Shown: piece by piece, positions 1 through 64,000 of the stretch | How positions within the stretch are numbered: position 1 is the first letter of the stretch | Layout of the letters: every line of letters starts with the position of its first letter | Assembly: GCA_028687545.1 (NCBI GenBank) | Contig: JAQTZZ010000002.1 | Span: forward strand, 74,087-138,086 | Reading direction: 5' to 3' | Source: Candidatus Wallbacteria bacterium | GTDB taxonomy: Bacteria > Muiribacteriota > JAQTZZ01 | DNA: 64,000 bases | Notes under the pieces: model-generated | Database searches by the model: none | The model's input: the letters and a program-made list of their open reading frames with translations, nothing else | Told to the model about the DNA's origin: nothing | Position numbers and translations under genes: made by a program

Positions 1-3000
1 TGTAATAGGTGACTGCCGGCTGGCCGTTCTGGTTCAATGCCAGCGAAGTGTTGACCTCGGGTGGTGCAATCCCCATGTCCGCTATAGTCCTGGTTTCCCA
101 GGTTCCGCCGACCAGTTCCGCGTATTTCAGGTGATGCGTCGTGGCGTCAATATAGGAAATGTGCGGCACATTGTTGCTGTCAATGGCGAGTGATGCTCCT
201 GTGCCGACTTCTCCTGTACCGTCGATCACCTGTTTGCTCCATGATGTGCCGTTGAATATGGCGTACTTCAGGTCCTGATTTGTTTTGTCGTAATAGGCAA
301 TGCGCGGGTTGTTGTTGCCGTCGATGGCCATAGAGCAGAATTGTCCGACATCGCCGCTCGAATCCACTGTGGAGATTCTCCACTGCAGCCCGTCGTAGGT
401 CGCATATTTCAGGTCGCCTGTGCCCTTGGCATAGTAAGATATGCACGGCCTGTCAAAGCTGTCGAGCTTGAGCGACGGGTACATGCCGTTGTCACCAGTG
501 CTGTCCACGAGCTGGTTGAACCACTGGAACCCGTTGTAGGATGCATATCTGAGATCACCGTTCGTGAGGTCGTAATAGGCGATATGCGGATATCCCTGCA
601 GATCGAGGCTGATCGAGGAAATGATTCCGACCATTCTGCCGACATTGTCTCCATCTACGACCATGCGATGGAACTGGCCGATCTGGTTGAAATTGTCTGT
701 ACTGCACATGACCTGGACCATAGCGTCAGCAAACTGCGGCACTCCGTCTTTAGTAAACATGGCTCTCAAGGTCACCATCTGGGGAGTAGTCGGTGCTGTG
801 AATACATTTCCCGTGTCAAGTGAACCATCACCCTGGAGCTTTGTCCAGGTGACTTCGGACGGATTGACGATTTCGTCGCTGCCGTTTGAGTAATGGGCAT
901 GCACTCTCAGCCCGTCTTCAGCATCGATTTCATTGGTGGAACCGGGCAGCACATATGACATCGCTGGTTCGACGCTGATGTTGTCGAGCTGGATCAGATT
1001 GCCTCTGGTGATATTCACATAAAGGTCTGCTATCATCTGAGAACCTTGCTCACTGTATGTGCAGGTGATGGTGGCATACCCTTCCGCAGGAGGAGCTTTA
1101 TACTCGTTGTTGTTGCGGATCTGTCCCTGTCCGTAAGTCACGTTCCAGGTAAGCTGGTCGTGGGTCAGGGTGGTTTCAGTTCCGTTCATGTAATGAGCCT
1201 TGACTACAAACGGTTCCAGCATGAAAGAACCGTTGGGCGGGACTCCAGTGGAGCAGGGGTCAATGCTGATGTACATCAGGTTGGAATTGGTATTCATGCC
1301 TACCGTGATTCCAAGATAGGCTTCAAAGGTCTGCCCGCCGGACGGGTATTTGCCGTTCAGGTAGGCATATGTATCGAAATCCGGAGCAGTGTAAATCCCG
1401 TTTGTGATGGTACCGACTGATTCAGTGCCATAGGTTTGCACGTTCCAGACCATCAGTTCAGGCGTGAGATTGCGTTGTTCACCTGTCATGGTATAGCCGT
1501 TCACTGTGATCAGACTGGCGATCTCGATTGAATCTCCTGCATTCACGAAGAGCGAGTATGGTGTGACATAGATGCCCTGCAGCTGATCCGGGTCTCCGGC
1601 TACGATGTGCAGGTAACCATAGAAATCCTGCTGATCCTCAGTATGTTTTACGGTCAGGTCGGCATAGCCCGTAGCATCAGCCACATATGCCCAGCCTTCA
1701 GAGGTGGTGAGGTAGCCTGTACCGTCCGTAATATACCACTGAAGATCAGAGGTGATTTCGCGGGTCTGGCCGTTCATCTGCATGCCTACCAGCTTCACAT
1801 CAGGGGAACTGAGCGTAAGGGTGGTATGTGGTGTAACGACCTTATACGAAGGTTCCAGGTAAATGCTGGTCAGAGTTTCGCTTTGTCCGGGTTCGCCGAA
1901 GTCAAAGCTTACATAAACGTCATATGGCGTGCTCGTCTGCGGGTCATAGTAGGTACCGCGGCAGCATCCGAATCCGCCCATCAGCGGCCCGTGGTAGATC
2001 TGGTTCTGGTCGATCCAGCCCTGTCCATACTGCAGCGACCAGTTATGGATCTGCGTATTGATCTCGACTGTGCTGCCTGTGCGAGTCATGCCTACCAGCT
2101 GCACTGTAGCGAGGTCAAAGGTGCCTCCCTGCGGCAGGGTGTGGTTGCCAGGCACAGCATATACGCTGTCAAGGTCATTCTGATTCCCGACATATACAGA
2201 AACATAAATGGAGAAGGTTTGACTATTGTATGTAAGGGTGGACTGCAGGCTCTGATAGCCTGTGACAGCAGAAGCATGGAAAACTTTGCTGGTCTGGTCG
2301 ACCCAGCTGCCTTCCCCGCAGCTGATGGTCCAGTCGGCTACTGTATAATTATCTGTAATCGGGACTGTGTCGTACATGCAGGTACCCTGGTTCATCCGGT
2401 AGCCAAAATAATAAAGGCTGGAAAGAGGGAAGGTTCCGGAAGACTGGACAGTGATCTGGTATGGCTCAACAGCCACCCACTGGATCTGGTTGGCATCAAA
2501 AACAGTGATCGTGGTATAGATATAGAAAGTTCCATAGGTCGGATCAACATACTGGGCTGAGAGCGAGGCTGATCCGCCGTAATTCGGGGGGACGTAGACA
2601 GGAGTCGCGCCTGAACTGTCGATCCACCCGTCTCCGTAATCCTTGGTCCAGTTCGTGATTTCTCCGGTCAGCTCGACTGTATCGTAGTTCATCTTCACAC
2701 CGATCGGCTGGACAGTGGATAAATCAAAATTATGCCCTGGAGTAGTCTGCAGGTTGTAAGGGCGGATCGTTACGTAATTAAGGGCATTAAAATTACTGGC
2801 TGTCGTATCCACATAAAGATAGATGTTAAAGTAATTGCTAGTGCCTGGCTCACACCATGTAGTGTACAATTCAGAATATCCGCCCATCATCGGTGCATGG
2901 TATGATCCCTGATAATCAATGAATCCGTTTCCGTAACTGAGGCTCCAGCCCTGCACTTCCACTGTGTAGGAACTGCCGTCCATCCTGTGGACTCTGCCTT

Positions 3001-5500
3001 TCACCTGGTTCATGGGATAGATATCGCCTGGATTCAGGTTAAGGTTGGCAGGTTCAGCCGACACATAGCTGACTGCATTGGGATTCTGGATATCGAGGCT
3101 GATGTAAATATCGTAATAGACGCTGTTGGACAGAAATGTACAATGCAGCGTGACATAGCCCTGAGCCGGAGTATGGTAGATGTTGTTCTCAATAGAGCCT
3201 TGGGCATAACTGGCGGAGTAAATATCCCAGCCCTGATTCACACCAGTCACTTCAGTCGTGCTGCCACTCATCGTTACGCCTACGAGATGCACTGTGTTCA
3301 GGTTAAAAGAAGTGTTGGGCCCGACAGTCAGATATTCCTGTTCAGCTCTCATGTAAGAAATCAGATTCGGGTCGCCTGCTGTGACAGTGAAAGGAAGCGA
3401 AACCGGGAAATGGTTCATGCTCGCATAGTCATAATAATCGGCGGTCAGGCTGCCGCTGGCTGCAGAGCCTGGAGCAGTATAGCAGTAACCGCTCACAGTG
3501 CCGCCGCCGTATGATACGGCCCAGCCTGAAATGTAGCCGTTGGTCTCTGTGATGGAGTTGTTTGCATCAAAAGCAGTGACTGTAATGTAGGACAGGTCGT
3601 ACGACTGTCCGGCACGGAGTGAAATGCTGCTCGGATCAGGTGTCACGTATGAGATCCCGCCTACCACATCGGCATAGGAAGAGATTGAAAAATAGAGATC
3701 ATAGCTGCCGTGCATCGGATTCATCCAGGTACCGGTCAGGCTGGTATAGCCTGGATCAATCGGAGCGTGGAAAATCCTGTTGGCGTCAACATAGCCTAAA
3801 CCTGAAGTAATGCGCCAGTTGGTGATTTCGCCTGAAATCTGCATCGGCTGATACAGCTTGTTGTAACCTGTGGCATGCAGGCTCTTCAGGTCAAAGGCTC
3901 CTGTGCCTGCAGGAATCATGGTCGAATATTCATCCAGCGATACATAATAAAGATCAGTGTCTGCACCGAGATAAATACTAAAATATGCATGGAAATAGGA
4001 ACCATTCTCATTATACTCACCCTGCAGGCAGACATTCTTGTTGTTCAGGGTGATGGGAATGCCTGAAGGCAGATAATAGCAGGTAGCCTGCTGCATCGGG
4101 TGCATTGGATCAGGTGACATTCTCTGGACCATTCCAGCGCCTTCGCCCTCTACGATCTTCCAGGTCAGATTATAAATCTCCATCGTAGTCTCGCTGGGTG
4201 ATGTGCCGCGATGCGCTATCACTTCCAGGGAGTCGCGATTATAGGTGAGTCCAGGACCCATATTAGGAGGAACCAGGCTGACCTGGTAAGGCACTACTTC
4301 CAGATAGCTGATATTCACCGGAGTCTGGGAAAGCACCTTGACTTGAGTCGAAACAGCATCCATATAGGCCAGCCTAGCCAGATTGTGGTTGTAATCAAAG
4401 CCGATGCTTGGCGCAAAAGTCTGGGTAGTATTGGCTATGACTTCTTTTGTCCAGCCTGAAAAAGTGTGGACAGCCATATACAGCGAATTCGGGAAATTAT
4501 TGTAAGCCAGATACTGGTGGTCGCCGCTGTAAAACAATGAGCAGTAATAGCTGCCAGCGCTGTTTGTCATGTCTGTGGCGTTGAAACTGTCGTCAATTGC
4601 CTCTGCAGTATCATAGCCGCCGTGGCAGCGCCGTTTGACCAGCATCAAAGTATGATTTGCCTTGGAAAAGTAAGAAAATGTCGGCCGCAGAGTGTGCTGG
4701 TGAGTGAGATAGTCATACCCTTCATCAACGTCCATGTCGAAATTCGGACCTACTCCTGTCACGACAGTTTCAGGCTGTGTCCAGGTCTTGGCTTCATCTG
4801 TCTGCTGATACTGCAGCTTCAGGTTGTTGTCTTCCACATATGCCACGAACAGCTGGCTTTTACCGATGTCGGGCAGCACACCATAATGGAGCACGGTTTT
4901 AGGGCCAAGTACAGCTTGTCCTGCCTGATGCAGGACTTCCACAGTCCAGGTTGTACCGTTGGTGCGGGCGAGTTTTACATTGTTTAACGTTGTATCAAGG
5001 TAAGAGATTGCAGGCTGTGTGATCTGGGTCTGCATGTCATAAGCCAGGCAGATGGAACTGCCTGTTCCCACAGAACTGTTTCCGCCGTTGTCGACAAGCT
5101 GAGGGTGAAATACGAGAGTTTCATAAGTATCCTTTGAAACATAGTTGTACCAGAGATCGCCGCTGGTAGCGTCTAAGTAACTGACATATGGCATTCCATT
5201 GTAGTCCAGATCCATTGAGGGATATTGTCCGAGATCCCTGCCGCTTACATAGGCAAGAGTCTGGTTGATCCATGTCTCTGAAGTTCTATCCCAATGGCTG
5301 CAGATCAGGCTTTTGGTGACATTATCATAATAAGCTACAGCTGAATCACCTGAAGAATTCATTTTCATTACCATGTGGGGAATTTGTGGTGTTTCAACCT
5401 GTGTGCTGATGACCGCGGTCGGGTTCCATGAAGTGGCGGCCTGCGCCTGCGGTACCAACAGTGCGACAATCAAAAGGACTGCCAGAAAAAGTGATCTCAT
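1..5500 (-). CDS. Giant secreted surface protein, >1833 aa with the C-terminus running off the window start. It has a signal peptide and beta-propeller-like YYDxxNxDLKYA repeats at both ends, with Big_2-like Ig repeats in the middle. Partial.
   Basis: The reverse-strand ATG at 5500..5498 is preceded by an AGGAGGAGGAAGA Shine-Dalgarno sequence. The N-terminus MRSLFLAVLLIVALLVPQAQA is a signal peptide. My by-eye translation stays open to position 1. No long minus-strand ORF is listed in the track here, consistent with an ORF that reaches the window edge. Repeats such as IAYYDLTNGDLRYASYNG and IAYYDKTNQDLKYAIFNG recur about every 50 aa. The plus-strand ORFs over this span look like antisense shadows. 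Confidence 0.6.
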   Translation of the reverse strand, partial: MRSLFLAVLLIVALLVPQAQAATSWNPTAVISTQVETPQIPHMVMKMNSSGDSAVAYYDNVTKSLICSHWDRTSETWINQTLAYVSGRDLGQYPSMDLDYNGMPYVSYLDATSGDLWYNYVSKDTYETLVFHPQLVDNGGNSSVGTGSSICLAYDMQTQITQPAISYLDTTLNNVKLARTNGTTWTVEVLHQAGQAVLGPKTVLHYGVLPDIGKSQLFVAYVEDNNLKLQYQQTDEAKTWTQPETVVTGVGPNFDMDVDEGYDYLTHQHTLRPTFSYFSKANHTLMLVKRRCHGGYDTAEAIDDSFNATDMTNSAGSYYCSLFYSGDHQYLAYNNFPNSLYMAVHTFSGWTKEVIANTTQTFAPSIGFDYNHNLARLAYMDAVSTQVKVLSQTPVNISYLEVVPYQVSLVPPNMGPGLTYNRDSLEVIAHRGTSPSETTMEIYNLTWKIVEGEGAGMVQRMSPDPMHPMQQATCYYLPSGIPITLNNKNVCLQGEYNENGSYFHAYFSIYLGADTDLYYVSLDEYSTMIPAGTGAFDLKSLHATGYNKLYQPMQISGEITNWRITSGLGYVDANRIFHAPIDPGYTSLTGTWMNPMHGSYDLYFSISSYADVVGGISYVTPDPSSISLRAGQSYDLSYITVTAFDANNSITETNGYISGWAVSYGGGTVSGYCYTAPGSAASGSLTADYYDYASMNHFPVSLPFTVTAGDPNLISYMRAEQEYLTVGPNTSFNLNTVHLVGVTMSGSTTEVTGVNQGWDIYSASYAQGSIENNIYHTPAQGYVTLHCTFLSNSVYYDIYISLDIQNPNAVSYVSAEPANLNLNPGDIYPMNQVKGRVHRMDGSSYTVEVQGWSLSYGNGFIDYQGSYHAPMMGGYSELYTTWCEPGTSNYFNIYLYVDTTASNFNALNYVTIRPYNLQTTPGHNFDLSTVQPIGVKMNYDTVELTGEITNWTKDYGDGWIDSSGATPVYVPPNYGGSASLSAQYVDPTYGTFYIYTTITVFDANQIQWVAVEPYQITVQSSGTFPLSSLYYFGYRMNQGTCMYDTVPITDNYTVADWTISCGEGSWVDQTSKVFHASAVTGYQSLQSTLTYNSQTFSIYVSVYVGNQNDLDSVYAVPGNHTLPQGGTFDLATVQLVGMTRTGSTVEINTQIHNWSLQYGQGWIDQNQIYHGPLMGGFGCCRGTYYDPQTSTPYDVYVSFDFGEPGQSETLTSIYLEPSYKVVTPHTTLTLSSPDVKLVGMQMNGQTREITSDLQWYITDGTGYLTTSEGWAYVADATGYADLTVKHTEDQQDFYGYLHIVAGDPDQLQGIYVTPYSLFVNAGDSIEIASLITVNGYTMTGEQRNLTPELMVWNVQTYGTESVGTITNGIYTAPDFDTYAYLNGKYPSGGQTFEAYLGITVGMNTNSNLMYISIDPCSTGVPPNGSFMLEPFVVKAHYMNGTETTLTHDQLTWNVTYGQGQIRNNNEYKAPPAEGYATITCTYSEQGSQMIADLYVNITRGNLIQLDNISVEPAMSYVLPGSTNEIDAEDGLRVHAHYSNGSDEIVNPSEVTWTKLQGDGSLDTGNVFTAPTTPQMVTLRAMFTKDGVPQFADAMVQVMCSTDNFNQIGQFHRMVVDGDNVGRMVGIISSISLDLQGYPHIAYYDLTNGDLRYASYNGFQWFNQLVDSTGDNGMYPSLKLDSFDRPCISYYAKGTGDLKYATYDGLQWRISTVDSSGDVGQFCSMAIDGNNNPRIAYYDKTNQDLKYAIFNGTSWSKQVIDGTGEVGTGASLAIDSNNVPHISYIDATTHHLKYAELVGGTWETRTIADMGIAPPEVNTSLALNQNGQPAVTYY

Positions 5501-5810
5501 TCTTCCTCCTCCTGAAATTTATAGAGAATATCTTTACTGCTTGAAAGAATTTTATCCAGGCCTGGCCTTGAAGTCAAGTCTGCTGTCGCAGGGCCAAAAC
5601 TCAGTATTTTCATGGGTTTTCAGTGCCAACGAATTTTCTGCATGTTCAGGGAGGACAGTGCAAATTTATATGCCGCACAATTTTTTTTGCTCAATTTGGT
5701 GACAGGTAATTCAATTGGTATTTAAAAGATTATATTAGTCTATTTAAATCATTTTGATCAATTTAATCAGGAAGGTGCCAAGGCCAGACACAGGGTTCTG
5801 CCCCTACGAT

Positions 5811-8800
5811 CTATGGCGCCCTGTAACCGTAATTCAGTTTACCCGCGTTCTCCATGTAAAACCAGTATCCCATCAAAGGGTCGAGGTTTTTCAGAGTGGA
5901 AAAAGTGAGCGCTGAATTATTCATGAAAGTGCGGAAACCTTCATTCCCTCCGTCAGCTGTATCCCGATAAAATCCCATGATGTATCTGCTTTTTCCGGAA
6001 ATCGGATTCTGATTGAAGACGCAGTCGATCACAGTATTTGTCTGCAGTTCGACAGTAGGCAGGCTGTTTGAAGCTGAGAGCCAGTAGCCGATCAGATTCC
6101 AGCCTGTGCCGAGCTGCAATTCCACTGTCTCTGAAATTGCAGTGCCGTCTGCGGTCAGGCTGCAGTCTGAAGTCGCGTACACCCAGTAGCCATGATAACC
6201 ATCCAGGGTGATGAGAGTGGAAAAATCCCGCAAGCCTTCGATGTTCATGTAAGTCCTGAATCCTTCATTGCCCTGGTCCGGCGGATTCCGGAAAAAAGCC
6301 ATCACATATTTCATCTGAGCTGTCTGATCAAAGATCACCTCGATCGAAGCTCTGCAGGGAGTAAGGCCGAGGGAAATCAGATTCCAGCCGTTTCTGATGG
6401 AAAACTGCCTGCTCATGATCCCGCCTGTAAAAACCGTAGAGACCGCAAGTTCTGCAGTGACAGAAGCGTCGTGCCCGTTAAATGCAGCACAGAGCGTAGT
6501 TTCCCCGCTCCAGGCCGGAGCTGTGAAAATGCCGGATTCCAGTGTTCCAGTGCCGGTCAGGATGCTCCAGGTGGGGATGATTTCTGCAGTGCTCCCATTG
6601 CTGAAGCCTGCCACAGCCAAGATGTTTTTAAGAGAATATTCAGTATATTCATTTAAAGTCAGCTCTGCCGGGGTCAGCTGCATAGAGACAGGCACGAGCG
6701 ATGAAAGAGCAGTCAGGCTGAGTTCAGCGGTCGCAGTAAATGAACCTTCTGAATAAGAGCAGAGAAGCACTGCGCTCCCGCCAAGCTGCGGAGCAGTGTA
6801 AACGGCCCCATTCACGCTGCCGTCTCCACTTTTTCTGGTCCAGGTCCCTGTCACTGCCGCGGTCGAACTGTCCGTATAATGGGCATTGACTGTGATCCCG
6901 CCAAGGTCAAAAGTCGCGGTTTCCACAGTGATCTGGGTCGCAGAAAGTGTGACCGCAGTAAGATGCTTCAGTGCCACTACTGTGAGTTCCGCTGTTTTGG
7001 TCAGCGAGGATTCGGTGTAAGAGCAGACCAGCATGCTCGTGCCTGGAGAGGAAGGAGTGTAAGCGCCGCCTGTGACTGCATTGCCGTCGCTTTTTTTAGT
7101 CCAGGAAACACTGGTGACTTTGGCGGTGGAACTGTCTGAATAATGGGCTGTCACTTCAATGCTGCTAAGATTGCAGGATAATTCGATGGTCACTGAAGCT
7201 GGATTGAGAGTGATCGAAGAGAGCTGTTTCCCCTGAGCAGCAGCAATGCTGAAATCAGCGGTTTTCGTGTATCCGCTTGCTGCTTCCTTGTAGGAACAGG
7301 TGAGCAGAGCGGTTTCAGTGGTGGCTGCGGCAGTATAAGTGCTGCCGGAGAGCCTTCCGCTGCCGGATTTGATGCTCCAGGTTCCAGTCACACTGGCTGT
7401 GGTAGTGTCTGAATATCTGGCTGTCACTGTGACTAAGCCTAGACTATAGGATGCACCGGCATTTACACTGGCACTGGCTGGATTCAGAGTGATCCGCGCT
7501 ATGGCTTTGGGACCGCTGTAATTGTTGGTGAAATTGATGCTTGAACCGCTCGTCTGGATGGAACTGAGCGAGACGTATGATGTGAGGGCGTAGAATGAAG
7601 AGCTGTTGGCACCGGAGCTGGGCAGCGTAGTGTTGAAAACTGTTTTATTGAGGCTGCCTGGGAATGCGTCGGCTGCAGTGCCTTCGTCCCCGCCCATTCC
7701 AAGGTGGCTTCCGCTGGTCCAGTCAGCTTCCACGACAGAGACGCCGTAATGGCTTGAGTTGTTATTGATCCCGCTCTCCCACTGCGTTGTCAGGATCTGC
7801 TCGTCCACATGCCAGACAAGCGCTCCGCTTCCAGGGATGCCTGAGTCGAAACCTGTCAGCTGCCTGTTTTCCAGCAGGAAATATTCAGTTCCATTGATCG
7901 CTGCCCTGATCACAGGATCTGTCGTTGATTCGATCGGAGTCAGCGAGAAATTCCCGGCATAAGCGCTGATGTCTGTCAGGTCGCACCAGCCCAGGAAATA
8001 CCTGCACCAGGCGCTGAGATAGGCCGGACTGCTGCCGTCATTGGTACTTATTCCGTTCCAGGATCCTCCGTCCATCAGGCACCATCTGCCGACAACTGAA
8101 TTTCCGTTGGCTGTGTCATACAGGTCAGGCAGGCCCAGGTCATGCCCGAATTCATGGCAGAGGATTCCGACCGGAGAGCTTTGCGCCTGCATGGTGTAAT
8201 TCTGGGCTTTGAAACCCGTAGAAATTATCTCCCCATGCGGCCCGCTTGGATTCTGGATTTCCCAGCGGTTGGACCAGATGTCGCCGGCATTCCTGGTGGC
8301 TTCCTGGGCATTGCCTGAATGCACGACCATCAGATGGTCCAGTATCCCGTCATTGTTTTTATCCAGCAGACTTTGATTGAAGCTGTAACTTTGTGCCTTG
8401 AGTTTATCGATAGCCTCTCTGGCCAGTTCATAGATATTGCCGTTATAATCGTCGGTATTGCTGACGCTGTCCGCAGCATACCAGTCATACGTGTGGGATG
8501 AAGTAACTATCGGAGCGTTCACAAATGTGACCTGCAGCTTGCCGTGAGAAACAGCTTCATAGTAAGCCACAAACCTGGTTTCTTTCTGATTCAGATCCTG
8601 GTTGATTGTATCTGTCATAGGTTTGTCCGTAAATCCGAAAGGCACCACCAGGATCACGCATTCGCCTGTCTGCGGGTCCTGGGATGTGAAGGCTCCCATT
8701 TTCGGGGCATGGTCAGGAATTCTCAGCGGCGCACGCCTGGAGCTCAATTCACTGTGGTAGAATTCTGGGTAAACGTCAGGTTTGGGTGGAGCAGGCAGAA

Positions 8801-8858
8801 TATCGGCAAAAATCAAGACGGAAAATTCAAGCAGGAACAGGATTAGCAGGAATCTCAT
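5811..8858 (-). CDS. M6-family (immune inhibitor A-like) zinc metalloprotease, secreted, with several Big_2-like Ig domains and two C-terminal tandem repeats of about 110 aa
   Basis: There is a signal peptide. The motif HEFGHDLGLPDLYD (HExxH plus a downstream D, as in InhA/M6) lies near nt 8143..8160. Repeated TGTWSIKSGSG...LTCSY-type Big_2 blocks follow. The C-terminus carries two copies of a GWNLI...NEGFRT(Y/F)MN repeat. Confidence 0.8.
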   Translation of the reverse strand: MRFLLILFLLEFSVLIFADILPAPPKPDVYPEFYHSELSSRRAPLRIPDHAPKMGAFTSQDPQTGECVILVVPFGFTDKPMTDTINQDLNQKETRFVAYYEAVSHGKLQVTFVNAPIVTSSHTYDWYAADSVSNTDDYNGNIYELAREAIDKLKAQSYSFNQSLLDKNNDGILDHLMVVHSGNAQEATRNAGDIWSNRWEIQNPSGPHGEIISTGFKAQNYTMQAQSSPVGILCHEFGHDLGLPDLYDTANGNSVVGRWCLMDGGSWNGISTNDGSSPAYLSAWCRYFLGWCDLTDISAYAGNFSLTPIESTTDPVIRAAINGTEYFLLENRQLTGFDSGIPGSGALVWHVDEQILTTQWESGINNNSSHYGVSVVEADWTSGSHLGMGGDEGTAADAFPGSLNKTVFNTTLPSSGANSSSFYALTSYVSLSSIQTSGSSINFTNNYSGPKAIARITLNPASASVNAGASYSLGLVTVTARYSDTTTASVTGTWSIKSGSGRLSGSTYTAAATTETALLTCSYKEAASGYTKTADFSIAAAQGKQLSSITLNPASVTIELSCNLSSIEVTAHYSDSSTAKVTSVSWTKKSDGNAVTGGAYTPSSPGTSMLVCSYTESSLTKTAELTVVALKHLTAVTLSATQITVETATFDLGGITVNAHYTDSSTAAVTGTWTRKSGDGSVNGAVYTAPQLGGSAVLLCSYSEGSFTATAELSLTALSSLVPVSMQLTPAELTLNEYTEYSLKNILAVAGFSNGSTAEIIPTWSILTGTGTLESGIFTAPAWSGETTLCAAFNGHDASVTAELAVSTVFTGGIMSRQFSIRNGWNLISLGLTPCRASIEVIFDQTAQMKYVMAFFRNPPDQGNEGFRTYMNIEGLRDFSTLITLDGYHGYWVYATSDCSLTADGTAISETVELQLGTGWNLIGYWLSASNSLPTVELQTNTVIDCVFNQNPISGKSRYIMGFYRDTADGGNEGFRTFMNNSALTFSTLKNLDPLMGYWFYMENAGKLNYGYRAP

Positions 8859-8911
8859 TTGAACAGCTCCGAATTTTTTTAGTAATTATAACTAAATTCA
8901 GTTAAAAGAAA

Positions 8912-8941
8912 AAGGGACTGTCTTTTGGACAGCCCCTTTTG
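8912..8941 (-). terminator. Rho-independent terminator downstream of the lipoprotein gene
   Basis: On the minus strand, an imperfect hairpin GGGGCTGTC-loop-GACAGTCCC is followed by a T-run, located 18 to 47 bp after the stop at 8959. Confidence 0.5.
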
Positions 8942-8958
8942 ACTTGCGATTCAGGAGA

Positions 8959-11220
8959 TCAGTATGTGAATGTCACTGTCTCGGGCAGCGGCTGCGTGGA
9001 GCCGTTGAATACAACTGAAGATGCAGGTGAAGTGCAGAGATGACCGGCAATGTAGAACTTGATGGGAGTGGTCTTCACTCCGCCGTTGCCAGTTCCGGCC
9101 GGGTCTTCTGTCAGCACGTTGAAAAGAGGTACTGCACCGGCTGCAGTGATCGTGGTCCTGCCGCAGAGCAGGGCTGAGGATCCGGCTGCAACGCTCAATG
9201 CATAAACCCTGTTTCCAGCTGCGCCGCTGCTGCCTGTGGTTGACAGGAACTGCTGGGTGCTGTTGTTGGAAGACTGGATTGCATTGGGTTTCGCTGTGGC
9301 GCTGGCTGCGGCTGAGGATTCGGTCGCATTGATCACGAAAGCGGAATAGTAATATGTAGTTCCGCCGGTGAGGCCTGTTTCAGCGGTAAAGCCATACCAG
9401 AGATTGGCATCGACTTCCCTGGACCAGACAAAGGTGCCGGCAGTTGCGCTGGCGGGTGCGGAAGTGGTTGATCTTCTGACCATCAGCTGGGTGCCGCCAT
9501 TGAGGTCTGTCGGGGTCTTGCAGTACAGGTCGATTTCAACGGAATCCCAGGGCAGGGCCACAAAGGTGGACACTGCGTTCGGTCCGGCTGTGATGCCGAC
9601 TGTGACTGTTGCAGTCTGGCCGCCATAGGTTGCGGTCAGCACTGCGTCACCGATTGTGGTCCAGGTATAGGTGGAGCCGCTGACTGTACCAACACCTGAG
9701 GTCTTGGTCCAGGTCGGGGTGACTGAGGCTGAGGAATCATCTGTGTAGAGTCCGAACACCATTACATTGCTCAGATCGTAACCTGTGGTGCCATTAGCAA
9801 GCTTCAGGCTGAGGGTCTGGAACATCTGCTCGATCATGATGCTGGAGAGATTCTTTTGCACATATTTGATTGATCCGCAGATTGTGTTGTATTTGGCTGT
9901 GGAATACATGTTGCTTCCGAAGACCACGTTGTAGGTATAGGTAGCATTGTTTGTGATCTTGCCATTGATGGTGTTGAACAGCGCGGCAGCCATGGTGGAA
10001 CTCAGATTCAGGCTCACTGTGTGGCTGCTGACTGTAAAGAGGTTCGAGCTAACATTGGTATAAGTGCTGGAACCGGTGGCACCGTCATTCTTATAGCTGA
10101 TCGTGACTTTTGCGTTATCAGGCACTGTGAAAGCATTGGTGGTGTGATTGTAACTGAGTGTGGAAAGTTCGACAGTCGCCCTGTTGGTGGCAGTGTAAAG
10201 CACGACTGTGAGCGAGGTCGAGAAGTCCTTGGTATTGCCTGTGGTATTGAGAGTGGCATTGAAGACAGGGGTGACATCAGATGCACTGTGCGGAATGTCG
10301 AAGGTCGGCAAGCCTGTAGCTGTGACTATGCCACTGCTCGGTGCACCCATGTTGATTGAAGTGCTGTTGATGGCTGTGACTGTGAGGTGCGGATACAGGT
10401 CTGAGTCTGTAATCACAGCTGTGTTGCCGGTCAGGGTAGTGGAGGCTGTAGTCGTTTCTAGTGTGGCATTGCTGGTGATTGTAGCCATGGTAAAAGTCGA
10501 GGTAGGAATGGCGATCTTGGCTACTTCGTCCATCAGAGTCGGCTTGACCATGTTGGCCAATGTGCAGAGGTTGCCAAGGCCTGTAGCTGTGTTGGCTGAT
10601 GCAGCGCAGTCCAGGTTGGAGTCTGCAAAGCCGAGACGGGCAGCCACAGTGGCCTGGGCCTGTGAAACAACCGCTTCTGTAATAGTGGTGGCATTGAAGT
10701 TCGAACCTTCCAGTTTGGTGGCGATTGCGCTGATCATTCCGTCGACAGTGGTGCAAGTGCTTAAATCAGCTCCTGTCATGCCTGCGCCTGTGTTCAGAAG
10801 AGCCATGGATGCGATTGTGGTGGCAGGGGTCATGGACATGTCCTGGCCGTCCTTGACGTCAGGCTGCACGTTCAGCATCATCTTGTCTATGCCGAGGAGT
10901 TTGTACTTGATAAAGTAAACATGGGGCAGATTGTCATAATCAATGGAAGATATGACTCTCACAGTATAACGGCCGGTTGTGGTATCTGTGAAAGTGGGGA
11001 GTCCGGACGCGATGTTCTGCTTATGGCCGTTCTTGTCCTGCACATAGCAGTAGAACCCGGTGACATCGGCTGAGGTAAGGTATGAGTTGTTGGCAATTCC
11101 CTTCAGGATCTTGGTGGCAATGCCGCCTTCGTCGCCGCCGCTGCCGAAGCAGCCGGTCATAGTCAAAAAGGCTGCTACGATGCCTGTGATTACAAACAGA
11201 CTTACTAATTTCTTGTTCAC
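8959..11220 (-). CDS. Large surface lipoprotein with Ig-like/FN3-like repeats, function unknown
   Basis: The N-terminus MNKKLVSLFVITGIVAAFLTMTGC is a signal peptide ending in a lipobox-like cysteine. The body is Thr/Ser-rich with Big_2-like segments such as VTPTWTKTSGVGTVSGSTYTWTT...TATVTVGIT. No catalytic motif was recognised. Confidence 0.5.
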   Translation of the reverse strand: MNKKLVSLFVITGIVAAFLTMTGCFGSGGDEGGIATKILKGIANNSYLTSADVTGFYCYVQDKNGHKQNIASGLPTFTDTTTGRYTVRVISSIDYDNLPHVYFIKYKLLGIDKMMLNVQPDVKDGQDMSMTPATTIASMALLNTGAGMTGADLSTCTTVDGMISAIATKLEGSNFNATTITEAVVSQAQATVAARLGFADSNLDCAASANTATGLGNLCTLANMVKPTLMDEVAKIAIPTSTFTMATITSNATLETTTASTTLTGNTAVITDSDLYPHLTVTAINSTSINMGAPSSGIVTATGLPTFDIPHSASDVTPVFNATLNTTGNTKDFSTSLTVVLYTATNRATVELSTLSYNHTTNAFTVPDNAKVTISYKNDGATGSSTYTNVSSNLFTVSSHTVSLNLSSTMAAALFNTINGKITNNATYTYNVVFGSNMYSTAKYNTICGSIKYVQKNLSSIMIEQMFQTLSLKLANGTTGYDLSNVMVFGLYTDDSSASVTPTWTKTSGVGTVSGSTYTWTTIGDAVLTATYGGQTATVTVGITAGPNAVSTFVALPWDSVEIDLYCKTPTDLNGGTQLMVRRSTTSAPASATAGTFVWSREVDANLWYGFTAETGLTGGTTYYYSAFVINATESSAAASATAKPNAIQSSNNSTQQFLSTTGSSGAAGNRVYALSVAAGSSALLCGRTTITAAGAVPLFNVLTEDPAGTGNGGVKTTPIKFYIAGHLCTSPASSVVFNGSTQPLPETVTFTY

Positions 11221-11584
11221 TCGTTTCCTCCTAAAAATCTTTGGTTGGGATTTCTCCCTGGTTTCCGTAAAATTCCTCTAGTGATCTACGCCATCACCTC
11301 CTCTGATTAATCAACTTTATCCTTAAATACTATTTGGGTTTGTGCCTTATTTTAGTATTCCAGTCTGTGCCTGTCAAAGATTTTTTTTACCGGAAACCGT
11401 GGGGAATTTTGGATTCGCAGGGGCACAGCGTACTTTGTCCTTATTTCAAGCCGTTTGAGGTTTACATGTTGGTATATTGGTATATTGGTATGTTGGTAAG
11501 ATTCTGTAACGGAAATTTCACTGCGTTCAATTTCCTAACAGACTCTATACCCGAGGTTCGAAGAACCGAGTGGGATATGTTGGT

Positions 11585-13114
11585 CTAGCGGCCATACTCC
11601 TCATGTACCGCCTTCTTCACTACCAGCCTGTAGTCCTTTACATAGCGCAAATGACCATTTTGATTAAAATACTTCAATATCAACTCTTTCATACCGGTTT
11701 CCACCTTGAGGAAAGGATAGCTTTCAAAGAAAGAGGAATATTTATGAGCAAGCCCGCCCTTGATCAGAAAACTGGTGGTGACAATTGAGTAGAAGCTCTC
11801 GGCCATCAGCGGGTTCCCGTCGATGAAAATTGCGATCCTCTCTGCTGAGCAGCTTGTATAAGGTTCCTTTCTAAGGCAGGCCGGGCTTTCCATTTTCTGG
11901 CAGAGGTCGCAGAGAACCGCGGGGTCGCCGGTAGAGCATTTGATTGAAATTGACTGAGGGGCTGCTTTTTCCAGCCGCTCCAGATTCTGGAAAACCCTGC
12001 GGCAGATGGGATCGTCAGTGTATTCGATCCTGACACCGGAAAAGTAGCAGAAAAAATAGGGGTCTTCCACGAAGTTGGAGATCATTTTGGAAAACAGCCG
12101 GAAGATCTCGTCGCCCGGGAGAGTGCCTGAATAAAGCTCATTGTCCCAGTAAATGATTTTTTCCAGCAGCTCGCGCGTGACTGTTCCCCTGCCCAGGATC
12201 GGGTTGATGCAGGAGGCATTCAGGAACACGATGTCTGCAGCGAGAGAAAACCTGATCAGGTCTGCCACGAAATCCCCGAACGCAGTCTCGCCTGAATATT
12301 TTTCAGTGATGAAATCGCTGAGGGATTCACCGAGCACTTCAGTAACTCCTTCGATGCCCAGGCGGATTTTCTCCTGCCCAAGCTTTTCCCTGAACACCAG
12401 ATCAGGCACCTGAGCGCTCAGTTCGATCAATCCGTGCTTTCTGGCTGCGGCTTTACCGCTCCCGTTGATCTCCAGTTCCACGCATCCCAGATATTTTCCT
12501 TCTCCGCCTGAATGACAGATCATGGTATGGCCTGAATAATAATCATCTTTGATCACCGTATGAGTATGCCCGCCGAGGATCAGGTCAATTTCAGGATGTG
12601 CTTCAGCGACCTGCTGGTCAGCCGGGAAACCGAGGTGCGAGAGCAGGACTAGAAAATCAGACTCAGCCTTCAGTTTTGGAAGATTGGCTGTCAGTGTTGC
12701 TTCAGGGTCTGAAAATGTATATTCAGGGTATTCAGGCTGGCCGCTGAGAATGCCTGGAAAACAGACTCCCAGCACCGCGATTCTGAATCCGTTCAGATTG
12801 AAAATCCTGGATACTGCACCGCCGTCATAGCCGATCGAGAGGTTGGAATTGAAAATGGTAAAATGCGCTTCCCTGAGCGATCCAGGAAGAGAGGCAGGCG
12901 CAATGTCCAGCTCATGGTTTCCAAGCACCATGGCGTCGTAGTTCAATAGATTCATCGAGATGATCGAATCAAGGCCCTGATTTTGGGTGGAAACGGAATC
13001 TCCGGCATCCAGCAGCAGGAATTTCTCCCGCTCTGATTTCAATACAGAAGCGATGTATGCAAAGGAGCCGACATTCCAATGCAGATCGCCTGTGTAGTAG
13101 ATTTTAAGCTTCAT
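11585..13114 (-). CDS. 5'-nucleotidase / UDP-sugar hydrolase family protein (calcineurin-like metallophosphoesterase plus 5'-nucleotidase C-terminal-like region)
   Basis: Metallophosphatase motifs are present in order: GDLH, LLDAGD, GNHELD and GGHTH. The length of 509 aa is typical of the family. Confidence 0.7.
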   Translation of the reverse strand: MKLKIYYTGDLHWNVGSFAYIASVLKSEREKFLLLDAGDSVSTQNQGLDSIISMNLLNYDAMVLGNHELDIAPASLPGSLREAHFTIFNSNLSIGYDGGAVSRIFNLNGFRIAVLGVCFPGILSGQPEYPEYTFSDPEATLTANLPKLKAESDFLVLLSHLGFPADQQVAEAHPEIDLILGGHTHTVIKDDYYSGHTMICHSGGEGKYLGCVELEINGSGKAAARKHGLIELSAQVPDLVFREKLGQEKIRLGIEGVTEVLGESLSDFITEKYSGETAFGDFVADLIRFSLAADIVFLNASCINPILGRGTVTRELLEKIIYWDNELYSGTLPGDEIFRLFSKMISNFVEDPYFFCYFSGVRIEYTDDPICRRVFQNLERLEKAAPQSISIKCSTGDPAVLCDLCQKMESPACLRKEPYTSCSAERIAIFIDGNPLMAESFYSIVTTSFLIKGGLAHKYSSFFESYPFLKVETGMKELILKYFNQNGHLRYVKDYRLVVKKAVHEEYGR

Positions 13115-13180
13115 TTCATTAGATTCTTCAAGCCTACAAACTTCAATCCACCAATTCAGTTTCTATTGTATGGTTTCCAC

Positions 13181-13214
13181 AAAAAAAGGGCACGGTTTCC
13201 CGTGCCCTTTTGGT
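13181..13214 (-). terminator. Strong rho-independent terminator (bidirectional hairpin) immediately 3' of giant gene A
   Basis: The sequence is AAAAAAAGGGCACGG-TTTC-CCGTGCCCTTTT. On the minus strand the hairpin is followed by TTTTTTT. The same element occurs again at 24402..24434. Confidence 0.8.
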
Positions 13215-16200
13215 TCACTCATGATTGTATTCGATTCTGGTCTTCTGTCTCTTCAGCAGTTCGTCCATCAGTTTGGTGTCCAGGATCCAGAAAGGCACCA
13301 GGATCGCCCTGGTATTGTTGGACTTGTCTGTGACAGAGATCTTGAGCAGTTCAGGTTCAAGCGGCAGTTGCTCGAAATCAAGGCGTGTGCTTTCCTTGAA
13401 CTGGGTGAAGAAGATGGCATGCTTATGGCCTGTGTTGTCTGTCATGATCGGGATATTCTCAGTCGGGAGATTGACCCAGGCCCCGTCCGGATCGGTAACG
13501 CCAGGCGTTTTCTTGACTTCGATCTTCACATTACCGGCGAAAGTCACAGGGAATACTCCATTGTGTCCCTCGATCAGGTTGTGGGAGATGAAAGGTGCAT
13601 TTTCAATACAATCGACATTGTCGCGGGCTTTGACTTCAAAAGCCACTCTCATGTCCTCGTCAATGCCTAGCACATTCGGCTTATTCGGAGTCAGGTCGCC
13701 AATGTACTGGCCGAAATCGAAAAACTCCGCTTTCATGTAGTTGTTGCCTGGCATCGGCTGATCCACGGCATCGAGGGAATACACATTCCTGTCGATGAAA
13801 TAGTCGAAGATGTCACGTGGCTTATCGACAGTCTCGTCATTCCCTTCCACCAGCCTGGGCTCATTTTTCCCGTCGCCTGTGACTATGATCCGGATCTTTC
13901 CGCGCTCGCTGGTGACGCTGTTGAGCGGATTCAGGCCTGTTCCGCCCCATTCCGTATTATCCACAAGGGCAGTCAGGCTGGGAGTGGTGGAATTGTCGAT
14001 TTTAATGCCGTTCATGCCCTCGTCCACGAATCCATATCTGGGATCCAGAAAGATGTCGTCCCTGTCATCGTCATTCACCTGATACTTGATCACCCTGCTC
14101 AGTTTGGGTATCACGACAGTGAATGACAGTTCAGGCGGGTCATTGTCGTGCACCATCAGCTTGGCAGCGTATTTCCAGGGGGCATTGGCATCGTCGCCTG
14201 CAGTTTCAGGCGGAATGATCGGAGTGCCGTTGGAATTGAGATAATTGCCCTTGCCGTCTGTGCCGTAAACATACCAGTAAAGGTAACTGGCATAGTTTTC
14301 CGGCAAAGGACCAACAGTTCTCTTTGGATTGTAAAGAAAGAGGAATCTGTGCATGTATTTCTGAAGTCCGCCTGTTTTCCCAGGCTGACTTACATGGTAG
14401 TAACTGGAATCATCAGGCGGATTATCCACTGAGCCGATAATACGGGTAAAATCGTCATCCAGCTTGCCGTCAACGTTCAGGTCTACCAGAGAACCTTCGG
14501 GTATCTGGACGCTCATGTCCAACTGGCTCTGGTAATCAGTGTAAACCGAGTCCACAGTGCGGTCCTGCAGCTGATCGAAACGCCTGTTCCCTGAGTTGGC
14601 GGTCGGGTTTTCGATCTGGACTCTGAGCTTGAAATCATCGGGCTTCAGCGCCACATTGGGATTGTTGTCCAGGACCACATACTGGATTTCCCTTGGGAAG
14701 AGGTCGGCTGTGGTGCCGCCGTCCGCGTAATCGTCAGTGACGTAATAATAAAGCGCAGGTCCTTCTTTATCCACGACTTCGATCTGATACCCGAAATCCT
14801 TGGAACCCGGGGTCCCGGTATCAATATCGTGATAGCTGGTATGCCTTGGCGTATCGCAGGTCAGGTCATAGTAATTAAACTTTGGGGGCACTACGTCCGG
14901 GACCTGGTCGCGGGGTTCCCATTTCACGCATGGGTAATCGAAATCCAGCCAGAGGTAATAGCAGGCGAATTTGGGATCAGGTGCGCCGGACAGAGGCATC
15001 ACAAATTTATACAGATTCTGCTGCGTCGTGAGATTCAGCTTGACTTTGAACACATGCCTGTCCGCAAAGTTCGGAGGATTCCAGGTGTCCCAGGCCACTG
15101 TCTCATCCAGAGGCCCGTCAGTGTTGTTCCTGTATTCCACCACTGTGTCGTCTGACAAATCTCCTTTTTCGAACATGGTCTGTGTCCAGCGGTAAATGGG
15201 GGTGCCTGAGCTGTTGTCGAAGATGAATGCACCTACCCACCACTGGTACTTGATCTCGCCCCAGTCCTTTTTCCTGTCGAGATGGGAGTTGCCTGCGCCA
15301 GGGTCGAGCTGCGATGTGCCGAAGATCCCGATCCCGTTATCATTGCTGACAGGAACATCAATCCCGTTATAGGGATAGTCCTCCAGAGTGGTCTTCTGGT
15401 CGCTGTTGATGTCAACTGATCCGCCTGGGACCAGGTCGCCCGGGTTGCCTGTCAGACAGGCGGCCTTATCATTGACGTCAGTGGCCAGAGAAGGTTTGTA
15501 GTTGTTGGGTTTAAGCCCGTCGCCTTTGTAGTTCCAGACGCCCACTCCGTCATAACTGTCCACCAGGGAAGTGGATCCGGCATCATGCAGATGGAACTGG
15601 TAATACTTGCCCCACTGCACATAGAATGTGGCGTAAATCGGGACTCCGGTATCCTCGTCCACCTGCTGCGGGGCATGGATGTTGACCTGGTGGATGTAAC
15701 CCGGGGTAGGAGCGTTTTCATTGCCCACATGTATCACATGCTCTGCGATGAAATTCATGTCTGAATTCTTCCAGGCAGCCGGAGGAGTTGATGGCGCATA
15801 TCCGCCCGGGAGGAAGCATTTCGCGTCTCTCCACTCGAACGGGCAGGAGCTGGAAGTGGCCATGGCGTAACCAAGAGATTTGCGCTGGTCGATGAAAGAG
15901 GGGAATTTCATTGTCTCATAATTGTAGCGCTGATATACGGCCAGAACCTGGACTTTGTAAATGCCGCGGTCTCTGAAGAGAATCTTGAATCCCTTGCGCT
16001 CGATCTGAGCCGCACCATTCACCATGTATAGATAATTGTCAGGCTCATTGGTAGCTGAGACGTCGATCTTGACGCCCTGTCCGGCACTGGTGAGCACATT
16101 CTGGGGCTGCCCGTCGATCGGAGGATTGACAAACGGATCGACTTTTTCGCCTGTGATTTTATTGCCGAGAGTGGCATTGGGCATCCAGAATTCATACAGT

Positions 16201-17530
16201 ACATTGCTGCTCTGGAGCACATCGATCACCCGGATATAATAGATCAGGCCTGGGCCTGCGTTCGTGCCCTCGATCAGTCCGATCGGGTAGCCGCCTGTGA
16301 ATCCGTTGGAACTCAAAGGCTGATGTGTCGAAAGCGTTGATTCGCCGTAATTGTTGTTTTTATTCAGGTAGTCACCGGCAAAAGAAGGCGGGTTTTCAAT
16401 GTAAAATGTATAAGCCAGGTCTTCTTTCAGATAGTCATCATTGGGTTTAGCCGGATCTTTGGGAGGCAATGGATTCGTGTTGTTGGAATCAGGATCCATG
16501 CAGACAAAATCCACATGTGAGATGTCATCGCCCGCAATCGGAGGGCCGGCTATGTTTACGACTGCAATGTCTGTATCTATTGCTCTCACATCCACCATGC
16601 TTGTGCTCATGTCGAGCACTGCGGGAGAACTGAAAAACGGGTCCCAGACCAGAGTGTTTCCCGCGTACCAGCCATAATCCTGGCGCTTCCAGATGTTCCC
16701 GCCCAGAAAGATCTTGAACATCAGGTAATGGTCTGCGATGTTGTTTTCCTTGACCCTCCAGACACTGTAATACCAGCCGTCGGAAAAGACGGAAGTCCAT
16801 CTTTTGGTCAGCTTGGCCTGCTGTGGAGTGGGAGGCGGTTCGCCAGGCTGTGGAACATATGTGTAATCATTGATGTCTTTGACCTGGTCCGGCGGCCACA
16901 AGGTATTGGGATCCCATCCCTGGGGTTTCAATTCCTGGGTTTTTATCCCATAGTAAACATTGCCCTGTCCGTCTGCAGCGATGGCTTCGATCGTACCCGG
17001 CACATTGTTCGGGATGGAAAAAGTCACTGAAGTGCCTGCTGTCAGTCCGATCATCTCGGTTCGATTGAAGGACCTGAGGTCAGGCTGCAGTTCGTACTTG
17101 ATGCCGCCCAGGCCGTCCCACTGGTCTGCCACGCACATGTCTATGGCATCAGAGTAATAAAACCAGTCTTCCTGGCTGTTCTTGGTGGCAGCTCCGATGG
17201 AGGAAGTATGGTCAGGCAGATTCACCTGCTGAGCGCTGCCGTCCATGGCAGTAGGCTTCGCGTATGACAGGCCGTCTACATCGGTTTCCACAGTTTCCAT
17301 CTGTCCGATTTTCAAGATCTCATCCGGAACAGTGGTATAGAAATATCTGCGGCCAGTGCAGCTCACTGCTATGTCCATCCTGCCTGTGGGAGAAACGTTG
17401 GGCTGGTCATTATAGTTTTCACCAGGAGGAGAGTCTCCGCAGGATGCGCCCAGAGCCTGATAGGTATAGTTGCACTGGAACAGATGGAAAACCTGCTCGA
17501 ATGCGTTGAACTGACTGGAATAAGGATCCC
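13181..17530. repeat. High-identity duplicated tract copy A (~97-98% nt identity to 24402..28770)
   Basis: Direct by-eye comparison of the first ~400 nt after the terminator shows only scattered substitutions. Protein identity is above 90% across the corresponding translation. Confidence 0.6.
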
Positions 17531-18299
17531 AGGAACCTGCGACAGCGATCGGCCTGTGAGGGTCATTGTAATAATCGTCCCAGAAAGTGAGGTCCCGCTC
17601 CTCGTAATTCTTGATCAGGGAATGCTGGCCACGTCCGTAATGGCCCCAGCCAATGTTATCGTTGCAGTGCATGAAAGTGAAGTAACCGTTGGGGAGCTGG
17701 GCAAAGCAGTTGGTGTCTATGTCGCAGCCATTGGGCACCAGGAGATTGCCGAAATCGTCTTTCCAGAAATTGGTGTTGAAATCAAAGGCCGAGCCCCATT
17801 GTCCCCCGCTTACCCACCATCTCCAGCCGTGGACATTGAATCCGTGTCCGAAATGGTTGTTCCAGTTGTTGGGATAAGAGCAATAGATCCATTGCCCGTT
17901 GATACCCATCACTACCCTGAAAAAAGTCCGGTTGACCAGAGTGGGGACATCGAATCCTTCAGCGGTCAGCCTGGCCAGCTCCGCAGGGGTGACGCGGGGC
18001 GGCCCGAAAGCAGTAGTCTTGTTGCAGAGGAGGTATACGTTGCTGAACATGTCGACAGCGATCGCCTTGCCTGAATCGCCCGGCATGAAGAGCCGTTTGG
18101 CCTTGGGGTCATTTCCCTGGTCCACAATAATGGTCTCTGTGCTCTCATGGAAAGGACCGTAAACTCCCTTGTTGATTCCATCGCCGACCAGAACATAGAC
18201 ATCGCCGTTGCGCTTGTAGATATCCTTATTGGAATATGTCGCTACTGCAAAAACCGCACTGCCTGCCATTAAGAGCAACAACAGAAAGATTTTCCTCAT
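13215..18299 (-). CDS. Giant secreted protein, paralog A (1694 aa), unknown function. A hypervariable cassette near the N-terminus sits in an otherwise conserved body.
   Basis: The reading frame is intact and a signal peptide MRKIFLLLLLMAGSAVFAVA is present. I recognised no known catalytic or sorting motif. It is about 90%+ identical over its C-terminal ~1400 aa to the ORF at 24434..29638. Confidence 0.7.
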   Translation of the reverse strand: MRKIFLLLLLMAGSAVFAVATYSNKDIYKRNGDVYVLVGDGINKGVYGPFHESTETIIVDQGNDPKAKRLFMPGDSGKAIAVDMFSNVYLLCNKTTAFGPPRVTPAELARLTAEGFDVPTLVNRTFFRVVMGINGQWIYCSYPNNWNNHFGHGFNVHGWRWWVSGGQWGSAFDFNTNFWKDDFGNLLVPNGCDIDTNCFAQLPNGYFTFMHCNDNIGWGHYGRGQHSLIKNYEERDLTFWDDYYNDPHRPIAVAGSWDPYSSQFNAFEQVFHLFQCNYTYQALGASCGDSPPGENYNDQPNVSPTGRMDIAVSCTGRRYFYTTVPDEILKIGQMETVETDVDGLSYAKPTAMDGSAQQVNLPDHTSSIGAATKNSQEDWFYYSDAIDMCVADQWDGLGGIKYELQPDLRSFNRTEMIGLTAGTSVTFSIPNNVPGTIEAIAADGQGNVYYGIKTQELKPQGWDPNTLWPPDQVKDINDYTYVPQPGEPPPTPQQAKLTKRWTSVFSDGWYYSVWRVKENNIADHYLMFKIFLGGNIWKRQDYGWYAGNTLVWDPFFSSPAVLDMSTSMVDVRAIDTDIAVVNIAGPPIAGDDISHVDFVCMDPDSNNTNPLPPKDPAKPNDDYLKEDLAYTFYIENPPSFAGDYLNKNNNYGESTLSTHQPLSSNGFTGGYPIGLIEGTNAGPGLIYYIRVIDVLQSSNVLYEFWMPNATLGNKITGEKVDPFVNPPIDGQPQNVLTSAGQGVKIDVSATNEPDNYLYMVNGAAQIERKGFKILFRDRGIYKVQVLAVYQRYNYETMKFPSFIDQRKSLGYAMATSSSCPFEWRDAKCFLPGGYAPSTPPAAWKNSDMNFIAEHVIHVGNENAPTPGYIHQVNIHAPQQVDEDTGVPIYATFYVQWGKYYQFHLHDAGSTSLVDSYDGVGVWNYKGDGLKPNNYKPSLATDVNDKAACLTGNPGDLVPGGSVDINSDQKTTLEDYPYNGIDVPVSNDNGIGIFGTSQLDPGAGNSHLDRKKDWGEIKYQWWVGAFIFDNSSGTPIYRWTQTMFEKGDLSDDTVVEYRNNTDGPLDETVAWDTWNPPNFADRHVFKVKLNLTTQQNLYKFVMPLSGAPDPKFACYYLWLDFDYPCVKWEPRDQVPDVVPPKFNYYDLTCDTPRHTSYHDIDTGTPGSKDFGYQIEVVDKEGPALYYYVTDDYADGGTTADLFPREIQYVVLDNNPNVALKPDDFKLRVQIENPTANSGNRRFDQLQDRTVDSVYTDYQSQLDMSVQIPEGSLVDLNVDGKLDDDFTRIIGSVDNPPDDSSYYHVSQPGKTGGLQKYMHRFLFLYNPKRTVGPLPENYASYLYWYVYGTDGKGNYLNSNGTPIIPPETAGDDANAPWKYAAKLMVHDNDPPELSFTVVIPKLSRVIKYQVNDDDRDDIFLDPRYGFVDEGMNGIKIDNSTTPSLTALVDNTEWGGTGLNPLNSVTSERGKIRIIVTGDGKNEPRLVEGNDETVDKPRDIFDYFIDRNVYSLDAVDQPMPGNNYMKAEFFDFGQYIGDLTPNKPNVLGIDEDMRVAFEVKARDNVDCIENAPFISHNLIEGHNGVFPVTFAGNVKIEVKKTPGVTDPDGAWVNLPTENIPIMTDNTGHKHAIFFTQFKESTRLDFEQLPLEPELLKISVTDKSNNTRAILVPFWILDTKLMDELLKRQKTRIEYNHE

Positions 18300-18403
18300 T
18301 GTTCCGCTCCCCCCTGAATTTTATTTACAGTCAGATTTTTTTCCGTTTTGTGCACTATCAATGTTTACTCCGATTTTTTGGAATCGTTTCATTTGCTGCC
18401 CGG

Positions 18404-19366
18404 TCAGGACTTGAGATTATCCTTCAGGTACTGCAGGACTGCAGCCTTGAATTTGGGATTTATTTCACTCGCTCCGATCAGGGATTCAACAACTTCGTAA
18501 GTCAGGTCCTGGCTTTCGCTCTGTATGAATTCGGAAAAGTCGGGCCTGGCCATTGGAGAACTTTTTTTCGCGATCAGTTCCGAAAGATAAGACATGGTAA
18601 AGGTCTTGATCTTGTCTTCAGGGCTCATTTTCTGGCCTTCTGCCAAATTAGGCTCTCCCACAGACATCATGTTCACCCGCTCGTAATTGGCAGTGAGTTT
18701 ACCGGAATCTGAAGATCCGGATGGGAGCAGATTCTCATAAACCCCGCTGTTCAGGACCAGCTTGATCCCTTTTTTATCTGCAACTGTTTTCAGGGCAGTC
18801 TTGATTTCAGCAAGAATCCTGGAAGTTAACTGGGCAGCTTCCCCGGTGGTGTAGAATTCCACTGAAGATTCCGACTGCTTTAACTGCAATTGCTCACTGT
18901 TCAGTTTCAGAGTTTCCAGTTCCAGTGAATCCAGCTTGTCCTGATATGGCTTCATGGCACGCTCAGCCTCGTCGTGAAACTGGAGATTCAGCTTGGCAAT
19001 GTCCACTTTGCCGGTCATTTTTTTCTGCTGCTCTTCAAAGAGGCTGCTTTTCATGCCGAGAATCCTGCTGCAGGTCTGGTTTTTCTCAGCTGCCAGATCA
19101 TTCAGCCTCTTGGCAATTTCTTCATTCCGCGTCTTATTCCTGGCTTTCAGCCTGTCTTTTTCGACGCTGCGGGTTTTCCTGGCTTCTTCAATCGCACTGA
19201 CAGTCAGTTTTCCCTCTACCGGACGCAGAAAAGTCCCTGCTTCAGGATAATAATAAAGAATTGTCATGGGATGATAATAAAAAGCCAGGTTCAGATTGAT
19301 GGTTCCGACAGGTTCAGCGAGCAGGGTTGAACACACCATCAACAATGTCAGGACTGAATATTTCAT
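18404..19366 (-). CDS. Skp/OmpH-like periplasmic chaperone paralog (320 aa, coiled-coil rich), upstream of giant gene A
   Basis: It has a signal peptide. A post-signal motif EPVGTINLNLAFYYHP resembles the Skp N-terminal beta-strand. A long K/E/Q-rich coiled coil follows. The segment VADKKGIKLVLNS resembles the Skp C-terminal AKKGY..ILD segment. The 4-bp ATGA overlap with the upstream ORF suggests translational coupling. Confidence 0.45.
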   Translation of the reverse strand: MKYSVLTLLMVCSTLLAEPVGTINLNLAFYYHPMTILYYYPEAGTFLRPVEGKLTVSAIEEARKTRSVEKDRLKARNKTRNEEIAKRLNDLAAEKNQTCSRILGMKSSLFEEQQKKMTGKVDIAKLNLQFHDEAERAMKPYQDKLDSLELETLKLNSEQLQLKQSESSVEFYTTGEAAQLTSRILAEIKTALKTVADKKGIKLVLNSGVYENLLPSGSSDSGKLTANYERVNMMSVGEPNLAEGQKMSPEDKIKTFTMSYLSELIAKKSSPMARPDFSEFIQSESQDLTYEVVESLIGASEINPKFKAAVLQYLKDNLKS

Positions 19367-20235
19367 CTTGCTTCCTCCTTATTAAGGGCATTAACGAGCA
19401 TTTCCTGCAGTTCAGAAGCGAATTTATATTTTTCAAAAATTCCCTGCAAAATCTCCAGGGAATAATCAGCTCCACCATAGACGATGAATTTATCCCTGTC
19501 AGTCAAGCTGTTTAACCTGAATTTAAATCCCTGGCTCATGAAATATGAAAATCTCTGCCTTTCCTGTTCAGTAAAACTGTCTTTGTCCAGGGCGCACAGA
19601 TCGTTGATATGGTAAATCACAGAAGCGGCAGAATTGATACTTCCGGGATAAAATATGATCCTCTCGACCTGATGCGCCTTTTTAACCTTGCTGATCCCTT
19701 CATTAATATCCGTCCAGATCTGTTTTCTGATTTTTTTCTGCTCTTCCTGCGTCGCTGAATATGCTGAAAAACTCTTCATGATTTTATCGATTTTTCCGCC
19801 TACTTCAATCAGTTTCTTCAAAAGTACACTCTGCAGGGCAAGATATTTTTTCTCTTGTTCTGAACTTGGTTTTCCTGTTTCAGTTTTTCTGTATTGATTT
19901 ACAAGGTCTGATCTCTGAATTTCGATCCCCTGTTTCTCCTTGATCAGGGTATTAAGCTCTTTTTTCAGTTCATTGTCTCCCTGCTCGGAATTTGCGATGA
20001 AATCCCTGCGGACATAGGCAAGGCTGGCCTGGCTGAATTCGTTGTTTTTCAGCGATTTGAGCGAAATGAACCCGTCAGTGTCAGGCAGATAGAAGAAAAC
20101 TGTGTAAGGGTGGAGCCTGTAAAGCAAAGCCAGATCCACACTGCCGAAATCAGCACAGGCTGGAAAGATGACAGCCAAAACAGCGGCGAAAAAGAGCCTT
20201 TTCATATTTTCCCTTTCCGACTGAGTCATGCTCAT
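19363..20235 (-). CDS. Second Skp/OmpH-like chaperone paralog (290 aa), first gene of the operon
   Basis: It has a signal peptide. The motif DFGSVDLALLYRLHPY parallels the N-terminal motif of the neighbouring paralog. A coiled-coil region and a KKAHQVERIIFYPGS segment follow. Confidence 0.4.
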   Translation of the reverse strand: MSMTQSERENMKRLFFAAVLAVIFPACADFGSVDLALLYRLHPYTVFFYLPDTDGFISLKSLKNNEFSQASLAYVRRDFIANSEQGDNELKKELNTLIKEKQGIEIQRSDLVNQYRKTETGKPSSEQEKKYLALQSVLLKKLIEVGGKIDKIMKSFSAYSATQEEQKKIRKQIWTDINEGISKVKKAHQVERIIFYPGSINSAASVIYHINDLCALDKDSFTEQERQRFSYFMSQGFKFRLNSLTDRDKFIVYGGADYSLEILQGIFEKYKFASELQEMLVNALNKEEAR

Positions 20236-20309
20236 TTCATGCCGACAAAGATACAGAAACTGAAATGCGTCAATAATTTCGGCATTTCATGTATCAGAAA
20301 ACTGACTAA

Positions 20310-20338
20310 ATTCTATCCGCGATTCTATGATCTGTCAA
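20310..20338 (-). promoter_or_regulatory. Sigma70-type promoter (TTGACA-N17-TAGAAT) for the Skp-like/Skp-like/giant operon A
   Basis: On the minus strand, TTGACA (plus-strand 20333..20338) is followed by a 17-nt spacer GATCATAGAATCGCGGA and then TAGAAT (plus-strand 20310..20315). The whole ~65 bp element is conserved upstream of operon B at 31640..31707. Confidence 0.5.
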
Positions 20339-20437
20339 CTAAATCTGGCATGTTTTACTGCCAATTCCGGGGGCAGTCAGGATCATGGCAGATCCTTCAG
20401 ATCTCTGTCATGGTATAATTAAAATTTAAAGGCTTCA

Positions 20438-21700
20438 ATGTTATGTTTGAAATGCAGGAGATCTCCAGTGCCTGGTAAGGTCAAAAATCTTTTTCTGCTG
20501 CTCACTTTTGTGACTGTTCTGCATTTTATCGTGTTTTCCTGGCTAATGAATGTCGTCCCCCTGCTGAGCGGGATTTCCGGTTATGACTGGCCGACTATGC
20601 TGCTCCTGCTTCTCGGAAATCTCTGGTTTGTTTTCTGCGGCTTGAAGTATCAGGAAAACCAGGAAGACTTCCGCTGGAGCCTGTATCTTTCCGGCTACCT
20701 GCTCCTGCTGGTTTTTCTCTTCCTGCTGAATCGAAGACTTCTGTTGTTCCTGATGGGGGTCTTTCTCTATTCCGGGATGTATCACAACAGGAATCGGACA
20801 GTTTATCTCTTCATTTTCCTGTTTTCTCTCATTGCATTCAGCGCTTACTGGGTTTCAGGATGTCTGCTCTTATCTTTCATCTACGCTGTTTTAAGCGGGC
20901 TATGGGAACGCCTGAGCAGCGGGTTTGAAAAAGTGCTGGCCTTGTCGGGCGGACTGATTCTGCTGCTGGTGATTTTCCCGCTGCTTAACCTGCTTTTCCA
21001 GTATCAGCCCCAGACCCTGATCAATGCCTGCAGTCCGGAAATATGGAATGCCATGCAACTGAGTGCAGTCACAGCATTGATCTCGACTCTGATCATTCTA
21101 GTACTGGGTGTCCCGCTTGCCTATATCATGGCCAGGAACGATTTCAGGCTGAAAGCCGCAGTCGATGCTTTGATCGACCTGCCGATCATGGTTCCTCAGA
21201 CAGCGGCAGGAATCGCCATTCTGGTCCTGGTCGGCCCTAAAACACCTCTGGGAGACTTTTTAGCTCAGCAATTCGGAATGTCTTTTGCCGGAACAGCCAT
21301 CGGCATTATCTGCTGCCAGATCTTTGTCAGTTTCCCATTTCTGGTACGGTCTGCGATCAATGCCTTTGAAGCGGTGGACGCGAAATTCGAAAATGCCAGC
21401 CGCTCGCTGGGTGCATCTGCAGCCCTGACTTTTTTCCGGATCACCCTGCCACTTGCCGCGCCTGGGATTTTCAACGGCTGCATCCTGAGTTTTTCCAGGG
21501 CTCTCTCCGAAGCAGGCAGCCTGATGATCGTAGCTTACAGGCCGAGCACGATCCCGATCATGATCGATGACACATTCAATCAGTTCGGCATGCGGGAGGC
21601 TGCCCCGATCACAGTAGTGTTTGTGGGCATCTGCTTCTGGGGGTTCATTTCCCTGAAGTGGCTTTATGAAAACCAGAAGAGAAGGCTGAAACAAGCTTGA
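20438..21700 (+). CDS. ABC transporter permease, molybdate/tungstate/sulfate (CysTW/ModB/WtpB) type, with an extra N-terminal membrane domain of about 170 aa
   Basis: The C-terminal half carries the BPD-transporter fold and EAA-loop region ENASRSLGASAALTFFRITLPLAAPGI. The N-terminal 170 aa are hydrophobic. The true start codon is uncertain. Confidence 0.7.
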   Translation: MLCLKCRRSPVPGKVKNLFLLLTFVTVLHFIVFSWLMNVVPLLSGISGYDWPTMLLLLLGNLWFVFCGLKYQENQEDFRWSLYLSGYLLLLVFLFLLNRRLLLFLMGVFLYSGMYHNRNRTVYLFIFLFSLIAFSAYWVSGCLLLSFIYAVLSGLWERLSSGFEKVLALSGGLILLLVIFPLLNLLFQYQPQTLINACSPEIWNAMQLSAVTALISTLIILVLGVPLAYIMARNDFRLKAAVDALIDLPIMVPQTAAGIAILVLVGPKTPLGDFLAQQFGMSFAGTAIGIICCQIFVSFPFLVRSAINAFEAVDAKFENASRSLGASAALTFFRITLPLAAPGIFNGCILSFSRALSEAGSLMIVAYRPSTIPIMIDDTFNQFGMREAAPITVVFVGICFWGFISLKWLYENQKRRLKQA

Positions 21701-21716
21701 TGTTACTGGAGGAAAT

Positions 21717-22661
21717 TTGAACAAATTCTTCGACGAACCGTTTCTGCCGGTGATGGGAAGCTGGTTCGACGGTTTTCCGTTAGCCCTGATCTCCCTGCTT
21801 CTGATAGCAGGGATGATATTCATGATAAATCTGCGGAATGCATGGCTGCAGCGGGCGAGGCGGGCCGTCCAGACCATCTCCCTGCTGGTTTTTGCCCTTT
21901 TCGTGTATCAATGCCTCTGCCTGATGCGGCTTTTCATGTTCGGGCTCGGCGAAATCGGAAAAAACGACCTGGTTTCATTCTCCCAGCTGAGCCTGTTTGC
22001 CGTAGTCGGAGGATTCTCGTTTTTTGCGGGACGCATTTTCTGCGGCTGGGTCTGCCCGCTTGGATTTCTGCAGGAAATAGTGAATTCAATCTCCCCGGTG
22101 AAAGGAAAAGCTGCTAAACTGATCCTCCTAACAGCATTGTTCTGCACAGCCCTGGTCACCATGCTCAGAACCTTGCCGGCTAATGAATTTGCAGTGGAAT
22201 ATGTCACTGCTGTCTTCGCCTTTCTGATGATGATCAGCCTTTTCCTGCTCCTGATCAGCCCGGCCCTGGAGCAGGCTCTGATGAACTTCCGTTATGTACC
22301 GATGTTCGTATATAGTGCGCTGAGCCTCTTGGGTATTTATTTCAGTGACGCCTGGTGCTCGCTCTATGGCTTTGAGGCAGACACCTCCTCACTGATCTCG
22401 CTCTGCATTGTCCTGTCAGCCTCGTTTATCGTGGCCACTCCCTGGTGCAGATTCATGTGCCCGACAGGTCTGTTTCTGGCTCTTATCGGAAAAGACGCTT
22501 TCTACAGGCTTAAGCTGGGCCATCTGCCTCCGATACACGAACCATGCAGGCAAGCCTGTCCGTCAGGCGCGATCAGTGAGCAGGGTATAGACTGCCTGCT
22601 CTGCATAAGCTGTGGAACCTGCAAGGAAACCTGCGGTTCGAAGTACGGTTTTTTCAAGTAA
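21717..22661 (+). CDS. NapH/MauN/FixG-family 4Fe-4S polyferredoxin-like integral membrane protein
   Basis: The diagnostic CxxCP motifs FCGWVCPLGFLQE and WCRFMCPTGLF are present. The C-terminal tail CRQACPSGAI...CLLCISCGTCKETC is a ferredoxin-type cluster. Multiple TM helices are predicted. Confidence 0.7.
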   Translation: MNKFFDEPFLPVMGSWFDGFPLALISLLLIAGMIFMINLRNAWLQRARRAVQTISLLVFALFVYQCLCLMRLFMFGLGEIGKNDLVSFSQLSLFAVVGGFSFFAGRIFCGWVCPLGFLQEIVNSISPVKGKAAKLILLTALFCTALVTMLRTLPANEFAVEYVTAVFAFLMMISLFLLLISPALEQALMNFRYVPMFVYSALSLLGIYFSDAWCSLYGFEADTSSLISLCIVLSASFIVATPWCRFMCPTGLFLALIGKDAFYRLKLGHLPPIHEPCRQACPSGAISEQGIDCLLCISCGTCKETCGSKYGFFK

Positions 22662-22672
22662 TAAATCTGGCT

Positions 22673-23605
22673 CTATTTTAAGATTTCAAGCGGGACGTTT
22701 TTTGATCCGCCAGGTGCAGGATCAAAGAAATTCTTCTCAACCAGGTCTGAGCGTGACAGGAGCATCCTTCCAAATTTCAATGCTGTTCCGCGGTCAGGGG
22801 CATCATTCGGAATTGTGAACGCATACCTGATAGGCCCGCCTGTCAGGGAGACCGTATTTTTACCGCTGCCTGTCACTTCAGTGGTAACCTGGGAATAGAA
22901 CTGGGCCTCCATAGTGCTTCCCATATTGATCCTGTCAGGCAGCCGGATGAACTTGAGATGATACTTCTTGGCGGATGATTCATAGATGAAGGCATAATCC
23001 AGCGAATAGTTCTGAAGCCTGGGAACAAGCTGAGACTCAGTCTGGCAGACATTGTCAGGTCGGCAATTGGCTTTAAGCATAACAGCGATGCTTCTGCCTC
23101 CCAGTTTCTCCCGATAGACTATGTCTGCAAGCTCCCAGCAGAACAGGGTGCGGTATCCAGCAGGTTCAAGGTTGGGATCGACACGCCCGAATTTCACATC
23201 CGGCCTGGCAAGGATTTCATACCAGTTGTCAGCTGTCAGCTCTGTTCCATATTGAGAGTGCTCTCCGTATGCGACAGTCATCCTGCTTCCTGCAAAATCA
23301 GCATACCAGTCTGTGAATTCAGGGATCAGCAGTCGTTCAATCACCACATAATCCGCCACTGCGATGACGTCAGCTCTGCGTTTCAGTTCAGTAATCTTCC
23401 GGCAGGCGGCAAAACTGCCTGAAGGCTCAAGCACTATCTCCACACCCGGTTCTCCTGCCTCGAACTCAGCTTTCATGTCCTTCATCAGAGCGGTCAGGCT
23501 GCTGGCATGAAAGACAACCAGTTTTTTCTTTTCTCCGCATCCCTGGCAGAGAGTGAAAAAAGCCAGAGTCAGCAGAAGCAGCAGGCGTTTTCCCGAAAGG
23601 TTCAT
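22673..23605 (-). CDS. Periplasmic substrate-binding protein of a molybdate/tungstate (ModA/WtpA/TupA-like) ABC transporter
   Basis: It has a signal peptide. The N-terminus LVVFHASSLTALMKDMKAEFE...GVEIVLEPSGSFAACRKI is typical of ModA/WtpA-type PBPs. It is a paralog (~55% aa identity) of 31772..32716. Confidence 0.65.
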   Translation of the reverse strand: MNLSGKRLLLLLTLAFFTLCQGCGEKKKLVVFHASSLTALMKDMKAEFEAGEPGVEIVLEPSGSFAACRKITELKRRADVIAVADYVVIERLLIPEFTDWYADFAGSRMTVAYGEHSQYGTELTADNWYEILARPDVKFGRVDPNLEPAGYRTLFCWELADIVYREKLGGRSIAVMLKANCRPDNVCQTESQLVPRLQNYSLDYAFIYESSAKKYHLKFIRLPDRINMGSTMEAQFYSQVTTEVTGSGKNTVSLTGGPIRYAFTIPNDAPDRGTALKFGRMLLSRSDLVEKNFFDPAPGGSKNVPLEILK

Positions 23606-23707
23606 AATTACCCCTTGAAATCATTATCAGTATGACATTTTAGCCTCTGCCATATCAAGTAGTAATTTGGAGGTGTTTTCCTGTATAATTGATTTCACAA
23701 GGCCAAC

Positions 23708-24403
23708 ATGACGATGAAGATATTTCTGACCCTGTTTTTTTTTCTGCTTTTTTCTGGAACTTCGAATTCATGTTCAGCCTATAATTTCAGAAACTCGACC
23801 TTCAACGACATCAAGCGAGCCTCAGCAAAATCGTTTTTCAAGATCATTTCCAGCATCAATGGATTCGAAAAATGCGGCACAGCCGAGCTTGAGTCCCTGA
23901 AGTCCCGCTGGAGCGATGTCTCAGTATCCTGGACCCTTTTCCAGACCAAAGTGGAAAACTGGCTCAGGCTGATCCCTGATGAAACTTCCGTGAAAGACTG
24001 GAATGCCGCGTTGGGAGAATTTCAGCGGATTATCGGAAAAATACACGGAGAAATTGCAGCAGGAAGCGGGGAAACAGCGCTCAGCGAGATGACTGGACTC
24101 AAGATCGATCTGCTGCTTTTTTTTCATTTCAATCCCCTGGATACATCCAGGGATGCGGCAAAAACCGGGGACCGCGGTACTATGATCATAGTTTTTTCGG
24201 ATGTATCCTGGTTTAAAGATGAACTGCCGCCTGAACTTGTGTTGTTTCAAAAGAAAATCGGGGAACTGTACAAAAATTTTGATGAGCCGCACAGGAAATC
24301 CTTCCTGGAATGGAAAGAAGATCACAGAATTGTTCTGAAAAAAGTGCTGGCTGATTATTTCGAACATCACAGCTGGCTGAGACGGTCAGGGGAAAATCCT
24401 TAA
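23708..24403 (+). CDS. Small secreted protein of unknown function (231 aa), paralog of 32713..33375
   Basis: It has a signal peptide. The conserved core LFQTKVENWLRLIPDE is shared with the copy-B paralog. Confidence 0.45.
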   Translation: MTMKIFLTLFFFLLFSGTSNSCSAYNFRNSTFNDIKRASAKSFFKIISSINGFEKCGTAELESLKSRWSDVSVSWTLFQTKVENWLRLIPDETSVKDWNAALGEFQRIIGKIHGEIAAGSGETALSEMTGLKIDLLLFFHFNPLDTSRDAAKTGDRGTMIIVFSDVSWFKDELPPELVLFQKKIGELYKNFDEPHRKSFLEWKEDHRIVLKKVLADYFEHHSWLRRSGENP

Positions 24404-24434
24404 AAAGGGCACGGTTTCCCGTGCCCTTTTGGTT
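24402..24434. terminator. Bidirectional rho-independent terminator between the small secreted protein gene (+) and giant gene B (-). It is the same sequence as 13181..13214.
   Basis: The sequence AAAAAGGGCACGG-TTTC-CCGTGCCCTTTT lies between two convergent stop codons. Confidence 0.8.
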
Positions 24435-27400
24435 CACTCATGATTGTATTCGATTCTGGTCTTCTGTCTCTTCAGCAGTTCGTCCATCAGTTTGGTGTCC
24501 AGGATCCAGAAAGGCACCAGGATCGCCCTGGTATTGTTGGATTTGTCTGTGACAGAGATCTTGAGCAGTTCAGGTTCCAGCGGCAGTTGCTCGAAATCAA
24601 GGCGTGTGCTTTCCTTGAACTGCGTGAAGAAGATGGCATGCTTATGGCCTGTGTTGTCTGTCATGATCGGGATATTCTCAGTCGGGAGATTGATCCAGGC
24701 CCCGTCCGGATCGGTAACGCCAGGTGTTTTCTTGACTTCGATCTTCACATTACCGGCGAATGTCACAGGGAACGCTCCATTGTGTCCCTCGATCAGGTTG
24801 TGGGAGATGAATGGCTGGTTCTCGATGCAGTCCACATTATCCCTGGCCTTGACTTCGAATGCCACTCTCATGTCCTCGTCTATGCCTAGCACATTCGGTT
24901 TGTCAGGAGTCTTGTCTCCTATGTACTGACTGAAATCGAAAAACTCCGCTTTCATGTAGTTGTTACCCGGCATCGGCTGATCAATTGCATCGAGAGAATA
25001 TACATTCTTGTCGATAAAGTAATCGAAGATGTTCAGGGGTTTGTCGACAGTCTCGTCATTCCCATCAACCAGCCTGGGCTCATTTTTCCCGTCGCCTGTG
25101 ACTATGATCCGGATTTTTCCGCGCTCGCTGGTGCCGTTGTTAAGCGGATTCAGTCCGGTCCCGCCCCATTCCGTATTATCCACAAGGGCAGTCAGGCCTG
25201 GAGTGGTGGAGTCGTCGATTCTGGTGCCGCCCATGCCTTCATCCCCGAATCCATATTTCGGTTCCAGGAAGATGTCATCCCTGTCGTCATCCGCCACCTG
25301 ATACTTGATCACTCTGTTCAGTTTGGGAATTACGACAGTGAATGACAGTTCAGGCGGGTCATTGTCGTGTACCAGCAGCTTGGCAGCATACTTCCATGGG
25401 GCAATCGGATCTACTGCCTCACCTGCAGCTTCCGGAGGTATGATCGGAGTGCCGTTGGAATTGAGGTAATTGCCCTTGCCGTCTGTGCCGTAGACATACC
25501 AGTAAAGGTAACTGGCATAGTTTTCAGGCAGCGGACCCACGGTGTCTTTTGGGTTGTATAGATAGAGGAATCTATGCATGTATCTCATGAGTCCGCCCAA
25601 TTTTCCGGGCTGGCTCACATGGTAGTAACTGGAATCATCAGGAGGGGTATCCACTGACCCGATCAGAAGTGCGAAATCATCATCTATCTTGCTGTCACCG
25701 CTCAGGTCTACCAGGGAACCTTCAGGGATCTGGACGCTGGTATCAAGCTGGCTCTGGTAATCAGTGTAAACCGAGTCCACTGTGCGGTCCTGCAGCTGGT
25801 CGAAACGCCTGTTCCCTGAGTTGGCGGTCGGGTTTTCGATCTGGACCCTGAGCTTGAAATCATTGGGCTTCAGTGCCACATTGGGATTGTTGTCCAGGAC
25901 CACATACTGGATTTCCCTTGGGAAGAGGTCGGCTGTGGTGCCGCCGTCCGCGTAATCATCAGTGACGTAATAATATAGAGCCGGGCCCTCTGTATCCACG
26001 ACTTCGATCTGATACCCGAAATCCTTGGAATTCGGGGAGGCTGTGTCTATGTCATGATAGCTGGTATGCCTCTTGGTATCGCAAGTCAGGTCATAGTAAT
26101 TATACTTTGGAGGTACGACATCAGGAACCTGGTCGCGGGGTTCCCATTTCACGCACGGGTAATCGAAATCCAGCCAGAGATAATAGCAGGCGAATTTGGA
26201 ATCAGGTGCGCCGGACAGAGGCATCACAAATTCAAACAGCTTCTGCTGGGGTGTGAGATTCAGCTTGACTTTGAATACTTGCCTGTCCGCGAAGTTCGGA
26301 GGATTCCAGGTGTCCCAGGGCACTGTCTCGTCCAGCGGCCCATCTGTATTGTTCCTGTATTCCACCACTGTGTCGTCTGACAAATCTCCTTTTTTGATCA
26401 TGGTCTGTGTCCAGCGATAGATGGGCGTACCTGAACTGTTATCAAAGATGAAGGCACCCACATACCAGTGGTATTGGATTTCGCCCCAGTCCTTTTTCCT
26501 GTCTAGATGGGAGTTACCTGCGCCAGGGTCGAGCTGAGATGTGCCGAAGATTCCGGTGCCATTATCGTTGCTGACAGGAACGTCAATCCCATTATAGGGA
26601 TAGTCCTCCAGAGTGGATTTTCCGTCACTGTTGATGTCAGCGCTTCCGCCTGCGACCAGGTCGCCCGGGCTGCCGGTCAGACAGGCAGCCTTGTCGTTGA
26701 TGTCAGTGTTCACAGAAGGTTTGTAATTGTTGGGCTTCCGGCCGTCTCCGCCTGGCGATGGCTTGTCGTAGTTCCAGATGCCCACACCATCATAACTGTC
26801 CACTTTGGATGTGATCGATGCGTCTCCTAAATGGTACTGGAAATACTTGCCCCACTGCACATAAAATGTGGCGTAAATAGGGACTCCGGTATCCTCGTCC
26901 ACCTGCTGCGGGGCATGGATATTGACCTGATGGATGTAACCCGGGGTAGGCGCATTTTCGTTGCCAACATGCACCACGTGTTCTGCGATGAAGTTCATAT
27001 TGGATTTTTTCCAGGCATCCGGAGGATTTGACGGAGTGTAACCTCCGGGCAGGAAGCAGGCAGCGCTTCTCCAGTCAATTGTGGAAAAACAGGAGGTGGC
27101 CATGGCATAACCGAGGGAAACGCGCTCATCAATGAAAGAAGGATATTTCATGGTTTCATAATTATAGCGCTGATATACTCCCATCACCTGGATTTTGTAA
27201 ATGCCGCGGTCCCTGAAGAGAATCTTGAATCCCTTGCGCTCGATCTGGGGCTGGCCGCTGACCAGATACAAATAGTTGTCAGGCTCGTTGGTTACCTTGA
27301 TGTCAATCTTCACGCCCTGGCCGGCATTGGTCAGCACATTCTGGGGCTGGCCGTCGATCACAGGAGTGACAGTCGGATCTACTTTCTCACCTGTGACTTT

Positions 27401-28770
27401 GTTGCCGCTCGTGGCATTTGGCATCCAGAACTCATAAAGCACATTGTTGCTCTGCAGCACATCGATCACCCGCACATAGTAAATCAGACCAGGCCCTGCA
27501 TTCGTGCCCTCGATCAGTCCGATCGGGTAGCCGCCTGTGAATCCGTTGAAATTCACCGGCTGATGGTTCTTGAGTGTCTGTTCTCCGTAATTGTTGTTTT
27601 TGTTCAGCCGGTCGCCTGCGAAGGAAGGCGGGTTTTCAATGTAATAATCGCACCATTGGTCTTCAGGAACATAGTCGTCATTGGGTTTGGTCGGATCCTT
27701 GGGCTGGATCGGATTCATGCTTCCGTCAGTGAGCGCGAAATCCACATGTGATATGTCGTCGCCTGCGATCGGAGGTCCTGCGATATTGACCACAGCAATA
27801 TCCAAATCCAGTTTTCTAACATCGATCCCTGAACTCAGGTCCAAGACTGCTCCATGACTGAACTGAGGATCCCAGACCACCTGGTTTCCTGCCATCCAGC
27901 CATAATCCTGGCGCAGGTATAAATTGCCACCGATGAAAATCTTGAACATCAGGTAATGGTCTGCAATATTGTTTTCCTTGACCCTGTATACACGGTAATA
28001 CCAGCCGTCAGACAGTACGGAGACCCATCTTTTTGTCAGAGCTGCCTGTGCAGGTGTGGGGGGAGGATCACCGGGCAGCGGAACATAGGTGTAATCCTGC
28101 AAGTTCTTGATCTGATCAGGAGGCCAGGCAGTGTCCGGATTCCAGCCTGCAGGTTTCTGTTCCTGGGTCCTGATTCCATAATAAATATTCCCGTTCCCGT
28201 CGGCTGCGATGGTTTCGATTGTACCTGGAATTGTGGCAGGAATTGAGAAATTCATCGTATTGTCCTCAGTGGGGCTTCCTGAGAGGCCTCCGCTGGGGTC
28301 GATCTGGTAACCGCCGATCATCTTGGAGCGATTGAAAGAGCGGAGGTCAGGCAATAGTTCGTATTTGATGCCGCCCAGCCCGTCCCACTGGTCGCAGACA
28401 GCCATTTGAGGGGATTCCGAATAATAAAACCAGTCAGAGCTGCGGTCCTTGGTAGCTGCGCCGATGGAGATCGTTCTGTCAGGAAGGTTGCACTGGACGA
28501 AAGCGGCAGTCATGGCAGTAGGCTTCATATAGCCAATTCCCTGGGCATCCGTTTCCACTGTTTCCATCTGGCCGATCTTCAGGATTTCGTCTGGAATCGT
28601 GGTATAGAAATACCGGCGGCCTGTGCAGCTCACTGCGATGTCCATGTGGCCTGTGGGGCTGACGATCGGCTGTTTGTCATAGTTTTCTCCCGGAGGGGAA
28701 TCGCCGCAGGATGCTCCCAATGCCTCATAAGAGTAATTACATTGAAACAGGTGAAAAACCTGTTCAAATG
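24402..28770. repeat. High-identity duplicated tract copy B
   Basis: See the matching tract at 13181..17530. Confidence 0.6.
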
Positions 28771-29638
28771 CGCTGAATTGCCCGGAATATGGGTCCCATG
28801 TTCCTGCAACAGTAATCGGCCGGTGACTGTCGTTATAATAATCATCCCAGAAGGTCAGGTCCCGTTCCAGATAATTATCGAGTCTGGCAAACTGGGAACA
28901 CATGAAGGAAACAGCATAATAATGCTGGACATGCATCGCAGTCTGGTAACCATTAGGCAGAATCGCATGGTTATTTGTATCAAAGCCATAGCCGTTAGGC
29001 ACCAGCAGATTTCCGAAATCGTCCTTGAAAACAGGCCCGCCATAGGTATGGGCGGCAATGAACAGAGGCGGGGCTACTGCGCCGCCCCAGAAGTCTCCGT
29101 ATGTCGAAAATCCGCATTGCGGCCAGCGCAGGCATCTGTTCTGATAATTATCGTAATAATGGCCGAAGTGGGTGCCACTGCCTCCACCAAGATTCCACCA
29201 GTTGACTCCATAGCCGGCATACAGCCACTCTCCGTTCGGCTGCATCACACAACGGTAAAAGTTCCTGCCGATCAGAATTGCAGGATCGTAACCTTCTGCA
29301 GTAAGCCTAGCCAGCTCAGCGGGTGTGACGCGCGGAGTCTGGAAATCCGTTGTCTTGTTGCAGAGCAGGTAGACATTGTTGAACATGTCGACAGCGATCG
29401 CCTTGCCGGAATCTCCGGGCATGAAAAGACGCTTGGCCTTGGGGTCTGAACCATTGTCCACGATGACTGTCTCTGAGCTTTCAGTGAAAGGCCCGTAAAC
29501 GCCTTTGTTTAGCCCGTCTCCGACCAGAATGTAAACCTGGCCGTTCCTTTTATAAATCTCGCTGTTGGCATAAGAAGGCGCACAATATCCGCTATAAACG
29601 ATTAGAAACAGGAGAAACAATACAAGGATTTTCTTCAT
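24434..29638 (-). CDS. Giant secreted protein, paralog B (1734 aa), unknown function
   Basis: It has a signal peptide MKKILVLFLLFLIVYSGYCA. The last ~60 aa are identical to paralog A, and the C-terminal 1400 aa are above 90% identical. The N-proximal segment is divergent. Confidence 0.7.
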   Translation of the reverse strand: MKKILVLFLLFLIVYSGYCAPSYANSEIYKRNGQVYILVGDGLNKGVYGPFTESSETVIVDNGSDPKAKRLFMPGDSGKAIAVDMFNNVYLLCNKTTDFQTPRVTPAELARLTAEGYDPAILIGRNFYRCVMQPNGEWLYAGYGVNWWNLGGGSGTHFGHYYDNYQNRCLRWPQCGFSTYGDFWGGAVAPPLFIAAHTYGGPVFKDDFGNLLVPNGYGFDTNNHAILPNGYQTAMHVQHYYAVSFMCSQFARLDNYLERDLTFWDDYYNDSHRPITVAGTWDPYSGQFSAFEQVFHLFQCNYSYEALGASCGDSPPGENYDKQPIVSPTGHMDIAVSCTGRRYFYTTIPDEILKIGQMETVETDAQGIGYMKPTAMTAAFVQCNLPDRTISIGAATKDRSSDWFYYSESPQMAVCDQWDGLGGIKYELLPDLRSFNRSKMIGGYQIDPSGGLSGSPTEDNTMNFSIPATIPGTIETIAADGNGNIYYGIRTQEQKPAGWNPDTAWPPDQIKNLQDYTYVPLPGDPPPTPAQAALTKRWVSVLSDGWYYRVYRVKENNIADHYLMFKIFIGGNLYLRQDYGWMAGNQVVWDPQFSHGAVLDLSSGIDVRKLDLDIAVVNIAGPPIAGDDISHVDFALTDGSMNPIQPKDPTKPNDDYVPEDQWCDYYIENPPSFAGDRLNKNNNYGEQTLKNHQPVNFNGFTGGYPIGLIEGTNAGPGLIYYVRVIDVLQSNNVLYEFWMPNATSGNKVTGEKVDPTVTPVIDGQPQNVLTNAGQGVKIDIKVTNEPDNYLYLVSGQPQIERKGFKILFRDRGIYKIQVMGVYQRYNYETMKYPSFIDERVSLGYAMATSCFSTIDWRSAACFLPGGYTPSNPPDAWKKSNMNFIAEHVVHVGNENAPTPGYIHQVNIHAPQQVDEDTGVPIYATFYVQWGKYFQYHLGDASITSKVDSYDGVGIWNYDKPSPGGDGRKPNNYKPSVNTDINDKAACLTGSPGDLVAGGSADINSDGKSTLEDYPYNGIDVPVSNDNGTGIFGTSQLDPGAGNSHLDRKKDWGEIQYHWYVGAFIFDNSSGTPIYRWTQTMIKKGDLSDDTVVEYRNNTDGPLDETVPWDTWNPPNFADRQVFKVKLNLTPQQKLFEFVMPLSGAPDSKFACYYLWLDFDYPCVKWEPRDQVPDVVPPKYNYYDLTCDTKRHTSYHDIDTASPNSKDFGYQIEVVDTEGPALYYYVTDDYADGGTTADLFPREIQYVVLDNNPNVALKPNDFKLRVQIENPTANSGNRRFDQLQDRTVDSVYTDYQSQLDTSVQIPEGSLVDLSGDSKIDDDFALLIGSVDTPPDDSSYYHVSQPGKLGGLMRYMHRFLYLYNPKDTVGPLPENYASYLYWYVYGTDGKGNYLNSNGTPIIPPEAAGEAVDPIAPWKYAAKLLVHDNDPPELSFTVVIPKLNRVIKYQVADDDRDDIFLEPKYGFGDEGMGGTRIDDSTTPGLTALVDNTEWGGTGLNPLNNGTSERGKIRIIVTGDGKNEPRLVDGNDETVDKPLNIFDYFIDKNVYSLDAIDQPMPGNNYMKAEFFDFSQYIGDKTPDKPNVLGIDEDMRVAFEVKARDNVDCIENQPFISHNLIEGHNGAFPVTFAGNVKIEVKKTPGVTDPDGAWINLPTENIPIMTDNTGHKHAIFFTQFKESTRLDFEQLPLEPELLKISVTDKSNNTRAILVPFWILDTKLMDELLKRQKTRIEYNHE

Positions 29639-29747
29639 TACTCCGCTCCCCCTATCGATAATTTTTCATCTTCTAGAGTATCCGTGCAATTTATTAGTAT
29701 TATTATTATATTACTTTCCTTAGTCGCCATTGTTTCGTCAGGCAGTG

Positions 29748-30716
29748 TCACTTCGCTTTCAAACTATCCTTCAGGTATTGGATTACAGCAGCCTTGAATT
29801 TAGGGCTGATCTCGCTGTTATCAAGGAGCGCGGATACCACATCAACAGTAAGATCATGGCTCTCACCCAGAATGAATTCGTTTAAATCCTCTCTTTTGAA
29901 GGGTAATCTTTTTTCGCTGAAACCGGAGATGAAAGACTTGATGAAGATTTTTGCTCCTTCGTCAGGTCCCGCTTTATCGTCTTTATGAGTCTTCGGTTCT
30001 CCGCTCACGACCATGTTCATCCTGTCATAATCCCCACCCGCGTTTCCGGGGGATGTGGTCTTTTCTGAGCTGAATTCATTATCATAAAAACTGCTGTTCA
30101 GAATCAGCTGGATTCCGCTCTTCCCTGCAACTTTTTTCAGAGTATCCTTGATTTCGGCCATTATCTGGTCGATCTCCCTGGAAGTTTCAGCAGGAGAATA
30201 AAACTCCACCAGAAATTCGGAGTTTATCAATTTTTCCTGCTCGGATTTAAGTTCATCAGATTGAATTTCAATGGAATCCAGCTTCTTCTGATAAGGGCTC
30301 AAGGCCCGTTCCATTTCCTCATGCTGTTTCAGGGTGTTGGTTAATTCCGAAGGATTGGAGCTGGCAGCTTTCTGCTGCTGCTCCCAGATACTGCTCTGTT
30401 CTCCCAGGATTCTGATGCTGAGCCGGTTTTTTTCCTCATCCAGAGCATTGAGTTTTTTCTTTATTTCTTCCTGTTTCGATTTGTTTTTGGCTCTGATTCT
30501 CTCCTGTTCCAGTTTCCGGTTTTTTAAAGTGTCCGCTATCACCGAATCCGTGAGTCTGCCCTCGATCGGCCGCATGAAAGTGTGGAACTCAGGATAATAA
30601 TAAAGCAGCACTTGAGGATGATAATAAAACGCCAGGTTAAGATCGACAGTGCCGACCGGCTCGGTCAAGGCAGCAAAGATGGCAGCCAGTAAAAAAATGA
30701 TGGAAAGGTATTTCAT
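29748..30716 (-). CDS. Skp/OmpH-like chaperone paralog (322 aa), upstream of giant gene B
   Basis: It is about 50% identical to 18404..19366 and carries the same EPVGTVDLNLAFYYHP motif. A coiled coil is present, as is the segment VAGKSGIQLILNS. Confidence 0.45.
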   Translation of the reverse strand: MKYLSIIFLLAAIFAALTEPVGTVDLNLAFYYHPQVLLYYYPEFHTFMRPIEGRLTDSVIADTLKNRKLEQERIRAKNKSKQEEIKKKLNALDEEKNRLSIRILGEQSSIWEQQQKAASSNPSELTNTLKQHEEMERALSPYQKKLDSIEIQSDELKSEQEKLINSEFLVEFYSPAETSREIDQIMAEIKDTLKKVAGKSGIQLILNSSFYDNEFSSEKTTSPGNAGGDYDRMNMVVSGEPKTHKDDKAGPDEGAKIFIKSFISGFSEKRLPFKREDLNEFILGESHDLTVDVVSALLDNSEISPKFKAAVIQYLKDSLKAK

Positions 30717-31570
30717 CGTGATTCCTCCTGTTTGAACGTATTGATAAGAATTTCCTGCAATTCCGAGGAAACCTTGTATTTTTCAAAAAGTATCCTCACT
30801 GCTTCCCAGGTATAATCAGCCCCGCCGCACAGAATAAAATTTTCCCTGCCTGCTAAAAAATTCTGCCTGAAATAAAACCCGTATTTCATGAAATTGTTAA
30901 ATTTTCCCCGTTCCTGATCATTGAAATTATCCTTATCAGGATTGCAGAGCTCCAGGATGGGAAATTTATAGCAGTTTTCAGCTCTGGAGGGGGCTCCGGG
31001 ATAAAATATCAGTTTTTCCAGTTTACAGGATTTTTTTAACCGGGTAAGAGCAGCCAATACATCGTCCTTGATCTGTTTCCTCAATTTATCCTGCTCATCT
31101 TTGCCTGCCAGATAAAAGGAACCGAGTTTTACAGTCAAAGTATCGATTTTTCCGATGTTTTTACTGATTTGTTCTCGATTTTTCTCCCTTTCCAAAAGAT
31201 AACCTTTTTCTGTTTCAGTTGAGGCTTTTGAGCCGCTGGCAGCTTGATCACGCCGGTATCTTTCGAAAAGTTCGAGATTCTTGGATTCCAGCAGCTTGTT
31301 TTCTTTTTCCAGTCCTTTGATCTGCTGAAGTGCTTGTGCTCCCATCCTCTCTACGTCGGTAACCATATCCGAGTGAAGATAAACAAGATTCTGGATACTG
31401 AACTCGTTGTTTTTCAAGAATTTGGCTGTTATAAATCCATCGTTTTCAGGCAGATAGAAGAAAATGTTGTAAGGGTGAAACCTGAGCAGCAAAGCCAGAT
31501 CCACACTGCCGAAATCAGCGCAGGCTGGAAAGATGGCAGTTAAAACAGCGGCTAGAAAGAGCCTTTTCAT
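30713..31570 (-). CDS. Second Skp/OmpH-like paralog (285 aa) of operon B
   Basis: It is a paralog of 19363..20235 and carries the same DFGSVDLALLLRFHPY motif. It overlaps the downstream gene by 4 bp (ATGA). Confidence 0.4.
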   Translation of the reverse strand: MKRLFLAAVLTAIFPACADFGSVDLALLLRFHPYNIFFYLPENDGFITAKFLKNNEFSIQNLVYLHSDMVTDVERMGAQALQQIKGLEKENKLLESKNLELFERYRRDQAASGSKASTETEKGYLLEREKNREQISKNIGKIDTLTVKLGSFYLAGKDEQDKLRKQIKDDVLAALTRLKKSCKLEKLIFYPGAPSRAENCYKFPILELCNPDKDNFNDQERGKFNNFMKYGFYFRQNFLAGRENFILCGGADYTWEAVRILFEKYKVSSELQEILINTFKQEESR

Positions 31571-31671
31571 ATTTTTCCTTTCCGGAGGAGAAGTGATTTG
31601 TCCCCCTGATATGTAAATAAATCAAGGCCAAATAAAATCCCGGCATTTCCTGGATCTGGAAACTATCAGTA

Positions 31672-31700
31672 ATTTTATCCGCGATCCTGCTATCTGTCAA
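31672..31700 (-). promoter_or_regulatory. Sigma70-type promoter (TTGACA-N17-TAAAAT) for operon B
   Basis: On the minus strand, TTGACA (plus-strand 31695..31700) is followed by a 17-nt spacer GATAGCAGGATCGCGGA and then TAAAAT (plus-strand 31672..31677). The flanking sequence is conserved with copy A. Confidence 0.5.
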
Positions 31701-31771
31701 CTAAGCCCAAAGATAACTATTTACCAAATATTGTGGTCTCGGGTAAAAGATAATGTTAAACTTTAAACGGA

Positions 31772-32716
31772 ATGAGAAAATCAACCGGATTTTTTTACCT
31801 CTTGATTTTAGCCGGGACTCTGCTTTGCAAGGGCTGCGGGGACTCTCCCCAGGTGATTGTCTTTCATGCCGGCAGCCTTTCCAGGCTGATGTCTGATCTG
31901 AAAGCCGGATTCGAAGCCGCTAATCCCGGGGTGGAAGTCATCCTGGAGGCCTCAGGAAGCATCCCTGCCTGCCGTAAAACCTCTGAGCTGCATCGCCAGG
32001 CAGACATCATCGCAGTCTCGGATTCTCAGGTAATTGAAAGACTGCTTTATCCGAAGTTTTCTGACTGGTCCCTTGTTTTCGCAGGAAATAAAATGGGAAT
32101 AGCCTATGGGGAACATTCGAAATACGGCGAAGAAATTAATTCAGACAACTGGTTTGAAATCCTCTCCCGCAAGGACGTGAAACTTGGACGGGCCGATCCT
32201 GACCTTGATCCCTGCGGCTATCGCACGCTTTTCTGCTGGAAGCTATCAGACGTTTTCTATCAGGAAAAGCTTGCCGGGAAAAGCATCGCCGCCTCACTTG
32301 AAGCGAACTGCCCTCCGGCAAACATGCGGCCGTTCGAGCTGGAACTGGTGGCACTCCTGCAGAGCTATGCTTTGGATTACGTTTTCATCTATGAATCGAT
32401 CGCCAGGCAGTTCAATCTGAAGTTTGTGGACCTTCCGGATAAAATCAATCTGGGTACCACCACAGAAGCCGCTTTTTATTCCAGCGTGGATTTCCAAGTA
32501 AACGGAGGCGGGGAGAAGGAATTTACAGTCTCTGGGCAACAGATCTGTTATGCCTTCACGATCCCTGAAAGTGCTCCCCACCCGCAATTGGCCCTCAAAT
32601 TCGGTGAATTCATGCTGAAAAGCAGGGAAATCTCCGACAACTTCTATCAGACAGTGGAAGCAGCCTCGCTGCACCCCGAAAATCTTCCTCGTGAACTGAG
32701 GAAACTGCTGCCATGA
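31772..32716 (+). CDS. Molybdate/tungstate-type ABC substrate-binding protein (copy B)
   Basis: It has a signal peptide with a lipobox-like LCKGC. The segment VIVFHAGSLSRLMSDLKAGFEAANPGVEVILEASGS matches the type. It is a paralog of 22673..23605. Confidence 0.65.
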   Translation: MRKSTGFFYLLILAGTLLCKGCGDSPQVIVFHAGSLSRLMSDLKAGFEAANPGVEVILEASGSIPACRKTSELHRQADIIAVSDSQVIERLLYPKFSDWSLVFAGNKMGIAYGEHSKYGEEINSDNWFEILSRKDVKLGRADPDLDPCGYRTLFCWKLSDVFYQEKLAGKSIAASLEANCPPANMRPFELELVALLQSYALDYVFIYESIARQFNLKFVDLPDKINLGTTTEAAFYSSVDFQVNGGGEKEFTVSGQQICYAFTIPESAPHPQLALKFGEFMLKSREISDNFYQTVEAASLHPENLPRELRKLLP

Positions 32717-33375
32717 AAAGCCGGATTCTCATGCTGTGCGCCGTTTTTCTGCTGAGAATTGCTTCAGCCTGTCCGGCTTACACAGTGATGGATTCAACCA
32801 ACAATGACATGAAGGCGGCTTCAGCCAAACTATACTGGAGCGTGATCTTCTCGCTGAACAAATATGAGACCGGAACTTCGGAAGCGTCAGTTTTCAGAAC
32901 TAACTGGGATCAGCTTTCCTCTGTCTGGATGTTGTTTCAGACTAAGCTCGAAAACTGGCTGCGCCTGCTGCCTGAAGATCTGGGGCGGAAGGACTGGGAA
33001 AACGCCCTGAAGTCATTCTCTGATAACATCCAGACCATTAGAACCCAGATCGCGGCAGGCAGCCTGGAAATTTCGCTGGCAACAGCAGCCGAACTCAAAA
33101 CAGAACTCCTGCTTTTTTATCATTGCAATCCCCTGGACGGGGCAAAATATGCAGCTGAAACAGGCGATAAATTGCTGCTTGCAAAAGTGGCTGCGAATCT
33201 CTCCCTTCTCAAGGACCTCCCTGAACCATTGCTTGAATTCCGGAAACACCTGAATAGTCTTTATGAGAATTTCGACGATGCGCACTGCAGGGAATTTCTT
33301 GTCTGGAGGGAATCTCAAAGAATAAATCTGAAGAAGGAGTTGAGCGCTTACTTTGAAAAGCACAGCTGGTATTGA
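32713..33375 (+). CDS. Small secreted protein of unknown function (copy B)
   Basis: It has a signal peptide and the motif LFQTKLENWLRLLPED. It overlaps the upstream gene by 4 bp. Confidence 0.45.
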   Translation: MKSRILMLCAVFLLRIASACPAYTVMDSTNNDMKAASAKLYWSVIFSLNKYETGTSEASVFRTNWDQLSSVWMLFQTKLENWLRLLPEDLGRKDWENALKSFSDNIQTIRTQIAAGSLEISLATAAELKTELLLFYHCNPLDGAKYAAETGDKLLLAKVAANLSLLKDLPEPLLEFRKHLNSLYENFDDAHCREFLVWRESQRINLKKELSAYFEKHSWY

Positions 33376-34588
33376 CAGAATCGCAGCCGCTTTAGTCGTG
33401 CTGATACTGATCCACCTGCTTGTCTTTCCTCAGGTGATCGAAAAAATTCCCTTGCCAGGAGGAAAGACTGCCACAGACTGGCCGCTGGTGATGGTTGTAT
33501 TCTGCGCCAATCTCTTTTTTTTACTCTCCGGTTCCCTGCAGAGTGGAAGGCGCGGTTTCAGCTGGGAAATCTTTTTGTGCACTTATCTTCTACTGTTCGT
33601 GCTGATTTTCGTCCTGGCCGGGCGAGTGCTGTTCTTTGTGCTTTCGATATTTATGCTCTCAGGCTTGTATCATGACAAGCGCAAGCTGGGCTACCTTTTC
33701 CTGTTCCTGGCCTCGGTTCTGCTGGTATCAGCTTACTGGATCCCTGCTTTTATCTTATTTTCATTTCTTTACTACATTGTCCTGGAAACTGCCGGCAGAG
33801 TGGAAAATACCATGGAGAAGATATTCCTGGGCATCGGAATCTTACTTCTGCTCCTGCTGCTTTTCCCATTGATCAACCTGCTCTTTCAGTTCCAGGCGCA
33901 GACGCTTGTCGCATCCTTTTCTCCGGCACTGAAAGAGGCCCTGTTTACCAGTTGCCTGACCAGCGCGGTCTCCACGATCCTGATCCTTTTATTCGGTATA
34001 CCGCTCGCTTACATCATGGCCAGAAAGGAATTCGGCTGTAAACCTGTGATCGACGCGCTGATCGACCTGCCGATCATGGTTCCCCAGACTGCAGCGGGGA
34101 TAGCGATCCTGGTGCTGCTGGGGCCGAATACCCCGCTGGGAGAATTCTTTTCCGGATGTTTCGGTCTCTCTTTTGCCGGGAGCTATCTCGGGATCATCGC
34201 CTGCCAGATGTTCGTGAGCAGTCCTTTCCTGCTGCGTTCCGCGATCCATGCCTTCTCTGGAGTAGACCGCAGGCTGGAGAATGTCAGCCGTTCGCTCGGT
34301 GCGAAACCCCTGGCCACATTTCTCCGCGTCTCGCTGCCCCTGGCTTCTGCCGGTATCTTCAACGGCTGCATCCTCTGCTTTTCCAGAGCCATCTCCGAAG
34401 CCGGCAGCCTGATGATAGTCGCCTACAGGCCGGCCACAATCCCGATTCTGATCGACGACAACTTTTCCCGCTTCGGAGTGCGTGAAGCGGCTCCACTCTC
34501 AGTGCTGTTCATAATCATCTGCCTCTGGGGTTTCATAGTTTTGAAATGGCTTTATGAGACCAGGAAGAAGGCGGTGCTGCTGCCGTGA
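33353..34588 (+). CDS. ABC permease (ModB/WtpB-type) with an N-terminal membrane extension (copy B)
   Basis: It is a paralog of 20438..21700 and carries the EAA-loop region ENVSRSLGAKPLATFLRVSLPLASAGI. Confidence 0.7.
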   Translation: MKSTAGIDRIAAALVVLILIHLLVFPQVIEKIPLPGGKTATDWPLVMVVFCANLFFLLSGSLQSGRRGFSWEIFLCTYLLLFVLIFVLAGRVLFFVLSIFMLSGLYHDKRKLGYLFLFLASVLLVSAYWIPAFILFSFLYYIVLETAGRVENTMEKIFLGIGILLLLLLLFPLINLLFQFQAQTLVASFSPALKEALFTSCLTSAVSTILILLFGIPLAYIMARKEFGCKPVIDALIDLPIMVPQTAAGIAILVLLGPNTPLGEFFSGCFGLSFAGSYLGIIACQMFVSSPFLLRSAIHAFSGVDRRLENVSRSLGAKPLATFLRVSLPLASAGIFNGCILCFSRAISEAGSLMIVAYRPATIPILIDDNFSRFGVREAAPLSVLFIIICLWGFIVLKWLYETRKKAVLLP

Positions 34589-34604
34589 CGGAGAAAAATC
34601 CCAG

Positions 34605-35576
34605 ATGAACATCAGCTATCCGATCAAAAAACTCATGTCTGAACCGCTGCTTCCCATCAAAGGCAGCTGGATCGATGCCTTTCCTCTCTTACTGGTGTTC
34701 GGAATTTTACTTCTAGCTGCATTCCTCTTAGCCAGGAAAACCAGTTTCCACGAAATCCTGCGGAATCTCTGCCGGATCATGACTGCCTTCATTTTCGTAT
34801 TCTTTCTCTTCAAGTGCCTCTGCATCGTCAAGCTTGCAGCTTTCGGATTTTCCGAGATCGGCAAGGACGACCTGATCTCATTTTCCATGCTCTGGCTGAT
34901 CGCGGTCGTGGGCTCCGCGACTTTCCTGTTTGGCCGGATTTTCTGCGGTTTTCTCTGCCCGGTAGGGTTTCTGCAGGAAATATCCGGACGCTTTTCTCCG
35001 CTGAAACAAAGCTTCACGAAAAAAATCTATCTTTCCCTGCTTCTGATTCTGTCATCTCTGCTTCTCTATGAAGTCTGGCCTGCCAATGAGTTCGCCTTTG
35101 AATTCGTGATTGCCATCCTGAGCTTTATCATGGTGGGGATAGCGCTGCTGGTTCAATTCAGGCCTGATCTGGAACCTGCCCTGTTGAAAGCGAAGTATCC
35201 GATCCTGGCGGTCTACCTCTTCATCAGCGTGCTGGGAATCTATTTCAGTGAGGTCTGGTGCACCCTGTATGGAGCTGAAATCGACTATTCTTCGATCATT
35301 TCACTGCCCCTGGTGATTCTGGCCGCCCTGGCTGTCGGCATGCCATACTGCCGCTATGTCTGCCCGACCGGTTTTTTCCTGGCCCTCTGCAGTAAAACTT
35401 CTTTGTACTCCATCCACGGCAATTGCATTGACTGCGGCATGCCCTGCGGGAAAATATGTCCTTCAGGCGCTCTTTTCAAGGGAAAAATCGATCCCCTGCT
35501 CTGCATCTCATGCGGACGCTGCATAAAGAACTGCACTGCAGAATACAGAAGGCGAGACGGAAAACCGGATGTTTAA
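34605..35576 (+). CDS. NapH/MauN-family 4Fe-4S membrane protein (copy B)
   Basis: It carries FCGFLCPVGFLQE, YCRYVCPTGFF and a C-terminal ferredoxin-like cysteine cluster. I chose the start at 34605 (MNISYPIKK...) because it aligns with the copy-A N-terminus and sits 11 nt after a GGAG. The track ORF begins earlier, at 34554. Confidence 0.65.
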   Translation: MNISYPIKKLMSEPLLPIKGSWIDAFPLLLVFGILLLAAFLLARKTSFHEILRNLCRIMTAFIFVFFLFKCLCIVKLAAFGFSEIGKDDLISFSMLWLIAVVGSATFLFGRIFCGFLCPVGFLQEISGRFSPLKQSFTKKIYLSLLLILSSLLLYEVWPANEFAFEFVIAILSFIMVGIALLVQFRPDLEPALLKAKYPILAVYLFISVLGIYFSEVWCTLYGAEIDYSSIISLPLVILAALAVGMPYCRYVCPTGFFLALCSKTSLYSIHGNCIDCGMPCGKICPSGALFKGKIDPLLCISCGRCIKNCTAEYRRRDGKPDV

Positions 35577-36882
35577 ATGGCTCCTGATACCGCTTCTGCT
35601 CCTTTCCTGTACCGCTCAGGCAGCCGCAATTCCAGCTGACGATTCACCCTGGTACATGGCAGGAGGCGGCCCGGGCAAGGAAAACTGCACGAATCTGAAT
35701 TTTGATACACTCGAACTGCTCTGGACTTTTTCGCCAGGCCTGCATGTCTGGGAATACAGAAAAAGGATGAGCGTCTGGTCGGAATCAGTGGTTGCCGGAA
35801 CTGTCTCAGGCAGGCCCCTGCTTTTCTGCGGCAGCTATGATCACAATCTCTATTGCCTTGACGCCCGGACTGGCGCAAAGGTCTGGCGCTTCTCCACCGG
35901 CCTGCCGATCAACTCCTCCCCCTTGCTGATCGATTCCCAAAATGGGACCCGAGTATTCGTGGTTTCCACTGACAGGGTGGCCTACTGCCTGGATGCAGGT
36001 ACAGGCAGTAAAATCTGGTCCAGAGAGATCTATCCCTGGACTTTCACGGCTTTCGACGGCATCTTCCCTTCCCCGATCTCTGGTTCAGTGGGAAAGCGGG
36101 AACGCATTTTTCTCTCTGCCTGGTATGCGGACAACAAGCCGGTCAGGCCTGAACAGGCCGGCGTCGTTTTCTGCCTGGACCCTGAAACCGGGAGCACGGT
36201 CTGGATGAAGGCTGTCGGGAAAAGTCCCCTGTATTCGCCGGCCTTTATCAAGAAGGGTGACGGCGGCTGCCTGTACATCACTTCCGAAGACGGCAACATC
36301 TATTGTTTTGACGCAGAAAACGGCAGCCTGCTCTGGAAACACACCACTGCAGTCAATATGTCGTCTTCGCCAATGGTTGCAGCGACTCCGCAAAGGCGGC
36401 TTTACTCGGGAAACCTATTCGGGGTCTACTATGCACTTGACGCGGATTCCGGGGAGGAAATCTGGACATGCAAAATGGGAATGCAATGCATTTACCCGGG
36501 AGCATTGACCGGTTTGGGTGGAACTGTCCGCCTCTTTGTCGCGAATTTTGACCGCAATCTATATTGTCTCGACGCCAGGGAAGGCACAGTTTTATGGAAA
36601 TTCCAAACCGGAAAGTACAATGCAAGTTCACCGCTTTTGATCAATTTCAAGGGGGAGCAGGCTGTAGTTTTCCCATCACTGGATAACTCGCTTTATGTAG
36701 TACGGGCTTCAGACGGGAGCAGGATCTGGGAATACCGGATGGGAGAACGGCTCTGGGCTTATGATACAAGAGGGTGGACGCTCTGGCCGTCTCCGGTGGC
36801 TGTCAGGCTCGAAGGGAGAGCCCTTCTTCTGTTACCATGGTATGATGGGAAGATATATGCATTCAGTGCCGGTGCCGGCTGA
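35569..36882 (+). CDS. Secreted PQQ-like beta-propeller repeat protein (BamB-like fold)
   Basis: It has a signal peptide. Repeats such as LYCLDARTGAKVWRF, AYCLDAGTGSKIWSREI, IYCFDAENGSLLWKH and LYCLDAREGTVLWKF recur. It overlaps the upstream gene by 8 bp. Confidence 0.7.
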   Translation: MFKWLLIPLLLLSCTAQAAAIPADDSPWYMAGGGPGKENCTNLNFDTLELLWTFSPGLHVWEYRKRMSVWSESVVAGTVSGRPLLFCGSYDHNLYCLDARTGAKVWRFSTGLPINSSPLLIDSQNGTRVFVVSTDRVAYCLDAGTGSKIWSREIYPWTFTAFDGIFPSPISGSVGKRERIFLSAWYADNKPVRPEQAGVVFCLDPETGSTVWMKAVGKSPLYSPAFIKKGDGGCLYITSEDGNIYCFDAENGSLLWKHTTAVNMSSSPMVAATPQRRLYSGNLFGVYYALDADSGEEIWTCKMGMQCIYPGALTGLGGTVRLFVANFDRNLYCLDAREGTVLWKFQTGKYNASSPLLINFKGEQAVVFPSLDNSLYVVRASDGSRIWEYRMGERLWAYDTRGWTLWPSPVAVRLEGRALLLLPWYDGKIYAFSAGAG

Positions 36883-36979
36883 TTATTTCGCGCTGTACAG
36901 CTGGTGGAAACAAACGGGGGAAAATCCCTGATTGCTTTGATTTGACTGCATTTCAATAGTTTAGTATCATCAATCATGC

Positions 36980-39900
36980 GTGAAATTATGTTGGTTGTTC
37001 AACGGAGCCTCTCAGATGACTGAATTAGATAAAAATCCACATCATGCCGTCAATGAGCAGATACGTTTACTGCTGCAATCCGAAGATGAGACTGAACGCA
37101 AGCAGGCGATCATCCAGCTCGCCAAAAAACCGAGCCGCGAAAATTTCCTGACGCTGCAGAAAATAGCTGATTTCGATGAATCGGTCGAAGTGCGGTTTTA
37201 TGCCAAAAAAGCCTTGAATGTTCTGAAAAGCAGAATCACTCCCAAATTGTCCGAAAAGAAAACCGCCTATTTCAGTCCTGCTGAAATCGAGAATTTTTTT
37301 GAAGGAAAGACCGAAAGCAGCCAGGCGGTACCGATCATTCAACACCTGGTCAATACTGGTTTGAAAGAAAAGCTCCCGGAGTTGATCACTGTATTGAACC
37401 GGGAAAAAGATTCCAACATCCTGGCTGCCCTGCTGATTGCAATCGGCAAATTCGGATCAGAGAGCGAAATTAAAACTATCGCCCCGTTTCTCTCCCACGA
37501 AATTCCCAGAGTCAGGGCCAACGCAATCGACGCGCTGGAAATGATCGGCAGCGAGCGGGCCTATCCTTTTGTGATCTCGAAACTGGAGGATGCCGACAAC
37601 CGAGTCCGAGCCAACGCGGTACGGTTCGTAAGGGAACTCGGCGGAGTGAACACTCTGAAAATACTGCGCACCATGGCCGGTTCTCCCGGTGTCGCGATGC
37701 GCGCCTCGGCAGCCTATGTGCTGCAGTATTTCCCCACTCAGGAAAACATGGAAACTGTATTGACATTATTCAATGACCGCGATCTGACTGTCAGGAACAA
37801 TGCGCTTAAAACCCTGCTGATCTTTAAAAAGAAAGGAGTGGGGAAAGCGGAAGAGATCTTGAAAAAGCTGGGCAAAGAGGCAGAAATAAAAGCGGAAAGC
37901 CTGGAAGAGATCGAACATGAAACGCAGGACACTGCCGAGACAAGGGACAGGCTGAAGACCGTATTGAACAGTTCAGACCCGGGGATGCGGCTGAAAGCGA
38001 TAGTGGATACAGTGGAAAAAGGCTCAGGCGGAGCAATACTGCTGGAGCATCTTTCAAAAGAAAATGATCACAAGGCAATCGCCACTATCATTATCGGTCT
38101 GGGAAAACTCCAGTATCGGAAGGCACTTCCGGTGCTGGTAAAATATCTTAAATCAAAAGATGCACGCTGCCGGGCAAATGCTGTTGAGGCAATCAGGTTA
38201 ATCAATGATAAAGACAAATTAAAGGAAATAATCCCGCTTTTGAAGGATGAGAACAACCGGACCCGGGCGAACTCGATCCTGGCTTTGAAAGATGAGAAAA
38301 ACGCCGGAATCTATGCCTCGCTGCTTGAGATGGTCAAATCTGAAACGAAAGAGATGCAGCTGTCCGTGATCTACGTCATCATGGAGCTTGAAGATCTGGA
38401 TTACTATGAATTTCTGCTCGAACTTGAAAGGTCAGGGCATCCGGAAGTCTCGAAAAAAGCACGCGACAGCATTAAAACACTGGAAAGTCAGGGCATAAAA
38501 GTTCTGATAAAAACGGAAACCGAACGCTCGAGCCGGGTGTTCCGGATCTATGTCAGTTCGACCTTCAGCGACCTCAGGGAAGAGAGGGAAGCGCTCCAGG
38601 CGAAAGTTTTCCCGAAGTTGAGTAAGCTCTGCCGGCAGCATGGCTATCGTTTTCAGGCTGTCGACCTGCGCTTTTTGATTACGGAAGAAGATGCAATAGA
38701 CCAGCAGACGATGAAGATCTGTTTATCCGAAATCAAACGCTGCCAGGCAGTCTCCCCCAGGCCTAATTTCATGATTCTTCTCGGTGACCGCTATGGCTGG
38801 CGGCCGCTTCCTGCCGAGATACCGGAAAGTGAATATTATAAAATTTCGGAAAAGCTCCGCGTGAAAATAAAAATGGGTAAATTCACGGCCGAAGACCTGA
38901 AACTGCTTGATTCATGGTATAAACGCGACCTGAACGCTTTATCCAAAAAAAAGGATTCTGAAACCTTATGGGTATTGCAGCAGCGGACAGGCGAATATGC
39001 AGAATTGAAATGCTGGGAGAAAGTTGAACAGAGGCTTTCTCATATCTTGAGACAGGCGACAGGAGATTTCCAGGGGGATCGACGCCTGTTTTATAATGTC
39101 TCAGCCGTTGCGCAGGAAATTGTCAAGGGTGCCCTGGAACACAGCAAAAACGCCAAAAAGCATGTATTCTGCTTTTTCAGGAAAATATCCAATCTGGATG
39201 ATCTGAAAATAGACTTGCGCTCAAAGAAATCACAAGTTAAAGATTTTGTTGATACTGATGCGGGAGGTGCCTTTGATCAGGAATCCCATGGCCTGTCGGA
39301 TTCACTCAAGAACATGTTGTACAAGACCCTGCCTCAAAACATCTTTGAATACGATGCCAGATGGGAAAAAGGCAAGCTGACGACCGGCCATATCGATAAA
39401 ATGTGCCGGGATGTTTATCAGGCGCTGTCCTGCGTCATCCTGGATAAAATAGCGCATGACGTCAAACTTACCCCGCTCGCCAAAGAAATCATTAACCATG
39501 AAAATTTCCGCTTGAAAATAGCAAAAAACTTTACCGGGCGGGGGGAATACCGGAAGTTCATCGCGGATTATCTGAAACCTGATGTAGAGCCAAAGGCACC
39601 CCTGGCGATTTACGGGCAAGCAGGCAGCGGAAAATCCGCTTTACTGGCTCAGTCGATCTCCGATGCGATTGAAAAATATGGTAGAAATACGGAGCAGAGC
39701 ACGTTTGTTGTAATCCATAGGTTTTTAGGGAACACGCCCGATTCATCGACTCTTCACTCATTACTGGAAAGCCTCTGCCGCCAGATAGCCCATCATTATG
39801 GCATTGATGAAAAATCGATCCCTTGTGATGATGACGGCCTGGAAATGAAATTCCTGGAATTACTGAGATCAGCTACTGCCAGAAAACCGCTGCTCCTGTT

Positions 39901-41767
39901 TCTGGACGCTCTGGATCAACTGCCGAATGATAACCATGCCCATGAATTGAGATGGTTGCCTCCCGAAATTCCGGAAAACGTCAGGTTGGTGGTCTCGACA
40001 TCTGCCGGCGCGATCACGGCAAACGACAAGTCCAGGGATGATTCAGAAAGTTGCCTGGAGCATCTGAAGAAAAAGATCCCTCAGGAAAACATCAAAGAAC
40101 TGCAAAATATGCCAGCCAGTGAAGGCTCGCTTCTGCTGGATTGCTGGTTAAAAAAAGCCGGCCGCCAATTGACGGGAGAACAGCGCTCCCTGATTCTGGA
40201 TAATTTCAAAAGGAACGGCAATCCCCTTTATTTGAAAATTGCCTTTGGGGAAGCCAGACGCTGGAAATCATTTACAAAGCCTGAAGAAATAAAGTTGAGC
40301 GCTGACCTGGCCGGCATCATCAAAGACCTGTTTAAGCGCCTGTCTCTGCCCCAGAACTGCGGAGAAATGATTGTCTCCCGCATACTTGGTTATCTTGCCG
40401 CAGGCCGCAATGGATTATCCGAAGAAGAGCTTTTGGAGATTCTGGCTGCTGATCCTGATTTTTATGGTTATCTTGACAGCCAGCTGCATTTAAGACTGCA
40501 AAAGTCCATAGAGAAAAAACAGATCCCGTTCGTGGTCTGGGCACGGCTTCATTTTGAACTCGCTCCCTATCTTTTAGAAAGCATGATCGGTGGATCATAC
40601 CTGCTGACTTTCCTGCACAGGCAGTTCAGCATGGCCGCAAAAGAAATGTATCTTTCGGGTCAGGATAGAAAGAAGCTGCATCAGGTTCTGGCCGGATATT
40701 TCGAGAATAATCCGGGAATGGATGACAGGAAATTTGACGAACTGCCCTGGCAGCTGTGCCGGGCTGAGAACTGGTCAGGCCTGAAAGATTGTATTACAGA
40801 TCTCTCTATGTTTAAAAAATTCCTGCTGGAGGGAAGAAGATCCGAATTGACAGGTTACTGGGCTTCTCTTGCCGGCAGATTCGATATGGTCCAGTCATAC
40901 AATCTGATGATCGAAAATCATGAAAACACTTCTCCTGCAGCCGCCGACTTCGCACTTTTAATAAATCAGACTGCCTCTTTCCTGCAAGATAATGCAAGAT
41001 ATGAAGGAGCTGAATCACTTTTCCGCAAAGCTCTGTCAATACAGGAAAAGGAAGTGGGGTCAGAACACCCTGACACAGCCCTCAGCCTGAACAATCTTGC
41101 CACTCTGCTTAAAAATAAAGGTGACTATGGTGGAGCGGAACTGCTTTACTATAGGGCTCTGGCGATCTGGGAAAAGGCCTTGGGCCCGGATCACCCGAAC
41201 ACGGCCCTCAGCCTGAACGATCTTGCAATGCTGCTTTACAATAAAGGGGACTATGAAGGTGCTGAGCCCCTTTTACGCAAGGCTCTGGCAATCAGGGAAA
41301 AGTCATTGGGTCCCGAGCACCCGGATACTGCCCTGAGTCTGAACAATTTTGCCATGCTGCTTTACAATAAAGAGGACTATCAGGAAGCTGAACCCCTTTT
41401 GCGCAAGGCCTTGGCGATCTGGGAAAAAGTTCTGGGACCGGAGCACCCAGATACCGCTCGAAGCCTGGACAATCTGGCAGGGCTTTTGAAAAATAAGGGA
41501 AGCTATTGCGAAGCTGAGCCGCTTTACCGCAGGGCTCTGGCAATCAGGGAGAAGGTATTGGATCCCGAACACCCTGATACCGCTCTCTCCCTCCACAATC
41601 TTGCGACTCTGCTTGTGACAATGGGAGACAATCTGGGAGCGGAACCCCTTTATCGCAGAGCTCTGATAATCTGGGAAAAGGTGCTGACCCCTGACCATCC
41701 ATGGACACGAGCTGCCAGAAACAATCTGGATTCTCTGTTACAGCGAAAGCAAAAAGGCACTGTTTGA
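36980..41767 (+). CDS. STAND-class NTPase: N-terminal PBS-lyase-type HEAT repeats, a DUF4062-like domain, a NACHT/NB-ARC-like P-loop NTPase, and C-terminal kinesin-light-chain-type TPR repeats
   Basis: HEAT units with VRxxAxxAL cover about aa 20-500. The segment SRVFRIYVSSTFSDLREEREAL...MILLGDRYGWRP lies around nt 38531..38820. Walker A GQAGSGKS is at 39614..39637. Walker B LLLFLDALDQL is near 39890. Six or more units of the form LGPEHPDTALSLNNLA..LL.NKGDY..AEPLYRRALAI.EK run to the C-terminus. Confidence 0.8.
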   Translation: MKLCWLFNGASQMTELDKNPHHAVNEQIRLLLQSEDETERKQAIIQLAKKPSRENFLTLQKIADFDESVEVRFYAKKALNVLKSRITPKLSEKKTAYFSPAEIENFFEGKTESSQAVPIIQHLVNTGLKEKLPELITVLNREKDSNILAALLIAIGKFGSESEIKTIAPFLSHEIPRVRANAIDALEMIGSERAYPFVISKLEDADNRVRANAVRFVRELGGVNTLKILRTMAGSPGVAMRASAAYVLQYFPTQENMETVLTLFNDRDLTVRNNALKTLLIFKKKGVGKAEEILKKLGKEAEIKAESLEEIEHETQDTAETRDRLKTVLNSSDPGMRLKAIVDTVEKGSGGAILLEHLSKENDHKAIATIIIGLGKLQYRKALPVLVKYLKSKDARCRANAVEAIRLINDKDKLKEIIPLLKDENNRTRANSILALKDEKNAGIYASLLEMVKSETKEMQLSVIYVIMELEDLDYYEFLLELERSGHPEVSKKARDSIKTLESQGIKVLIKTETERSSRVFRIYVSSTFSDLREEREALQAKVFPKLSKLCRQHGYRFQAVDLRFLITEEDAIDQQTMKICLSEIKRCQAVSPRPNFMILLGDRYGWRPLPAEIPESEYYKISEKLRVKIKMGKFTAEDLKLLDSWYKRDLNALSKKKDSETLWVLQQRTGEYAELKCWEKVEQRLSHILRQATGDFQGDRRLFYNVSAVAQEIVKGALEHSKNAKKHVFCFFRKISNLDDLKIDLRSKKSQVKDFVDTDAGGAFDQESHGLSDSLKNMLYKTLPQNIFEYDARWEKGKLTTGHIDKMCRDVYQALSCVILDKIAHDVKLTPLAKEIINHENFRLKIAKNFTGRGEYRKFIADYLKPDVEPKAPLAIYGQAGSGKSALLAQSISDAIEKYGRNTEQSTFVVIHRFLGNTPDSSTLHSLLESLCRQIAHHYGIDEKSIPCDDDGLEMKFLELLRSATARKPLLLFLDALDQLPNDNHAHELRWLPPEIPENVRLVVSTSAGAITANDKSRDDSESCLEHLKKKIPQENIKELQNMPASEGSLLLDCWLKKAGRQLTGEQRSLILDNFKRNGNPLYLKIAFGEARRWKSFTKPEEIKLSADLAGIIKDLFKRLSLPQNCGEMIVSRILGYLAAGRNGLSEEELLEILAADPDFYGYLDSQLHLRLQKSIEKKQIPFVVWARLHFELAPYLLESMIGGSYLLTFLHRQFSMAAKEMYLSGQDRKKLHQVLAGYFENNPGMDDRKFDELPWQLCRAENWSGLKDCITDLSMFKKFLLEGRRSELTGYWASLAGRFDMVQSYNLMIENHENTSPAAADFALLINQTASFLQDNARYEGAESLFRKALSIQEKEVGSEHPDTALSLNNLATLLKNKGDYGGAELLYYRALAIWEKALGPDHPNTALSLNDLAMLLYNKGDYEGAEPLLRKALAIREKSLGPEHPDTALSLNNFAMLLYNKEDYQEAEPLLRKALAIWEKVLGPEHPDTARSLDNLAGLLKNKGSYCEAEPLYRRALAIREKVLDPEHPDTALSLHNLATLLVTMGDNLGAEPLYRRALIIWEKVLTPDHPWTRAARNNLDSLLQRKQKGTV

Positions 41768-41845
41768 GTCAGCACCGCTTTCAGACAACTTTATTAGTTT
41801 TCTAAACTCTGATAAAATGTCATAAAAAATTAATCCGGAAAAAAT

Positions 41846-44800
41846 ATGCCTTCTAAAATTGTCTCTCAGAATCTCTCGATCATGATCACCGACATCCAGG
41901 GATTTTCTAATACTACAACCTCCAGTTCCCGTTCGGAGATTGTGGATCTGATCCGCAGGCACAAACAGCTGATGGTGCCGGTAATTGAATTTTACAAGGG
42001 CCGGATCTACAAGACCATGGGTGATGCTTTTCTGTGCGGCTTCAACAGTGCAACAGATGCAGTGGTCTGTGCCCTGATCGTCCAGCTGGTGCTCAAAGAA
42101 TTCAATGACCGGCTGCATGACGAGAGCAAGCAGATGCTGATCAGGGTTGTAATCAACTCCGGAGACGTGACCATCGAGGAAAACGATGTTTTCGGCGATG
42201 CGGTTAATATAGCGGCCAGGATGGAAGCCCTGCCCTGCTTTCCTGGCGGTTCGATCGGCATCAGTGAATCCACATATCTTCTAATGAATCGCAGTGAAAT
42301 AGTGTCTGAAAAGATCGGGCCGATGGAGCTTAAAGGCATTACCGAACCTGTGACCGTCTACCAGGTACCTGTGGCGAAACAGAAACTTACTTCAATTCCC
42401 AGGCATCTGCTGGAACTGATAGAATCAGTGTTCGATTCCAAGGATGCGAATCCTGAGACAGTCAAGCAGTGGAATGAGTCGATCCGCAATTTTCTGGGTG
42501 CCAAGCCTGAATCCGTATCCGGCCCGTCGAAAATTCAGGAAACACCCGACAAACTCAAGCTGAAAGCCGTCAAATCAGGGACAACCCATGTTGAAAAAAC
42601 AACCCATCCTCCGGAGGTACAGAAGGCGGTTCCGGAAGCTAAGGGCGGCAAAAAGAGTTTCAGAGACCTGAAAAATGAAGCTGATCCGCTCCAGGGGTTG
42701 ATCTCAGACCCATTCAGCGGAAAAAAAGGCAAAGAAGGAATTGCGGTGAAACGGGTGGGGAATGCGGAAATTTCTCAGCCTCATGTTGCTGTTAAGCCTC
42801 CCCGTACTCCAAATATTACCAGAGACCAGAAACCAGCTCAACCAAAACCCGCCGAAGCTGAACCCTTCGGAATGCAGAAGCTGCTGTTTCTGCTGGGTCT
42901 GCTTTCCCTGAGCCTCTGCCTGATTTTTTTCATGGTCCAGTACAGAAATGATCCCCGCCTCAACCTTCGTTTATATTCTTTCGGCCTGATCAGCAAGAAT
43001 TACGCAACTTCCCGAATTTCAGCGGAATTCCCTTTCCAGAATCCCGACATGCGCATTTTCATCATCAAATCCCTGATCGAAATAAAAGCTGACCCCAAAG
43101 AAGTGCTGCTGCTGATTTTTTCATCCCTGAAAGATCAGGCTGCCCAGGTTGCGGATTTCGCTGCCAAAAAATTGGATGATTATCTGAGAAACGACCCTGC
43201 TGCTTTTTCCGCACTGCTTCTTCTGCAGAAACACCGCAACCCGGATCTGGCTTCACAGGCTGCTCAAAAAATCAGATCAATCGGAGCCGATGATTTAGGG
43301 AAAATTCTCTCAAATTCGCTGAACAGCCAGGATCCTCTGGTCAGGGCAATGGCTTTGAAAGCTTATGCCGGCAGATCCGATGCACAGCAGGTGAGCCGGA
43401 AATTCCTGAGCGATGCCGATCCCCAGGTCAGGCTAGCTGCGCTCGACACCTGTTCAGGTTCGGACAGCAGTGAAACCACTGCCTCGGCACTGGCCGAATG
43501 CCTGGCCGACCCTGACACTGAAGTCCGAAAAGCAGCTGTGACTGCGCTGAAGCATTTCATCAGTTTTCCGTCATCTCTGGCCGCAACTCTGATCAAGGCC
43601 GTCAAAAGCGATGATCCGCAGGTGCGCCTGCTGGCGGTTTCCGCGCTGGGAACCGCCGGCTGCAACAGCAGCGAAGTTATTGCATCTCTAAAGGAAGCCA
43701 TGTCCGATCCAAATAAGCAGATCAATCTCCAGGCAATCCGTTCACTCCAGATGCTGGGAAATGCCCAGACCTCCCTGCCTGAAATGATCAAGGCTCTTTC
43801 GGACAAGAATCAAAAAATCAGCGGTTCCGCTTCAGAAACTCTTGCCAGCCTTCTTGCCAGCGAGGCGGCAATTCCATCGCTTGCGAACTGTATTTCAGAT
43901 CCCGATCACAGCGTCAGACTGTATGCGGCGAATGCCCTGGGAAATTTCGGCAAATCCGCATTGTCTGCTTATCCGATGCTCCTGGATGGTCTGAAAAACT
44001 GCGAATCATCAGATCTGAAATGCTTCACAGATGCGCTCAGCAAAATAGGCAGTGATGAGCCGGGCACAATTCCATATCTTACAAAAGCCCTTTCAGAAAA
44101 TTCCCAGCGCTTGCGTTTATTCGTGATCGACACACTTGGGCATTACGGTAAAGCTGCCAGCGATACGGCAGTTCAGCTGACACCACTTTATGCTGACGGC
44201 AGCAGGGAACTGCGTGGCCAGATTCTTAATACCCTTGGGGAAATCGAACCTGATTTCAAGATCTCCTTTTCCCTCATTTCCAAAGCTCTCACGGACAAGG
44301 ACGATTCCTTGCGCACTCAAGCGGAAGAAGTCCTGAAAAAACTGGCCGTCTCCACTGATGCGCTTCCATTGCTGCTGGAATCGCTCTCTCATAAAGACCA
44401 GACGATCCGTGCCACTGCTGCTTCAACGATCGGATTCTCGAACCAGGACCTGAAACCCGCCATACCTTTGTTGACAAACTGCCTAGCAGACCCGATAAAA
44501 ACCGTGAAAGACAATGCCGCAGCCTCGCTTATCAGAATTGGCGGACCCGCGGTTTCTTACCTTGGTGCAAAATTGCAGAGTTCGGACAACGCTGAAATCA
44601 AATTAGTGCTGGAGGTTCTGGACCGCTTTGGAGACCAGGCAGGAAGCGCAGTCCAGGCGATAGTTCCGAAGCTTAACGACCCTGATCTCGAAATCCGCCG
44701 GCTCTGCCTCAAAATCCTGGGAAACGTCCAGTCAGGACCTGAGTGCATTCCCGCTGTAATACAATTGTTAAAGGATAATGACCCTGAGGTCTGCCGGCTG

Positions 44801-45229
44801 GCAATCAAAGCTCTGGAAAAAAACGGAAGCACTTCTGCTGCGGCTATCCCGGAACTCACAGCCTCGCTTTCAAGTTCAGATCCTTATTTACGCCGTCTGG
44901 CCATTAAAGCCCTGGATTCCATTGACATTGACAAGAAAATAACAGGCACAACCCTGATCAGGGCACTCAACGGCAGCGACTCGTATTTGAGGGAATATGC
45001 GGATGAAGCTCTGACCCGCATGGATAAAAATCCTCAACTGGCGGTTGCCGCTTATGGAATAGCGCTGCATGACAGCGATCCATTTGTCAGAACCTATGCC
45101 GCCAAAGCCCTGAGCAGGTTCGGATCTGGATCCAGGGAATTTATTCCCGTTCTTCAGGAGATGGCTAAGAGCGACGAGAGTTTCACTGTCCGCAGCGCAG
45201 CCCAGGAAGCACTGAAAACGATCAAATAA
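41846..45229 (+). CDS. Class III adenylate/guanylate cyclase catalytic domain fused to a TM helix and a long array of PBS-lyase HEAT repeats
   Basis: The N-terminal 175 aa carry IMITDIQGFSNTT...YKTMGDAFLCGF...GDAVNIAARMEAL, the class III cyclase signature. A hydrophobic helix LLFLLGLLSLSLCLIFFMV lies near nt 42880..42945. At least 15 DPxxxVRxxAxxALG HEAT units follow. Confidence 0.75.
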   Translation: MPSKIVSQNLSIMITDIQGFSNTTTSSSRSEIVDLIRRHKQLMVPVIEFYKGRIYKTMGDAFLCGFNSATDAVVCALIVQLVLKEFNDRLHDESKQMLIRVVINSGDVTIEENDVFGDAVNIAARMEALPCFPGGSIGISESTYLLMNRSEIVSEKIGPMELKGITEPVTVYQVPVAKQKLTSIPRHLLELIESVFDSKDANPETVKQWNESIRNFLGAKPESVSGPSKIQETPDKLKLKAVKSGTTHVEKTTHPPEVQKAVPEAKGGKKSFRDLKNEADPLQGLISDPFSGKKGKEGIAVKRVGNAEISQPHVAVKPPRTPNITRDQKPAQPKPAEAEPFGMQKLLFLLGLLSLSLCLIFFMVQYRNDPRLNLRLYSFGLISKNYATSRISAEFPFQNPDMRIFIIKSLIEIKADPKEVLLLIFSSLKDQAAQVADFAAKKLDDYLRNDPAAFSALLLLQKHRNPDLASQAAQKIRSIGADDLGKILSNSLNSQDPLVRAMALKAYAGRSDAQQVSRKFLSDADPQVRLAALDTCSGSDSSETTASALAECLADPDTEVRKAAVTALKHFISFPSSLAATLIKAVKSDDPQVRLLAVSALGTAGCNSSEVIASLKEAMSDPNKQINLQAIRSLQMLGNAQTSLPEMIKALSDKNQKISGSASETLASLLASEAAIPSLANCISDPDHSVRLYAANALGNFGKSALSAYPMLLDGLKNCESSDLKCFTDALSKIGSDEPGTIPYLTKALSENSQRLRLFVIDTLGHYGKAASDTAVQLTPLYADGSRELRGQILNTLGEIEPDFKISFSLISKALTDKDDSLRTQAEEVLKKLAVSTDALPLLLESLSHKDQTIRATAASTIGFSNQDLKPAIPLLTNCLADPIKTVKDNAAASLIRIGGPAVSYLGAKLQSSDNAEIKLVLEVLDRFGDQAGSAVQAIVPKLNDPDLEIRRLCLKILGNVQSGPECIPAVIQLLKDNDPEVCRLAIKALEKNGSTSAAAIPELTASLSSSDPYLRRLAIKALDSIDIDKKITGTTLIRALNGSDSYLREYADEALTRMDKNPQLAVAAYGIALHDSDPFVRTYAAKALSRFGSGSREFIPVLQEMAKSDESFTVRSAAQEALKTIK

Positions 45230-45761
45230 AGCGCTTTCTTCCGAGGAAAATCACTGCCAATAACAGCAGTATCGCCAGGAATGCGTTGTATTCCTTATTC
45301 CGCACCGCAAGTTTCAGAGAAAATTTCGACTTGGCATAGGAATGAATCTTAGGAAAAAAAAGGGGAACTTGATTACTGTAATTCTCGAAATCGCTCCCGA
45401 AAAAACGTCGCAGATCGCTCTCTTCCTGCCGCATTTTTGGCAGATAGGCACAGCTAAAAGCTATGCAAAAACCAAGGATCAGAGAAACCGGAAGCAGCAG
45501 GACTGAAAATCCGAACCCCATCATGAAACTGCCGAAGTAAAGAGGATTTCTGGTCAGGGAGTAAGGCCCGCTCCTGGCGAGCTCTCGATTCTTGGAAATG
45601 GTCCCTGCCGCCCAGAAGCGTGTCAGTAATCCGGATAAAATCAGTAAAATTGCGGGTTTTCTAAGTTTCTCTTTCCGATAGCAAAATAAAATCAAGACAA
45701 ACAGGGCACCCAGGAACTTCCTGAAAAAATTTAATTGCCTGTAGGTCGGTTTTTTCATCAC
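45222..45761 (-). CDS. Isoprenylcysteine carboxyl methyltransferase (ICMT/PEMT)-family membrane methyltransferase
   Basis: The motif SGPYSLTRNPLYFG is present, together with a multi-TM profile. Confidence 0.6.
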   Translation of the reverse strand: MMKKPTYRQLNFFRKFLGALFVLILFCYRKEKLRKPAILLILSGLLTRFWAAGTISKNRELARSGPYSLTRNPLYFGSFMMGFGFSVLLLPVSLILGFCIAFSCAYLPKMRQEESDLRRFFGSDFENYSNQVPLFFPKIHSYAKSKFSLKLAVRNKEYNAFLAILLLLAVIFLGRKRFI

Positions 45762-45776
45762 AATCCAGTCCTCTGT

Positions 45777-46451
45777 TTACATTCTGCCGTCTGTTTCTCC
45801 ATGCGCCAGCATCAGGCCTCTGATGTCCCAGCCCGGAAAGCTTTCACAGGCTGCACGCAGCGTGCCACCTGTGGTGATAACATCATCAATTATAATGATC
45901 CTGCGTTTTTCCGGCAAACTTTCTGCCGGATTCAACCTGAAAGCCCCTGCGGGATTAGTAAGCCTTTGTGATCTGCCCAGCCTGACCTGCCGTTCTGTCC
46001 TGCGGGTTTTTAAAAGCAGGGGCCTGACCTGATATCCTGATGCGGCCAGCAGGGCAAGGATCGGGGAAAGATGATCCTGCTCAGGGTTTCCTGCACCACA
46101 GAAAGGTGGAATCCCGGCCAGCAGGGTCTCCTTTTCTTCTTCACCCAGCATCCGCTTGAAGATCCCGGCCATTAATGGCGCAAGCTTGAATTTTCCCCTG
46201 AATTTATAAGAAATTATCATCTTCCTGACTGTGCCGTCATAGGGATAGGCATAACTGGCTTCGTGCCCGTCAACCTGGATTCTACCCGGATTGAATTCCC
46301 GTTCGAGTGCTGTGAGACATTCCATACAGACAATCCTGTCCGGCGGGAGACGGACATCGCAACCAGGGCATTTCAAGGGGAAAAGAAAATTCAGAAACGA
46401 GTGGCAGGCTGAGCACAGTTCCTGCATCACCTGATGATGCCGCGACTGCAA
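45777..46451 (-). CDS. comF: ComF-family phosphoribosyltransferase-domain protein
   Basis: An N-terminal Cys4 zinc ribbon (CSACHS...CPGCD) is followed by the PRTase motif RRIIIIDDVITTGGTL. Confidence 0.7.
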   Translation of the reverse strand: MQSRHHQVMQELCSACHSFLNFLFPLKCPGCDVRLPPDRIVCMECLTALEREFNPGRIQVDGHEASYAYPYDGTVRKMIISYKFRGKFKLAPLMAGIFKRMLGEEEKETLLAGIPPFCGAGNPEQDHLSPILALLAASGYQVRPLLLKTRRTERQVRLGRSQRLTNPAGAFRLNPAESLPEKRRIIIIDDVITTGGTLRAACESFPGWDIRGLMLAHGETDGRM

Positions 46452-47185
46452 TTTTTGATGAAATCGATCAGATAACAGACCAGCTCTTCGTGCCCCAGCT
46501 CTTTTTCCAGGATTTTAAGCGCCTGAGTATTGTTGAGGCCTGAGCGGAACAAATATCTGTAAGCTTTTTTCAAGGTTGAAAGATCCCGTGGCGACAATCC
46601 GGCTCTTTTCAGACCGATCGTATTCAGTCCGCAGATCTCGGCAGGATTGCCGTCGCAGGTGACAAAAGGGACCACATCCTGCACCACTTTGCAGAGTCCT
46701 CCGATAATCGCAAGTTTGCCTACCCGGCAGAACTGATGAATCGCCGCCAGTCCCCCGATCACCACATTGTCCTCAATGGTGACATGGCCTCCCATGGTTC
46801 CGGAATTGGCTATGATCACATTGTTTCCAACCTTGCAGTGATGGGCGATATGGGAATAAGCCATGATCAGATTGTCGTTACCGATTTCAGTGGGTGTGCC
46901 GTCAGCAGGAGACGCATTGATAGTCACATATTCCCTGATGCTGTTGTTGTCCCCGATCTGGACAAAACTCTCTTCTCCTTTATAAGCCAGAGCCTGAGTG
47001 ATGTTGCCGATCACGGCGCCGGGATGAATCTTGTTGTTTCTGCCGATCCTGGTATGTCCTATGATCACCGCGTGATATCCGATTTCGCTGTGATCCCCTA
47101 TTTCGACGGAATCCCCGATCACTGCACCATAGCCGATCTTCACCCCTCGACCTATCTGGGCTTTTTTCGAGATATCAGCTTTCAT
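46427..47185 (-). CDS. lpxA: Acyl-ACP--UDP-N-acetylglucosamine O-acyltransferase
   Basis: Hexapeptide repeats run throughout: IGRGVKIGYGAVIGDSVEIGDHSEIGYHAVI. The protein is about 250 aa. The gene sits in a conserved lpxD-fabZ-lpxA context. Confidence 0.85.
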   Translation of the reverse strand: MKADISKKAQIGRGVKIGYGAVIGDSVEIGDHSEIGYHAVIIGHTRIGRNNKIHPGAVIGNITQALAYKGEESFVQIGDNNSIREYVTINASPADGTPTEIGNDNLIMAYSHIAHHCKVGNNVIIANSGTMGGHVTIEDNVVIGGLAAIHQFCRVGKLAIIGGLCKVVQDVVPFVTCDGNPAEICGLNTIGLKRAGLSPRDLSTLKKAYRYLFRSGLNNTQALKILEKELGHEELVCYLIDFIKNCSRGIIR

Positions 47186-47194
47186 GATCGTCCC

Positions 47195-48472
47195 TCAGCT
47201 CCCTGCATCTACCAGGGAAAACATCAGTTCCCCTGATGCCACAAGTTTTTCATTAACTCTGGCCTCTCCCAGCACCTTACCCATATTTCCCTTCACCTTC
47301 AGCACATGAACGGTCAGTTCGAGGCAGTCCCCAGGGATCACAGGCTGACGGAATCTGACATTGTCGATTCCTGTGAAATATGGAAGCTTTCCCGCGTGTT
47401 GTGTCTGGGAAAGCATGAAAGCACAGGAGACCTGAGCCATGGCTTCGATGATCAGAACTCCCGGCATCACAGGCTGCTGAGGAAAATGACCGTTGAAAAA
47501 GCTCTCATTCGCTGTGACATTTTTGATTCCAACGGCTTTCTTTCCATCCACTATCTCAATGATCCTGTCTACCAGCAGAAAGGGAAAGCGGTGCGGAAGA
47601 ATTTTCTTGATGTCGTTGATGTTCCAGTTGACAAGGTTCTTGCGGCTCAATAAATCGGTTCTCAGCTGCCTGACCAGTTGGACATTGTGGGCATGCCCTG
47701 TCTTGAAGGCTATCACATGTCCGATAATGGGGCGACCGAGAAGATAGAGGTCTCCCAGCACATCCAGAATCTTGTGTCTGACAAATTCATCGGGATACCG
47801 CAGGTCAGGGTTGAGAATTTTATCTTCTGAGAGTGCTACAGTATTATCAAGAGATGCACCGAGAGCCTGTCCTTTTTTCTTTAATTCCTCGTAATCCGTT
47901 ACAAATCCGAATGTGCGGGCACCATTGATCTCCTCGATGAAACCTGCTTCGCTGCTCTCATAATCTACATGCTGCACAGCGATCTTCGGATGAGGATAGT
48001 CGATGGTGAAAGAAACCCGCAGGTTTTTATGTGGTATCACCAGTATTTTCTTGTCGTTTTTTGACACCTCATAAAACTTTTCCACTTTGAACACCGGCTG
48101 TTCGACTTCAGATTCATGGATGCCGGCTTTGAGTATCGCTTCCACGAACGGACGGGAACTTCCGTCAAGAGCAGGCGGTTCGTTCCCCGAGATTTTTACG
48201 GTCACATTGTAAATGTTCATTCCAGCGAATGCCGAAAGCACATGTTCAACCGTATGGACTTTAACATCACCTAAACCAAGCGTGGTCCCGCGCTCGATTC
48301 CGACTACATTCTCTACTATAGCCTTGATCTCAGGCTGCCCGGGCAGGTCCATCCGGATGAACTTGACGCCCGAATCCGGTGGAGCAGGTTCGAAAATGAC
48401 TTCAGTCGGATTTCCCGTGTGCAGCCCCTTGCCGGACAGTTTTATCGGTTCCTTGATTGTTTTCTGCTTCAT
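47195..48472 (-). CDS. lpxC: Bifunctional UDP-3-O-acyl-GlcNAc deacetylase / 3-hydroxyacyl-ACP dehydratase (LpxC-FabZ fusion)
   Basis: The N-terminal LpxC signatures are KLSGKGLHTGNP and KTGHAHNVQLV. The C-terminal FabZ hotdog region is ILPHRFPFLLVDRIIE...GHFP...PVMPGVL. Confidence 0.9.
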   Translation of the reverse strand: MKQKTIKEPIKLSGKGLHTGNPTEVIFEPAPPDSGVKFIRMDLPGQPEIKAIVENVVGIERGTTLGLGDVKVHTVEHVLSAFAGMNIYNVTVKISGNEPPALDGSSRPFVEAILKAGIHESEVEQPVFKVEKFYEVSKNDKKILVIPHKNLRVSFTIDYPHPKIAVQHVDYESSEAGFIEEINGARTFGFVTDYEELKKKGQALGASLDNTVALSEDKILNPDLRYPDEFVRHKILDVLGDLYLLGRPIIGHVIAFKTGHAHNVQLVRQLRTDLLSRKNLVNWNINDIKKILPHRFPFLLVDRIIEIVDGKKAVGIKNVTANESFFNGHFPQQPVMPGVLIIEAMAQVSCAFMLSQTQHAGKLPYFTGIDNVRFRQPVIPGDCLELTVHVLKVKGNMGKVLGEARVNEKLVASGELMFSLVDAGS

Positions 48473-48718
48473 TGAAGATCCTTTCGGAGAGAGAAAAATA
48501 CTATGAGGCTCTTACGGATTCCTGTCTGTTAGAGCCTCATGTCCTGACATGATGATCGTCAGGACTCGGGTCTTGAAGAACTCCTTAGATCCCACTCTGA
48601 AGAGCCACTTGCAAACTTGTTTGTTAGTGGCTCTCATCCCAAAGCCTTTGGCTTTGGGACGCTACGGGGATTAGGAGTTGTAACAAAACCTTCGCGGGGC
48701 TCAGGTTTTTAACAACTC

Positions 48719-49444
48719 CTAGAAATTATATCCAAAACTCGCCATAAAGCCACGATTATTTTTGAAATTTTCCCTGTCCCTCAAATCCAGTTTCCAGTAT
48801 TCGAATTTTATGCCATTCAGGCTTACTCTGGCTCCCGCATCCAGGATCCCGGAAGACTCTATTCCTGCCAGCAGCTCACAGCAAGCGAAAAGCTTTTTTT
48901 CCAGCCCCAGAAACTGTCTTTTCTCGCAGGCCTTGAAACCTGAGAGATGGGAAAAAACTTCCTTGGGCTGGAAAATCTTCCCTGCGAGTTCGGGGTCCTT
49001 GAAATTTCCTTCCTTTAATACTCCACCATGAAGCCGTAATCCCAGCAAATTGATGGTTTTGGAAGCAGTCAAAAAAAATCCTTTTTCCACCCCTGGGTCG
49101 TTAAGATCCAGAAGGCCTGCAGCCAGCGCAGGAAAAAAAGCGGATTCCGGCAGGAACCCGAGCTTCAAACCAATGATTCCCGGATCTGAATACTGCCTCT
49201 TTTTAAATGAGACTTCCAGGTAACGGAAAAATTTCTGAGAAATCACGAAATTGCTGAGATTGTTGTATCTGAAATAGCTGATCCCCTCGTCAGGATAAGC
49301 GTTAGGAATACCCAGAAAGCCTGAGATTCCCCTGTATGACACCGCTTCGGCTGAATGGATGCAGCAGAGAAAAAAACACAAGCATAACCGCAGGAAAATT
49401 ATGCGAAAATCAGTCTTCCTTCTTTTCTGAAAAAATCTTTTCAA
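48719..49444 (-). CDS. Putative small outer-membrane beta-barrel protein (241 aa) inserted between lpxD and lpxC-fabZ
   Basis: It has a signal peptide and ends in FMASFGYNF, a C-terminal aromatic OMP signature. It overlaps the lpxD stop by 35 bp. No catalytic assignment was possible. Confidence 0.35.
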   Translation of the reverse strand: MKRFFQKRRKTDFRIIFLRLCLCFFLCCIHSAEAVSYRGISGFLGIPNAYPDEGISYFRYNNLSNFVISQKFFRYLEVSFKKRQYSDPGIIGLKLGFLPESAFFPALAAGLLDLNDPGVEKGFFLTASKTINLLGLRLHGGVLKEGNFKDPELAGKIFQPKEVFSHLSGFKACEKRQFLGLEKKLFACCELLAGIESSGILDAGARVSLNGIKFEYWKLDLRDRENFKNNRGFMASFGYNF

Positions 49445-50441
49445 GTCTGGCTATCCTTTTCAGAAGCTCCGGCAACCTTTTGAGAGCAGCCTTGATCTTG
49501 GTCTCTTCCTGATGCGGCCTGGCCGGGAATCCCGAAACAAATGATCCCGGAGGCAGGCAATGAGTGACAACCGTTCTAGCTGCCAGCACTGAGTTCGCAC
49601 CGACAGTCAGATGACCGACAACGCCACTCTGGGCGGCCATGGTCACATTGTTCTCGAGCGTAGCGCTGCCTGCGATACCGCTTTGGGCAACGATCAGGCA
49701 GTTCCGGCCGACCTTGACGTTGTGCGCGATCTGGATCAGATTGTCCAGTTTGCTGCCGGCACCGATCACGGTATTCCCGACCGTACCCCTGTCGACTGTG
49801 GAATTAGCCCCGATCTCTACATTATCCTCAATCACCACTCCGCCCACATGAGGGATTTTCAGATGTGTTTCCTGAAATCTGGTATATCCGAATCCATCGC
49901 TGCCGATGACTGTTCCGGAATGCAGAATCACCTGAGAGCCAATTTTAACGTTTTTCAGAATGGTGACACGTGGATAAATCCGCGTCCGCTCACCAATTGT
50001 CACACCGCTGCCGATATAAACTTGAGCTTCCAGAATGCAGCCTGGGCCGATCTCAGCCCCAGCCTCGATCACTGCATAAGGACCGATGAAACAATTTTTA
50101 CCGATTCTGGATTCTTTGGAAATCACGGCTGTGGGATGGATGGAGGGCTGGATCTTCTCCTGCGGATAGAAGAGATTGATCATATCGGCAAAAGCAAGAT
50201 ATGCGTTCTTGCAGATTATGCAGGGTTTACCGCTTTCCAGCAGAGGCAGGCCTTCTTCAAGAAGAAGGGCAGAAGCTTTCGAATCATCTACCAGTTTGTA
50301 ATATTTACTGCTGACGACAAAACTCAAATCGCCATCAATTGCATCCTGCAGACTGGCAAGACCGCTGATTTTCTGCTCAGGACAGCCAATCAGCTTTCCC
50401 TTGACAGCTTCCGCAACCTCTCTCAGGGTAATTTCCATCAT
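49410..50441 (-). CDS. lpxD: UDP-3-O-acylglucosamine N-acyltransferase
   Basis: It has an LpxD-like N-terminal domain (MMEITLREVAEAVKGKLIG...) followed by extensive hexapeptide repeats. The protein is about 340 aa and follows skp. Confidence 0.85.
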   Translation of the reverse strand: MMEITLREVAEAVKGKLIGCPEQKISGLASLQDAIDGDLSFVVSSKYYKLVDDSKASALLLEEGLPLLESGKPCIICKNAYLAFADMINLFYPQEKIQPSIHPTAVISKESRIGKNCFIGPYAVIEAGAEIGPGCILEAQVYIGSGVTIGERTRIYPRVTILKNVKIGSQVILHSGTVIGSDGFGYTRFQETHLKIPHVGGVVIEDNVEIGANSTVDRGTVGNTVIGAGSKLDNLIQIAHNVKVGRNCLIVAQSGIAGSATLENNVTMAAQSGVVGHLTVGANSVLAARTVVTHCLPPGSFVSGFPARPHQEETKIKAALKRLPELLKRIARLEKIFSEKKED

Positions 50442-50456
50442 CCTCTGCCCCGTATG

Positions 50457-50981
50457 CTATTTCGGGCTTTTGGGAGCGGTTTTTGGGGCTTCTTTGTTGA
50501 TGATCGAGATCACCTCGTCGGTCAGATCTTCCCCGCCGAAATAAACAGCGTTCCTGTCCAGGATTGCAGTATAGCCCTTCTTCGCTCCAAGATCCTTGAT
50601 CACGATGTCGATCTCTTTCTTGAGCTTCTCGTATTCATTGAACTGCATTTCCTTCAGTTTTCCGGTAAGATCCTGACCCATATCCTGATATTCCTGAAGT
50701 TTGTCCATGATCTTCTTGCGCTCGGTTTTTTTCAGATCATCAGACAGAGTGGGTTCCTTTTTATCATATGCCTCTTTCAGACCGGCGATTTCAGTTTTGT
50801 TTGTGTCAAGCTTCTTCTGCCAGTCGTCAGTCCTCTTTTTCAGATCTGCGTTTACCGCATCTGTCTTATAATAAGCAGAAAAAACTTTTTCATAATCCAC
50901 ATACCCGATCTTCAGGTCTGCCGCCTGCAACACCAGAGCACCCATGAAAACGATCCAGATTGCTGACAAACACTTTTTCAT
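50457..50981 (-). CDS. skp: Periplasmic chaperone Skp/OmpH (canonical, 174 aa)
   Basis: It has a signal peptide, the beta-strand KIGYVDYEKVF, a coiled coil, and the segment LGAKKGYTAILDRNAVYFGGEDLTDEVI. It lies between the Omp85 gene and lpxD. Confidence 0.8.
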   Translation of the reverse strand: MKKCLSAIWIVFMGALVLQAADLKIGYVDYEKVFSAYYKTDAVNADLKKRTDDWQKKLDTNKTEIAGLKEAYDKKEPTLSDDLKKTERKKIMDKLQEYQDMGQDLTGKLKEMQFNEYEKLKKEIDIVIKDLGAKKGYTAILDRNAVYFGGEDLTDEVISIINKEAPKTAPKSPK

Positions 50982-51007
50982 TAAAGCCTCCCTCTTGCTT
51001 ATTTGAA

Positions 51008-52687
51008 TTAAAATGAATCGCCCATCGAGAAATAAGTTCTTCCGCCCCTGCCGTTGTTTCCTTTGCCGTAATCGAGACGGATCTGGCCGATCGGGCTTTT
51101 CACCGACACTCCCAAGCCTACACCGCTCTTATTCAGGCTGAAATGGTTTTCAATTTCCTTGTTCACGTCGCCCGCATCATAGAACAGGATGCCTGTGAAT
51201 TTGTCGGTGAACATATGCCTGAATTCAGTATTCGAATACAGCATTTCACGGCCTGAATATTCCCTGTTTTTATAGCCTCTGAGATTGGAAGATCCACCGA
51301 GGCCGAACAGCTCGTACTCAGGCACGTCGCCTGAAGTCAGGTCGATGATGCCGTAACTCAACCTGGTTGCCACCACATTTTTCGGTTTGACCTGGAAATA
51401 TCTCCTCAGCATGCCCTGGTAAGTGGAATAATTGTTGGGGCCCATCAGGAAACCGCCAGTTTTGGTGATGCCGATCGAATCCATCAGGCCTGAAGTAGGC
51501 TGGAACGGGTTGTCACGGGTATCCCTGGAAACCTCAAAACCGAGGCTCTGGAGATGCTCGTCTCCATATAAATATCCCGGAATATTGGCATCAATGGACA
51601 CCTTCTCGTCCCTGAAGGTGACTGTGCCGGTCGTGAAGTAAGCGAGCTTCTTGCCGACGCTGACGGCACCGCCTTTTCTGCTCTCGTCGTAATTGCCCAC
51701 CAGGCTTCCATTATTATCATACTGCTCACGGTTGATCTTGGTGTTGTAAAGGTTTAACCCTACAGCTACCGGTTTCCTCCGAAACCATGGTTCCATGAAT
51801 CCAAGTTCATAGCTCGAAACTCCGCCGAATTCCGTCTTGACATTCAGGGTTTGTCCCCTGCCCTGGAAGTTCTTTTTGGCGACCTGCACGAATCCCACAA
51901 AGCCGTTTGAAGAACTGTAGCCACCTCCAAAGGAAGCCTGACCGGTTCTCTGCTCTGTCACACTCACTACCAGGATCACGTCATCCGGATTCTTACCCTT
52001 CAGATGGGAGGGTTTGACTGTTTCGAAGTAACCAAGATTGAACACTTTCTGCAGGCTCTTCCTGATTTTATGGGCGTTATAGACATTCCCGGGCTTGATT
52101 TCGAATTCGCGCAGGATGACCCAGTCCTTGGTACTGTCGCTTCCTTCCACCCGGATTTCTTCCAGCTTTCCCTCAACAATCGAAAGCTTCAGGCTGGCGC
52201 CCTCCGCATCAACTTTGACATCGCTGACCTGCGACAATACATAACCTTTGTCCTTATAAAAATCATTGATTCGTTTGACGTCGGCATTGAACAGCGGAAT
52301 ATTGAAAATGTTGCCGATTTTAGTCTTGATCAGTTTGTTCAGTTCAACCAGGGGAACCACTTTGTTCCCGATCACGTCGATGCTCTTGACTATGGCGTTT
52401 TCCTTGACCTTGAAGATCAGGTATTTTCCCCCATCCAGATCCTCGATTTCAGCTCCCACGTTTGAGAAGTAACCGAGTTCATAAATCAGCTTCATGTTGT
52501 CCTGGATCAGTTCTTCGGTCAGTTCGCTGCCGAGCTTGGCTTTCACCGCCAGCAGTACTACATCCTTATCCACAAGTGTGTTGCCGATCACCCCGATCTT
52601 CTGAAGGGTGTTTGCGGCAAAGACTGGAATTGCAAATAATGTCAGCAAAACTGCAATTCTGATGATGCATTTCCGATTATCCCTCAC
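51008..52687 (-). CDS. Omp85-family outer membrane protein assembly factor (short BamA/TamA-like, 559 aa)
   Basis: It has a signal peptide and POTRA-like N-terminal domains. The C-terminal beta-barrel ends in ...RTYFSMGDSF. It lies directly downstream of tamB and upstream of skp. Confidence 0.75.
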   Translation of the reverse strand: MRDNRKCIIRIAVLLTLFAIPVFAANTLQKIGVIGNTLVDKDVVLLAVKAKLGSELTEELIQDNMKLIYELGYFSNVGAEIEDLDGGKYLIFKVKENAIVKSIDVIGNKVVPLVELNKLIKTKIGNIFNIPLFNADVKRINDFYKDKGYVLSQVSDVKVDAEGASLKLSIVEGKLEEIRVEGSDSTKDWVILREFEIKPGNVYNAHKIRKSLQKVFNLGYFETVKPSHLKGKNPDDVILVVSVTEQRTGQASFGGGYSSSNGFVGFVQVAKKNFQGRGQTLNVKTEFGGVSSYELGFMEPWFRRKPVAVGLNLYNTKINREQYDNNGSLVGNYDESRKGGAVSVGKKLAYFTTGTVTFRDEKVSIDANIPGYLYGDEHLQSLGFEVSRDTRDNPFQPTSGLMDSIGITKTGGFLMGPNNYSTYQGMLRRYFQVKPKNVVATRLSYGIIDLTSGDVPEYELFGLGGSSNLRGYKNREYSGREMLYSNTEFRHMFTDKFTGILFYDAGDVNKEIENHFSLNKSGVGLGVSVKSPIGQIRLDYGKGNNGRGGRTYFSMGDSF

Positions 52688-52707
52688 TGTTCCCCCTCGT
52701 TTTTTTG

Positions 52708-55700
52708 CTAAAAGGAAATACTGTAATTAAGGCCGTACCGGTATTCCTGCTTGTAATCATCGTAGATTCCATCCAGGTACAGGTGTTTATTGGTTTTGTA
52801 CTTGAGCTCGAACTGCTGGTCTTCTTCGTATCTTCTAATTGCTTTGTAATAGCGGAGATAAACTCTGTCATTCAGTGACTTGCCCAGCCTGAGGTCAAGG
52901 CTTTCCGGGTTGAATTTTTCACTCCCGCTCTCGATGTCGAATTCTTCGAGTTCAAGTTCCTTGGCAATGTTATCTCCGACTTTGCCCATCAGTTGTTCGC
53001 TGAGATTGAATTTCAGTGCTTCCCTGAAACGGGAATCGCTCCACTGATCGTCTCCAAGGGAACCCAGAGTGCTGCCGGTAATCATCTTCTGCAGCTTGTC
53101 CTTTTCCATTTCATTGGTTGAATAGGCGGAAACCTGGAGATTGCTGAGAGGGCCATTCACAGACAGATAGACATCATTTCCCTGGATTTTCTTGTAGGCT
53201 GTCAGGTTCAGGAAAAGATTGGTATCGCCTTCGATGAAGCTTTCATTGCGTGAAAGGACGATTTCATGCTCCTTTCCTTTTAAATCATGTTCAGGATCAA
53301 GATATTTATACTTTGCATCAAAGGGTTTATCGCGCTGCTTCAAATCGATCACCTTTTCCCTTTTGCTGCCGTCTTCTTTTGATTTGGCAAGCGTCTGATA
53401 GTACGCCTTTCCTGTAACAATATCAAACCTGTGATTGAAATAATTCACAGTTCCTCTCACAAGTTTGACATCGCCTGAAGCGGTAATGCCTGGATAGTCT
53501 TCGCCGGTCAGAAAGAATGAACCGGAAACCTCAATATTGAAAAACTGGTTTTTGACCCAGACATTCTGTCCGGCACGCAATTCCAGCTTGAATCTGAGCG
53601 GTGAGAGATTCACCCGGTCGAGATTGACGTCTTCGCCGGTCTTCAACACAATCTTGCAGTCGTCCAGTTCGGCTTCCCCGGTCAAATGCCAGCCGGTTTT
53701 TTCGTGAGTCAGGTAGAAAGAGCTGGTGCCTTTGATACTTTCACCGTTGTAATCGGTCGCAAACTCCAATTGCCCGTGGTTCTGCATCAGATTGCCCTTC
53801 AAAACAATTCCTGGAAGTTTATCAAAAGAGGTTATTTTTTTCAAATATCCGCAGTCAAGATCGAAGCTTCCAGACAGTGAGTCCCCGGCCATTTTCAAAG
53901 AAACCCATTCTTTATCCAACTGCCTGTCCGAAAGACTGAGGGTAAAATCTTCAAGAGTCAGGTCGTTTTGCAGGCAAAGTTCCCCCTGCAGTGTGAAATT
54001 CTGATTTTTTAGCTTAATACCTCTTAACCAAAACTTGTCTTTGGAAAGAGAAATTTTCAGGTTACCCTTCCAGCCTGAGAATACAGGATTATCTGAACCG
54101 AAATCATCAACCAGGACATCACCTTTTGCGATCCTGCCGGACAAAATAAAACTGCCCGCAGAGTTGCCCCCGTATTTCACATCAGAGAGCCGCAGCGAAA
54201 CTTCCCCTGTAGCCAGATCAGTGGAAAATGCCAGCACTCCATCAGTAGTGAAAGAGAATTTTTCGAAACTGAGCCTGGCGTTCTCAAACTTCAATCCCAT
54301 GGATCTCAATCCGGTATCGTTCCTGATTATTATCTGTCCCAGATTTTTGATGCTGCCGCCATCCGGCAGAAGCGCTTCAAAAGACGCCAGGGTCGTACTC
54401 TGCTCGTCTCCTTTCCCGGATAAAGTCAATTCTCTGAATCCCTGACCTTTGAATTTCCCGTCCTTGAGTACAATCTTGAAATCCACATCGCCTATCTTTG
54501 ATTGACGGCCTTTCATGGTGATCAGACCCTTGATCCTGTCAGCGGTAATTCCGTATCTCTGAAAAATATCCCGCAGCATCGGCGCAATGATCACATAATC
54601 ATTCATCCTGAAATTCATGCCCCATTCTGATCGCTTCATCTCGTACTGCCCATTGAATTCTGCTGTTTCAATCTTCCCGTCTATTTCAACGGAATCCCGG
54701 CTGACCTGGGCTTTTGCAACAATTCCGTAATCCGGGATTCTTACTTCAGCGGAGACTTGCGGGTTCGATAAATTTCCATAGGCCTCGCCGCTGATTTCTG
54801 CCATCCCTCCGAATCCGAGATCCTTGAGATACCGGATCAGGTCGCATTTTCCGGCCCAGGAAAAATTCAGGTGATTGCCGGAGAGTCCGAGCTGCCCCGA
54901 CAATTCGCCTTTCCCGAATCGATTATTTACCGTCGATCTGCCGATTTCCAGATCCAGGCCCAGGGTTTTAAAATTCAGGCCTCCGGACAGAGGCTCTGTG
55001 AAAACAGGGAGTGCCAGAGTGTAATCCGAGCGGACAGAGATCCCTTTCCCTGGAAGACTTTCACCGGACCAGACGGCGGTCAGGCACCTGGACTTCACAG
55101 CTCCCTTGAATCTGGGCAGGCTGTTCAAGTCCAACTGAAACGGAAAATGTTCAGCCCCAAGCAACAGATCGCTTTCCAGCAGGAACTTCCCGGCTTTTCC
55201 TTTGACCGTGCCGTCCAGGGAGAGAAAATTGAAAGAGCTGTTTTGAGCTCTGAATGTCAGATCCGCACCGGCAGCCGGGGTCACCGATACCTCACCGCTC
55301 AGCAGAATTTCCCAGGCCCTGGAAAGCAGGAACGAAGATTTGGCCAGCGATAATTTCCCCTCCTTGTAACTGAATGCAAGTTCCATGTTCTCCAGCATAT
55401 TCGAATAAATCTCCCCGGCATCCAGGGACAGTCTGCCGGAAAATTCCTTGATCTTCCCACCTGTGCTTTTTACTTCCACCTCACATCTTCCGAGCCCCTT
55501 GAGAGTCGTTGTCAGGTTGTCCGGGAAAAAAGCCTGAAAATCTGCCAGATTAATCCTGGGGGAAGTGACCTTGAACAAGAAATCCTTTTCCTTCTGAATT
55601 CCTTTGATTCTGAGTTGAGAGTAACAATATTTCCCGTCCAGATCGAAATTCAGTCCAGTCGGTGTGATTCCAACTTCTCCGGTCAGTTCCCTGAATTCAT

Positions 55701-56466
55701 TTCCAAAGATTGAAGCATCGGCCCCGCTGACGTGTAATTCGAGGTTCCAGCGGTTTTTATCGATCAAATCAGCCAGAAATCCGTTGAATTTTCCGTTGGC
55801 ATGTCCTCTGTGCATGACAATCCTTGCGTCGAACAGATGGAAAAGCGATTGATCAGAGAGGAGTGAAACGTCGTTCAATTCGAACTCGCCATCCAGCCCC
55901 CAGTTGCCTGGCCCGGTGAAAAGCGCTTTCACTTTGTTGCCTGAACTGTCTGTGAGACGAACCTGTCCTTCCCACCTTTCCTTTGAAAAGAACACCTCCA
56001 GGAAGCATGAATGAAGTCTGAAGGTCCTCTCCTTTAAACTGCAGACTACGGTAAAATCGGTCAGCAGGAGATGACGGATGTAGCGGTAAAATTGAGTCAG
56101 ATCCACAGCAGGAACATTACCCTTGTCATCCATGAACAGCTCACCGCCTGTAACCAGCAGCCGGCTGATGATCAGTTCGCGGCGGGAGGATAGAAAGCTC
56201 AAGTCGATTCTGGCTTCCCGCCCTTTCATCACTACAACTTCCCGGGAATCGGTGATGATAAAATCTTCCAGGAACACGCCCCTGGTATAGGAAAATCCGC
56301 TTTTTGTGTAAAACAACCCGACTTTGAATTTGGAGGTGAGAGTTTCCTTGACCTTGGAGATAACATATCCGGCGATCCGGTCGCTTCCGATCAGGGAAAG
56401 GATCACCGCAGAAAGCAGCAGTACTCCCAGGGCAAAAAATAAGAATCGCTTGAACTTATTTCTCAT
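52708..56466 (-). CDS. tamB: TamB/AsmA-like translocation-and-assembly module protein (1252 aa)
   Basis: It has an N-terminal TM anchor and a very long beta-rich body. A TamB-type C-terminal domain ends in ...GLNYSISF. It is adjacent to the Omp85 gene. Confidence 0.65.
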   Translation of the reverse strand: MRNKFKRFLFFALGVLLLSAVILSLIGSDRIAGYVISKVKETLTSKFKVGLFYTKSGFSYTRGVFLEDFIITDSREVVVMKGREARIDLSFLSSRRELIISRLLVTGGELFMDDKGNVPAVDLTQFYRYIRHLLLTDFTVVCSLKERTFRLHSCFLEVFFSKERWEGQVRLTDSSGNKVKALFTGPGNWGLDGEFELNDVSLLSDQSLFHLFDARIVMHRGHANGKFNGFLADLIDKNRWNLELHVSGADASIFGNEFRELTGEVGITPTGLNFDLDGKYCYSQLRIKGIQKEKDFLFKVTSPRINLADFQAFFPDNLTTTLKGLGRCEVEVKSTGGKIKEFSGRLSLDAGEIYSNMLENMELAFSYKEGKLSLAKSSFLLSRAWEILLSGEVSVTPAAGADLTFRAQNSSFNFLSLDGTVKGKAGKFLLESDLLLGAEHFPFQLDLNSLPRFKGAVKSRCLTAVWSGESLPGKGISVRSDYTLALPVFTEPLSGGLNFKTLGLDLEIGRSTVNNRFGKGELSGQLGLSGNHLNFSWAGKCDLIRYLKDLGFGGMAEISGEAYGNLSNPQVSAEVRIPDYGIVAKAQVSRDSVEIDGKIETAEFNGQYEMKRSEWGMNFRMNDYVIIAPMLRDIFQRYGITADRIKGLITMKGRQSKIGDVDFKIVLKDGKFKGQGFRELTLSGKGDEQSTTLASFEALLPDGGSIKNLGQIIIRNDTGLRSMGLKFENARLSFEKFSFTTDGVLAFSTDLATGEVSLRLSDVKYGGNSAGSFILSGRIAKGDVLVDDFGSDNPVFSGWKGNLKISLSKDKFWLRGIKLKNQNFTLQGELCLQNDLTLEDFTLSLSDRQLDKEWVSLKMAGDSLSGSFDLDCGYLKKITSFDKLPGIVLKGNLMQNHGQLEFATDYNGESIKGTSSFYLTHEKTGWHLTGEAELDDCKIVLKTGEDVNLDRVNLSPLRFKLELRAGQNVWVKNQFFNIEVSGSFFLTGEDYPGITASGDVKLVRGTVNYFNHRFDIVTGKAYYQTLAKSKEDGSKREKVIDLKQRDKPFDAKYKYLDPEHDLKGKEHEIVLSRNESFIEGDTNLFLNLTAYKKIQGNDVYLSVNGPLSNLQVSAYSTNEMEKDKLQKMITGSTLGSLGDDQWSDSRFREALKFNLSEQLMGKVGDNIAKELELEEFDIESGSEKFNPESLDLRLGKSLNDRVYLRYYKAIRRYEEDQQFELKYKTNKHLYLDGIYDDYKQEYRYGLNYSISF

Positions 56467-57827
56467 TAGAAATTGTATTTAATTCCAAGATAAAGCTGGT
56501 CTTTACGGCTGAAATCCTCGACTTTGAGAATCACTCCAAAATTTTGTGAAAAAGGATAACTGCAGGCTATCCGGTACAGCCAGTCCCTGTCGCTGACCAG
56601 ACTCAATTCCCAGTCCAGATCGAAGATCAAGGTCTCCAGCTTTAAGCTGGGTCCTCCGTCCGCATAACCAAGCAACCGCGTATAACCGTTTTCCTTCCTG
56701 CCGATCAGAAACCCCGGCTCCCTGCGGCTGTTAATATCTGAGATGCCGGCTTCCAGATTATTTCTGCCTGCAGACAGCCTCCAGCCGATATCGGTCTGAT
56801 AATCGCCGTCGGAAGGGGATTGAAAAACGCTGCAGTTCCATCTGTTCTTTAATCCAAGGTCCTGGCCGAGGAACTGGTTAACCTTGCCTGTGGCACTCTT
56901 CAGGTTCTCCGCGGTTTCCGTGATTGCGCTTTTCAACTTGTCGTTCACCGCCAGTTTCTCGGTTTCCCTCAGAATCACATCCAGTCTGCCGGAAATGCTC
57001 AATAAATCTTCAGCGAATTTGGATTTATCCCCCTCCTTGACCGGGAAATCCAGCTGAGCCAGAAACAGCGCGAATCTCTTGCTGATTTCCTGGAGGTTTT
57101 TCAGGCTCTGCCCGATCTCGCTCTGATTGCTCTTTAAAGTGCCGTCAGCGCGGGTGAGGAATGTATTGAGGTTGTTCATGGTCTTGTCCAGCTGCTTCTG
57201 AGCCTCAGTGATCACTCCGTTCAAGTTTTCAGACACTACGGCCAGATTGTCGGCTGTTTTCCTGATCCGGTCCTTGAATTCCACATCTGAAACGAGCTGG
57301 TTGATTTCATTCATCAGGTCTGAGAATTTGTCCAGAGATGTTTCAAATTTTTCATAGGCATCTACGAGCAGAAGCGGGTCCCTTCCCCTGATGGAGTCTT
57401 CATTCTGGATAAATTCCTTCCCGATCCCTGCTCCCCGGATACTGACATATTTCTCGCCCAGAAGTCCGGTGGTGTCGATGAAAATATCCACATTCCTGGG
57501 TATTTTGAATTTCTTGTCGATTGAAAGCACGACTACCACTTCACTGTTGGGAATTTCGGTTTCCGCCTCCCTCAGGTAAATATTCTTGACTGTCCCTACG
57601 CGGACGCCGAGATATTCTGCAAAGCTTCCAGTCTGAAGCCCGTTGATCTGCCTGAAAATCACGAAAACCTTGTAATCCTCCTGTAAACTGAAATCACCCA
57701 GAATGAAAACAAAGCCGGTCAGCACCAGCAGCGCAGCGGTAAAAAAAGCTCCCACCAGGAGGCTGTCAGTTTTTAAAGCCATGCAGGAACTCACGAATTT
57801 CGGGTATTTCGGAATTGAAAAAGGCAT
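56466..57827 (-). CDS. MCE/MlaD-domain protein with a long coiled-coil and C-terminal extension (453 aa)
   Basis: An N-terminal TM helix is followed by the MCE domain (YKVFVIFRQINGLQTGSFAEYLGVRVGTVKNI...). It overlaps the mlaF-like gene. Confidence 0.6.
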   Translation of the reverse strand: MPFSIPKYPKFVSSCMALKTDSLLVGAFFTAALLVLTGFVFILGDFSLQEDYKVFVIFRQINGLQTGSFAEYLGVRVGTVKNIYLREAETEIPNSEVVVVLSIDKKFKIPRNVDIFIDTTGLLGEKYVSIRGAGIGKEFIQNEDSIRGRDPLLLVDAYEKFETSLDKFSDLMNEINQLVSDVEFKDRIRKTADNLAVVSENLNGVITEAQKQLDKTMNNLNTFLTRADGTLKSNQSEIGQSLKNLQEISKRFALFLAQLDFPVKEGDKSKFAEDLLSISGRLDVILRETEKLAVNDKLKSAITETAENLKSATGKVNQFLGQDLGLKNRWNCSVFQSPSDGDYQTDIGWRLSAGRNNLEAGISDINSRREPGFLIGRKENGYTRLLGYADGGPSLKLETLIFDLDWELSLVSDRDWLYRIACSYPFSQNFGVILKVEDFSRKDQLYLGIKYNF

Positions 57828-58497
57828 TTTTTCCCATCAGATGCTTGATCTTCCCTTCATGATGCAGCCCAACTCTGTCTGCTATCCGGTAAGCGCTGTA
57901 CAAATCATGTGTTACCGCCAGACAGGAAACGCTTCCCTGCCTTGATAATTTTACTATCAATTCATTGATCCCCGCAACCCTTTCCGGGTCGAGGCCGACC
58001 GTAGGTTCATCGAACAGGATCAGTTCCGGCTCTGTAATGATCGTCCGCGCCATCGCCACCCTCCGCTTCATGCCACCCGACAATTCAGCCGGGTACAGGG
58101 TGGAAAATTTCGAGAGCGTAAATCCGACGAGTGTTTTATCCACCCTGTCCCTGATCTCATGCTCATTTAAATCCGTGTGTGCTCTAAGCGGCAGGGCAAT
58201 ATTCTCAAACACATTCAGGAAATCGAACAAAGCTCCGGACTGAAAGACCATTCCTATTTTCATCCTGCTCTTTCTTGAACCAGATCCGGTCGGGCAGAGT
58301 TCCTGATCCTTGAAACTGATTTTTCCCTGGTCTGGTGCAATCAAGCCCATCACGCATTTGAGCAGAACGCTCTTCCCGCATCCAGATGGCCCCAGGATCA
58401 CCACGATCTCAGCCGGGGAAAGTTCCAGGGAAACACCCTGCAGTACCGGTTTTCCGGCAAAGGATTTAAAAACATCCGCTATCTGCAAAAAAGACAC
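57766..58497 (-). CDS. ABC transporter ATP-binding protein, MlaF-like
   Basis: Walker A is GPSGCGKS. The ABC signature is LSGGMKRRVAMAR. Walker B is LILFDEPTVGLD. Confidence 0.75.
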   Translation of the reverse strand: MSFLQIADVFKSFAGKPVLQGVSLELSPAEIVVILGPSGCGKSVLLKCVMGLIAPDQGKISFKDQELCPTGSGSRKSRMKIGMVFQSGALFDFLNVFENIALPLRAHTDLNEHEIRDRVDKTLVGFTLSKFSTLYPAELSGGMKRRVAMARTIITEPELILFDEPTVGLDPERVAGINELIVKLSRQGSVSCLAVTHDLYSAYRIADRVGLHHEGKIKHLMGKNAFFNSEIPEIREFLHGFKN

Positions 58498-58498
58498 G

Positions 58499-59638
58499 TT
58501 ATTTACCGTTTTCTTTTGTTTCAGCCGTTCCGAGTTCGATTACTTCCAGGCTGGAACCGGCTGATTCACTAGTGCCGGTAAGATCTTTTCCGCTTCCTGA
58601 GCCAACCGGATTTTCAAGATTAGGGAGTACAGAAACCAGCTGTGGGATTCCGGAGGGAATCCAGTTTTTGCCCTCTACCTGCCATTTCTGCGACAAAAGA
58701 GTCACCCGCTCGGATTCCCGCAGCAGGAAAAGAATCAATCCGCTCTTTTCAAAGTCATAGACTGAGAGGAGAAGTGAAACCGTCCAGCCGCGGGGAAACT
58801 TCGCGAGCATGAACTCCTGCAGCTCCCGGCTGAAATTCCCGGCGTACCCCGCTGGAGCGATCCGGCTGAAGCCTGCATAATCCTTCCCGTCCAGAGCCTT
58901 TAAAAATTCAGAGGCCCGGTCTTTCAAAAGATCAGGGCCCGGCAGTATTTCTTTCAGTTCATCCCGGTCTTCCCGTGAAAAAAGGTTCCGCCGCTCTTCT
59001 GGCGAACAGAGCTTCCAGTAACCGGTCCCGCTGATTCCGAGTAAAAGTATCAGGAACAGCATGGTTTTTAAAGGAAATTTCCAGCTCTTTCTGACGGGTG
59101 GCGCAACCTGGGCCTGCGGATTATCATCTTCCACCGCCGCTTCAGGCTGCACGGGATTTTCCAAGGGTGAGGTCACTTCAGGTTGAGCTGCTTTCACTGT
59201 CCTTTTGGGACCGTTTTTGTCGAGCAGCTCAATCGCCGCAATGGCTTCATCCTCAGCAGCGCTCTCTGCGAATTTTTCCAGCACCCTGGTCAGTTCCGCC
59301 TTTGGGAGTCCTGAATTTGTCAGTGCGTGCAAGGTATTGAGACGCACGGTTCTGTCAGGGGAATCAAGACCTTCCTCCAGTCCCTCGGCTGCTTTCTGAA
59401 GGCTGGTGGAATGTTTTGCCTCCCCATCCAGGCCCAGTTTTTCGATCTTTTCCAGATTGCGGGTGGCCTTCCTGACGAAAAAGTTCAGAGCCTTGTCATT
59501 TTTTCCGATGATTTTCTGCAGTTCTGCATAGAGAATCTTGAGACGATCCGGGTCAAGGCTTTCCAGTTTGGCGATTTCGATGATCGCAGCCCGCAGTTTG
59601 TCAGGATCAGTGCTTTTTAATTGTTCCAGAAGGTCCAT
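58499..59638 (-). CDS. Hypothetical membrane protein with an N-terminal HEAT-like helical repeat region
   Basis: It has one predicted TM helix (MLFLILLLGISGTGYW). No recognisable catalytic motifs were found. Confidence 0.35.
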   Translation of the reverse strand: MDLLEQLKSTDPDKLRAAIIEIAKLESLDPDRLKILYAELQKIIGKNDKALNFFVRKATRNLEKIEKLGLDGEAKHSTSLQKAAEGLEEGLDSPDRTVRLNTLHALTNSGLPKAELTRVLEKFAESAAEDEAIAAIELLDKNGPKRTVKAAQPEVTSPLENPVQPEAAVEDDNPQAQVAPPVRKSWKFPLKTMLFLILLLGISGTGYWKLCSPEERRNLFSREDRDELKEILPGPDLLKDRASEFLKALDGKDYAGFSRIAPAGYAGNFSRELQEFMLAKFPRGWTVSLLLSVYDFEKSGLILFLLRESERVTLLSQKWQVEGKNWIPSGIPQLVSVLPNLENPVGSGSGKDLTGTSESAGSSLEVIELGTAETKENGK

Positions 59639-59671
59639 GCCAGAAGTTTATCATAAAAAAAGATCAATAAG

Positions 59672-59712
59672 AAACAAAAAATAAGGGGCGCAGCTGGCTG
59701 CGCCCCTTATTG
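59672..59712 (-). terminator. Rho-independent terminator downstream of the pilin-like gene
   Basis: On the minus strand the hairpin GGGGCGCAGC..GCTGCGCCCC is followed by TTATTTTTTG. Confidence 0.65.
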
Positions 59713-59733
59713 GATTACTGGTATTTTTTACGA

Positions 59734-60621
59734 TCAATACTCGCCAGGTCTTCTCATCTTGGTGTTGCTTTTGGACTGCACAGCCAGGTTGTGGCGGGAG
59801 TCTGAATAACACGTAGCAGCCCAGGGCGGGTTGATCGAAGCATCTGCCATGCGGACATAAATATCGGCTTCAAAAGACTTGCAGCCTGCGCCGCTGTTTC
59901 TGCCGACCAGCAGGCTGACGAAGTTGTAGATGCCGTTAAGCGTGCCTGCTGTCACTCCAGTGGCAGGTTCCTGAAGAGTCAGGGATCCGATGCAGCCTGC
60001 CACCGGGTCGCCTGTCGCACCCTTGCCCGTATCGTTTGAGGAGCTGTCGCCCACAGTAAACGTGATCAGAGATGTAAGATTATTGTCGTAGCCGCTCTTG
60101 AATTGAAAATCAGCCCCTGAGGCCTTTGCCTGGGCCGGAAATTTCGGAGTCTTGCTGAAATAGATCGTGATCACGTCGCCGTTGTCGAGCAGGCCGTTTC
60201 CATTGACATCGCCGGATTGGGCCGCGTCTGAAATCGCGAGCGGCGGCAGGTAGGAAACAATCAGGTTATCCCTGTTGACCGGGTCCATGACGTCTCCAGC
60301 CACTTTGCCGTCCGGTCCGTTGGACATGATGATACCGTCTGTAGGCACGATCGAATACTGGTTTCCCCAGGGGTCTCTTTTGTTTTCAGTCAGGTATCTC
60401 GGCACCAGCCAGTCCAGATTCTCGCATTTCCTGGATTCCTGAGCCTGGAAACGGACGATCGCATCGCGGACTCCGTTCATGGAACTCTGGGCTGTAGAAA
60501 TTCTGGCCCTGGTGGCCATGTCGCCCAATTCAGGGAGCAGCACTGCGATCAAAATTCCGATGATCGCAACGACGATCATCAATTCAACTAGTGAGAAGCC
60601 TTTGACTCTGCGAAACATCAT
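59734..60621 (-). CDS. Type IV pilin / T2SS pseudopilin-like protein with prepilin N-terminal methylation motif (295 aa)
   Basis: The N-terminus KGFSLVELMIVVAIIGILIAVLLPE carries the G|FxxxE prepilin peptidase site followed by a hydrophobic helix. A later segment DVNGNGLLDNGDVITIYF resembles a dockerin/EF-hand Ca-binding loop. Confidence 0.65.
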   Translation of the reverse strand: MMFRRVKGFSLVELMIVVAIIGILIAVLLPELGDMATRARISTAQSSMNGVRDAIVRFQAQESRKCENLDWLVPRYLTENKRDPWGNQYSIVPTDGIIMSNGPDGKVAGDVMDPVNRDNLIVSYLPPLAISDAAQSGDVNGNGLLDNGDVITIYFSKTPKFPAQAKASGADFQFKSGYDNNLTSLITFTVGDSSSNDTGKGATGDPVAGCIGSLTLQEPATGVTAGTLNGIYNFVSLLVGRNSGAGCKSFEADIYVRMADASINPPWAATCYSDSRHNLAVQSKSNTKMRRPGEY

Positions 60622-60823
60622 ACAACCTCCTGCTGACTTTGATTGTTGAATGTATTAAAGCAGATTGAATGCCAGATTGCAACGATCGGAACAACAAAAT
60701 GTCAGATTCTTAGCAGTGCAAGGTTTTCCTGGTTTATTTACGATTCCACCATGCAGTGGCAGAACAGGCTCTGCCTTATCGATTTGTTGCATTCTAAAAC
60801 ACCTGAACCGGATTGTTCGAATT

Positions 60824-61777
60824 TCAGTGTCCCGTTTTGCAACAGACCCTTTGAAATCGGTTAAAATCCAATTTTCTGGCTAATTCCAGCACATAATAAA
60901 AACCGGCAGGATCTGCCTGTCCCAGACCTGTGATCCCGAAAGCAGTGCCGTGCGTCACTGAGAGTCTCAGATAAGGAAGCCCCAGCGTAATGTTGGCTCC
61001 GCTCAATCCGTGTACGAGCTTGAAAGGCGTCAATCCCTGATCGTGATACAGGGCGAGGTAGCAGTCTGCTTTTGTTTTGAAGAAGGTGTCCGGTACCAGG
61101 GGTCCGCAGGCGGAAATGCCTTCGTGCTCCGCGAGCCTGATCGCTTCGCTGACCAGGAATTCCTCTCTGCCCATCAGGCCGTTCTCGCCGGCGTGCGGAT
61201 TAAGGCCCAGGACTCCGATCGGCTTTTTCCCGCTGGCCATGCCGCTGGCTGCGATGATCCGTAATTTTTCCAGTATCAGCCCGGTAGTGATCAAACCTGG
61301 AACAAGCGAGAGAGGCACATGCACAGTGCAGAGCCCCATTGAAAATTTTTCCCCGTGGAAAAACATCAGCACAGCATCAACCCCGGCTCTGTCCCTGAGA
61401 TAATCAGTATGCCCGAGCTGCCGGATCCCGGCCTTGTGCCAGGCTTCCTTGGAAACAGGCATGGTCACCAGGATCGCACCGGGATTAATTTCCACGATCC
61501 CGACAGCTTCTGCCAGGCAGGCGAAGGACAGGCGCCCTGCTTCAGCCTGCACTTTCCCGGGCTTGATTTTCTGTTTCTGCTCTATCCCGGACAAATAGAT
61601 TCCAGGTCTGACTTTACCGTCCCAGGCAGGCAGCTTCGAAGCGAGAAATCCGGTAGAAGCGCAAAGAACAAAGCAGTCCTGCCCAGTATCTGCAACTTTA
61701 AGCCAGAGATTCAGGATTTCAGGACCGATCCCTGCCGGATCGCCCATTGTGATCACGATCAGTTTCGATTTTTTCAT
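60824..61777 (-). CDS. pdxA: 4-hydroxythreonine-4-phosphate dehydrogenase
   Basis: The N-terminus LIVITMGDPAGIGPEI matches, and the HGTAFGITG region and a length of about 317 aa fit PdxA. Confidence 0.85.
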   Translation of the reverse strand: MKKSKLIVITMGDPAGIGPEILNLWLKVADTGQDCFVLCASTGFLASKLPAWDGKVRPGIYLSGIEQKQKIKPGKVQAEAGRLSFACLAEAVGIVEINPGAILVTMPVSKEAWHKAGIRQLGHTDYLRDRAGVDAVLMFFHGEKFSMGLCTVHVPLSLVPGLITTGLILEKLRIIAASGMASGKKPIGVLGLNPHAGENGLMGREEFLVSEAIRLAEHEGISACGPLVPDTFFKTKADCYLALYHDQGLTPFKLVHGLSGANITLGLPYLRLSVTHGTAFGITGLGQADPAGFYYVLELARKLDFNRFQRVCCKTGH

Positions 61778-62003
61778 TCATCCACTCTATAAAATTAACT
61801 TGAGTTTGGCAAATTTTTATGGTGTGCAGCCAGATATTTGTCGAAAACCTTGATTTGTGGCGGGTCCTGTCCTGGCATCTGAAGCTGTTGAAAAACCCTC
61901 CGGGTTTTGTTACAGCTTCGGACGCCTGGCCACCCCACAAGGGCTTCAGCAGCATGATATGGAAAATTTGCCAAAGTCGAGAATTAAAATAAGTCTGGCA
62001 AAT

Positions 62004-63014
62004 TCAGCTGCAGCAAGCTGTTACCATGATCAGCTCATAAAACTCGGCAGGTAGGTCAAATCCGATCTGCGGATAAATGATGTTGCTGATACTGCCGGCA
62101 ATTTTTTTCAGCTTCACAGCATCCTTTTCCGTCGTGACAATGGTCTGTCCTGAAAGGCCGCTCAGGTCTGCTTTTGAATACTTGTGATGATCCGGGAAAA
62201 CCCTTTTTCCAGCCAGCTTGATGCCGGAACCTGAGAGCAGACGGTCAAAGGATTCTGGATTGCCGATTCCGCAGATTGATTCCGCCTCTGCGGGTGGCTG
62301 CACGGTTTCGGAATTGAGATTTTTCCAGCACCTGACTGCAGTGCAGGCGCGGAAAATCCTGATCCCTGGGCTGATCCCTCTGATCAGGCCTTCCAGATAT
62401 ATAAGCCAGGCCGGGTCTGCCAGTTCGCACCTTGTCAGTACAGCTACCCTGGCCCGTCTGAAGGCAGTCAGCGGTTCGCGCAAAAGGCCTGTCGGCAGCA
62501 GCTGGTAACTTTCCATGGGAGAGGTGGAGTCTATCGTCAGTATGTCCAGGTCGCGGTGCAGGCGGTAATACTGGAACCCGTCGTCCAGAAGCAGGCAGTC
62601 GGGCTTCAGCTGCCGGTATCTCTTCAGGCCAGCCAGGCGATTTTTCCCGATCAGCACAGGAATTCCGGTCCGCTCTGCCAGCATCACAGGCTCATCCCCG
62701 TATTGATCCGGATCTGCTCCTGGTTCAAGCTTGTGGTTGCCTCGCAATCCGGCTTTATACCCCCTGGACAGAATCACAATGTTGAGACCTTTTTTTGTGA
62801 GATATTCCCCGATTTCGGCGGTCAGCGTTGTTTTACCGGTTCCGCCCGCATGCAGATTGCCTATGCTGATCACAGGCCGGTTGACCTTCCTGTACCTCAG
62901 GCTGTGATAAAACCGGTCCAGAAGATAGAGCCCAAAATAGAGTCTGCTGGAAATGCTCTGGAAGAATGGATTGTCAAAAATCAGCCAGGATCTGGAGACC
63001 ATGCTGCAAGTCAA
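62004..63014 (-). CDS. lpxK: Tetraacyldisaccharide 4'-kinase
   Basis: A P-loop ISIGNLHAGGTGKTTL is followed by ILSRGYK, characteristic of LpxK. Confidence 0.8.
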   Translation of the reverse strand: MTCSMVSRSWLIFDNPFFQSISSRLYFGLYLLDRFYHSLRYRKVNRPVISIGNLHAGGTGKTTLTAEIGEYLTKKGLNIVILSRGYKAGLRGNHKLEPGADPDQYGDEPVMLAERTGIPVLIGKNRLAGLKRYRQLKPDCLLLDDGFQYYRLHRDLDILTIDSTSPMESYQLLPTGLLREPLTAFRRARVAVLTRCELADPAWLIYLEGLIRGISPGIRIFRACTAVRCWKNLNSETVQPPAEAESICGIGNPESFDRLLSGSGIKLAGKRVFPDHHKYSKADLSGLSGQTIVTTEKDAVKLKKIAGSISNIIYPQIGFDLPAEFYELIMVTACCS

Positions 63015-63064
63015 TCAAACGCTTTACTTTTTGTCAATTATTCAGCGGTTGCCGGAAAATCCCG

Positions 63065-63997
63065 TTAAAGAATCCCGTTCTTCAGTATGAAATCCGCGAT
63101 CGCCTCACCTGCAATCTTATGTCCCTTGTTGTTGGGATGGATCTGTTGCACTGAGTTCGGGTCACGGCAAACATCTTGGCCCTTCATGCCGCGGAAATTC
63201 TCAAGCAGATCGAGATAAGGCACTCTGTTTTCAAGACAGAATTTTTTCAGCAGCTCGTGCAGGCAAGCCTCGGGATTCCGGCTGTAATCATCGAGGTTTT
63301 GAAATACAGGGAAATGAACGATCAGAAGAGGGATTTGCTTTTTCTTGACCAAATCCACAATCTGCTGAAGACTTTTTTTATTTTTTTCTGTCACAGGGTG
63401 GTAATAATCCACGCTCAGCTGAATCCCAAAATGCTTTGCCATTTTTTCAAGGTTAAGAAAAAGCAGGGCCAGGAAATGCGAGTGATCAAATACAAAAAAA
63501 TTGAATCTGCCGAAATCCACGATCAGCGGGATGCAGATTGAATTTAAATACTCTATTTCGATGCGGTCTGAATAATGGTGATGTGCTAACGGCGGCGTCA
63601 GATCATTGTTCACAAAGGCCAGCACGATCAGGTCAGGATTGGTTTTAAATCCCCACTTTTTGAGATATATTCTTTCCTGGCAGGAGTTCCAGCCGCCCAC
63701 ACCTGCGTTCATGACCACCACTTTTCCATAGCCGGATTCTTTTATCAGCACCCGCTCCATTGATTTTGTAAATCCATCCTCAAACAGGACTGCTTGTTCA
63801 GTCACAGAATCACCAACTACCAGCACTTTTTTCCGTGCGGTTTTAAGCCGCTCCTCAAGTTTCCCGTTTTCCGTCCAGATTCCCAATTCATTGTATACTC
63901 CGTTGGCTGGATTTCTGCGGTAAATAATGTCTCGGTCTGTGATGTACGCATTTTCACAATCGAGATAACAATTGTCTCCTTTATTGAGTATGATCAC
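63065..63997 (-). CDS. SGNH/GDSL-family hydrolase; the N-terminus may extend beyond the window end
   Basis: A block I motif VVGDSVT is present, with later GxND-like blocks. The apparent GTG start is 3 nt from the sequence end and the frame stays open upstream, so the gene is possibly truncated. Confidence 0.5.
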   Translation of the reverse strand: MIILNKGDNCYLDCENAYITDRDIIYRRNPANGVYNELGIWTENGKLEERLKTARKKVLVVGDSVTEQAVLFEDGFTKSMERVLIKESGYGKVVVMNAGVGGWNSCQERIYLKKWGFKTNPDLIVLAFVNNDLTPPLAHHHYSDRIEIEYLNSICIPLIVDFGRFNFFVFDHSHFLALLFLNLEKMAKHFGIQLSVDYYHPVTEKNKKSLQQIVDLVKKKQIPLLIVHFPVFQNLDDYSRNPEACLHELLKKFCLENRVPYLDLLENFRGMKGQDVCRDPNSVQQIHPNNKGHKIAGEAIADFILKNGIL

Positions 63998-64000
63998 ATG

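Follow-up and report, generated by a model that had tools for sequence, protein, structure and literature searches.

Within the analysed window, which is a stretch of 64,000 nucleotides from Candidatus Wallbacteria, one set of seven genes occurs twice, in permuted order, in the adjacent modules A (13181-24403) and B (24402-35576). All 14 open reading frames of the modules were reproduced at their stated coordinates and strands, and the permutation of accessory gene order that an earlier note on this DNA described between A and B matches exactly. The features are as follows.

13181..13207, minus: intrinsic terminator 3' of giant A (8-bp G+C-rich stem, GAAA loop, 7 T)
13215..18299, minus: giant A (1,694 aa, signal peptide, acidic with a net charge of about -87, orphan family)
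18404..19366, minus: Skp-like 2A (320 aa; divergent elongated Skp/OmpH homologue with C-terminal insertion)
19363..20235, minus: Skp-like 1A (more divergent than Skp-like 2A; possible lipoprotein, FPAC)
20310..20338, minus: promoter-like site of operon A (TTGACA-17-TAGAAT; 11/12 matches, joint best in 13-32 kb)
20438..21700, plus: permease A (Pfam BPD_transp_1; WtpB/ModB-type core and N-terminal extension)
21717..22661, plus: membrane polyferredoxin A (two Fer4_5; NapH-like architecture)
22673..23605, minus: substrate-binding protein (SBP) A (WtpA-type; TIGR03730 250.8 bits, cut-off 242.75)
23708..24403, plus: small protein A (231 aa, signal peptide, no known domain)
24402..24426, minus: intrinsic terminator 3' of giant B (read from the sequence; T run overlaps the stop codon of small protein A)
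24434..29638, minus: giant B (1,734 aa; from the ORF and blastp against A)
29748..30716, minus: Skp-like 2B (322 aa; from blastp and family alignment)
30713..31570, minus: Skp-like 1B (285 aa; from blastp and family alignment)
31672..31700, minus: promoter-like site of operon B (TTGACA-17-TAAAAT; 11/12 matches)
31772..32716, plus: SBP B (WtpA-type; TIGR03730 261.1 bits, cut-off 242.75)
32713..33375, plus: small protein B (220 aa; 4-nt overlap with SBP B)
33353..34588, plus: permease B (N-terminal extension)
34554..35576, plus: membrane polyferredoxin B (from Fer4_5 motifs and hydropathy)
35569..36882, plus: PQQ/BamB-like beta-propeller protein (signal peptide with LLLSC, possible lipoprotein; Pfam PQQ_2, Beta-prop_ACSF4)

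The minus-strand genes of each module form an operon that runs, as proposed before, from a promoter-like site through two Skp-like genes and the giant gene to a terminator. The top two sigma-70-like sites of the 13-32 kb region, both consensus-like, lie just 5' of the two Skp-like 1 genes, and the promoter-like site is conserved between copies A and B together with part of the 5' UTR. The terminators are strong, as claimed before, with an identical hairpin (GGGCACGG-GAAA-CCGTGCCC) and a T run behind both giants. The genes of Skp-like 1A and Skp-like 2A overlap by 4 nt, and the probable start of the former is the ATG at 20205 (MKRLFF...), which matches copy B, and not 20235.

The assumed paralogy of the modules was borne out by blastp for all seven gene pairs, with identities of 79% for the giants (1,722 columns), 55% for the SBPs, 54% for the permeases, 48% for Skp-like 2, 46% for Skp-like 1, 45% for the small proteins and 44% for the polyferredoxins. 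In the giant pair, dS amounts to 0.39-0.92 over codons 611-1660 and to 0 over the last 34 codons and the terminator; codons 1-610 and every accessory pair show values above 1.3 or saturation. Gene conversion has homogenised the 3' two-thirds of the giant genes, whereas their N-terminal third has diverged. The dN/dS of giant A versus giant B is 0.08-0.18, and both are therefore functional and under purifying selection. As both modules derive from one tandem duplication, A and B count as a single observation.

The giants had been noted to carry no assignable motif; they match no described family, and no Pfam, NCBIfam (standard thresholds) or PDB sequence match was obtained for them. The family comprises only 69 cluster representatives among 1.84 billion. 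Giant B is identical to P0001 (PHW04_01410 of a Candidatus Wallbacteria MAG), and the same MAG holds a third giant paralogue (locus L001). The giants are acidic and rich in D, N, G, P and Y, with proline making up 7% of the residues, and are free of internal repeats. They and the Skp-like proteins each carry a signal peptide and no further hydrophobic segment. The family shows some of its strongest conservation in the N-terminal ~95 residues and has a single invariant cysteine, and the C-termini (...EYNHE, ...LPWQ, ...ETRRGE) end in an element resembling an amphipathic helix. Since structure prediction reached a pLDDT of only 33, with the fold not modelled, the designation as surface protein rests on composition and the absence of other features.

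In agreement with their first classification, the Skp-like proteins are genuine homologues of Skp/OmpH, albeit divergent ones. Both pairs are without Pfam or NCBIfam match at standard thresholds; for Pfam OmpH, 4 of 20 members fall just below threshold (best 30.4 bits, threshold 32.4), and precomputed PF03938 matches exist for P0005 and P0006. Profile comparison by hhalign of 27 Skp-like sequences with canonical Skps gave 94.8% probability (E 1e-8) with an E. coli Skp sequence included and 81-84% without it, the controls (reversed sequence and MlaD) reaching 0.1-0.2%. The AF2 model of Skp-like 2A (pLDDT 77) consists of a strand, a long helical hairpin (helices 55-115 and 122-166), a helix and a strand, and a Foldseek search of 350,542 PDB chains placed E. 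coli Skp (1sg2, 1u2m) and SkpA of the T9SS (8gl8) at ranks 2-5, 8 and 20. The shared motif series opens with GTVDLA..HP in the first strand, continues with a long coiled coil and EIKEA.K..A.KKG...V.N, and closes with GG.DLT..V, which the canonical Skp of this genome also contains (YFGGEDLTDEV). Skp-like 1A has an N-terminal GSVDLALLYRLHP motif, a coiled coil and a C-terminal GGADY/T in common with the Skp-like 2 family (A2). With Skp/OmpH (E. coli 1sg2/1u2m, PF03938), the proteins thus share the signal peptide, the N-terminal strand motif, the long alpha-helical hairpin, the helix-strand element (A.KKG..V.N) and the final GG.DLT..V at a profile-profile probability of 81-95%. However, they are about twice as long (285-400 aa versus 140-175 aa mature), with helices of ~45-60 residues each and tentacles of about double length, carry a helical insertion of 60-110 residues ahead of the last motif and are near-neutral rather than basic. 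They also differ in adjoining one specific giant gene, the same genome possessing a canonical Skp in a BamA-LpxD cluster as well.

This adjacency extends to related genomes. The 22 informative loci belong to the core family and to distant relatives and come from MAGs that carry the labels Wallbacteria, Riflebacteria or, once, Cloacimonadota; in each of them, the giant gene adjoins one or two Skp-like genes. In the core family, all 16 loci with the 5' flank present (window A, window B, L001, L003-L006, L008-L016) have a Skp-like gene directly 5' of the giant gene, and the distant relatives L046, L047, L048, L050 and L051 likewise have one upstream (A2 profile E 3e-40 to 1e-16); in L052 the Skp-like gene follows directly downstream. 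Across loci, the two genes frequently overlap by 1-8 nt. The Skp-like/giant gene pair is conserved, and the operon is lineage-specific. In contrast, SBP, permease and small protein genes are missing beside the giants in 20 of the 22 loci and present only in this window; L001, from the same MAG, has two Skp-like genes and neither transporter nor polyferredoxin. The earlier note had regarded all seven genes as one functional unit, had suggested gene-neighbourhood conservation in related MAGs as a check and had held that giants routinely found without Skp-like or transporter neighbours would speak against the unit. Giants occur routinely without the transporter and never without a Skp-like gene, so that the pair stands and the transporter part of the proposed unit does not.

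Both SBPs pass the TIGR03730 cut-off for WtpA, which confirms the suggested Mo/W type, and match solved WtpA/ModA structures (3k6u, 3cij, 2onk_E, 3cg1) with E values of 1e-53 to 1e-56 (1e-55 for SBP A). The permeases score 231-233 bits against the WtpB model (231 for permease A), below its cut-off of 340, and permease A aligns end to end with A. fulgidus ModB (2onk_C), EAA loop included. The N-terminal extension of the permeases, already noticed before, comprises ~160 residues with 4-5 hydrophobic segments ahead of the core (~165-410). The transporter had been called ATPase-less, and neither module contains an ABC ATPase; the sole ORF with Walker A and LSGG in the 64 kb (57766-58497) lies next to MlaD. 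As the permease retains the ATPase-coupling loop, the ATPase is presumably encoded elsewhere. The small proteins gave no Pfam or NCBIfam match at standard thresholds, and small protein A no Pfam match even at E<=10. Compared to the class III tungstate/molybdate importers WtpABC/ModABC (2onk; P. furiosus WtpA 3cg1), SBPs and permease core correspond, whereas the window locus lacks an ATPase gene and a Moco riboswitch and features the additional permease membrane domain, an extra small periplasmic protein and a membrane polyferredoxin after the permease.

The polyferredoxins contain two Fer4_5 CX3CP motifs, C-terminal ferredoxin motifs and TM segments. Their assignment to the NapH/MauN type holds for the architecture, since multiple TM helices, a pair of CX3CP motifs and a 2x[4Fe-4S] ferredoxin module at the C-terminus are shared with NapH, MauN, NosR and CcoG, but not for family membership (27-39 bits versus NapH/MauN cut-offs of 213-234, with 27-28 bits for polyferredoxin A against the NapH models), and no nap, mau, nos or cco genes lie near them. 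The beta-propeller gene overlaps polyferredoxin B by 8 nt and extends the B transporter operon, without a counterpart in module A; its product scores 97.7 bits against the BamB model, below the cut-off of 285. An outside relative of the transporter genes on a contig of its own (L017) arranges SBP, small protein and extended permease as in module B, and behind the permease an ABC ATPase gene begins where the window has the polyferredoxin. The transporter genes are a separate cassette, copied along with the giant operon by duplication. Nevertheless, both transporter copies still adjoin the giants after long divergence and rearrangement.

The balance of probability tips slightly towards reading the region as an ancient tandem duplication of a composite segment with two distinct components, an envelope operon with a putative chaperone-client pair of Skp-like protein and giant, and a hitchhiking oxyanion uptake cassette. 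The Skp-like proteins most likely provide a dedicated holdase or scaffold for the giant envelope or surface protein. They would form jellyfish-type oligomers whose extra-long tentacles may embrace the giant polypeptide, or provide a docking site for part of it, once it has been exported by Sec, and keep it assembly-competent en route to the outer membrane or cell surface. There, it may act as a surface or envelope protein, e.g., an adhesin or S-layer-like coat, with gene conversion keeping the C-terminal two-thirds of the paralogues uniform. The WtpA/WtpB-type cassette comprises SBP, small periplasmic protein and the permease with its extra N-terminal membrane domain, with the NapH-like polyferredoxin in the place of the ATPase gene; the ATPase would be supplied in trans. 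S-layer proteins and giant adhesins resemble the giants in acidic, D/N/G/P/Y-rich composition, signal peptide, strong promoter and terminator, several paralogues per genome and gene conversion between these; unlike them, the giants are without internal repeats and without detectable SLH, RTX, Ig/cadherin, autotransporter, TPS or sorting-signal domains. Against the preferred explanation, the near-neutral Skp-like proteins offer no obvious charge complementarity with the acidic giants, and the operon lacks genes for an outer-membrane export route. Literature searches retrieved no description of such a system, in accordance with its supposed novelty.

Established Skp clients are outer-membrane proteins, and an alternative considered unlikely is that the giant is itself an outer-membrane machine, i.e., a very large barrel or translocon, with the Skp-like trimer not as a chaperone acting transiently but as a fixed structural part, as SkpA is for SprA. 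The Extended Translocon of the T9SS provides the precedent: SkpA, a Skp homologue with a C-terminal extension that is encoded in tandem with a second homologue (SkpB), holds the N-terminus of the giant envelope protein SprA (8gl8) and is tied to this protein and not to general OMP traffic (PMC10994853). Here, the corresponding association is suggested by gene pairing, and two Skp homologues with C-terminal additions, the conserved N-terminus of the giants, the 8gl8 SkpA chains among the top Foldseek matches and the proximity to BamA-Skp-LpxD clusters (in the window and L050) point in the same direction. However, the window holds no T9SS-family gene, and for the giants neither SprA nor any barrel family of Pfam gave a match. 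In Bacteroidota, skpA is not known to adjoin sprA, in contrast to the universal adjacency found here. The seemingly amphipathic last element in place of a terminal aromatic beta-signal and the proline content further disfavour a barrel, and several paralogues per genome with gene conversion suit a surface antigen better than a core machine. The giant as cargo or tip adhesin of a type IV filament or type II secretion-like system, merely escorted by the Skp-like proteins, is very improbable: prepilin-type N-termini do occur near giants in L005/L006 (615 aa), L013/L014 (167-171 aa and 618 aa) and L048 (304 aa), and in L050 such an ORF (271 aa) directly precedes two Skp-like genes in the same gene string, but they are missing from most loci and the nearest one in the window (59734-60621) is 24 kb away. 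Pilin-like genes are common in genomes, so their recurrence may be due to chance.

Quite improbable, too, is a single system of all seven genes, in which transporter and polyferredoxin would, for instance, supply metal or reducing power to mature, fold or anchor the giant. The independent cassette with its ATPase in L017, the 20 transporter-free loci including the third paralogue of the same MAG, and the origin of A and B in one duplication event argue against it; besides, neither a Moco or other riboswitch nor a shared RNA element was found, and the giants offer a single invariant cysteine. Still, all seven genes were kept in both diverged copies despite the rearrangement of copy A, and the Skp-giant operon and transporter genes are divergently transcribed from intergenic regions of ~200 nt. 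Moreover, a second lineage (L015/L016) encodes a NapH-like polyferredoxin, together with DsbD_2 and TAT-DUF362, immediately 5' of its Skp-like and giant genes, and this leaves scope for a genuine redox connection; L011 likewise contains DUF362.

All fourteen genes of the tandem modules A (13181-24403) and B (24402-35576) were recovered in the ORF listing with the coordinates and strands assigned to them before, i.e., per module one giant protein (giant A, 13215..18299, 1,694 aa; giant B, 24434..29638, 1,734 aa) and two Skp-like proteins on the minus strand as well as a substrate-binding protein (SBP), a permease, a polyferredoxin and a small protein as accessory genes. The accessory genes are permuted exactly as had been described (permease, polyferredoxin, SBP, small protein in A; SBP, small protein, permease, polyferredoxin in B), and the modules are paralogous, every gene pair being clearly related with 44-79% identity.

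Identity between the copies of modules A and B
Giants: 79%
Skp-like 2: 48%
Skp-like 1: 46%
Permease: 54%
Polyferredoxin: 44%
SBP: 55%
Small protein: 45%

The claimed operon signals were found likewise. Upstream of each Skp-like 1 gene lies a sigma-70-like site with 11 of 12 matches, these two being the top sites in 13-32 kb, and an identical hairpin, GGGCACGG-GAAA-CCGTGCCC, followed by a T run, lies 3' of both giants. When the upstream regions of A and B were aligned, the promoter and the ribosome-binding site proved conserved, as did part of the 5' UTR, and the alignment indicates that Skp-like 1A starts at 20205 and not at 20235; no conservation of promoter and 5' UTR was seen with L001, the locus of a third giant paralogue in the same MAG. 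The transporter genes of module B overlap each other and continue into a further gene, which module A lacks and whose BamB score is well under the equivalog cut-off:

35569-36882, plus strand: PQQ/BamB-like beta-propeller with signal peptide and possible lipobox LLLSC, overlapping polyferredoxin B by 8 nt

The duplication is old, as judged from synonymous divergence (dS), which exceeds 1.3 or is saturated for each of the six accessory pairs and for giant codons 1 to ~610. Over codons 611-1660 the dS of the giants amounts to 0.39-0.92, and it drops to zero in the final 34 codons and in the terminator, both identical between A and B. The 3' two-thirds of the giants have therefore been homogenised through gene conversion, with a gradient between the 3' parts (13215-15200 versus 24434-26400) and saturated dS in the 5' third. 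With dN/dS values of 0.08-0.18 throughout, both giants are under purifying selection. As a general caution, tandem paralogous modules count once, not twice, as an argument for functional linkage.

The genes that travel together were determined by calling ORFs in all fetched loci and comparing them with the module proteins. A Skp-like gene is located directly 5' of the giant in all core-family loci with the 5' flank present (16/16, A and B counted; L002 and L007, two related loci cut at the 5' end of the giant, are outside this count), and a second Skp-like gene occurs in some loci in tandem, divergently or a few genes off. Among the distant relatives, L046, L047, L048, L050, and L051 carry ahead of the giant a gene that fits the Skp-like profile (E 3e-40 to 1e-16), and in L052 a Skp-like gene lies directly downstream of the giant (E 1e-7). 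An SBP, permease or small protein was found near the giant at none of the examined loci outside the window. The third paralogue in L001 features two Skp-like genes and the giant with unrelated neighbours, i.e., PAD_porph, a Tricorn-like protein, a kinase and a glycosyltransferase. Beyond the window, a NapH-like polyferredoxin is present again at just two loci, the orthologous L015 and L016, where it is accompanied by DsbD_2 and a DUF362 protein with TAT signal. The earlier note had taken all seven genes of a module as one functional unit and had named giants occurring without these neighbours as evidence against it: outside the window such giants are found as far as the transporter genes are concerned, whereas the pairing of Skp-like protein and giant stood at every core locus with the 5' flank present. 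Judged from gene order, the signal for this pair is very clean.

Twenty upstream ORFs, from the window and related loci, can be aligned end to end and have in common a signal peptide, the motif GTVDLA..YA.HP.M.YYD...FIKP and a long coiled coil, followed by EIKEA.K..A.KKG...V.N, a variable insert, GG.DLT..V and a last helix. This final motif is also that of the canonical Skp of this genome, which ends YFGGEDLTDEV. By the family's own threshold, the Skp-like proteins of the window are not members of Pfam OmpH (PF03938; 14-16 bits versus a gathering threshold of 32.4), the best relative of the family reaches 30.4 bits, and 4 of the 20 members match at E<=0.01; in two relatives, P0005 and P0006, a PF03938 match is precomputed. 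A first hhalign comparison with one Skp sequence gave 8% probability, and searching PDB sequences with the Skp-like profile returned coiled-coil noise only. Comparing a profile of 27 Skp-like proteins with three canonical Skps (among them an E. coli Skp sequence) resulted in 94.8% probability (E 1e-8, 180 columns), and in 81-84% without the E. coli sequence, versus 0.1-0.2% for reversed-sequence and MlaD controls, which bears out the Skp-like assignment made before. The homology extends from the body strand through the tentacle helices to the C-terminal strands, and from these profile comparisons we conclude that the Skp-like proteins are divergent, elongated Skp homologues. Charge complementarity to the giant was rejected as an argument because the Skp-like proteins are near neutral.

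The giants show zero Pfam or NCBIfam matches, in agreement with the statement that no family can be assigned to them, and a match to a well-characterised family such as an adhesin or glycoside hydrolase, which would have spoken against a new system, was not obtained in Pfam at E<=0.01. A Pfam scan of 12 family members gave nothing at this level and weak SBBP propeller-repeat matches in 4/12 at E<=1; five distant relatives carry no Pfam domain, and the PDB sequences contain no match to the family profile at E<=10. When 1.84 billion cluster representatives were searched exhaustively by HMMER with a profile of residues 1-1140, 69 proteins were obtained at E<=1e-3, 16 of them at E<=1e-30, the distant ones having 1,350-2,150 aa and sharing mainly profile positions ~290-715. 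Named members stem from MAGs labelled Wallbacteria, Riflebacteria and, once, Cloacimonadota, and are always annotated as hypothetical. Scanning the GTDB species representatives revealed 13 giant loci in nine genomes, four of which have two each, and the MAG of the window features at least three copies. Apart from the signal peptide, the giants have no hydrophobic segment; their net charge is about -85, and Asp makes up 9%, Asn 7%, Gly 8%, and Pro 7% of the residues. Of the four proline-rich motifs that stay invariant at an overall identity of 23%, DNDPP.L.F and DNNPN have a possibly cadherin-like look:

581-586: N-x-x-G-P-P
634-639: ENPP-F
1210-1214: DNNPN
1384-1392: DNDPP-L-F

Simple arrays of Ig or cadherin repeats were discarded as an explanation, since all-against-all hhalign of 140-residue slices detected no internal repeats (best probability 8.6%). 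AF2 modelling of giant A residues 1-1180 with a six-row alignment reached a pLDDT of 33. Domains or sorting signals of the RTX/T1SS, autotransporter, TPS, T9SS CTD, SLH S-layer, and LPXTG/PEP-CTERM types were not detected in the giants.

The transporter genes can be considered separately. Both SBPs exceed the cut-off of the WtpA model TIGR03730 (A 250.8, B 261.1 versus 242.75 bits) and match solved WtpA/ModA structures (E ~1e-55), which supports the predicted Mo/W-type. A metagenome scan with the permease found a relative of the cassette, L017, whose SBP reaches 324.1 bits on TIGR03730 and alone meets the stricter NF003196 (cut-off 355). The permeases of A, B and L017 score 231-234 bits versus the NF040839 equivalog cut-off of 340; their core aligns with the whole A. 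fulgidus ModB (2onk_C), including the EAA coupling loop, and is preceded by the claimed N-terminal extension of ~160 residues with 4-5 hydrophobic segments. L017 has an SBP (44% identical), a small protein (30%) and an extended permease (55%) arranged as in module B. It is therefore the transporter cassette, and not the giant, with which the small protein and the permease extension go. When metagenomes were scanned with the small protein itself, no relatives were found. The next ORF of L017 starts MIKINDLSRSFGKFWFKNISF... and resembles the ABC ATPases located 3' of the permease in the ordinary transporter relatives L018, L022, and L025. The cassettes of the window were correctly called ATPase-less, as no ORF with Walker A and LSGG occurs in 13-37 kb and the only ABC ATPase-like ORF of the window adjoins MlaD; by position, the polyferredoxin here occupies the place that the ATPase gene has elsewhere. 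Its designation as NapH/MauN-type holds for the Fer4_5 architecture but not for the family score (27-39 bits versus cut-offs of 213 for TIGR02163 and 234 for NF007013), and a PDB sequence search gave no match for it. No riboswitch (Moco included) or other RNA was found near the transporter genes.

Skp has mostly been regarded as a chaperone serving outer-membrane proteins in general. The well-supported unit of the modules consists of the Skp-like protein or proteins and the giant; most likely, the former would act as a dedicated holdase or scaffold for the latter, which in turn would most likely be an envelope or surface protein. In the Extended Translocon of the T9SS, a Skp homologue with a C-terminal extension, whose gene accompanies that of another Skp homologue, is a structural component that holds the N-terminus of the giant SprA (PMC10994853). 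The giant may itself be an outer-membrane machine, but it lacks the aromatic-ended C-terminal beta-signal of outer-membrane beta-barrels, the BAM substrates (C-termini EYNHE, LPWQ, NPDGL, ETRRGE, ETRRSE), and no Pfam barrel family matches it. That a Skp-like oligomer and the giant together form an undescribed outer-membrane or surface machine confined to Wallbacteria, Riflebacteria and relatives, analogous to the SprA-SkpA Extended Translocon and perhaps redox-coupled in some lineages through NapH-like polyferredoxin, DsbD-like, and TAT-DUF362 modules, we regard as rather unlikely. A small probability is also left to the seven-gene system, for which NapH-like genes recur in one other lineage, but which independent loci do not support.

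Returning to the pair of dedicated chaperone and giant, neither the giant family nor the gene pair was found described in literature on Wallbacteria, dedicated Skp-like chaperones, and WtpA with polyferredoxin, in line with the view that no described system is at hand. New here would be that a single very large envelope protein has a Skp-type partner of its own in the periplasm, a role which we infer. If true, this would be a second, unrelated case of a Skp homologue dedicated to a giant envelope protein, with the link written into gene order. The constant position of elongated Skp homologues beside one orphan protein of ~1,700 residues defines a client-chaperone pair open to test and offers a handle on the little-explored cell envelope of Wallbacteria and Riflebacteria, phyla with no known cultured members. 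Moreover, a large family without recognisable fold is a target for structure determination.

Two proteins of a Candidatus Wallbacteria MAG are identical to proteins of the window, namely PHW04_01410 (giant B) and PHW04_01380 (Skp-like 2A). At a distance of 11-27 kb from the modules, the window contains an outer-membrane biogenesis cluster:

46427-63014, minus strand: LpxA, LpxC-FabZ fusion, LpxD, canonical Skp, BamA, TamB-like, MlaD, MlaF-like ATPase, LpxK

The organism is therefore diderm, and an ordinary Skp (174 aa, OmpH E 6e-26) exists beside the four Skp-like genes. In L050, the locus of a distant relative from a Riflebacteria-labelled MAG, a BamA-Skp-LpxD cluster (13558-16311) lies 3 kb downstream of the giant. 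L015 (2-12496), likewise of a distant relative, features two giants in tandem, one ending at 2-2053 and the next beginning at 9911, and between them Skp-like genes, an ankyrin-repeat protein, a DsbD_2-type membrane protein, a TAT-signal DUF362 protein and a 542-aa NapH-like polyferredoxin. Prepilin-type N-termini (G-F/Y-S/T-L-x-E) occur in ORFs near giant operons of several lineages, that of L050 lying directly before two Skp-like genes on the same strand:

L005: 4169-6016
L013: 3290-3793 and 3888-5744
L048: 16048-16962
L050: 3328-4143
Window: 59734-60621

The left half of the window is a run of large exported proteins, comprising besides the giants an M6/immune-inhibitor-A-type peptidase (5811-8858, minus strand, 1,015 aa) and a lipoprotein-like protein (8959-11220, minus strand, 753 aa), which have repeated domains of ~80 residues in common. 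At the window edge, a large open ORF (2-5500, minus strand, >1,833 aa) without Pfam match carries in its C-terminal part ~45-residue repeats (YYD.TN.DLKYA), which resemble propeller blades; this protein is unrelated to the giant family. On the plus strand, two consecutive genes may represent a signalling or defence-type STAND pair: 36980-41767 encodes 1,595 aa with HEAT repeats, DUF4062, a NACHT/STAND NTPase and TPR repeats, and 41846-45229 an adenylate/guanylate cyclase of 1,127 aa with fused HEAT repeats.

Follow-up and report, generated by a model that had tools for sequence, protein, structure and literature searches.

How two genes can be nearly identical at their 3' ends inside a duplication whose other genes have drifted to about half identity is the question raised by this locus. 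In the window, a 64,000-nucleotide stretch of DNA from a Candidatus Wallbacteria metagenome-assembled genome (MAG), two giant genes, A and B, show such an asymmetry. The first-pass annotation offered two explanations: gene conversion homogenising the giant genes from the 3' end within an ancient duplication, or a recent giant-gene duplication that landed in pre-existing paralogous loci. The comparison presented here favors the former, in that an old tandem duplication of ~11.2 kb probably preceded two or more gene-conversion events, each anchored at the 3' end, that spared the N-terminal head.

The duplicated unit and its flanking genes

Both giant copies are complete, promoter-bearing operons encoding proteins of ~190 kDa that are 79% identical in amino acid sequence overall. 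Copy B corresponds to P0001, annotated as "hypothetical protein PHW04_01410" of a Candidatus Wallbacteria MAG; an exact-protein record for either giant is absent from the contig index. Pfam and NCBIfam domains were detected in neither protein, and no PDB sequence matches the giant-family profile at E ≤ 1. The two units carry the same four accessory genes in a different order (Table 1), with 44–55% amino acid identity between copies and saturated dS. All six flanking paralog pairs lie at 44–55%, with dS ranging from 1.7 to saturated, which agrees with the low identity that the first-pass annotation had assigned to them.

The small exported proteins encoded upstream of each giant gene share with Skp a signal peptide, a coiled coil, and N- and C-terminal motifs, a likeness read from sequence that amounts to resemblance only. 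An OmpH (PF03938) match is lacking in the 290- and 320-aa proteins of the window, and scores of 25.1 and 17.3 bits place their homologs below the gathering cutoff of 32.4. The genome encodes a genuine Skp elsewhere (50457..50981, 91.8 bits), and hhalign aligns the chaperone-like proteins with it over a 17-column C-terminal motif only, at a probability of 6%. Homologs of the 320-aa protein also occur upstream of giant genes at loci L001, L008, and L011. A candidate second converted patch at the operon 5' end (20033–20219 vs. 31398–31584, 85% nucleotide identity) was rejected, given that this N-terminus is conserved in the outgroup too and that the synonymous deficit reached only p = 0.07.

Table 1. 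Coordinates of the duplicated genes and of the divergence strata in the window.
Feature	Position	Strand	Remarks
Giant gene A	13215..18299	-	1694 aa; signal peptide; from ORF list
Giant gene B	24434..29638	-	1734 aa; from ORF list
320-aa exported coiled-coil protein, weakly OmpH/Skp-like	18404..19366	-	Paralog 29748..30716, 48% aa identity
~280–290-aa exported coiled-coil protein, first gene of operon A	19363..20235	-	Paralog 30713..31570, 46% aa identity
Two chaperone-like genes of operon B, 322 aa and 285 aa	29748..31570	-	
Accessory module, unit A	20438..24403	mixed	BPD_transp_1 permease (+), NapH-like Fer4_5 membrane protein (+), SBP_bac_11 (-), 231-aa secreted protein (+)
Accessory module, unit B	31772..35576	+	Order: SBP, 220-aa protein, permease, NapH-like
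Stratum 1, copy A (codons 1–614)	16458..18299	-	~69% nt identity to B; dS 1.2–2.6; holds signal peptide, hypervariable indel region (~131–240), and predicted six-bladed β-propeller
Stratum 1, copy B (codons 1–647)	27698..29638	-	
Stratum 2, copy A (codons 615–1569)	13593..16457	-	~85% nt identity to 24812..27697; dS 0.42–0.99
Stratum 2, copy B	24812..27697	-	Partner of 13593..16457
Stratum 3, copy A (codons 1570–1694, stop, and intrinsic terminator hairpin)	13183..13592	-	~98% identity; dS 0.057
Stratum 3, copy B	24402..24811	-	Partner of 13183..13592
Internal low-divergence patch, A codons ~1184–1259	14523..14750	-	Partner 25748..25975

Stepped divergence along the giant pair

Sliding-window and synonymous comparisons of the giant pair reproduce the gradient, in three steps. 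The asymmetric divergence is borne out by a stepped dS along the gene, and its magnitude is smaller than claimed. Where the first-pass annotation had given 97–98% identity over the 3' ~4.3 kb, BLASTN measured 84.6% over 3864 nt (13183–17008 vs. 24402–28234) and 76.6% over the next 564 nt, with ~98% confined to the last ~410 nt. A protein identity above 90% had also been stated for the C-terminal ~1400 aa; the measured values are 81% for residues 611–910, 89% for 911–1570, and 98% for 1571–1694, and nucleotide identity in 50-codon windows over the C-terminal 1000 codons is mostly 0.81–0.90. The overstatement came from extrapolating a single compared stretch (13215..13600 vs. 24434..24820), which is the only ~98% tract. 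That stretch is indeed nearly identical, with 8 mismatches in the ~410 nt of stratum 3, and alignment confirms an identical terminator hairpin in A and B. The reported collapse of identity in an N-proximal cassette was likewise recovered, A residues ~131–240 showing 37–53% amino acid identity with indels. The description of two near-identical scaffolds was too strong for gene bodies at dS ~0.5.

In 100-codon windows, dS is 1.2–2.6 for residues 1–610, 0.76–0.99 for 611–910, 0.42–0.62 for 911–1610, and 0.057 for 1611–1694. When the synonymous-codon differences are segmented, BIC favors three segments that meet at 614/615 and 1569/1570, with rates of 0.48, 0.27, and 0.04 (Fisher tests on the two breaks, P = 4 × 10−5 and 2 × 10−8, respectively). 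These change points define a mosaic with discrete tract edges, not a smooth gradient; within stratum 2, 27% of the codons specifying the same amino acid differ between copies. The gradient lies far beyond chance. The last 375 coding nt differ at only 8 positions, which has P = 3 × 10−17 at the 15% background rate of stratum 2, and stratum 1 is set apart from stratum 2 at a chi-square P = 2 × 10−38. A further break near codon 910, which would create a fourth stratum, was not significant (p = 0.08), so the number of conversion events is uncertain.

The internal low-divergence patch holds 4 synonymous-codon differences in 60 comparable codons and an 83-nt perfect run (permutation scan, p = 0.009). 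The longest perfect run of the pair covers 105 coding nt, a length that none of 2000 shuffles reached, their mean maximum being 46. The 614/615 boundary falls in an indel-rich linker of the family alignment. dN/dS is low along the whole pair. The value of 0.18 in the hypervariable region comes with a saturated dS and so does not bear on positive selection there. Self-BLAST and repeat searches found no tandem repeats, donor cassettes, or DGR templates, and only the A/B pairing was seen.

A third paralog from the same MAG, C (P0003, locus L001), which has the same two upstream genes, was used as the outgroup. Amino acid identity between A and C is flat along the gene (0.47–0.50), and all strata have an ENC of 46–51 and a GC3 of 0.57–0.68. 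Because outgroup identity and codon bias are both flat, constraint is not the cause of the gradient. For the chaperone-like genes, the ratio d(A,B)/d(.,C) amounts to 0.46 and 0.51; in the giants it starts at 0.45 over residues 1–610 and falls to 0.26, 0.13, and 0.02 toward the 3' end. In relative age, the N-terminal third matches the adjacent chaperone-like genes. The strata and their boundaries are thus direct observations, with constraint and codon bias excluded.

At the 3' end, the A/B alignment switches abruptly from 77% to 98% identity, and a repeat in the terminal tract (D1) is 99% identical over 300 nt. The non-coding part of stratum 3, formed by the spacer 3' of the stop codon and the terminator, is identical in A and B, and homology ends sharply past the terminator T-run. 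In copy B, the convergent 231-aa gene ends at 24403, its stop codon abutting the shared terminator. As assembled in the short-read MAG, the perfect run of the 3' ends measures 140 nt.

Origin of the shared 3' ends

The first of the two early proposals, that conversion homogenised the giant genes of an ancient duplication from the 3' end, accords with the stepped dS, with a head as old as its neighbors, and with the inadequacy of constraint and codon bias. The history would have begun with the tandem duplication of a ~11.2 kb unit comprising a giant gene together with a pair of Skp-like chaperone-type genes and the four genes of a binding-protein/permease/NapH-like module. The whole unit would then have diverged to synonymous saturation, except for the 3' two-thirds of the giant genes. 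One or more older conversion events probably covered codons ~615 to the terminator, since diverged to dS ~0.5, with an upstream limit in the indel-rich linker just past the N-terminal head. A recent conversion would explain the terminal ~410 nt, to which the terminator belongs (dS ~0.06), and codons ~1184–1259 are a probable short internal tract. The head itself, with its signal peptide, hypervariable loop region, and predicted six-bladed β-propeller, would never have been homogenised.

Conversion presumably took place by a RecA-type mechanism between direct repeats that lie 11.2 kb from each other, and it could be self-reinforcing because DNA that is already similar makes a better substrate. 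Selection may keep two different ligand-binding heads on a common stalk and C-terminal tail. One feature counts against simple conversion: the recent tract extends right up to the terminator, where homology ends, so a two-sided event would have to place its outer junction inside the ~30-nt hairpin; otherwise the mechanism was one-sided. Close relatives with orthologous A and B loci were absent from 5.8 billion proteins, the GTDB representative genomes, and the JGI metagenomes.

An unlikely alternative source of the asymmetry is horizontal transfer, by which the N-terminal head and the neighboring genes were replaced by a divergent foreign allele. Across the family, variability and indels are greatest in the N-terminal region, and paralogs of another lineage show extra divergence specific to the N-terminus, as head swapping would produce. 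However, the head and both chaperone-like genes are of equal relative age, and the four accessory genes are saturated too. The import would have to cover ~8 kb of the unit and yet stop within the giant gene, leaving the 98% terminal tract and the internal patch unexplained.

A single copying event, in which a pre-existing paralogous locus received the giant gene, or just its 3' 3.3 kb, once and ordinary divergence followed, is decidedly unlikely. It would suit the higher overall identity of the giants relative to their neighbors, and noise within a single large tract might account for the three segments of the model. Such an event predicts a uniform dS, however, whereas the synonymous difference is 0.27 over codons 615–1569 and 0.04 over 1570–1694; the internal patch is near-identical too, and a dS of ~0.5 is not recent. 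The early proposal of a recent giant-gene duplication into old loci likewise conflicts with dS near saturation in codons 1–614 and with the approximately ten-fold dS gap between codons 615–1569 and 1570–1694.

Repeat collapse or a chimeric join during short-read metagenome assembly is a very improbable cause of the near-identical 3' ends. The source is a MAG, the 140-nt perfect run is close to typical maximum k-mer sizes, and the contigs of an independent Logan assembly (run SRR22315507) break exactly at the repeat, inside the shared terminator. Nevertheless, the tracts are separate assembled paths because 8 positions differ between them, and the Logan assembly reproduces both flank–terminator junctions at 100% identity. 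Swapped joins would make unit A circular, which leaves the assembled order as the sole linear one, and collapse cannot yield the ~85% stratum. The shared 3' ends constitute a predictable assembly break-point for Wallbacteria annotation and population genomics.

Purifying selection, codon bias, or mRNA selection acting without recombination to keep the 3' part alike is scarcely credible: although the family as a whole conserves the C-terminal tail motif PF.ILDTKLMDELLKRQK and dN/dS is low throughout, the differences sit at synonymous sites, outgroup identity, ENC, and GC3 are flat, and the non-coding post-stop spacer and terminator are also identical.

The giant-protein family and its relation to known systems

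The giants belong to a family of orphan exported proteins of ~1350–2100 aa, to which 31 cluster representatives match among 1.84 billion. Known domains were found in none of the family members, and Pfam searches of distant members also gave no match. A GTDB scan returned only distant relatives at 23–26% identity and one 43% fragment, and two scans of JGI metagenomes returned no close relatives. The chaperone-like partners and the C-terminal tail are conserved in the family, which adjoins a BamA/TamB/Lpx outer-membrane biogenesis cluster in the Wallbacteria genome studied. In a predicted model of moderate confidence (pLDDT 61), the N-terminal head superposes on solved six-bladed propellers (YWTD/TolB/NHL-like); a Foldseek search against the PDB gave nothing significant. 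The AlphaFold model of the C-terminal 529 aa, built from a 4-sequence alignment, has a pLDDT of 27 and assigns no fold to the homogenised part.

In the other Wallbacteria lineage (L009, L012, and L013), the N-terminal ~425 residues favor orthology by 101:28:30, and the rest of the gene does not, dividing 155:136:99, with the grouping of same-genome paralogs (L009, L012) first. As an analogue of an orthology test for A and B, this comparison is suggestive only. An N-divergent, C-shared pattern is present in two independent lineages. A tentative and rather speculative extension is a family-wide design in Wallbacteria, with a recombinationally shared stalk and C-terminal tail (ILDT/ILHT...E-COOH, maybe an anchoring or export signal) and distinct β-propeller heads, each with its own Skp-like chaperones. 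If true, a candidate phylum would possess a surface-protein system not described before, with segmental concerted evolution structuring how it evolves.

Concerted evolution by gene conversion is a known process, encountered here in a new gene family. This locus provides a quantified example of nested partial conversion between protein-coding paralogs of an uncultured phylum, in which the strata are dated and one boundary falls at a domain linker. The analysis also corrects an overstated first reading of giant-gene identity and flags an orphan exported-protein family.

In Neisseria pilE/pilS, Anaplasma msp2, and Borrelia vlsE, silent donor cassettes convert the variable part of a gene at high frequency. 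The giants resemble these systems in that conversion between related sequences gives constant and variable parts; in contrast, it is their constant part that appears converted, and the window holds no extra cassettes.

In Helicobacter pylori, the 3' segments of babA/babB and homA/homB are described as evolving in concert via RecA-dependent intragenomic gene conversion, with a divergent 5'/middle ligand-binding part (Pride & Blaser 2002, as reviewed in PMC3960876). On that account of 3'-biased concerted evolution, the first-pass verdict of "unusual" was too strong. Like these pairs, the giants are same-genome paralogs, putatively of surface proteins, with a concerted 3' part and a sharp-edged mosaic structure (PMC3960876). 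They have no sequence or domain relation to Hop/Hom proteins, as judged by the Pfam, NCBIfam, and PDB searches above, and Hop proteins are of ~80 kDa with a C-terminal β-barrel, whereas the giants carry a predicted N-terminal β-propeller. The bab/hom loci are dispersed and their conversion is an ongoing high-frequency switch, while A and B lie in an 11.2 kb tandem duplication and their conversion is old (bulk dS ~0.5). Unlike in bab/hom, where orthologs provide the proof, conversion in A and B is read from a within-genome comparison.

Wang & Chen (2018) reported 26 long-lasting cases of concerted evolution of duplicated bacterial genes (PMC6053082). As in those cases, the giant paralogs are more alike than the age of their duplication predicts, a similarity ascribed to gene conversion (PMC6053082). 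Those cases mostly concern core-pathway genes homogenised over their full length, whereas the giants belong to a lineage-restricted family and are homogenised only in part, in nested strata.

Tandem giant-gene operons and their assembly

Giant genes A and B each close an operon in which a ~285-290-aa exported coiled-coil gene and a ~320-aa exported coiled-coil gene precede the giant, with a near-consensus promoter upstream (TTGACA-17-TAGAAT or TAAAAT). The window belongs to a Candidatus Wallbacteria metagenome-assembled genome (MAG), and the NCBI entry 'hypothetical protein PHW04_01410' is identical to giant B. Opposite each operon lies a four-gene accessory module made up of SBP_bac_11, a 220/231-aa secreted protein, a BPD_transp_1 permease and a NapH-like Fer4_5 protein, and neither module includes an ABC ATPase gene. 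The enclosing units A and B lie in direct tandem, their starts ~11.2 kb apart; the gene order of the module is rearranged between them, the SBP gene being inverted in unit A. The module is missing from L001, the third giant locus. The boundary between units falls exactly at 24402..24433, the giant B terminator; directly against it lies the stop codon of the convergent 231-aa gene (ending at 24403), and the hairpin there probably serves termination of both convergent transcripts.

Features of the window, with coordinates
Feature	Coordinates	Strand	Remarks
M6 immune-inhibitor-A-like peptidase	5811-8858	minus	1015 aa
753-aa protein	8959-11220	minus	no known domain
5'-nucleotidase/metallophosphoesterase	11585-13114	minus	
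Unit A	roughly 13183..24403		
Giant A	13215..18299	minus	intact ORF, 1694 aa
C-terminal tails	13218..13300 and 24437..24520		also in loci L004-L013
Accessory module, unit A	20438..24403		
Unit B	roughly 24402..35576		
Giant B	24434..29638	minus	intact ORF, 1734 aa
Accessory module, unit B	31772..35576		
PQQ/BamB-like beta-propeller protein	35569..36882	plus	437 aa, directly after unit B
HEAT + TPR protein	36980..41767	plus	1595 aa
HEAT-repeat protein	41846..45229		1127 aa, after the HEAT + TPR gene
LpxA-like	46427-47185	minus	
LpxC-FabZ fusion	47195-48472	minus	
LpxD	49410-50441	minus	
Genuine OmpH/Skp	50457-50981	minus	91.8 bits
BamA	51008-52687	minus	Omp85 + POTRA domains
TamB-like	52708-56466	minus	1252 aa
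MlaD	56466-57827	minus	
ABC ATPase	57766-58497	minus	
LpxK	62004-63014	minus	

Eight differences separate the terminal tracts of A and B, which were therefore assembled as two separate paths. The sequencing run behind the MAG, SRR22315507, also has an independent Logan assembly (k=31), in which two contigs bear on the junctions, matching window positions 21622-24431 and 13212-8634 at 100% identity. Both terminate inside the shared terminator, at 24431 and 13212, with an overlap of 30 nt, which confirms both flank-terminator junctions at contig level and shows the shared repeat to be a true branch point in the read graph. Since swapped joins would circularise unit A, no linear order other than the assembled one is possible; the breaks inside the terminator also make the conserved 3' ends a predictable assembly break-point for the giant family.

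Three minus-strand genes (5811..13114) lie downstream of giant A; a short repeated segment is common to the 753-aa protein and the M6 peptidase (45% identity over 68 aa). No counterpart of the PQQ/BamB-like protein follows unit A. The HEAT + TPR gene contains diverged internal tandem DNA repeats (41000..41690; ~126-nt offsets, 70-74% identity). An outer-membrane biogenesis cluster occupies the minus strand at 45222..63014, with the giant operons ~10-30 kb away, and its presence marks the organism as a diderm with LPS.

Stepwise divergence along the giant genes

The first-pass annotation had reported 97-98% identity across the giants' 3' ~4.3 kb, a figure that does not hold over that length: BLASTN gave 84.6% over 3864 nt (13183-17008 vs 24402-28234), 76.6% across the adjoining 564 nt and 79% over 261 nt close to the 5' end, and overall nucleotide identity in the codon alignment is 80%. 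Across the C-terminal 1000 codons, windows of 50 codons mostly stand at 0.81-0.90, with one internal window at 0.97 and values of 0.98-0.99 only in the last two. The stretch compared directly in that annotation is indeed near-identical. Base-by-base alignment changes sharply at ~nt 13593 in A, from ~77% identity upstream to a downstream stretch of ~410 nt holding 8 mismatches, and the last 140 nt, including stop codon, spacer and hairpin (GGGCACGG-GAAA-CCGTGCCC, then a T-run, in both copies), are perfect; similarity stops entirely right past the T-run. The flanking paralogs are, as had been claimed, far less alike (pairs 44-55% identical in amino acids). The asymmetry between giant 3' ends and neighbours is real, yet weaker than first stated.

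By the Nei-Gojobori method, dS ranges from 1.7 up to saturation in the six flanking pairs, while within the giants it is 1.2-2.6 over codons 1-610, 0.76-0.99 over 611-910, 0.42-0.62 over 911-1610 and 0.057, with dN = 0, over 1611-1694. Likelihood segmentation of differences at codons encoding the same amino acid was best with three segments, at rates of 0.48, 0.27 and 0.04, broken at 614/615 and 1569/1570 (Fisher tests, 4e-5 and 2e-8). An extra break near codon 910 was rejected (p = 0.08). A permutation scan also located a short internal low-divergence patch at codons ~1184-1259 (p = 0.009), and codon bias and GC3 are equal across all strata. The strata are nested, with sharp boundaries at synonymous sites.

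The third operon copy in the same MAG, C (locus L001: a 293-aa gene, a 317-aa gene and a 1785-aa giant, P0003), served as outgroup. Measured against this outgroup, the giant keeps much the same identity throughout its length (0.47-0.50), and its C-terminal part is hence no better conserved by nature. For the ratio d(A,B)/d(A or B, C), the two chaperone-like coiled-coil genes give 0.46 and 0.51, and giant residues 1-610 give 0.45. The N-terminal third thus has the same age as the remainder of the duplicated unit, differing only in its stronger constraint on the protein (70% vs 48% aa). Over successive 3' segments the ratio is 0.26, 0.13 and 0.02. The 3' two-thirds are thus younger than the N-terminal third, in at least two steps, the hallmark that gene conversion leaves within an old duplication; of the two origins proposed in the first-pass annotation, this one agrees with both the stepped dS and the N-terminal age ratio. 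The other, a single recent duplication of the giant gene into old loci, does not fit, as it predicts one uniform low dS instead of the steps seen.

A suggestive, though noisy, parallel to this pattern comes from another Wallbacteria lineage, where the GWC2_49_35 paralogs L009 and L012 were set against L013, which is the L012 ortholog in UBA6123. Over the N-terminal ~425 residues orthology is favoured (101:28:30); the gene remainder is star-like, with the same-genome grouping of L009 and L012 marginally first (155:136:99). Ortholog divergence is even along the gene and the paralogs show added N-terminal divergence, paralog similarity equalling ortholog similarity beyond these residues.

An orphan protein family

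Searches of Pfam, NCBIfam and PDB sequences returned no match to A or B, and six distant family members examined were likewise without domains. Among 1.84 billion cluster representatives, the family profile found only 31 relatives, ~1350-2100 aa long save for a few much shorter sequences that are probably partial. GTDB representative genomes hold 13 loci, often two per genome; all titled records among them are Wallbacteria, UBP16 or unclassified MAGs, and there too a weakly OmpH-like gene lies directly 5' of the giant. The name 'Skp-like' for these partners denotes resemblance only: the copies in the window do not match the OmpH profile, their homologs, reaching 25 bits, fall short of the 32.4-bit cutoff, and when profiles are compared with that of the genuine Skp encoded in this genome, the alignment is confined to a C-terminal motif of 17 residues.

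All giants end in a tail conserved across the family, PF.ILDTKLMDELLKRQK...E-COOH for this subfamily and ILHT.M.R.VIN.E.RRSE-COOH for the distant one. The tail may act in sorting or anchoring, and it agreed with none of the known signals against which it was checked. Stratum 1 (codons 1-614), the unconverted stretch, is made up of the signal peptide, a loop region that is hypervariable (residues ~131-240) and a predicted propeller head, and ends in an indel-rich linker; conversion reached the beta-rich body and the tail.

Proposed conversion and known counterparts

Conversion would be of RecA type, acting between direct repeats 11.2 kb apart, and the diverged, indel-bearing linker may have halted the older tract at its upstream end. 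The process would be self-reinforcing, with homogenised DNA staying a good recombination substrate. At ~69% identity, the heads have probably diverged too far for efficient homologous recombination, and selection may also purge conversions that erase head differences. The recent tract extends right to the homology edge, which leaves two options: an outer junction inside the ~30-nt hairpin, or a one-sided event. At the other end of the operon, the promoter (-35/-10), ribosome-binding site and first ~50 codons of the first gene are far more similar between the copies than the gene remainder (85% nt over 189 nt; 20033..20345 vs 31398..31705). The outgroup copy shares this conservation, and synonymous differences in the segment are not significantly depleted (p = 0.07); the similarity probably reflects constraint rather than conversion.

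What the analysis chiefly adds is an orphan family of giant proteins with a mosaic that respects domain boundaries. The nearest known behaviour is that of babA/babB and homA/homB in Helicobacter pylori, for which passages of PMC3960876 describe a 3' segment held in concert by intragenomic conversion while the 5' part diverges. Giants A and B have no homology to the bab/hom families, and the likeness therefore lies in workings rather than in membership.

Follow-up and report, generated by a model that had tools for sequence, protein, structure and literature searches.

Two giant genes in one Candidatus Wallbacteria MAG encode proteins that are about 80% identical over their full length and differ most sharply in a short region near the N-terminus. 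The locus raises the question of how this local difference arose, and whether it reflects the swapping of a specificity cassette within a conserved scaffold, as a preliminary description of the DNA had proposed. The stretch analysed (the window) is 64 kb long, and both genes were compared with each other and with homologs from other genomes. Sequence comparison indicates that the two versions are homologous and have diverged in the ordinary way, with neither an exchange of cassettes nor a programme of hypervariation behind the difference.

The giant paralogs and their family

The giant paralogs are designated A and B, and their features are collected in Table 1. B (P0001) is listed as ‘hypothetical protein PHW04_01410’ of the MAG. 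A begins with a hydrophobic stretch that, judged by eye, resembles a signal peptide. Genes for Lpx enzymes, BamA, TamB, and OmpH are present in the window, from which it follows that the host is diderm. Neither giant protein has a sequence match in Pfam, NCBIfam, or the PDB, and PDB sequence searches with profiles of the family gave zero matches even at E<=10. A and B are members of an unannotated multi-copy family in Wallbacteria and Riflebacteria; nothing on this giant protein family was found in the literature on the two groups.

Table 1. Coordinates of the two giant genes, their divergent loops, and neighbouring elements (positions in the window)
Feature	Position (nt)	Strand	Description and basis
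Giant paralog A	13215..18299	minus	1694 aa, putatively secreted; open reading frame and translation
N-terminal head of A, aa 1-640	16380..18299	minus	beta-rich model; stratum with the oldest synonymous divergence
A V1, aa 116-179	17763..17954	minus	divergent W/N/G/F/H-rich loop, core aa 143-179
A conserved island, aa 180-205	17685..17762	minus	KDDFGNLLVPNG...LPNG(Y), between V1 and V2; 77% identical to B
A V2, aa 206-232	17604..17684	minus	second divergent loop
Giant paralog B	24434..29638	minus	1734 aa; open reading frame and translation
B V1, aa 116-204	29027..29293	minus	alignments with homologs; coincides with blastn gap
B conserved island, aa 205-230	28949..29026	minus	A/B and homolog alignments
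B V2, aa 231-256	28871..28948	minus	alignments with homologs
B-specific 13-aa insertion, aa 443-455	28274..28312	minus	GYQIDPSGGLSGS, a smaller indel site; A/B alignment
320-aa gene upstream of A	18404..19366	minus	coiled-coil protein, putatively secreted, weakly OmpH/Skp-like; 48% identical to module B copy
290-aa gene, first of A operon	19363..20235	minus	lipobox-like IFPAC motif; distant relative of the 320-aa gene
322-aa Skp-like gene of module B	29748..30716	minus	sequence comparison, Pfam OmpH
285-aa gene, first of B operon	30713..31570	minus	comparison with A-operon counterpart
Best sigma-70-like promoter match, operon A	20310..20338	minus	11/12
Best sigma-70-like promoter match, operon B	31672..31700	minus	11/12
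Terminator-like hairpin and T-run after A stop codon	13183..13214	minus	identical to the one after B
Terminator-like hairpin after B	24402..24433	minus	identical to that of A; A/B locus similarity ends just beyond

Position and extent of the divergent loops

Mature residues 25-115 are 81-85% identical between A and B, which agrees with the roughly 85% conservation first reported for about the first 110 mature residues. Identity is 0.44 over aa 116-142 of A and 0.21 over aa 143-179 (together the loop V1), and 0.26-0.36 in the second loop (V2; 0.28 in the comparison with the flanks), whereas the immediate flanks of the two loops are 0.77-0.87 identical. In 30-aa windows, identity is 0.19-0.43 over aa 121-180 and 0.37 over aa 211-240; elsewhere it is 0.6-1.0. 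Within the N-terminal 640 aa, mismatches fill 47 of 60 columns at their densest, as compared to a maximum of 39 in 20,000 permutations (p<=5e-5), so that divergence is not evenly spread. At the DNA level, the sole breaks in a blastn alignment of the two genes are at nt 17763-17948 in A and nt 29027-29284 in B.

The peptides quoted in the preliminary description are all present, and its single cassette corresponds to aa 121-255 of A (nt 17534-17939) and aa 121-290 of B (nt 28768-29278). Sharp local divergence was correctly recognised there; however, it forms two stretches around a conserved island rather than one block. The cassette was drawn too far in A, where residues 233-255 are already conserved again, and the two motifs at which the paralogs were said to re-converge lie inside these intervals. 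The lengths given (about 135 and 170 aa) also overstate the difference: the B interval is 11 aa too long, A255 aligns with B279, and the excess in B is about 23-24 residues rather than 35. Insertions in V1 of B that are absent from A comprise LGGGSGT and some 17-20 aa within YYDNYQNRCLRWPQCGFSTYGDFWGGA, the placement of which depends on the alignment.

Divergence is not confined to this region, since aa 331-365 and 366-640 are only 66-67% identical. The smaller indel sites that the preliminary description placed downstream were recovered: 13 aa follow A418 and 5 aa follow A925, with further indels of 3-4 aa close to A601 and 2 aa close to A1369. Two plus-strand open reading frames that overlie the cassette (17484-18074 and 28406-29449) were rejected as artefacts of the codon-complement frame; their mutual resemblance merely mirrors that of the sense genes.

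The loops across the family

The segments had been called essentially unalignable, which holds for the A/B pair at the DNA level only. When the homologs P0002, P0003, and P0011 are included, shared anchors emerge (NW, HFGH, RW(P), aromatic-x-aromatic, and (F/V)(W/F)KD, including FWKD), which indicates that the A and B versions are homologous. The island of A is 46-54% identical to these three homologs. V2 of A is closer to P0002 (identity 0.48-0.59) than to B, in V1 and V2 A resembles B no more than it resembles P0002, and V2 of B has an H-Y...CSQF motif in common with P0003.

The cassette site is the main length-variable site of the family, ranging from 89 to 184 aa with an SD of 34 in 20-22 members, whereas other N-terminal segments have a length SD of 9 or less. 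Yet the region is not intrinsically hypervariable, contrary to the name first given to it. In orthologous or close pairs from other subfamilies the cassette region evolves at an average rate, with 59-79% identity there in pairs that share 65-67% overall, and P0002 (ENA) and L025 (JGI), from two metagenomes, are 99.9% identical overall with identical cassettes. The region is therefore constrained rather than junk, and only the A/B pair shows excess divergence in it. Neither A nor B was represented by another sample in the collections searched: a first metagenome scan with patterns from both had no match, and the sole result of a second scan was the second copy of P0002. A profile search of a 5.8-billion-sequence collection with a 15-sequence alignment had at least two known members among the matches listed.

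Predicted structure of the head

The AF2 model of the head of A made with a 21-sequence alignment (pLDDT 69, pTM 0.68) is beta-rich and possibly beta-propeller-like; a 5-sequence alignment of aa 1-640 gave an unusable model (pLDDT 35). Long beta-hairpins are predicted at aa 226-283 and 498-546, along with very large inserts. Confidence falls below pLDDT 50 at aa 143-160 in V1 and aa 209-225 in V2, so that these loops may have some flexibility. The island between them contains short predicted strands at aa 186-189 and 194-196 (pLDDT 64-76). The top Foldseek matches in the PDB are mostly beta-propellers at insignificant levels (E>=3.7e-3, TM 0.10-0.18). Weak matches to SBBP occur in five of 15 family members (best E-value 0.01); no member exceeds the gathering score of the SBBP/NHL-type repeat families in Pfam, and A and B have no match to them.

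Like surface or secreted beta-propeller proteins, which have blades of the SBBP, NHL, or YVTN type and loops that bind ligands, A and B have a beta-rich head with blade-like motifs (IAVDMFSNVYLL, IAADGQGNVYYG, and VADQWDGLGGIKYEL). Propellers usually vary in the segments between strands, and the variable segments of A and B likewise fall between predicted strands, where the model is poor. In contrast to these propeller proteins, the head precedes a body of about 1000 aa without recognised domains. The giant proteins also recall RTX/Bap-type adhesins, which consist of Ig- or cadherin-like repeats, in their size of about 1700 aa, their secretion signal, and the cadherin-like motifs seen by eye in the C-terminal half (‘DNDPP’, ‘DNNPN’, and ‘V(T/K)D..GN’). 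Unlike those adhesins, they have no match to Cadherin, Big, or other repeats at E<=10; tandem repeats and the RTX motif are absent, as are known signals for anchoring or for a secretion system.

Composition and selection in the loops

Among 60-aa segments, those with the highest W/Y/F/H/G/N content begin at aa 126 (A) and aa 127 (B), inside the divergent region in both proteins, and the reported richness in aromatic residues, glycine, and asparagine is borne out. On the TOP-IDP scale, the mean of the whole region ranks within the 0-1% of windows of equal length that most promote order. Sequence entropy is low in V1 of A only (0.1 percentile) and normal in V1 of B and in both V2 loops. This composition argues against a low-complexity disordered linker, in keeping with the original proposal of a folded segment. 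Each paralog has four cysteines in the cassette, at non-homologous positions, with a C-x5-C among them. Aromatic richness is the sole hint of a carbohydrate- or receptor-binding role; matches of the giant proteins to CBM or lectin families are absent from Pfam, NCBIfam, and the PDB, and one homolog has a stray CBM26 match (E=0.072).

The differences between the two cassettes include indels and changes at every codon position. The cassette has a dN of about 0.5 as compared to about 0.1 in the flanks, and dS is saturated. The dN/dS of 0.15-0.23 is a weak estimate either way, given saturated dS and an uncertain alignment; being below 1, it gives no positive evidence of diversifying selection. The relative-rate test of A and B points to change on both lineages, with 12 versus 13 sites when P0003 was the outgroup and 6 versus 15 with P0002. 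Acceleration of B alone was rejected for substitutions, since the test was not significant, and holds only for insertions.

Probable gene conversion along the giant genes

Identity between A and B follows a gradient along the gene, from 5' to 3'. Third-position identity is 0.37-0.64 over codons 1-650, mostly 0.67-0.78 over codons 650-1600 (with one outlier window at 0.48 and one at 0.92), and 0.96-0.98 over the last 95 codons. The 3' two-thirds of the genes were likely homogenised by later gene conversion, to judge from these strata. Directly beside the cassette, the flanks show third-position identities of 0.51-0.64 and a dS of 1 or more. Because this synonymous divergence is old, the flanks were not recently converted, and their amino acid identity of 77-87% reflects purifying selection. 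Conversion accounts for the contrast between head and body, but not for the contrast between loop and core within the head.

Conversion throughout was also considered as a requirement for the 80% identity of A and B, and was rejected in view of the old synonymous divergence of the head flanks and of the small genes, which are more diverged as well. The Skp-like neighbours in modules A and B are only 46-48% identical. The small upstream genes are 27-33% identical to their counterparts at the P0003 locus, i.e., proportionally more diverged there too, and hence simply evolve faster.

Searches for programmed variation and comparison with known systems

Self-blastn of the 64 kb found no second copy of nt 17604-17954 or nt 28871-29293, and so none of the silent cassettes that the preliminary description had suggested looking for; it also found no DGR template repeat (about 90% identical, with adenine differences). 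The window contains no partial donors of the variable segment without a promoter, and tandem repeats and convincing flanking repeats at the cassette are absent too. The flanking inverted repeats have weak 22-nt arms that are 77% complementary; their positions in A and B are non-homologous, and such repeats are expected by chance. Pfam scans of 39 of the larger open reading frames in the window found no reverse transcriptase (RVT), integrase, invertase, or recombinase. The notion of a swapped cassette therefore keeps its conserved scaffold and local divergence and loses the swapping, there being no second copy, no repeats, and no recombinase.

Several paralogs per genome are also found in the pilE/pilS and opa systems of Neisseria, vlsE of Borrelia, and the MgPa repeats of Mycoplasma. 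As in these systems, the conserved parts of A and B appear gene-converted, and divergence peaks in a short, probably exposed region. Unlike those systems, A and B lack silent partial copies in the window, a repeat-bounded cassette, and signs of switching, and their divergence is ancient. The targets of DGRs resemble A and B in that a large secreted protein has a local variable region whose composition would suit binding. DGR variable regions are typically C-terminal and have a C-type-lectin fold. In contrast, the region in A and B is near the N-terminus, its differences include indels, and it is accompanied by neither a reverse transcriptase nor a template repeat in the window.

Explanations of the divergence

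The explanation that we consider somewhat better than an even bet is that A and B are old duplicates in which ordinary loop divergence has given each paralog its own surface. The giant secreted envelope protein that was duplicated is specific to the lineage, and the duplicated block of at least 11 kb also contains a tungstate-transporter/polyferredoxin cluster and a pair of Skp-like genes. The old divergence is kept in the head-encoding 5' third of each giant gene, while later conversion probably homogenised the 3' two-thirds. Purifying selection holds the head core at about 80-90% amino acid identity, and V1 and V2 have gathered substitutions on both lineages together with several indels, mostly insertions in B. 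If the loops are at the surface and adjacent to each other, as is assumed here, they may form a paralog-specific, aromatic/Gly/Asn-rich, disulfide-stapled face of the head. A paralog-specific binding surface at V1 and V2 is plausible from sequence; with it, A and B would bind different partners, and their common C-terminal body and dedicated chaperone-like partners would stay interchangeable.

Neutral drift, in which V1 and V2 are the least constrained head loops and decayed after duplication without effect on specificity, is a possible but rather unlikely account. It would explain the low dN/dS and the lack of a positive-selection signal, the low AF2 confidence in both loops, the length variation at this site across the family, and the divergence that also occurs at aa 331-365, after A418, and at aa 601-606. 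It fits poorly with the strongly aromatic composition, the conserved anchors, and the even cysteine number per paralog, and with the other family pairs, whose cassette regions are no worse conserved than the rest (and are identical in P0002 and L025). The cassette might instead be a by-product of conversion, an unconverted remnant that displays the true age of the duplication. The strata of synonymous divergence, the identical 3' end and terminator, the low identity of the neighbouring Skp-like genes, and the finding that A is no nearer to B than to P0002 in V1 and V2 are all in its favour; nevertheless it is improbable, because the flanks of the cassette were not recently converted either, the small genes simply evolve faster, and the loop-versus-core contrast is left unexplained.

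Programmed variation by a dedicated exchange or mutagenesis process (silent-cassette conversion, a DGR, or an invertible segment) is disfavoured and very improbable. A sharply bounded divergent segment in a conserved scaffold, clear conversion between the 3' ends of A and B, and weak inverted repeats flanking the region in both genes are what such a process might leave. Opposed to it are the lack of a further cassette copy in 64 kb, of tandem or good flanking repeats, and of a reverse transcriptase, integrase, or invertase in the scanned reading frames, as well as the indels, the changes at all codon positions, and the saturated dS. The cassette is also stable between samples in the one pair available, P0002 and L025. 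A search of the 5.8-billion-sequence collection with the B cassette was empty, a weak negative given that B itself was not returned.

Returning to old duplicates with ordinary loop divergence, the evidence at present describes a common pattern, fast-diverging loops in duplicated surface proteins, and calls for no new mechanism. If V1 and V2 do set specificity, they would be the working end of a wholly unannotated giant family in two candidate phyla without cultured members, and a natural starting point for asking what these cells attach to. The old head beside a gene-converted body would then illustrate cleanly how selection can keep the heads of paralogs apart. A broader and more tentative proposal, which we hold to be doubtful, is that this undescribed envelope family, usually encoded together with one or two oversized Skp-like chaperones, uses a single inter-strand insert of the beta-propeller-like head (89-184 aa) as an aromatic specificity module comparable to an antibody CDR. 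Conversion would homogenise most of the protein, but paralogs in the same genome, such as A, B, and P0003, would each retain an insert of their own, giving a small fixed repertoire for binding, e.g., polysaccharides or the surfaces of partners or prey.

Operon neighbours

Each giant gene is preceded by two smaller genes and a sigma-70-like promoter match (Table 1), and the 310 nt around the match of operon A are 75.6% identical to module B. Of 21 family loci, 17 have a homolog of the 320-aa gene upstream of the giant one. Its product appears weakly Skp-like from sequence. Pfam OmpH (PF03938) scores 16.1, 14.2, and 25.1 bits for three paralogs, all below the gathering score of 32.4 (best E=2.2e-5), and hhalign of the 320-aa protein against the OmpH of the window gives a probability of 54%, with the N-terminus aligned. 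Like Skp/OmpH, the 320-aa gene product has a signal peptide and a long coiled coil, with an ‘igtVD’ strand motif at the N-terminus and a ‘(i)kLVLN’ strand at the C-terminus. At 320-395 aa, the upstream Skp-like proteins are about twice as long as canonical Skp (about 170 aa).

Divergence between the paralogs

The giant secreted paralogs A and B are about 80% identical overall by global alignment, and the divergent feature near their N-termini is real. In 30-aa windows, identity is 0.77-0.90 across aa 31-120, falls to 0.43 and then 0.19 across aa 121-180, returns to 0.73 at aa 181-210, drops to 0.37 at aa 211-240, and is 0.5-1.0 beyond aa 240. The two genes align end to end by blastn, with a gap only at A nt 17763-17948 and B nt 29027-29284. 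Mismatches are clustered within the N-terminal 640 aa (the head): the observed maximum, 47 of 60 columns, exceeds all 20,000 column permutations (<=39 by chance, p<=5e-5), and clustering stays significant with substitutions alone. These results bear out the sharp divergence in a conserved scaffold reported in the preliminary description, and every peptide quoted there is found in the A and B translations.

The single cassette proposed at A aa 121-255 and B aa 121-290 is instead two divergent stretches, V1 and V2, split by a conserved island (see table). Motifs thought to mark re-convergence beyond the cassette are located within the proposed interval, and conservation resumes at A aa 233-255. 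The B interval is 11 aa too long, the true excess of B over A in the region being only about 23-24 aa, and the two versions, described as essentially unalignable, align once homologs are included. The claimed aromatic, Gly and Asn richness holds in both paralogs: the 60-aa window richest in W/Y/F/H/G/N starts at aa 126 in A and at aa 127 in B, and these residues make up 0.63 and 0.58 of it, respectively, where the mean is 0.30. Smaller downstream indels also exist, at A418 (13 aa), A925 (5 aa), about A601 (3-4 aa) and A1369 (2 aa).

Each paralog has four cysteines in the region, at positions non-homologous between A and B, and one C-x5-C (CDIDTNC in A, CLRWPQC in B). An NW..H(F/W)GH motif of HxxH pattern within divergent V1 is common to A, B and the homologs P0002 and P0003, and A has an extra His close by (HFGHGFNVHG). 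Metal binding is a possibility here. Antisense ORFs overlapping the region are in codon-complement frame to the giant genes, are no more alike than the sense genes, and are probably not real genes.

Coordinates of features (nt positions in the window unless stated)
Feature	Position	Strand	Remark
A	13215-18299	minus	1694 aa
B	24434-29638	minus	1734 aa
V1	A aa 116-179, B aa 116-204		divergent stretch
Island between V1 and V2	KDDFGNLLVPNG...LPNGY		77% A/B identity
V2	A aa 206-232, B aa 231-256		divergent stretch
NW..H(F/W)GH motif	17830-17860 (A aa 146-153); B aa 146-163		
Cadherin-/Ig-like-end motifs	A aa 1207-1218, 1383-1394, 1556-1566 (about 14118-14680)		by eye
3' parts, stepwise 3'-ward fall in synonymous divergence	13183-15300 and 24402-26500		
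Antisense ORFs	17484-18074; 28406-29449	plus	196 aa; 347 aa
Genes 3' of A (products probably secreted)	5811-13114		
Duplicated cluster	20438-24403 and 31772-36882		
STAND-type NTPase and adenylate/guanylate cyclase	36980-45229		1595 aa; 1127 aa
TPR DNA repeats	about 41000-41686		
Outer-membrane biogenesis cluster	45777-63014		
Third three-gene unit	L001 (P0003 contig) 4749-12018		293 aa, 317 aa, 1785-aa giant

The giant-protein family

The giant-protein family exceeds the cassette in novelty, being unannotated, restricted to candidate phyla, multi-copy and linked to Skp-like genes. Only four relatives turned up among the 5.8 billion proteins searched: B, identical to the deposited "hypothetical protein PHW04_01410" of a Candidatus Wallbacteria MAG, P0002 (46%), P0003 (42%; PHW04_06440, from the same MAG) and P0004 (24%). 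A profile of the N-terminal 640 aa retrieved 63 proteins from 1.84 billion cluster representatives, most of 1200-2100 aa with a few shorter fragments. GTDB species genomes contain 21 giant-gene loci, with up to four copies per genome; every named locus comes from a MAG of Wallbacteria, UBP16 or Riflebacteria. Pfam, NCBIfam and PDB sequence searches gave no significant match for any family member. By eye, the C-terminal half contains cadherin- or Ig-end-like motifs (VLDNNPN, VHDNDPPEL, ARDNVD, VTDKSNN); some motifs in this half of A are close to invariant across the family, and none has a domain-family match.

In 17 of the 21 loci, the giant gene has upstream of it a gene for a coiled-coil protein of roughly 320-400 aa, homologous from locus to locus. 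At the A, B and P0003 loci, two such small upstream genes (~290 aa and ~320 aa) and the giant form a three-gene unit, the ~320-aa protein being weakly OmpH/Skp-like (best 25.1 bits against a cut-off of 32.4; hhalign probability 54%). In modules A and B alike, the top promoter-like site in the scanned interval (11/12) is upstream of the first gene, and identical copies of a terminator-like hairpin lie 3' of both giant genes. The P0003 unit, a third paralogous copy elsewhere in the same genome, has neighbours unlike those of A and B: PAD_porph, a Tricorn-like gene and a glycosyltransferase.

Variability and structure of the head

Among 22 members, the length between the A115 and A205 anchors ranges from 89 to 184 aa (SD 34, against <=9 for every other N-terminal segment), and mean pairwise identity there, 0.20, is the lowest of the N-terminal segments. 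This interval is also the top length hot spot over whole proteins; further variable spots lie at aa 331-360, 1171-1200, 1411-1440 and 1471-1500. In other-subfamily pairs at 65-67% overall identity, V1/V2 are 59-79% identical, no worse than the rest, and P0002 and its counterpart from a different metagenome (L025) are 99.9% identical with identical cassettes. This points to a region that is under constraint and does not change readily within a lineage; it is special in the family by length, not by rate, and the excess V1/V2 divergence is peculiar to the A/B pair.

AF2 models of the head reached pLDDT 35 with 5 sequences and 69 with 21. The latter model (pTM 0.68) is made up of numerous short strands plus a pair of long hairpins; its pLDDT is 64-76 in the island but does not reach 50 in V1 at aa 143-160 or in V2 at aa 209-225. 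Top Foldseek matches in the PDB are mostly beta-propellers, none significant (E>=3.7e-3, TM 0.10-0.18), and SBBP propeller repeats match weakly in 5 of 15 homologs. A low-complexity linker, named in the preliminary description as fatal to its proposal, is at odds with the composition of the region, which favours order more strongly than that of any other part of the protein. V1 and V2 are probably structured loops, which we infer to be exposed and adjacent, rather than a separate domain or linker.

Origin of the divergence

Localized divergence in a conserved scaffold had suggested a swapped specificity cassette. This is unsupported: blastn finds no further copy of either cassette within the 64-kb window, neither tandem repeats nor convincing flanking repeats are present, and no reverse transcriptase or recombinase was found among the window ORFs scanned. 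The feature is best explained by ordinary post-duplication divergence within an uncharacterised family of giant secreted proteins, focused on two loops of their beta-rich head; V1/V2 could plausibly be a paralog-specific binding surface.

In V1, A is closer to P0002 (0.41) than to B (0.18-0.30), as in V2 (0.48-0.59 versus 0.26-0.36), whereas the flanks rank oppositely (A-B 0.77-0.86, A-P0002 0.52-0.56). B has insertions specific to its lineage, and A retains the subfamily form NWNNHFGHG. Substitutions arose on both lineages, and the relative-rate counts do not differ significantly (12 versus 13 informative sites with outgroup P0003, 6 versus 15 with P0002). Cassette dN is about 0.5, against about 0.1 alongside, and dN/dS is 0.15-0.23 with dS saturated.

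Third-codon-position identity is 0.37-0.64 over codons 1-650, mostly 0.67-0.78 over codons 650-1600 (single windows at 0.48 and 0.92), and 0.96-0.98 over the last 95 codons; taken with the terminator hairpin, these codons are 96-100% identical, and similarity between the loci breaks off abruptly past the identical terminator. These three strata and the terminator suggest that gene conversion homogenised the 3' body and left the old divergence in the head, and the pattern looks like at least one conversion event between the 3' parts. For the small genes upstream, identity is 46-48% between modules A and B and 27-33% to the P0003 locus, so A and B are true sister modules whose small genes evolve faster.

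Genomic neighbourhood

A duplicated cluster adjoins each giant-gene operon. It encodes a WtpA-like tungstate-binding protein, a WtpB-like permease with an N-terminal extension of ~165 aa (420 and 411 aa in the two copies), a Fer4_5 polyferredoxin and a ~225-aa unknown secreted protein (45% identical between clusters). Gene order differs between the copies, and a PQQ-type beta-propeller gene is extra in module B. The genes 3' of A encode a 5'-nucleotidase/metallophosphatase (509 aa), an unknown 753-aa protein and a 1015-aa M6 (immune inhibitor A-like) peptidase, probably further secreted proteins.

An outer-membrane biogenesis cluster comprises LpxA, an LpxC-FabZ fusion, LpxD, OmpH, BamA, TamB, MlaD, an ABC ATPase and LpxK; the Lpx proteins, BamA, TamB, MlaD and canonical OmpH show that the host is diderm, with an outer membrane and lipid A. 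The window also encodes a STAND-type NTPase (DUF4062, NACHT/AAA_16, HEAT and many TPR repeats), whose gene contains TPR DNA repeats; next comes an adenylate/guanylate cyclase of 1127 aa with fused HEAT repeats.

Follow-up and report, generated by a model that had tools for sequence, protein, structure and literature searches.

A remotely Skp-related protein pair encoded upstream of a giant orphan protein in Candidatus Wallbacteria, a candidate two-subunit clamp

Skp (OmpH) is usually viewed as a generalist that serves outer membrane proteins in the form of a small homotrimer. Its monomer is characterised by a four-stranded association domain with a long alpha-helical tentacle between strands 2 and 3, and its resemblance to prefoldin has been noted (PMC9820271). 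Skp also acts on secreted clients other than outer membrane proteins (PMC9638971), and the neighbouring paralogs skpA and skpB are known to have specialised roles, recent work on SkpA showing that the Skp scaffold can be repurposed (PMC10994853). Here, we describe a three-gene unit, designated X1-X2-giant, which is present in two copies (A and B) in a Candidatus Wallbacteria contig, within the stretch of 64,000 nucleotides analysed (hereafter, the window). The relevant features are as follows.

19363..20205, minus strand: X1A, shorter Skp-like protomer, 280 aa from its likely start (the longest ORF, to 20235, has 290 aa)
18404..19366, minus strand: X2A, longer Skp-like protomer, ORF of 320 aa
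13215..18299, minus strand: giant A, presumed client or partner, ORF of 1694 aa
30713..31570, minus strand: X1B, shorter Skp-like protomer of copy B, ORF of 285 aa
29748..30716, minus strand: X2B, longer Skp-like protomer of copy B, ORF of 322 aa
24434..29638, minus strand: giant B, ORF of 1734 aa
50457..50981, minus strand: canonical housekeeping Skp, the reference, outside the unit, 174 aa (Pfam OmpH, E 5.9e-26)
20310..20338, minus strand: sigma-70-like promoter TTGACA-17-TAGAAT upstream of X1A, 11 of 12 consensus matches
31672..31700, minus strand: promoter-like element TTGACA-17-TAAAAT upstream of X1B, read from the sequence, near-identical and homologous to the copy A element

The four Skp-like ORFs that an initial annotation had placed upstream of the giant genes are all present, to the nucleotide, and so is the ATGA overlap described for each pair, with an AGGAGG-type ribosome-binding site just upstream in both copies. 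X2 is separated from the giant gene by 104 nt in copy A and 109 nt in copy B, and neither gap has a terminator-like site on the coding strand. X1A probably starts at the second ATG, at 20205 (MKRLFF), rather than at 20235, since a protein beginning there is in register with X1B, and a GGAAAGG element precedes both starts; the two X1 proteins are 46% identical from M11 onward. X1 and X2 are real genes and not chance ORFs, as judged from the 46–49% identity of the A and B paralogs (E 1e-104 and 2e-86) and from the orthologs present in other assemblies. The 174-aa skp, which the initial annotation described as canonical and placed in a bamA-skp-lpxD cluster, encodes a true OmpH protein and sits in a tamB-omp85-skp-lpxD-lpxC/fabZ cluster; it is this gene, and not X1 or X2, that occupies the usual bamA-skp-lpxD position.

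The N-terminal strand motif G(S/T)(V/I)(D/N)L....HP, one of the features by which the likeness to Skp was originally noticed, occurs in all four X proteins of the window, and H32 and P33 are near-invariant across the wider X family. A KKG..L(V/I)L-like segment, also attributed to all four, is clear in the two 320-aa proteins X2A and X2B (KKGIKLVL and KSGIQLIL) and degenerate in the 285-aa X1 proteins (KKAHQVERIIF and KKSCKLEKLIF). The X proteins are indeed enlarged, by a factor of 1.6–1.85 over the local Skp rather than twofold as first estimated. By inspection, the N-termini of all four resemble Sec signal peptides of the AxA type, in that a basic stretch leads into a hydrophobic core and an AxA-like site immediately precedes strand 1; in X1A the putative signal peptide ends in PACA, directly followed by DFGSVDL. 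The sequence FPAC in X1A and X1B and a weak LPAM_1 match had raised the possibility that X1 is a lipoprotein, which we rejected because neither X1C nor the orthologs at loci L004 and L005 have this Cys, and because the site fits an AxA-type cut by signal peptidase I. Charge was uninformative with respect to a basic chaperone matched to an acidic client, as the X proteins are near neutral (pI 5.4–8.4), like the local Skp.

In native form, X2A (16.1 bits, E 0.014) and X2B (14.2 bits, E 0.051) both score below the gathering threshold of Pfam OmpH (PF03938; 32.4 bits), and X1A and X1B have no direct match to it. The kinship with OmpH proposed in the initial annotation is therefore not significant for any single X protein of the window in Pfam, an outcome that, read literally, goes against the proposal by the annotation's own criterion; it was recovered, as remote homology, from OmpH matches at the family level and from profile-profile comparison (hhalign). 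A word-indexed homolog search with X2A returned only the query and missed its 48% identical paralog, so that an exhaustive profile search was needed, which gave an X family of 47 representatives. OmpH was matched at E≤0.01 by 22 of the 46 family members scanned (best E 3.8e-9), and P0013, a tandem fusion, exceeds the gathering score (37.3 vs 32.4); none of 10 further giant-linked members matched OmpH at E≤0.01. The family matches always span the last helix and the KKG..LVL strand, and never the hairpin. The family consensus 'sfivvGGvDLTadVlsall' was aligned with the C-terminus of the window Skp, 'NAVYFGGEDLTDEVISIINK'.

After removal of an internal insertion, the OmpH alignments extend to the end of the profile and the scores rise, from 16 to 21.4 bits for X2A minus residues 208–278 (profile positions 24–141), from 14 to 26 bits for X2B (E 1.3e-5, positions 12–141) and from 25 to 36.4 bits, above the cut-off, for the paralog X2C, a gain that is partly guided, as the insertion boundaries were picked with the Skp motif in view. 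The hhalign comparison of the X2 family with bona fide Skp gave a probability of 92.8% (E 4e-7), or 97.6% (E 2.9e-12) without the insertion of 50–100 aa, and in the greedy alignment co-linearity of the two begins at the signal peptide and strand 1. For X1 against Skp the values were 8.5% in native form and 61% (E 8e-5) without the insertion, and for X1 against the X2 family 99.75% (E 2.6e-27) over the full length; at the profile level, the homology of X1 to Skp thus holds only indirectly, via the X2 family. One distant family member bears the NCBI name 'OmpH family outer membrane protein'. A PDB sequence-profile search with the family was uninformative, with generic coiled-coil proteins only and no Skp; as to HlyD-type adaptor domains, there was no Pfam HlyD match, and the sole match, TIGR01843, was at chance level (E 2.6). 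These sequence comparisons support X1 and X2 as very divergent, remote relatives of Skp/OmpH that form a new, insertion-bearing and often paired subfamily. Our literature searches found no description of the X family, and a scan of GTDB genomes with close X2 relatives recovered one further Wallbacteria MAG fragment only.

The AlphaFold model of X2A based on the 46-sequence alignment (pLDDT 88.5, pTM 0.80) superseded a run with a two-sequence alignment (pLDDT 56.6). It has four body strands (residues 20–23, 45–47, 203–206 and 285–287) and an antiparallel helical hairpin of ~90 Å (56–117/123–167), which is how the 'long coiled coil' of the initial annotation is modelled. The predicted monomer shows the arrangement of the Skp fold, a four-stranded association domain with a helical tentacle between strands 2 and 3. 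When the model was compared with 350,542 PDB chains by Foldseek, the best four matches were Skp (1sg2, 1u2m) and the T9SS protein SkpA (8gl8), at non-significant E-values of 0.056–0.14; the match list also includes long-hairpin proteins, e.g. EmrA.

Giant A has a signal peptide, is acidic (pI 4.7) and rich in D, G, N and P, and belongs to an orphan family found in Wallbacteria and related uncultured bacteria. It is 79% identical to giant B, the identity increasing from 40–70% at the N-terminus to 90–100% at the C-terminus; among distant homologs, it is the first ~100 residues that are best conserved (32–37% vs ~24% overall). The giant has no match in Pfam, NCBIfam or PDB sequences; it lacks CxxCH motifs and does not end in the aromatic residue that typifies outer membrane barrels. 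Its proposed transit to the outer membrane or cell surface was not supported; the searches yielded no targeting domain, of whatever kind.

The linkage between X genes and giants is tight and phylogenetically broad. One or two X genes, or a tandem fusion, lie directly upstream of the giant in 15 of 16 assessable loci, and an X gene immediately precedes a giant gene of the same orientation in the two window copies and at L002, L003, L007, L015, L011, L018–L021 and L023–L026. Giants with an upstream X gene may be only 22–25% identical, and X and giant overlap by start and stop at L003 and L011. In an all-against-all clustering of neighbours, only X and giant co-occurred broadly, and no translocon, T9SS, exporter or other envelope-machine genes accompanied the unit. 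The X1/X2 pairs are conserved across loci; a second, independently conserved a/b pair is found at L021, L024 and L025, and the tandem fusion at L007. There are also X1/X2 pairs without an adjacent giant (L004, L005/6), a solitary family member (L012) and one giant lineage without upstream X (L001/L016). A neighbouring SBP/permease/Fer4_5 module, considered as a possible part of the unit, was discarded, as it is present in the window and loosely at L026 and is not conserved elsewhere. The initial view of the pair as 'private' to the giant is well supported by this conserved synteny. As the arrangement recurs across giant loci, it suggests that X1 and X2 serve a single client as its dedicated chaperone or assembly set, and the conserved pairs, together with the tandem fusion, suggest two protomer types rather than a homotrimeric jellyfish.

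We consider it somewhat better than even, with a probability of roughly 55%, that X1 and X2 form a Skp-derived hetero-oligomeric clamp serving the giant protein. X1, X2 and giant would constitute an operon under the sigma-70-type promoter upstream of X1, and all three products would be exported by Sec. X1 and X2 would each retain the 'body', a four-stranded association domain, and the 'tentacle', a helical hairpin, to which would be added a longer tentacle with helices of ~62 and ~45 residues reaching roughly 90 Å, an additional HP..YY.P segment following strand 1, a mostly helical insertion of 50–100 aa between body strands 3 and 4, and an extra C-terminal helix. Translational coupling would provide X1 and X2 in roughly 1:1 amounts, and the two would join via their body strands into a clamp that captures all or part of the acidic giant (188 kDa) on its emergence into the periplasm, and holds it soluble and assembly-competent until folding or hand-over. 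The size of such a client, which far exceeds any known Skp cavity (PMC9820271), counts against the clamp, as do the X1/X2 pairs without an adjacent giant, the solitary family member and the giant lineage that lacks upstream X. A more specific form, which we regard as possible and rather speculative, is an obligate, even-numbered, prefoldin-like hetero-clamp of Skp type, with longer tentacles and an extra layer built from the insertion, that would act as a private platform for a single orphan envelope protein of ~190 kDa and would have evolved more than once, since both separate pairs and a tandem fusion occur.

The same size argument, that the giant is too large for encapsulation (PMC9820271), favours a different role, in which the Skp-like pair permanently grips a segment of the giant as part of a mature periplasmic or envelope complex or of an export apparatus. 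There is a precedent in SkpA, a top structural match of X2A, which structures and immobilises the N-terminus of SprA as a scaffold and is not a biogenesis factor for outer membrane proteins (PMC10994853). The best conserved ~100 N-terminal residues of the giant would be the candidate for the gripped segment, and the conserved insertion and extra C-terminal helix of the X model could be docking surfaces. However, no translocon or envelope-machine genes co-occur with the unit, some X pairs have no giant, and between copies A and B the X proteins have diverged much faster than the giants (46–49% vs 79% identity), which is unusual for a tight partner; we consider a permanent structural partnership rather unlikely. 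The pair could also be general-purpose, extra Skp paralogs that help in the biogenesis of outer membrane proteins or under envelope stress, with the adjacency to the giant being incidental. Bacteria can carry several Skp paralogs (PMC10994853), and the solitary and giant-less family members would fit such a role, yet the position directly upstream of giants as divergent as 22–25%, at 15 of 16 loci and in some with stop/start overlaps, speaks against it, as does the housekeeping Skp already in place at the omp85-skp-lpxD site. We consider a generalist function very improbable.

The X proteins might also be unrelated to Skp by descent and be secreted helical-hairpin proteins of separate origin, e.g. 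adaptors or scaffolds, whose similarity to OmpH stems from composition and convergence, as would accord with the sub-threshold or absent native Pfam matches, the subgroup with 0 of 10 OmpH matches, the generic coiled coils in the PDB profile search and the Foldseek E-values above 0.05 with EmrA-like hairpins in the list. It should be noted, however, that the similarity lies outside the hairpin, in strand 3, in the GGxDLTxxV motif of strand 4 and in the last helix, and is co-linear with Skp, that hhalign gave 92.8–97.6%, that the four-strand body topology was predicted independently, and that HlyD and other adaptor families were not matched. We therefore regard an origin outside Skp as improbable, and the dedicated Skp-derived clamp as the preferred reading. 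An enlarged, insertion-split, two-protomer family of Skp descent, bound genetically to one giant orphan protein, would extend the picture of a repurposed Skp scaffold and would offer a natural system for studying how chaperones of the cavity type can be scaled up for very large clients. It would also give a first functional handle on an unannotated family of ~1,700-residue proteins, which may be periplasm-exposed and may need dedicated helpers. If true, an obligate X1/X2 clamp would be the first client-specific, two-subunit Skp system.

Among described systems, Skp/OmpH itself (PF03938; E. coli Skp, 1SG2 and 1U2M) shares with the X proteins Sec export, with strand 1 right after the signal peptide (putative in X, by inspection), the four-strand body with a helical-hairpin tentacle between strands 2 and 3 (predicted in X), and the motifs 'helix + KKG..LVL strand' and 'GG.DLT..V..L'. 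Unlike Skp, the X proteins are 1.6–1.85 times longer, with a longer tentacle, an insertion of 50–100 aa that splits the body domain, the HP..YY.P segment and a C-terminal helix; they fall below the Pfam threshold, occur as two protomer types or tandem fusions as opposed to one homotrimer-forming gene, and are linked to one giant gene, away from the bamA-skp-lpxD context. SkpA/SkpB of Bacteroidota, with SkpA in the T9SS Extended Translocon (8GL8; PMC10994853), are likewise two adjacent Skp paralogs in one operon with a C-terminal extension in comparison with E. coli Skp, and their role is a specialised one, distinct from the biogenesis of outer membrane proteins, in which one defined partner segment is bound, as X1/X2 may also do; the SkpA structure is also among the top, non-significant fold matches of X2A. 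SkpA differs in being an ordinary-size homotrimer within a known secretion machine, whereas no T9SS or other machine genes are linked to X, and in the large internal insertion that the X proteins carry. The archaeal and eukaryotic prefoldin, an alpha/beta hetero-hexamer, works in the cytosol and is not detectably related in sequence to the X proteins; as a functional analogy only, it is a jellyfish-shaped holdase in which two types of protomer form a beta-barrel body bearing coiled-coil tentacles, similar to the hetero-oligomer that X1 and X2 would form.

Two copies (A and B) of a three-gene unit lie in the window, each encoding a pair of Skp-like proteins (X1, the shorter, and X2, the longer) and, downstream, a secreted orphan protein of ~1,700 residues (the giant):

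13215-18299 (-), giant A, 1694 aa, 104 nt past X2A
18404-19366 (-), X2A, 320-aa ORF
19363-20235 (-), X1A, 290 aa as longest ORF
upstream of X1A, strong sigma-70-like promoter, TTGACA-17-TAGAAT, 11/12 matches
24434-29638 (-), giant B, 1734 aa, 109 nt past X2B
29748-30716 (-), X2B, 322-aa ORF
30713-31570 (-), X1B, 285-aa ORF
upstream of X1B, near-identical promoter element

The four X genes of the initial annotation correspond exactly to ORFs in the sequence, and the ATGA overlap of the X1 stop with the X2 start, which it had described, is present in both copies with an AGGAGG-type ribosome-binding site immediately 5' of it. No terminator-like site was found between X2 and the giant on the gene strand. 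The most likely start of X1A is 20205 (MKRLFF) rather than 20235; it is in register with the X1B start, and a GGAAAGG element lies upstream of both. Beside each unit, in divergent orientation, lies one copy of a module of four genes (20438-24403 and 31772-36882), which encode an SBP_bac_11 solute-binding protein, a BPD_transp_1 permease (411-420 aa), a Fer4_5 (NapH-like) membrane iron-sulfur protein and a secreted protein of 220-231 aa without family; the module copies are 44-55% identical with gene order rearranged, and copy B additionally carries a PQQ/BamB-like beta-propeller. Elsewhere in the window, positions 36980-45229 encode two large cytoplasmic signalling-type proteins, one of 1595 aa (HEAT, DUF4062, NACHT/STAND NTPase and TPR) and one of 1127 aa, in which an adenylate/guanylate cyclase is joined to many HEAT repeats. 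At 5811-11220, an M6 (immune inhibitor A-like) peptidase of 1015 aa adjoins a T/A/S-rich, lipoprotein-like protein of 753 aa that matches no family; short segments are similar between them (45% over 68 aa).

Between the copies, identity is 48-49% for X2, 46-47% for X1 and 79% for the giants, and a third X1-X2-giant unit lies on another contig, which encodes exactly a protein that NCBI annotates in the Candidatus Wallbacteria MAG from which the window comes (P0004, PHW04_06440). Along the giant gene pair, amino-acid identity is 40-70% over the first 700 codons and reaches 90-100% at the 3' end, and third-codon-position identity increases from ~0.5 to 0.98. This climb indicates that gene conversion or recombination homogenised the giant 3' halves; the X genes and giant 5' halves are anciently diverged between the copies.

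Homologues of the giant were collected by protein search with gene-context look-ups, by starting from X-family members, and by a metagenome scan with giant-derived patterns only, after which the flanks were scanned with an HMM. Of 16 distinct loci that contain both the giant N-terminus and upstream DNA, 15 (window A and B and, in other assemblies or contigs, L002, L003, L007, L015 (and L010), L011, L018-L021 and L023-L026) have an X-family gene as the immediate upstream neighbour of the giant, in the same orientation, with identities to the window's giants down to 22-25%. In L003 and L011 the stop codon of X and the start codon of the giant overlap. Only the L001/L016 lineage departs from the pattern, with an aldolase-like gene upstream of the giant. 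X1/X2 pairs also occur without an adjacent giant in L004 and L005/L006, where the downstream neighbour is LemA or a GT4 glycosyltransferase, and L012 holds a solitary family member. When all neighbouring ORFs were clustered all-against-all, X and the giant were the only ones to co-occur broadly, which is strong evidence that they are functionally coupled; the proposed tie of the X genes to the giant is well supported by this synteny.

The giant (188 kDa, pI 4.7) carries a signal peptide and has no match in Pfam, NCBIfam or PDB sequences. Its suggested transit to the outer membrane or cell surface gained no direct support: no targeting domain or barrel signature was found in it, nor any secretion genes linked to X-giant loci. 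In L026 the X gene is immediately preceded by a set of DsbD_2, DUF362(TAT) and Fer4 membrane-protein genes, an association that is not conserved at other loci. A GT4 glycosyltransferase recurs downstream where an X1/X2-type pair is present, after the giant in L002 (12075-13289), after the LemA gene in L004 (3082-3894) and directly after X2 in L005 (1849-3030), which might point to glycosylation of the giant, or to its loss from L004 and L005. In giant-less loci, a conserved 223-225 aa protein overlaps the X1 start (L004, 40-711; L006, 733-1410; 33% identity), with no family match and no homologue in the window.

The canonical skp (50457-50981) is a clear OmpH protein (Pfam E 5.9e-26) inside a tamB-omp85-skp-lpxD-lpxC/fabZ cluster. 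This outer-membrane biogenesis cluster (47195-56466, minus strand) encodes, besides canonical Skp and LpxD, TamB (1252 aa), a POTRA-containing Omp85 (559 aa), a 425-aa fusion of LpxC and FabZ, and a 241-aa protein whose YjbH-like match is weak. The X pairs had been proposed as enlarged Skp/OmpH-like chaperones private to the giant. Tested directly against Pfam OmpH (gathering cut-off 32.4 bits), the check named in the initial annotation, X2A (16.1 bits, E 0.014) and X2B (14.2 bits, E 0.051) fall below the cut-off, and X1A and X1B give no match at all; the Skp-like identity instead finds support in profile-profile comparison, for the X2 family itself and for X1 via X2. A word-indexed homologue search returned X2A as its own sole match, and an exhaustive HMMER search with an X2A/X2B profile retrieved 47 cluster representatives, mostly 315-400 aa. 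OmpH was matched at E<=0.01 in 22 of 46 family members aligned and scanned, the best (3.8e-9, clearing the gathering score) being a 690-aa tandem-fused member. These matches always span profile positions ~60-129 of 141, the last helix and 'KKG..LVL' strand, with the compositionally biased hairpin outside. As the conserved C-terminal motif of the family, 'ivvGGvDLTadVlsall', aligns with the C-terminus of the window Skp, 'AVYFGGEDLTDEVISIINK', we read the X family as Skp in which an insertion of 50-100 aa interrupts the body domain between strands 3 and 4. With the insertion deleted, OmpH alignments reach the profile end and scores rise to 21.4 bits for X2A (positions 24-141), 25.9 bits for X2B (12-141) and, over the cut-off, 36.4 bits for the paralog X2C, a gain that is partly guided since the deletion boundaries were set with the Skp motif already known; X1 proteins so treated still gave no match. 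By hhalign against an alignment of four true Skp, the X2 family scored 92.8% (E 4e-7) natively and 97.6% (E 2.9e-12) without insertion columns, the improvement again being partly guided; in a greedy alignment the two run co-linearly from signal peptide and strand 1 (IG.VDL..vF in the family, kIG.VD.ekVF in Skp) to the end.

By BLAST, similarity between X1 and X2 is confined to the N-terminus (E 1e-5); by hhalign, the families are unambiguous full-length homologues (99.75%, E 2.6e-27). Directly against Skp, the X1 family had no match (8.5%; 61% without its insertion). None of a further ten giant-linked members matched OmpH at E<=0.01, and so the Skp signal is real, but faint and patchy. X2 very probably belongs to the Skp superfamily by homology; X1 does so with slightly lower probability, as its assignment rests on X2 by transitivity.

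X1 orthologues always lie directly upstream of an X2 orthologue (window A and B, L002, L004, L005/6). A separate pair, neither member X1-type, is conserved in L021, L024 and L025, a matching a and b matching b across loci, and L007 carries a tandem fusion of two complete modules, 28% identical to one another. Further lineages carry just one X gene (L003, L015, L018, L019, L023, L026); L020 has a second family gene, divergent from the X-giant unit (3362-4465(-) and 4757-5878(+)). From the translational coupling and the L007 fusion, we infer that two distinct protomers would work together in approximately equal amounts in paired or fused lineages; a hetero-oligomer would fit better than a classical homotrimer.

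The best-supported reading, to which we give a probability of about 0.55, is that X1 and X2 are exported by Sec and form a Skp-derived two-subunit clamp, which would grip the giant, whole or in part, in the periplasm until it is folded or handed over. The main rival, by analogy with SkpA, is a lasting structural partner or scaffold for the giant: in the T9SS translocon, the SprA N-terminus owes its permanent structure to a Skp trimer, which serves as scaffold (PMC10994853). Conservation of the giant is highest over its first ~100 residues, and at 188 kDa the protein exceeds a Skp-type cavity, because large Skp clients already require two trimers (PMC9820271); both points favour the scaffold, which we consider unlikely. 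Set beside the co-linear alignment, a convergent likeness to Skp is improbable, and that the X proteins are general Skp paralogs, beside the giant only incidentally, is a shade more improbable still.

No description of the X family was found in a literature search, Pfam does not cover it, and NCBI annotates the window X proteins, including X2A, as hypothetical, with one distant member named 'OmpH family outer membrane protein'. So far found in Wallbacteria and related uncultured bacteria, the X proteins are best filed as Skp/OmpH-superfamily members that are enlarged, insertion-split, often paired and tied to one orphan giant. For X2A, the AlphaFold model from two sequences only was poor (pLDDT 56.6); with a 46-sequence alignment (pLDDT 88.5, pTM 0.80) the prediction was:

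20-23, strand, then two short helices
45-47, strand
56-117 and 123-167, helical hairpin
174-198, helix
203-206, strand
208-280, insertion, partly helical, lower confidence
285-287, strand, then two C-terminal helices

The model agrees with Skp as described in the literature, where four strands and two short helices make up the association domain and the tentacle forms a second domain (PMC9820271), and the predicted 62-residue helix of the model, at ~90 Å, would exceed the length of the Skp tentacle.
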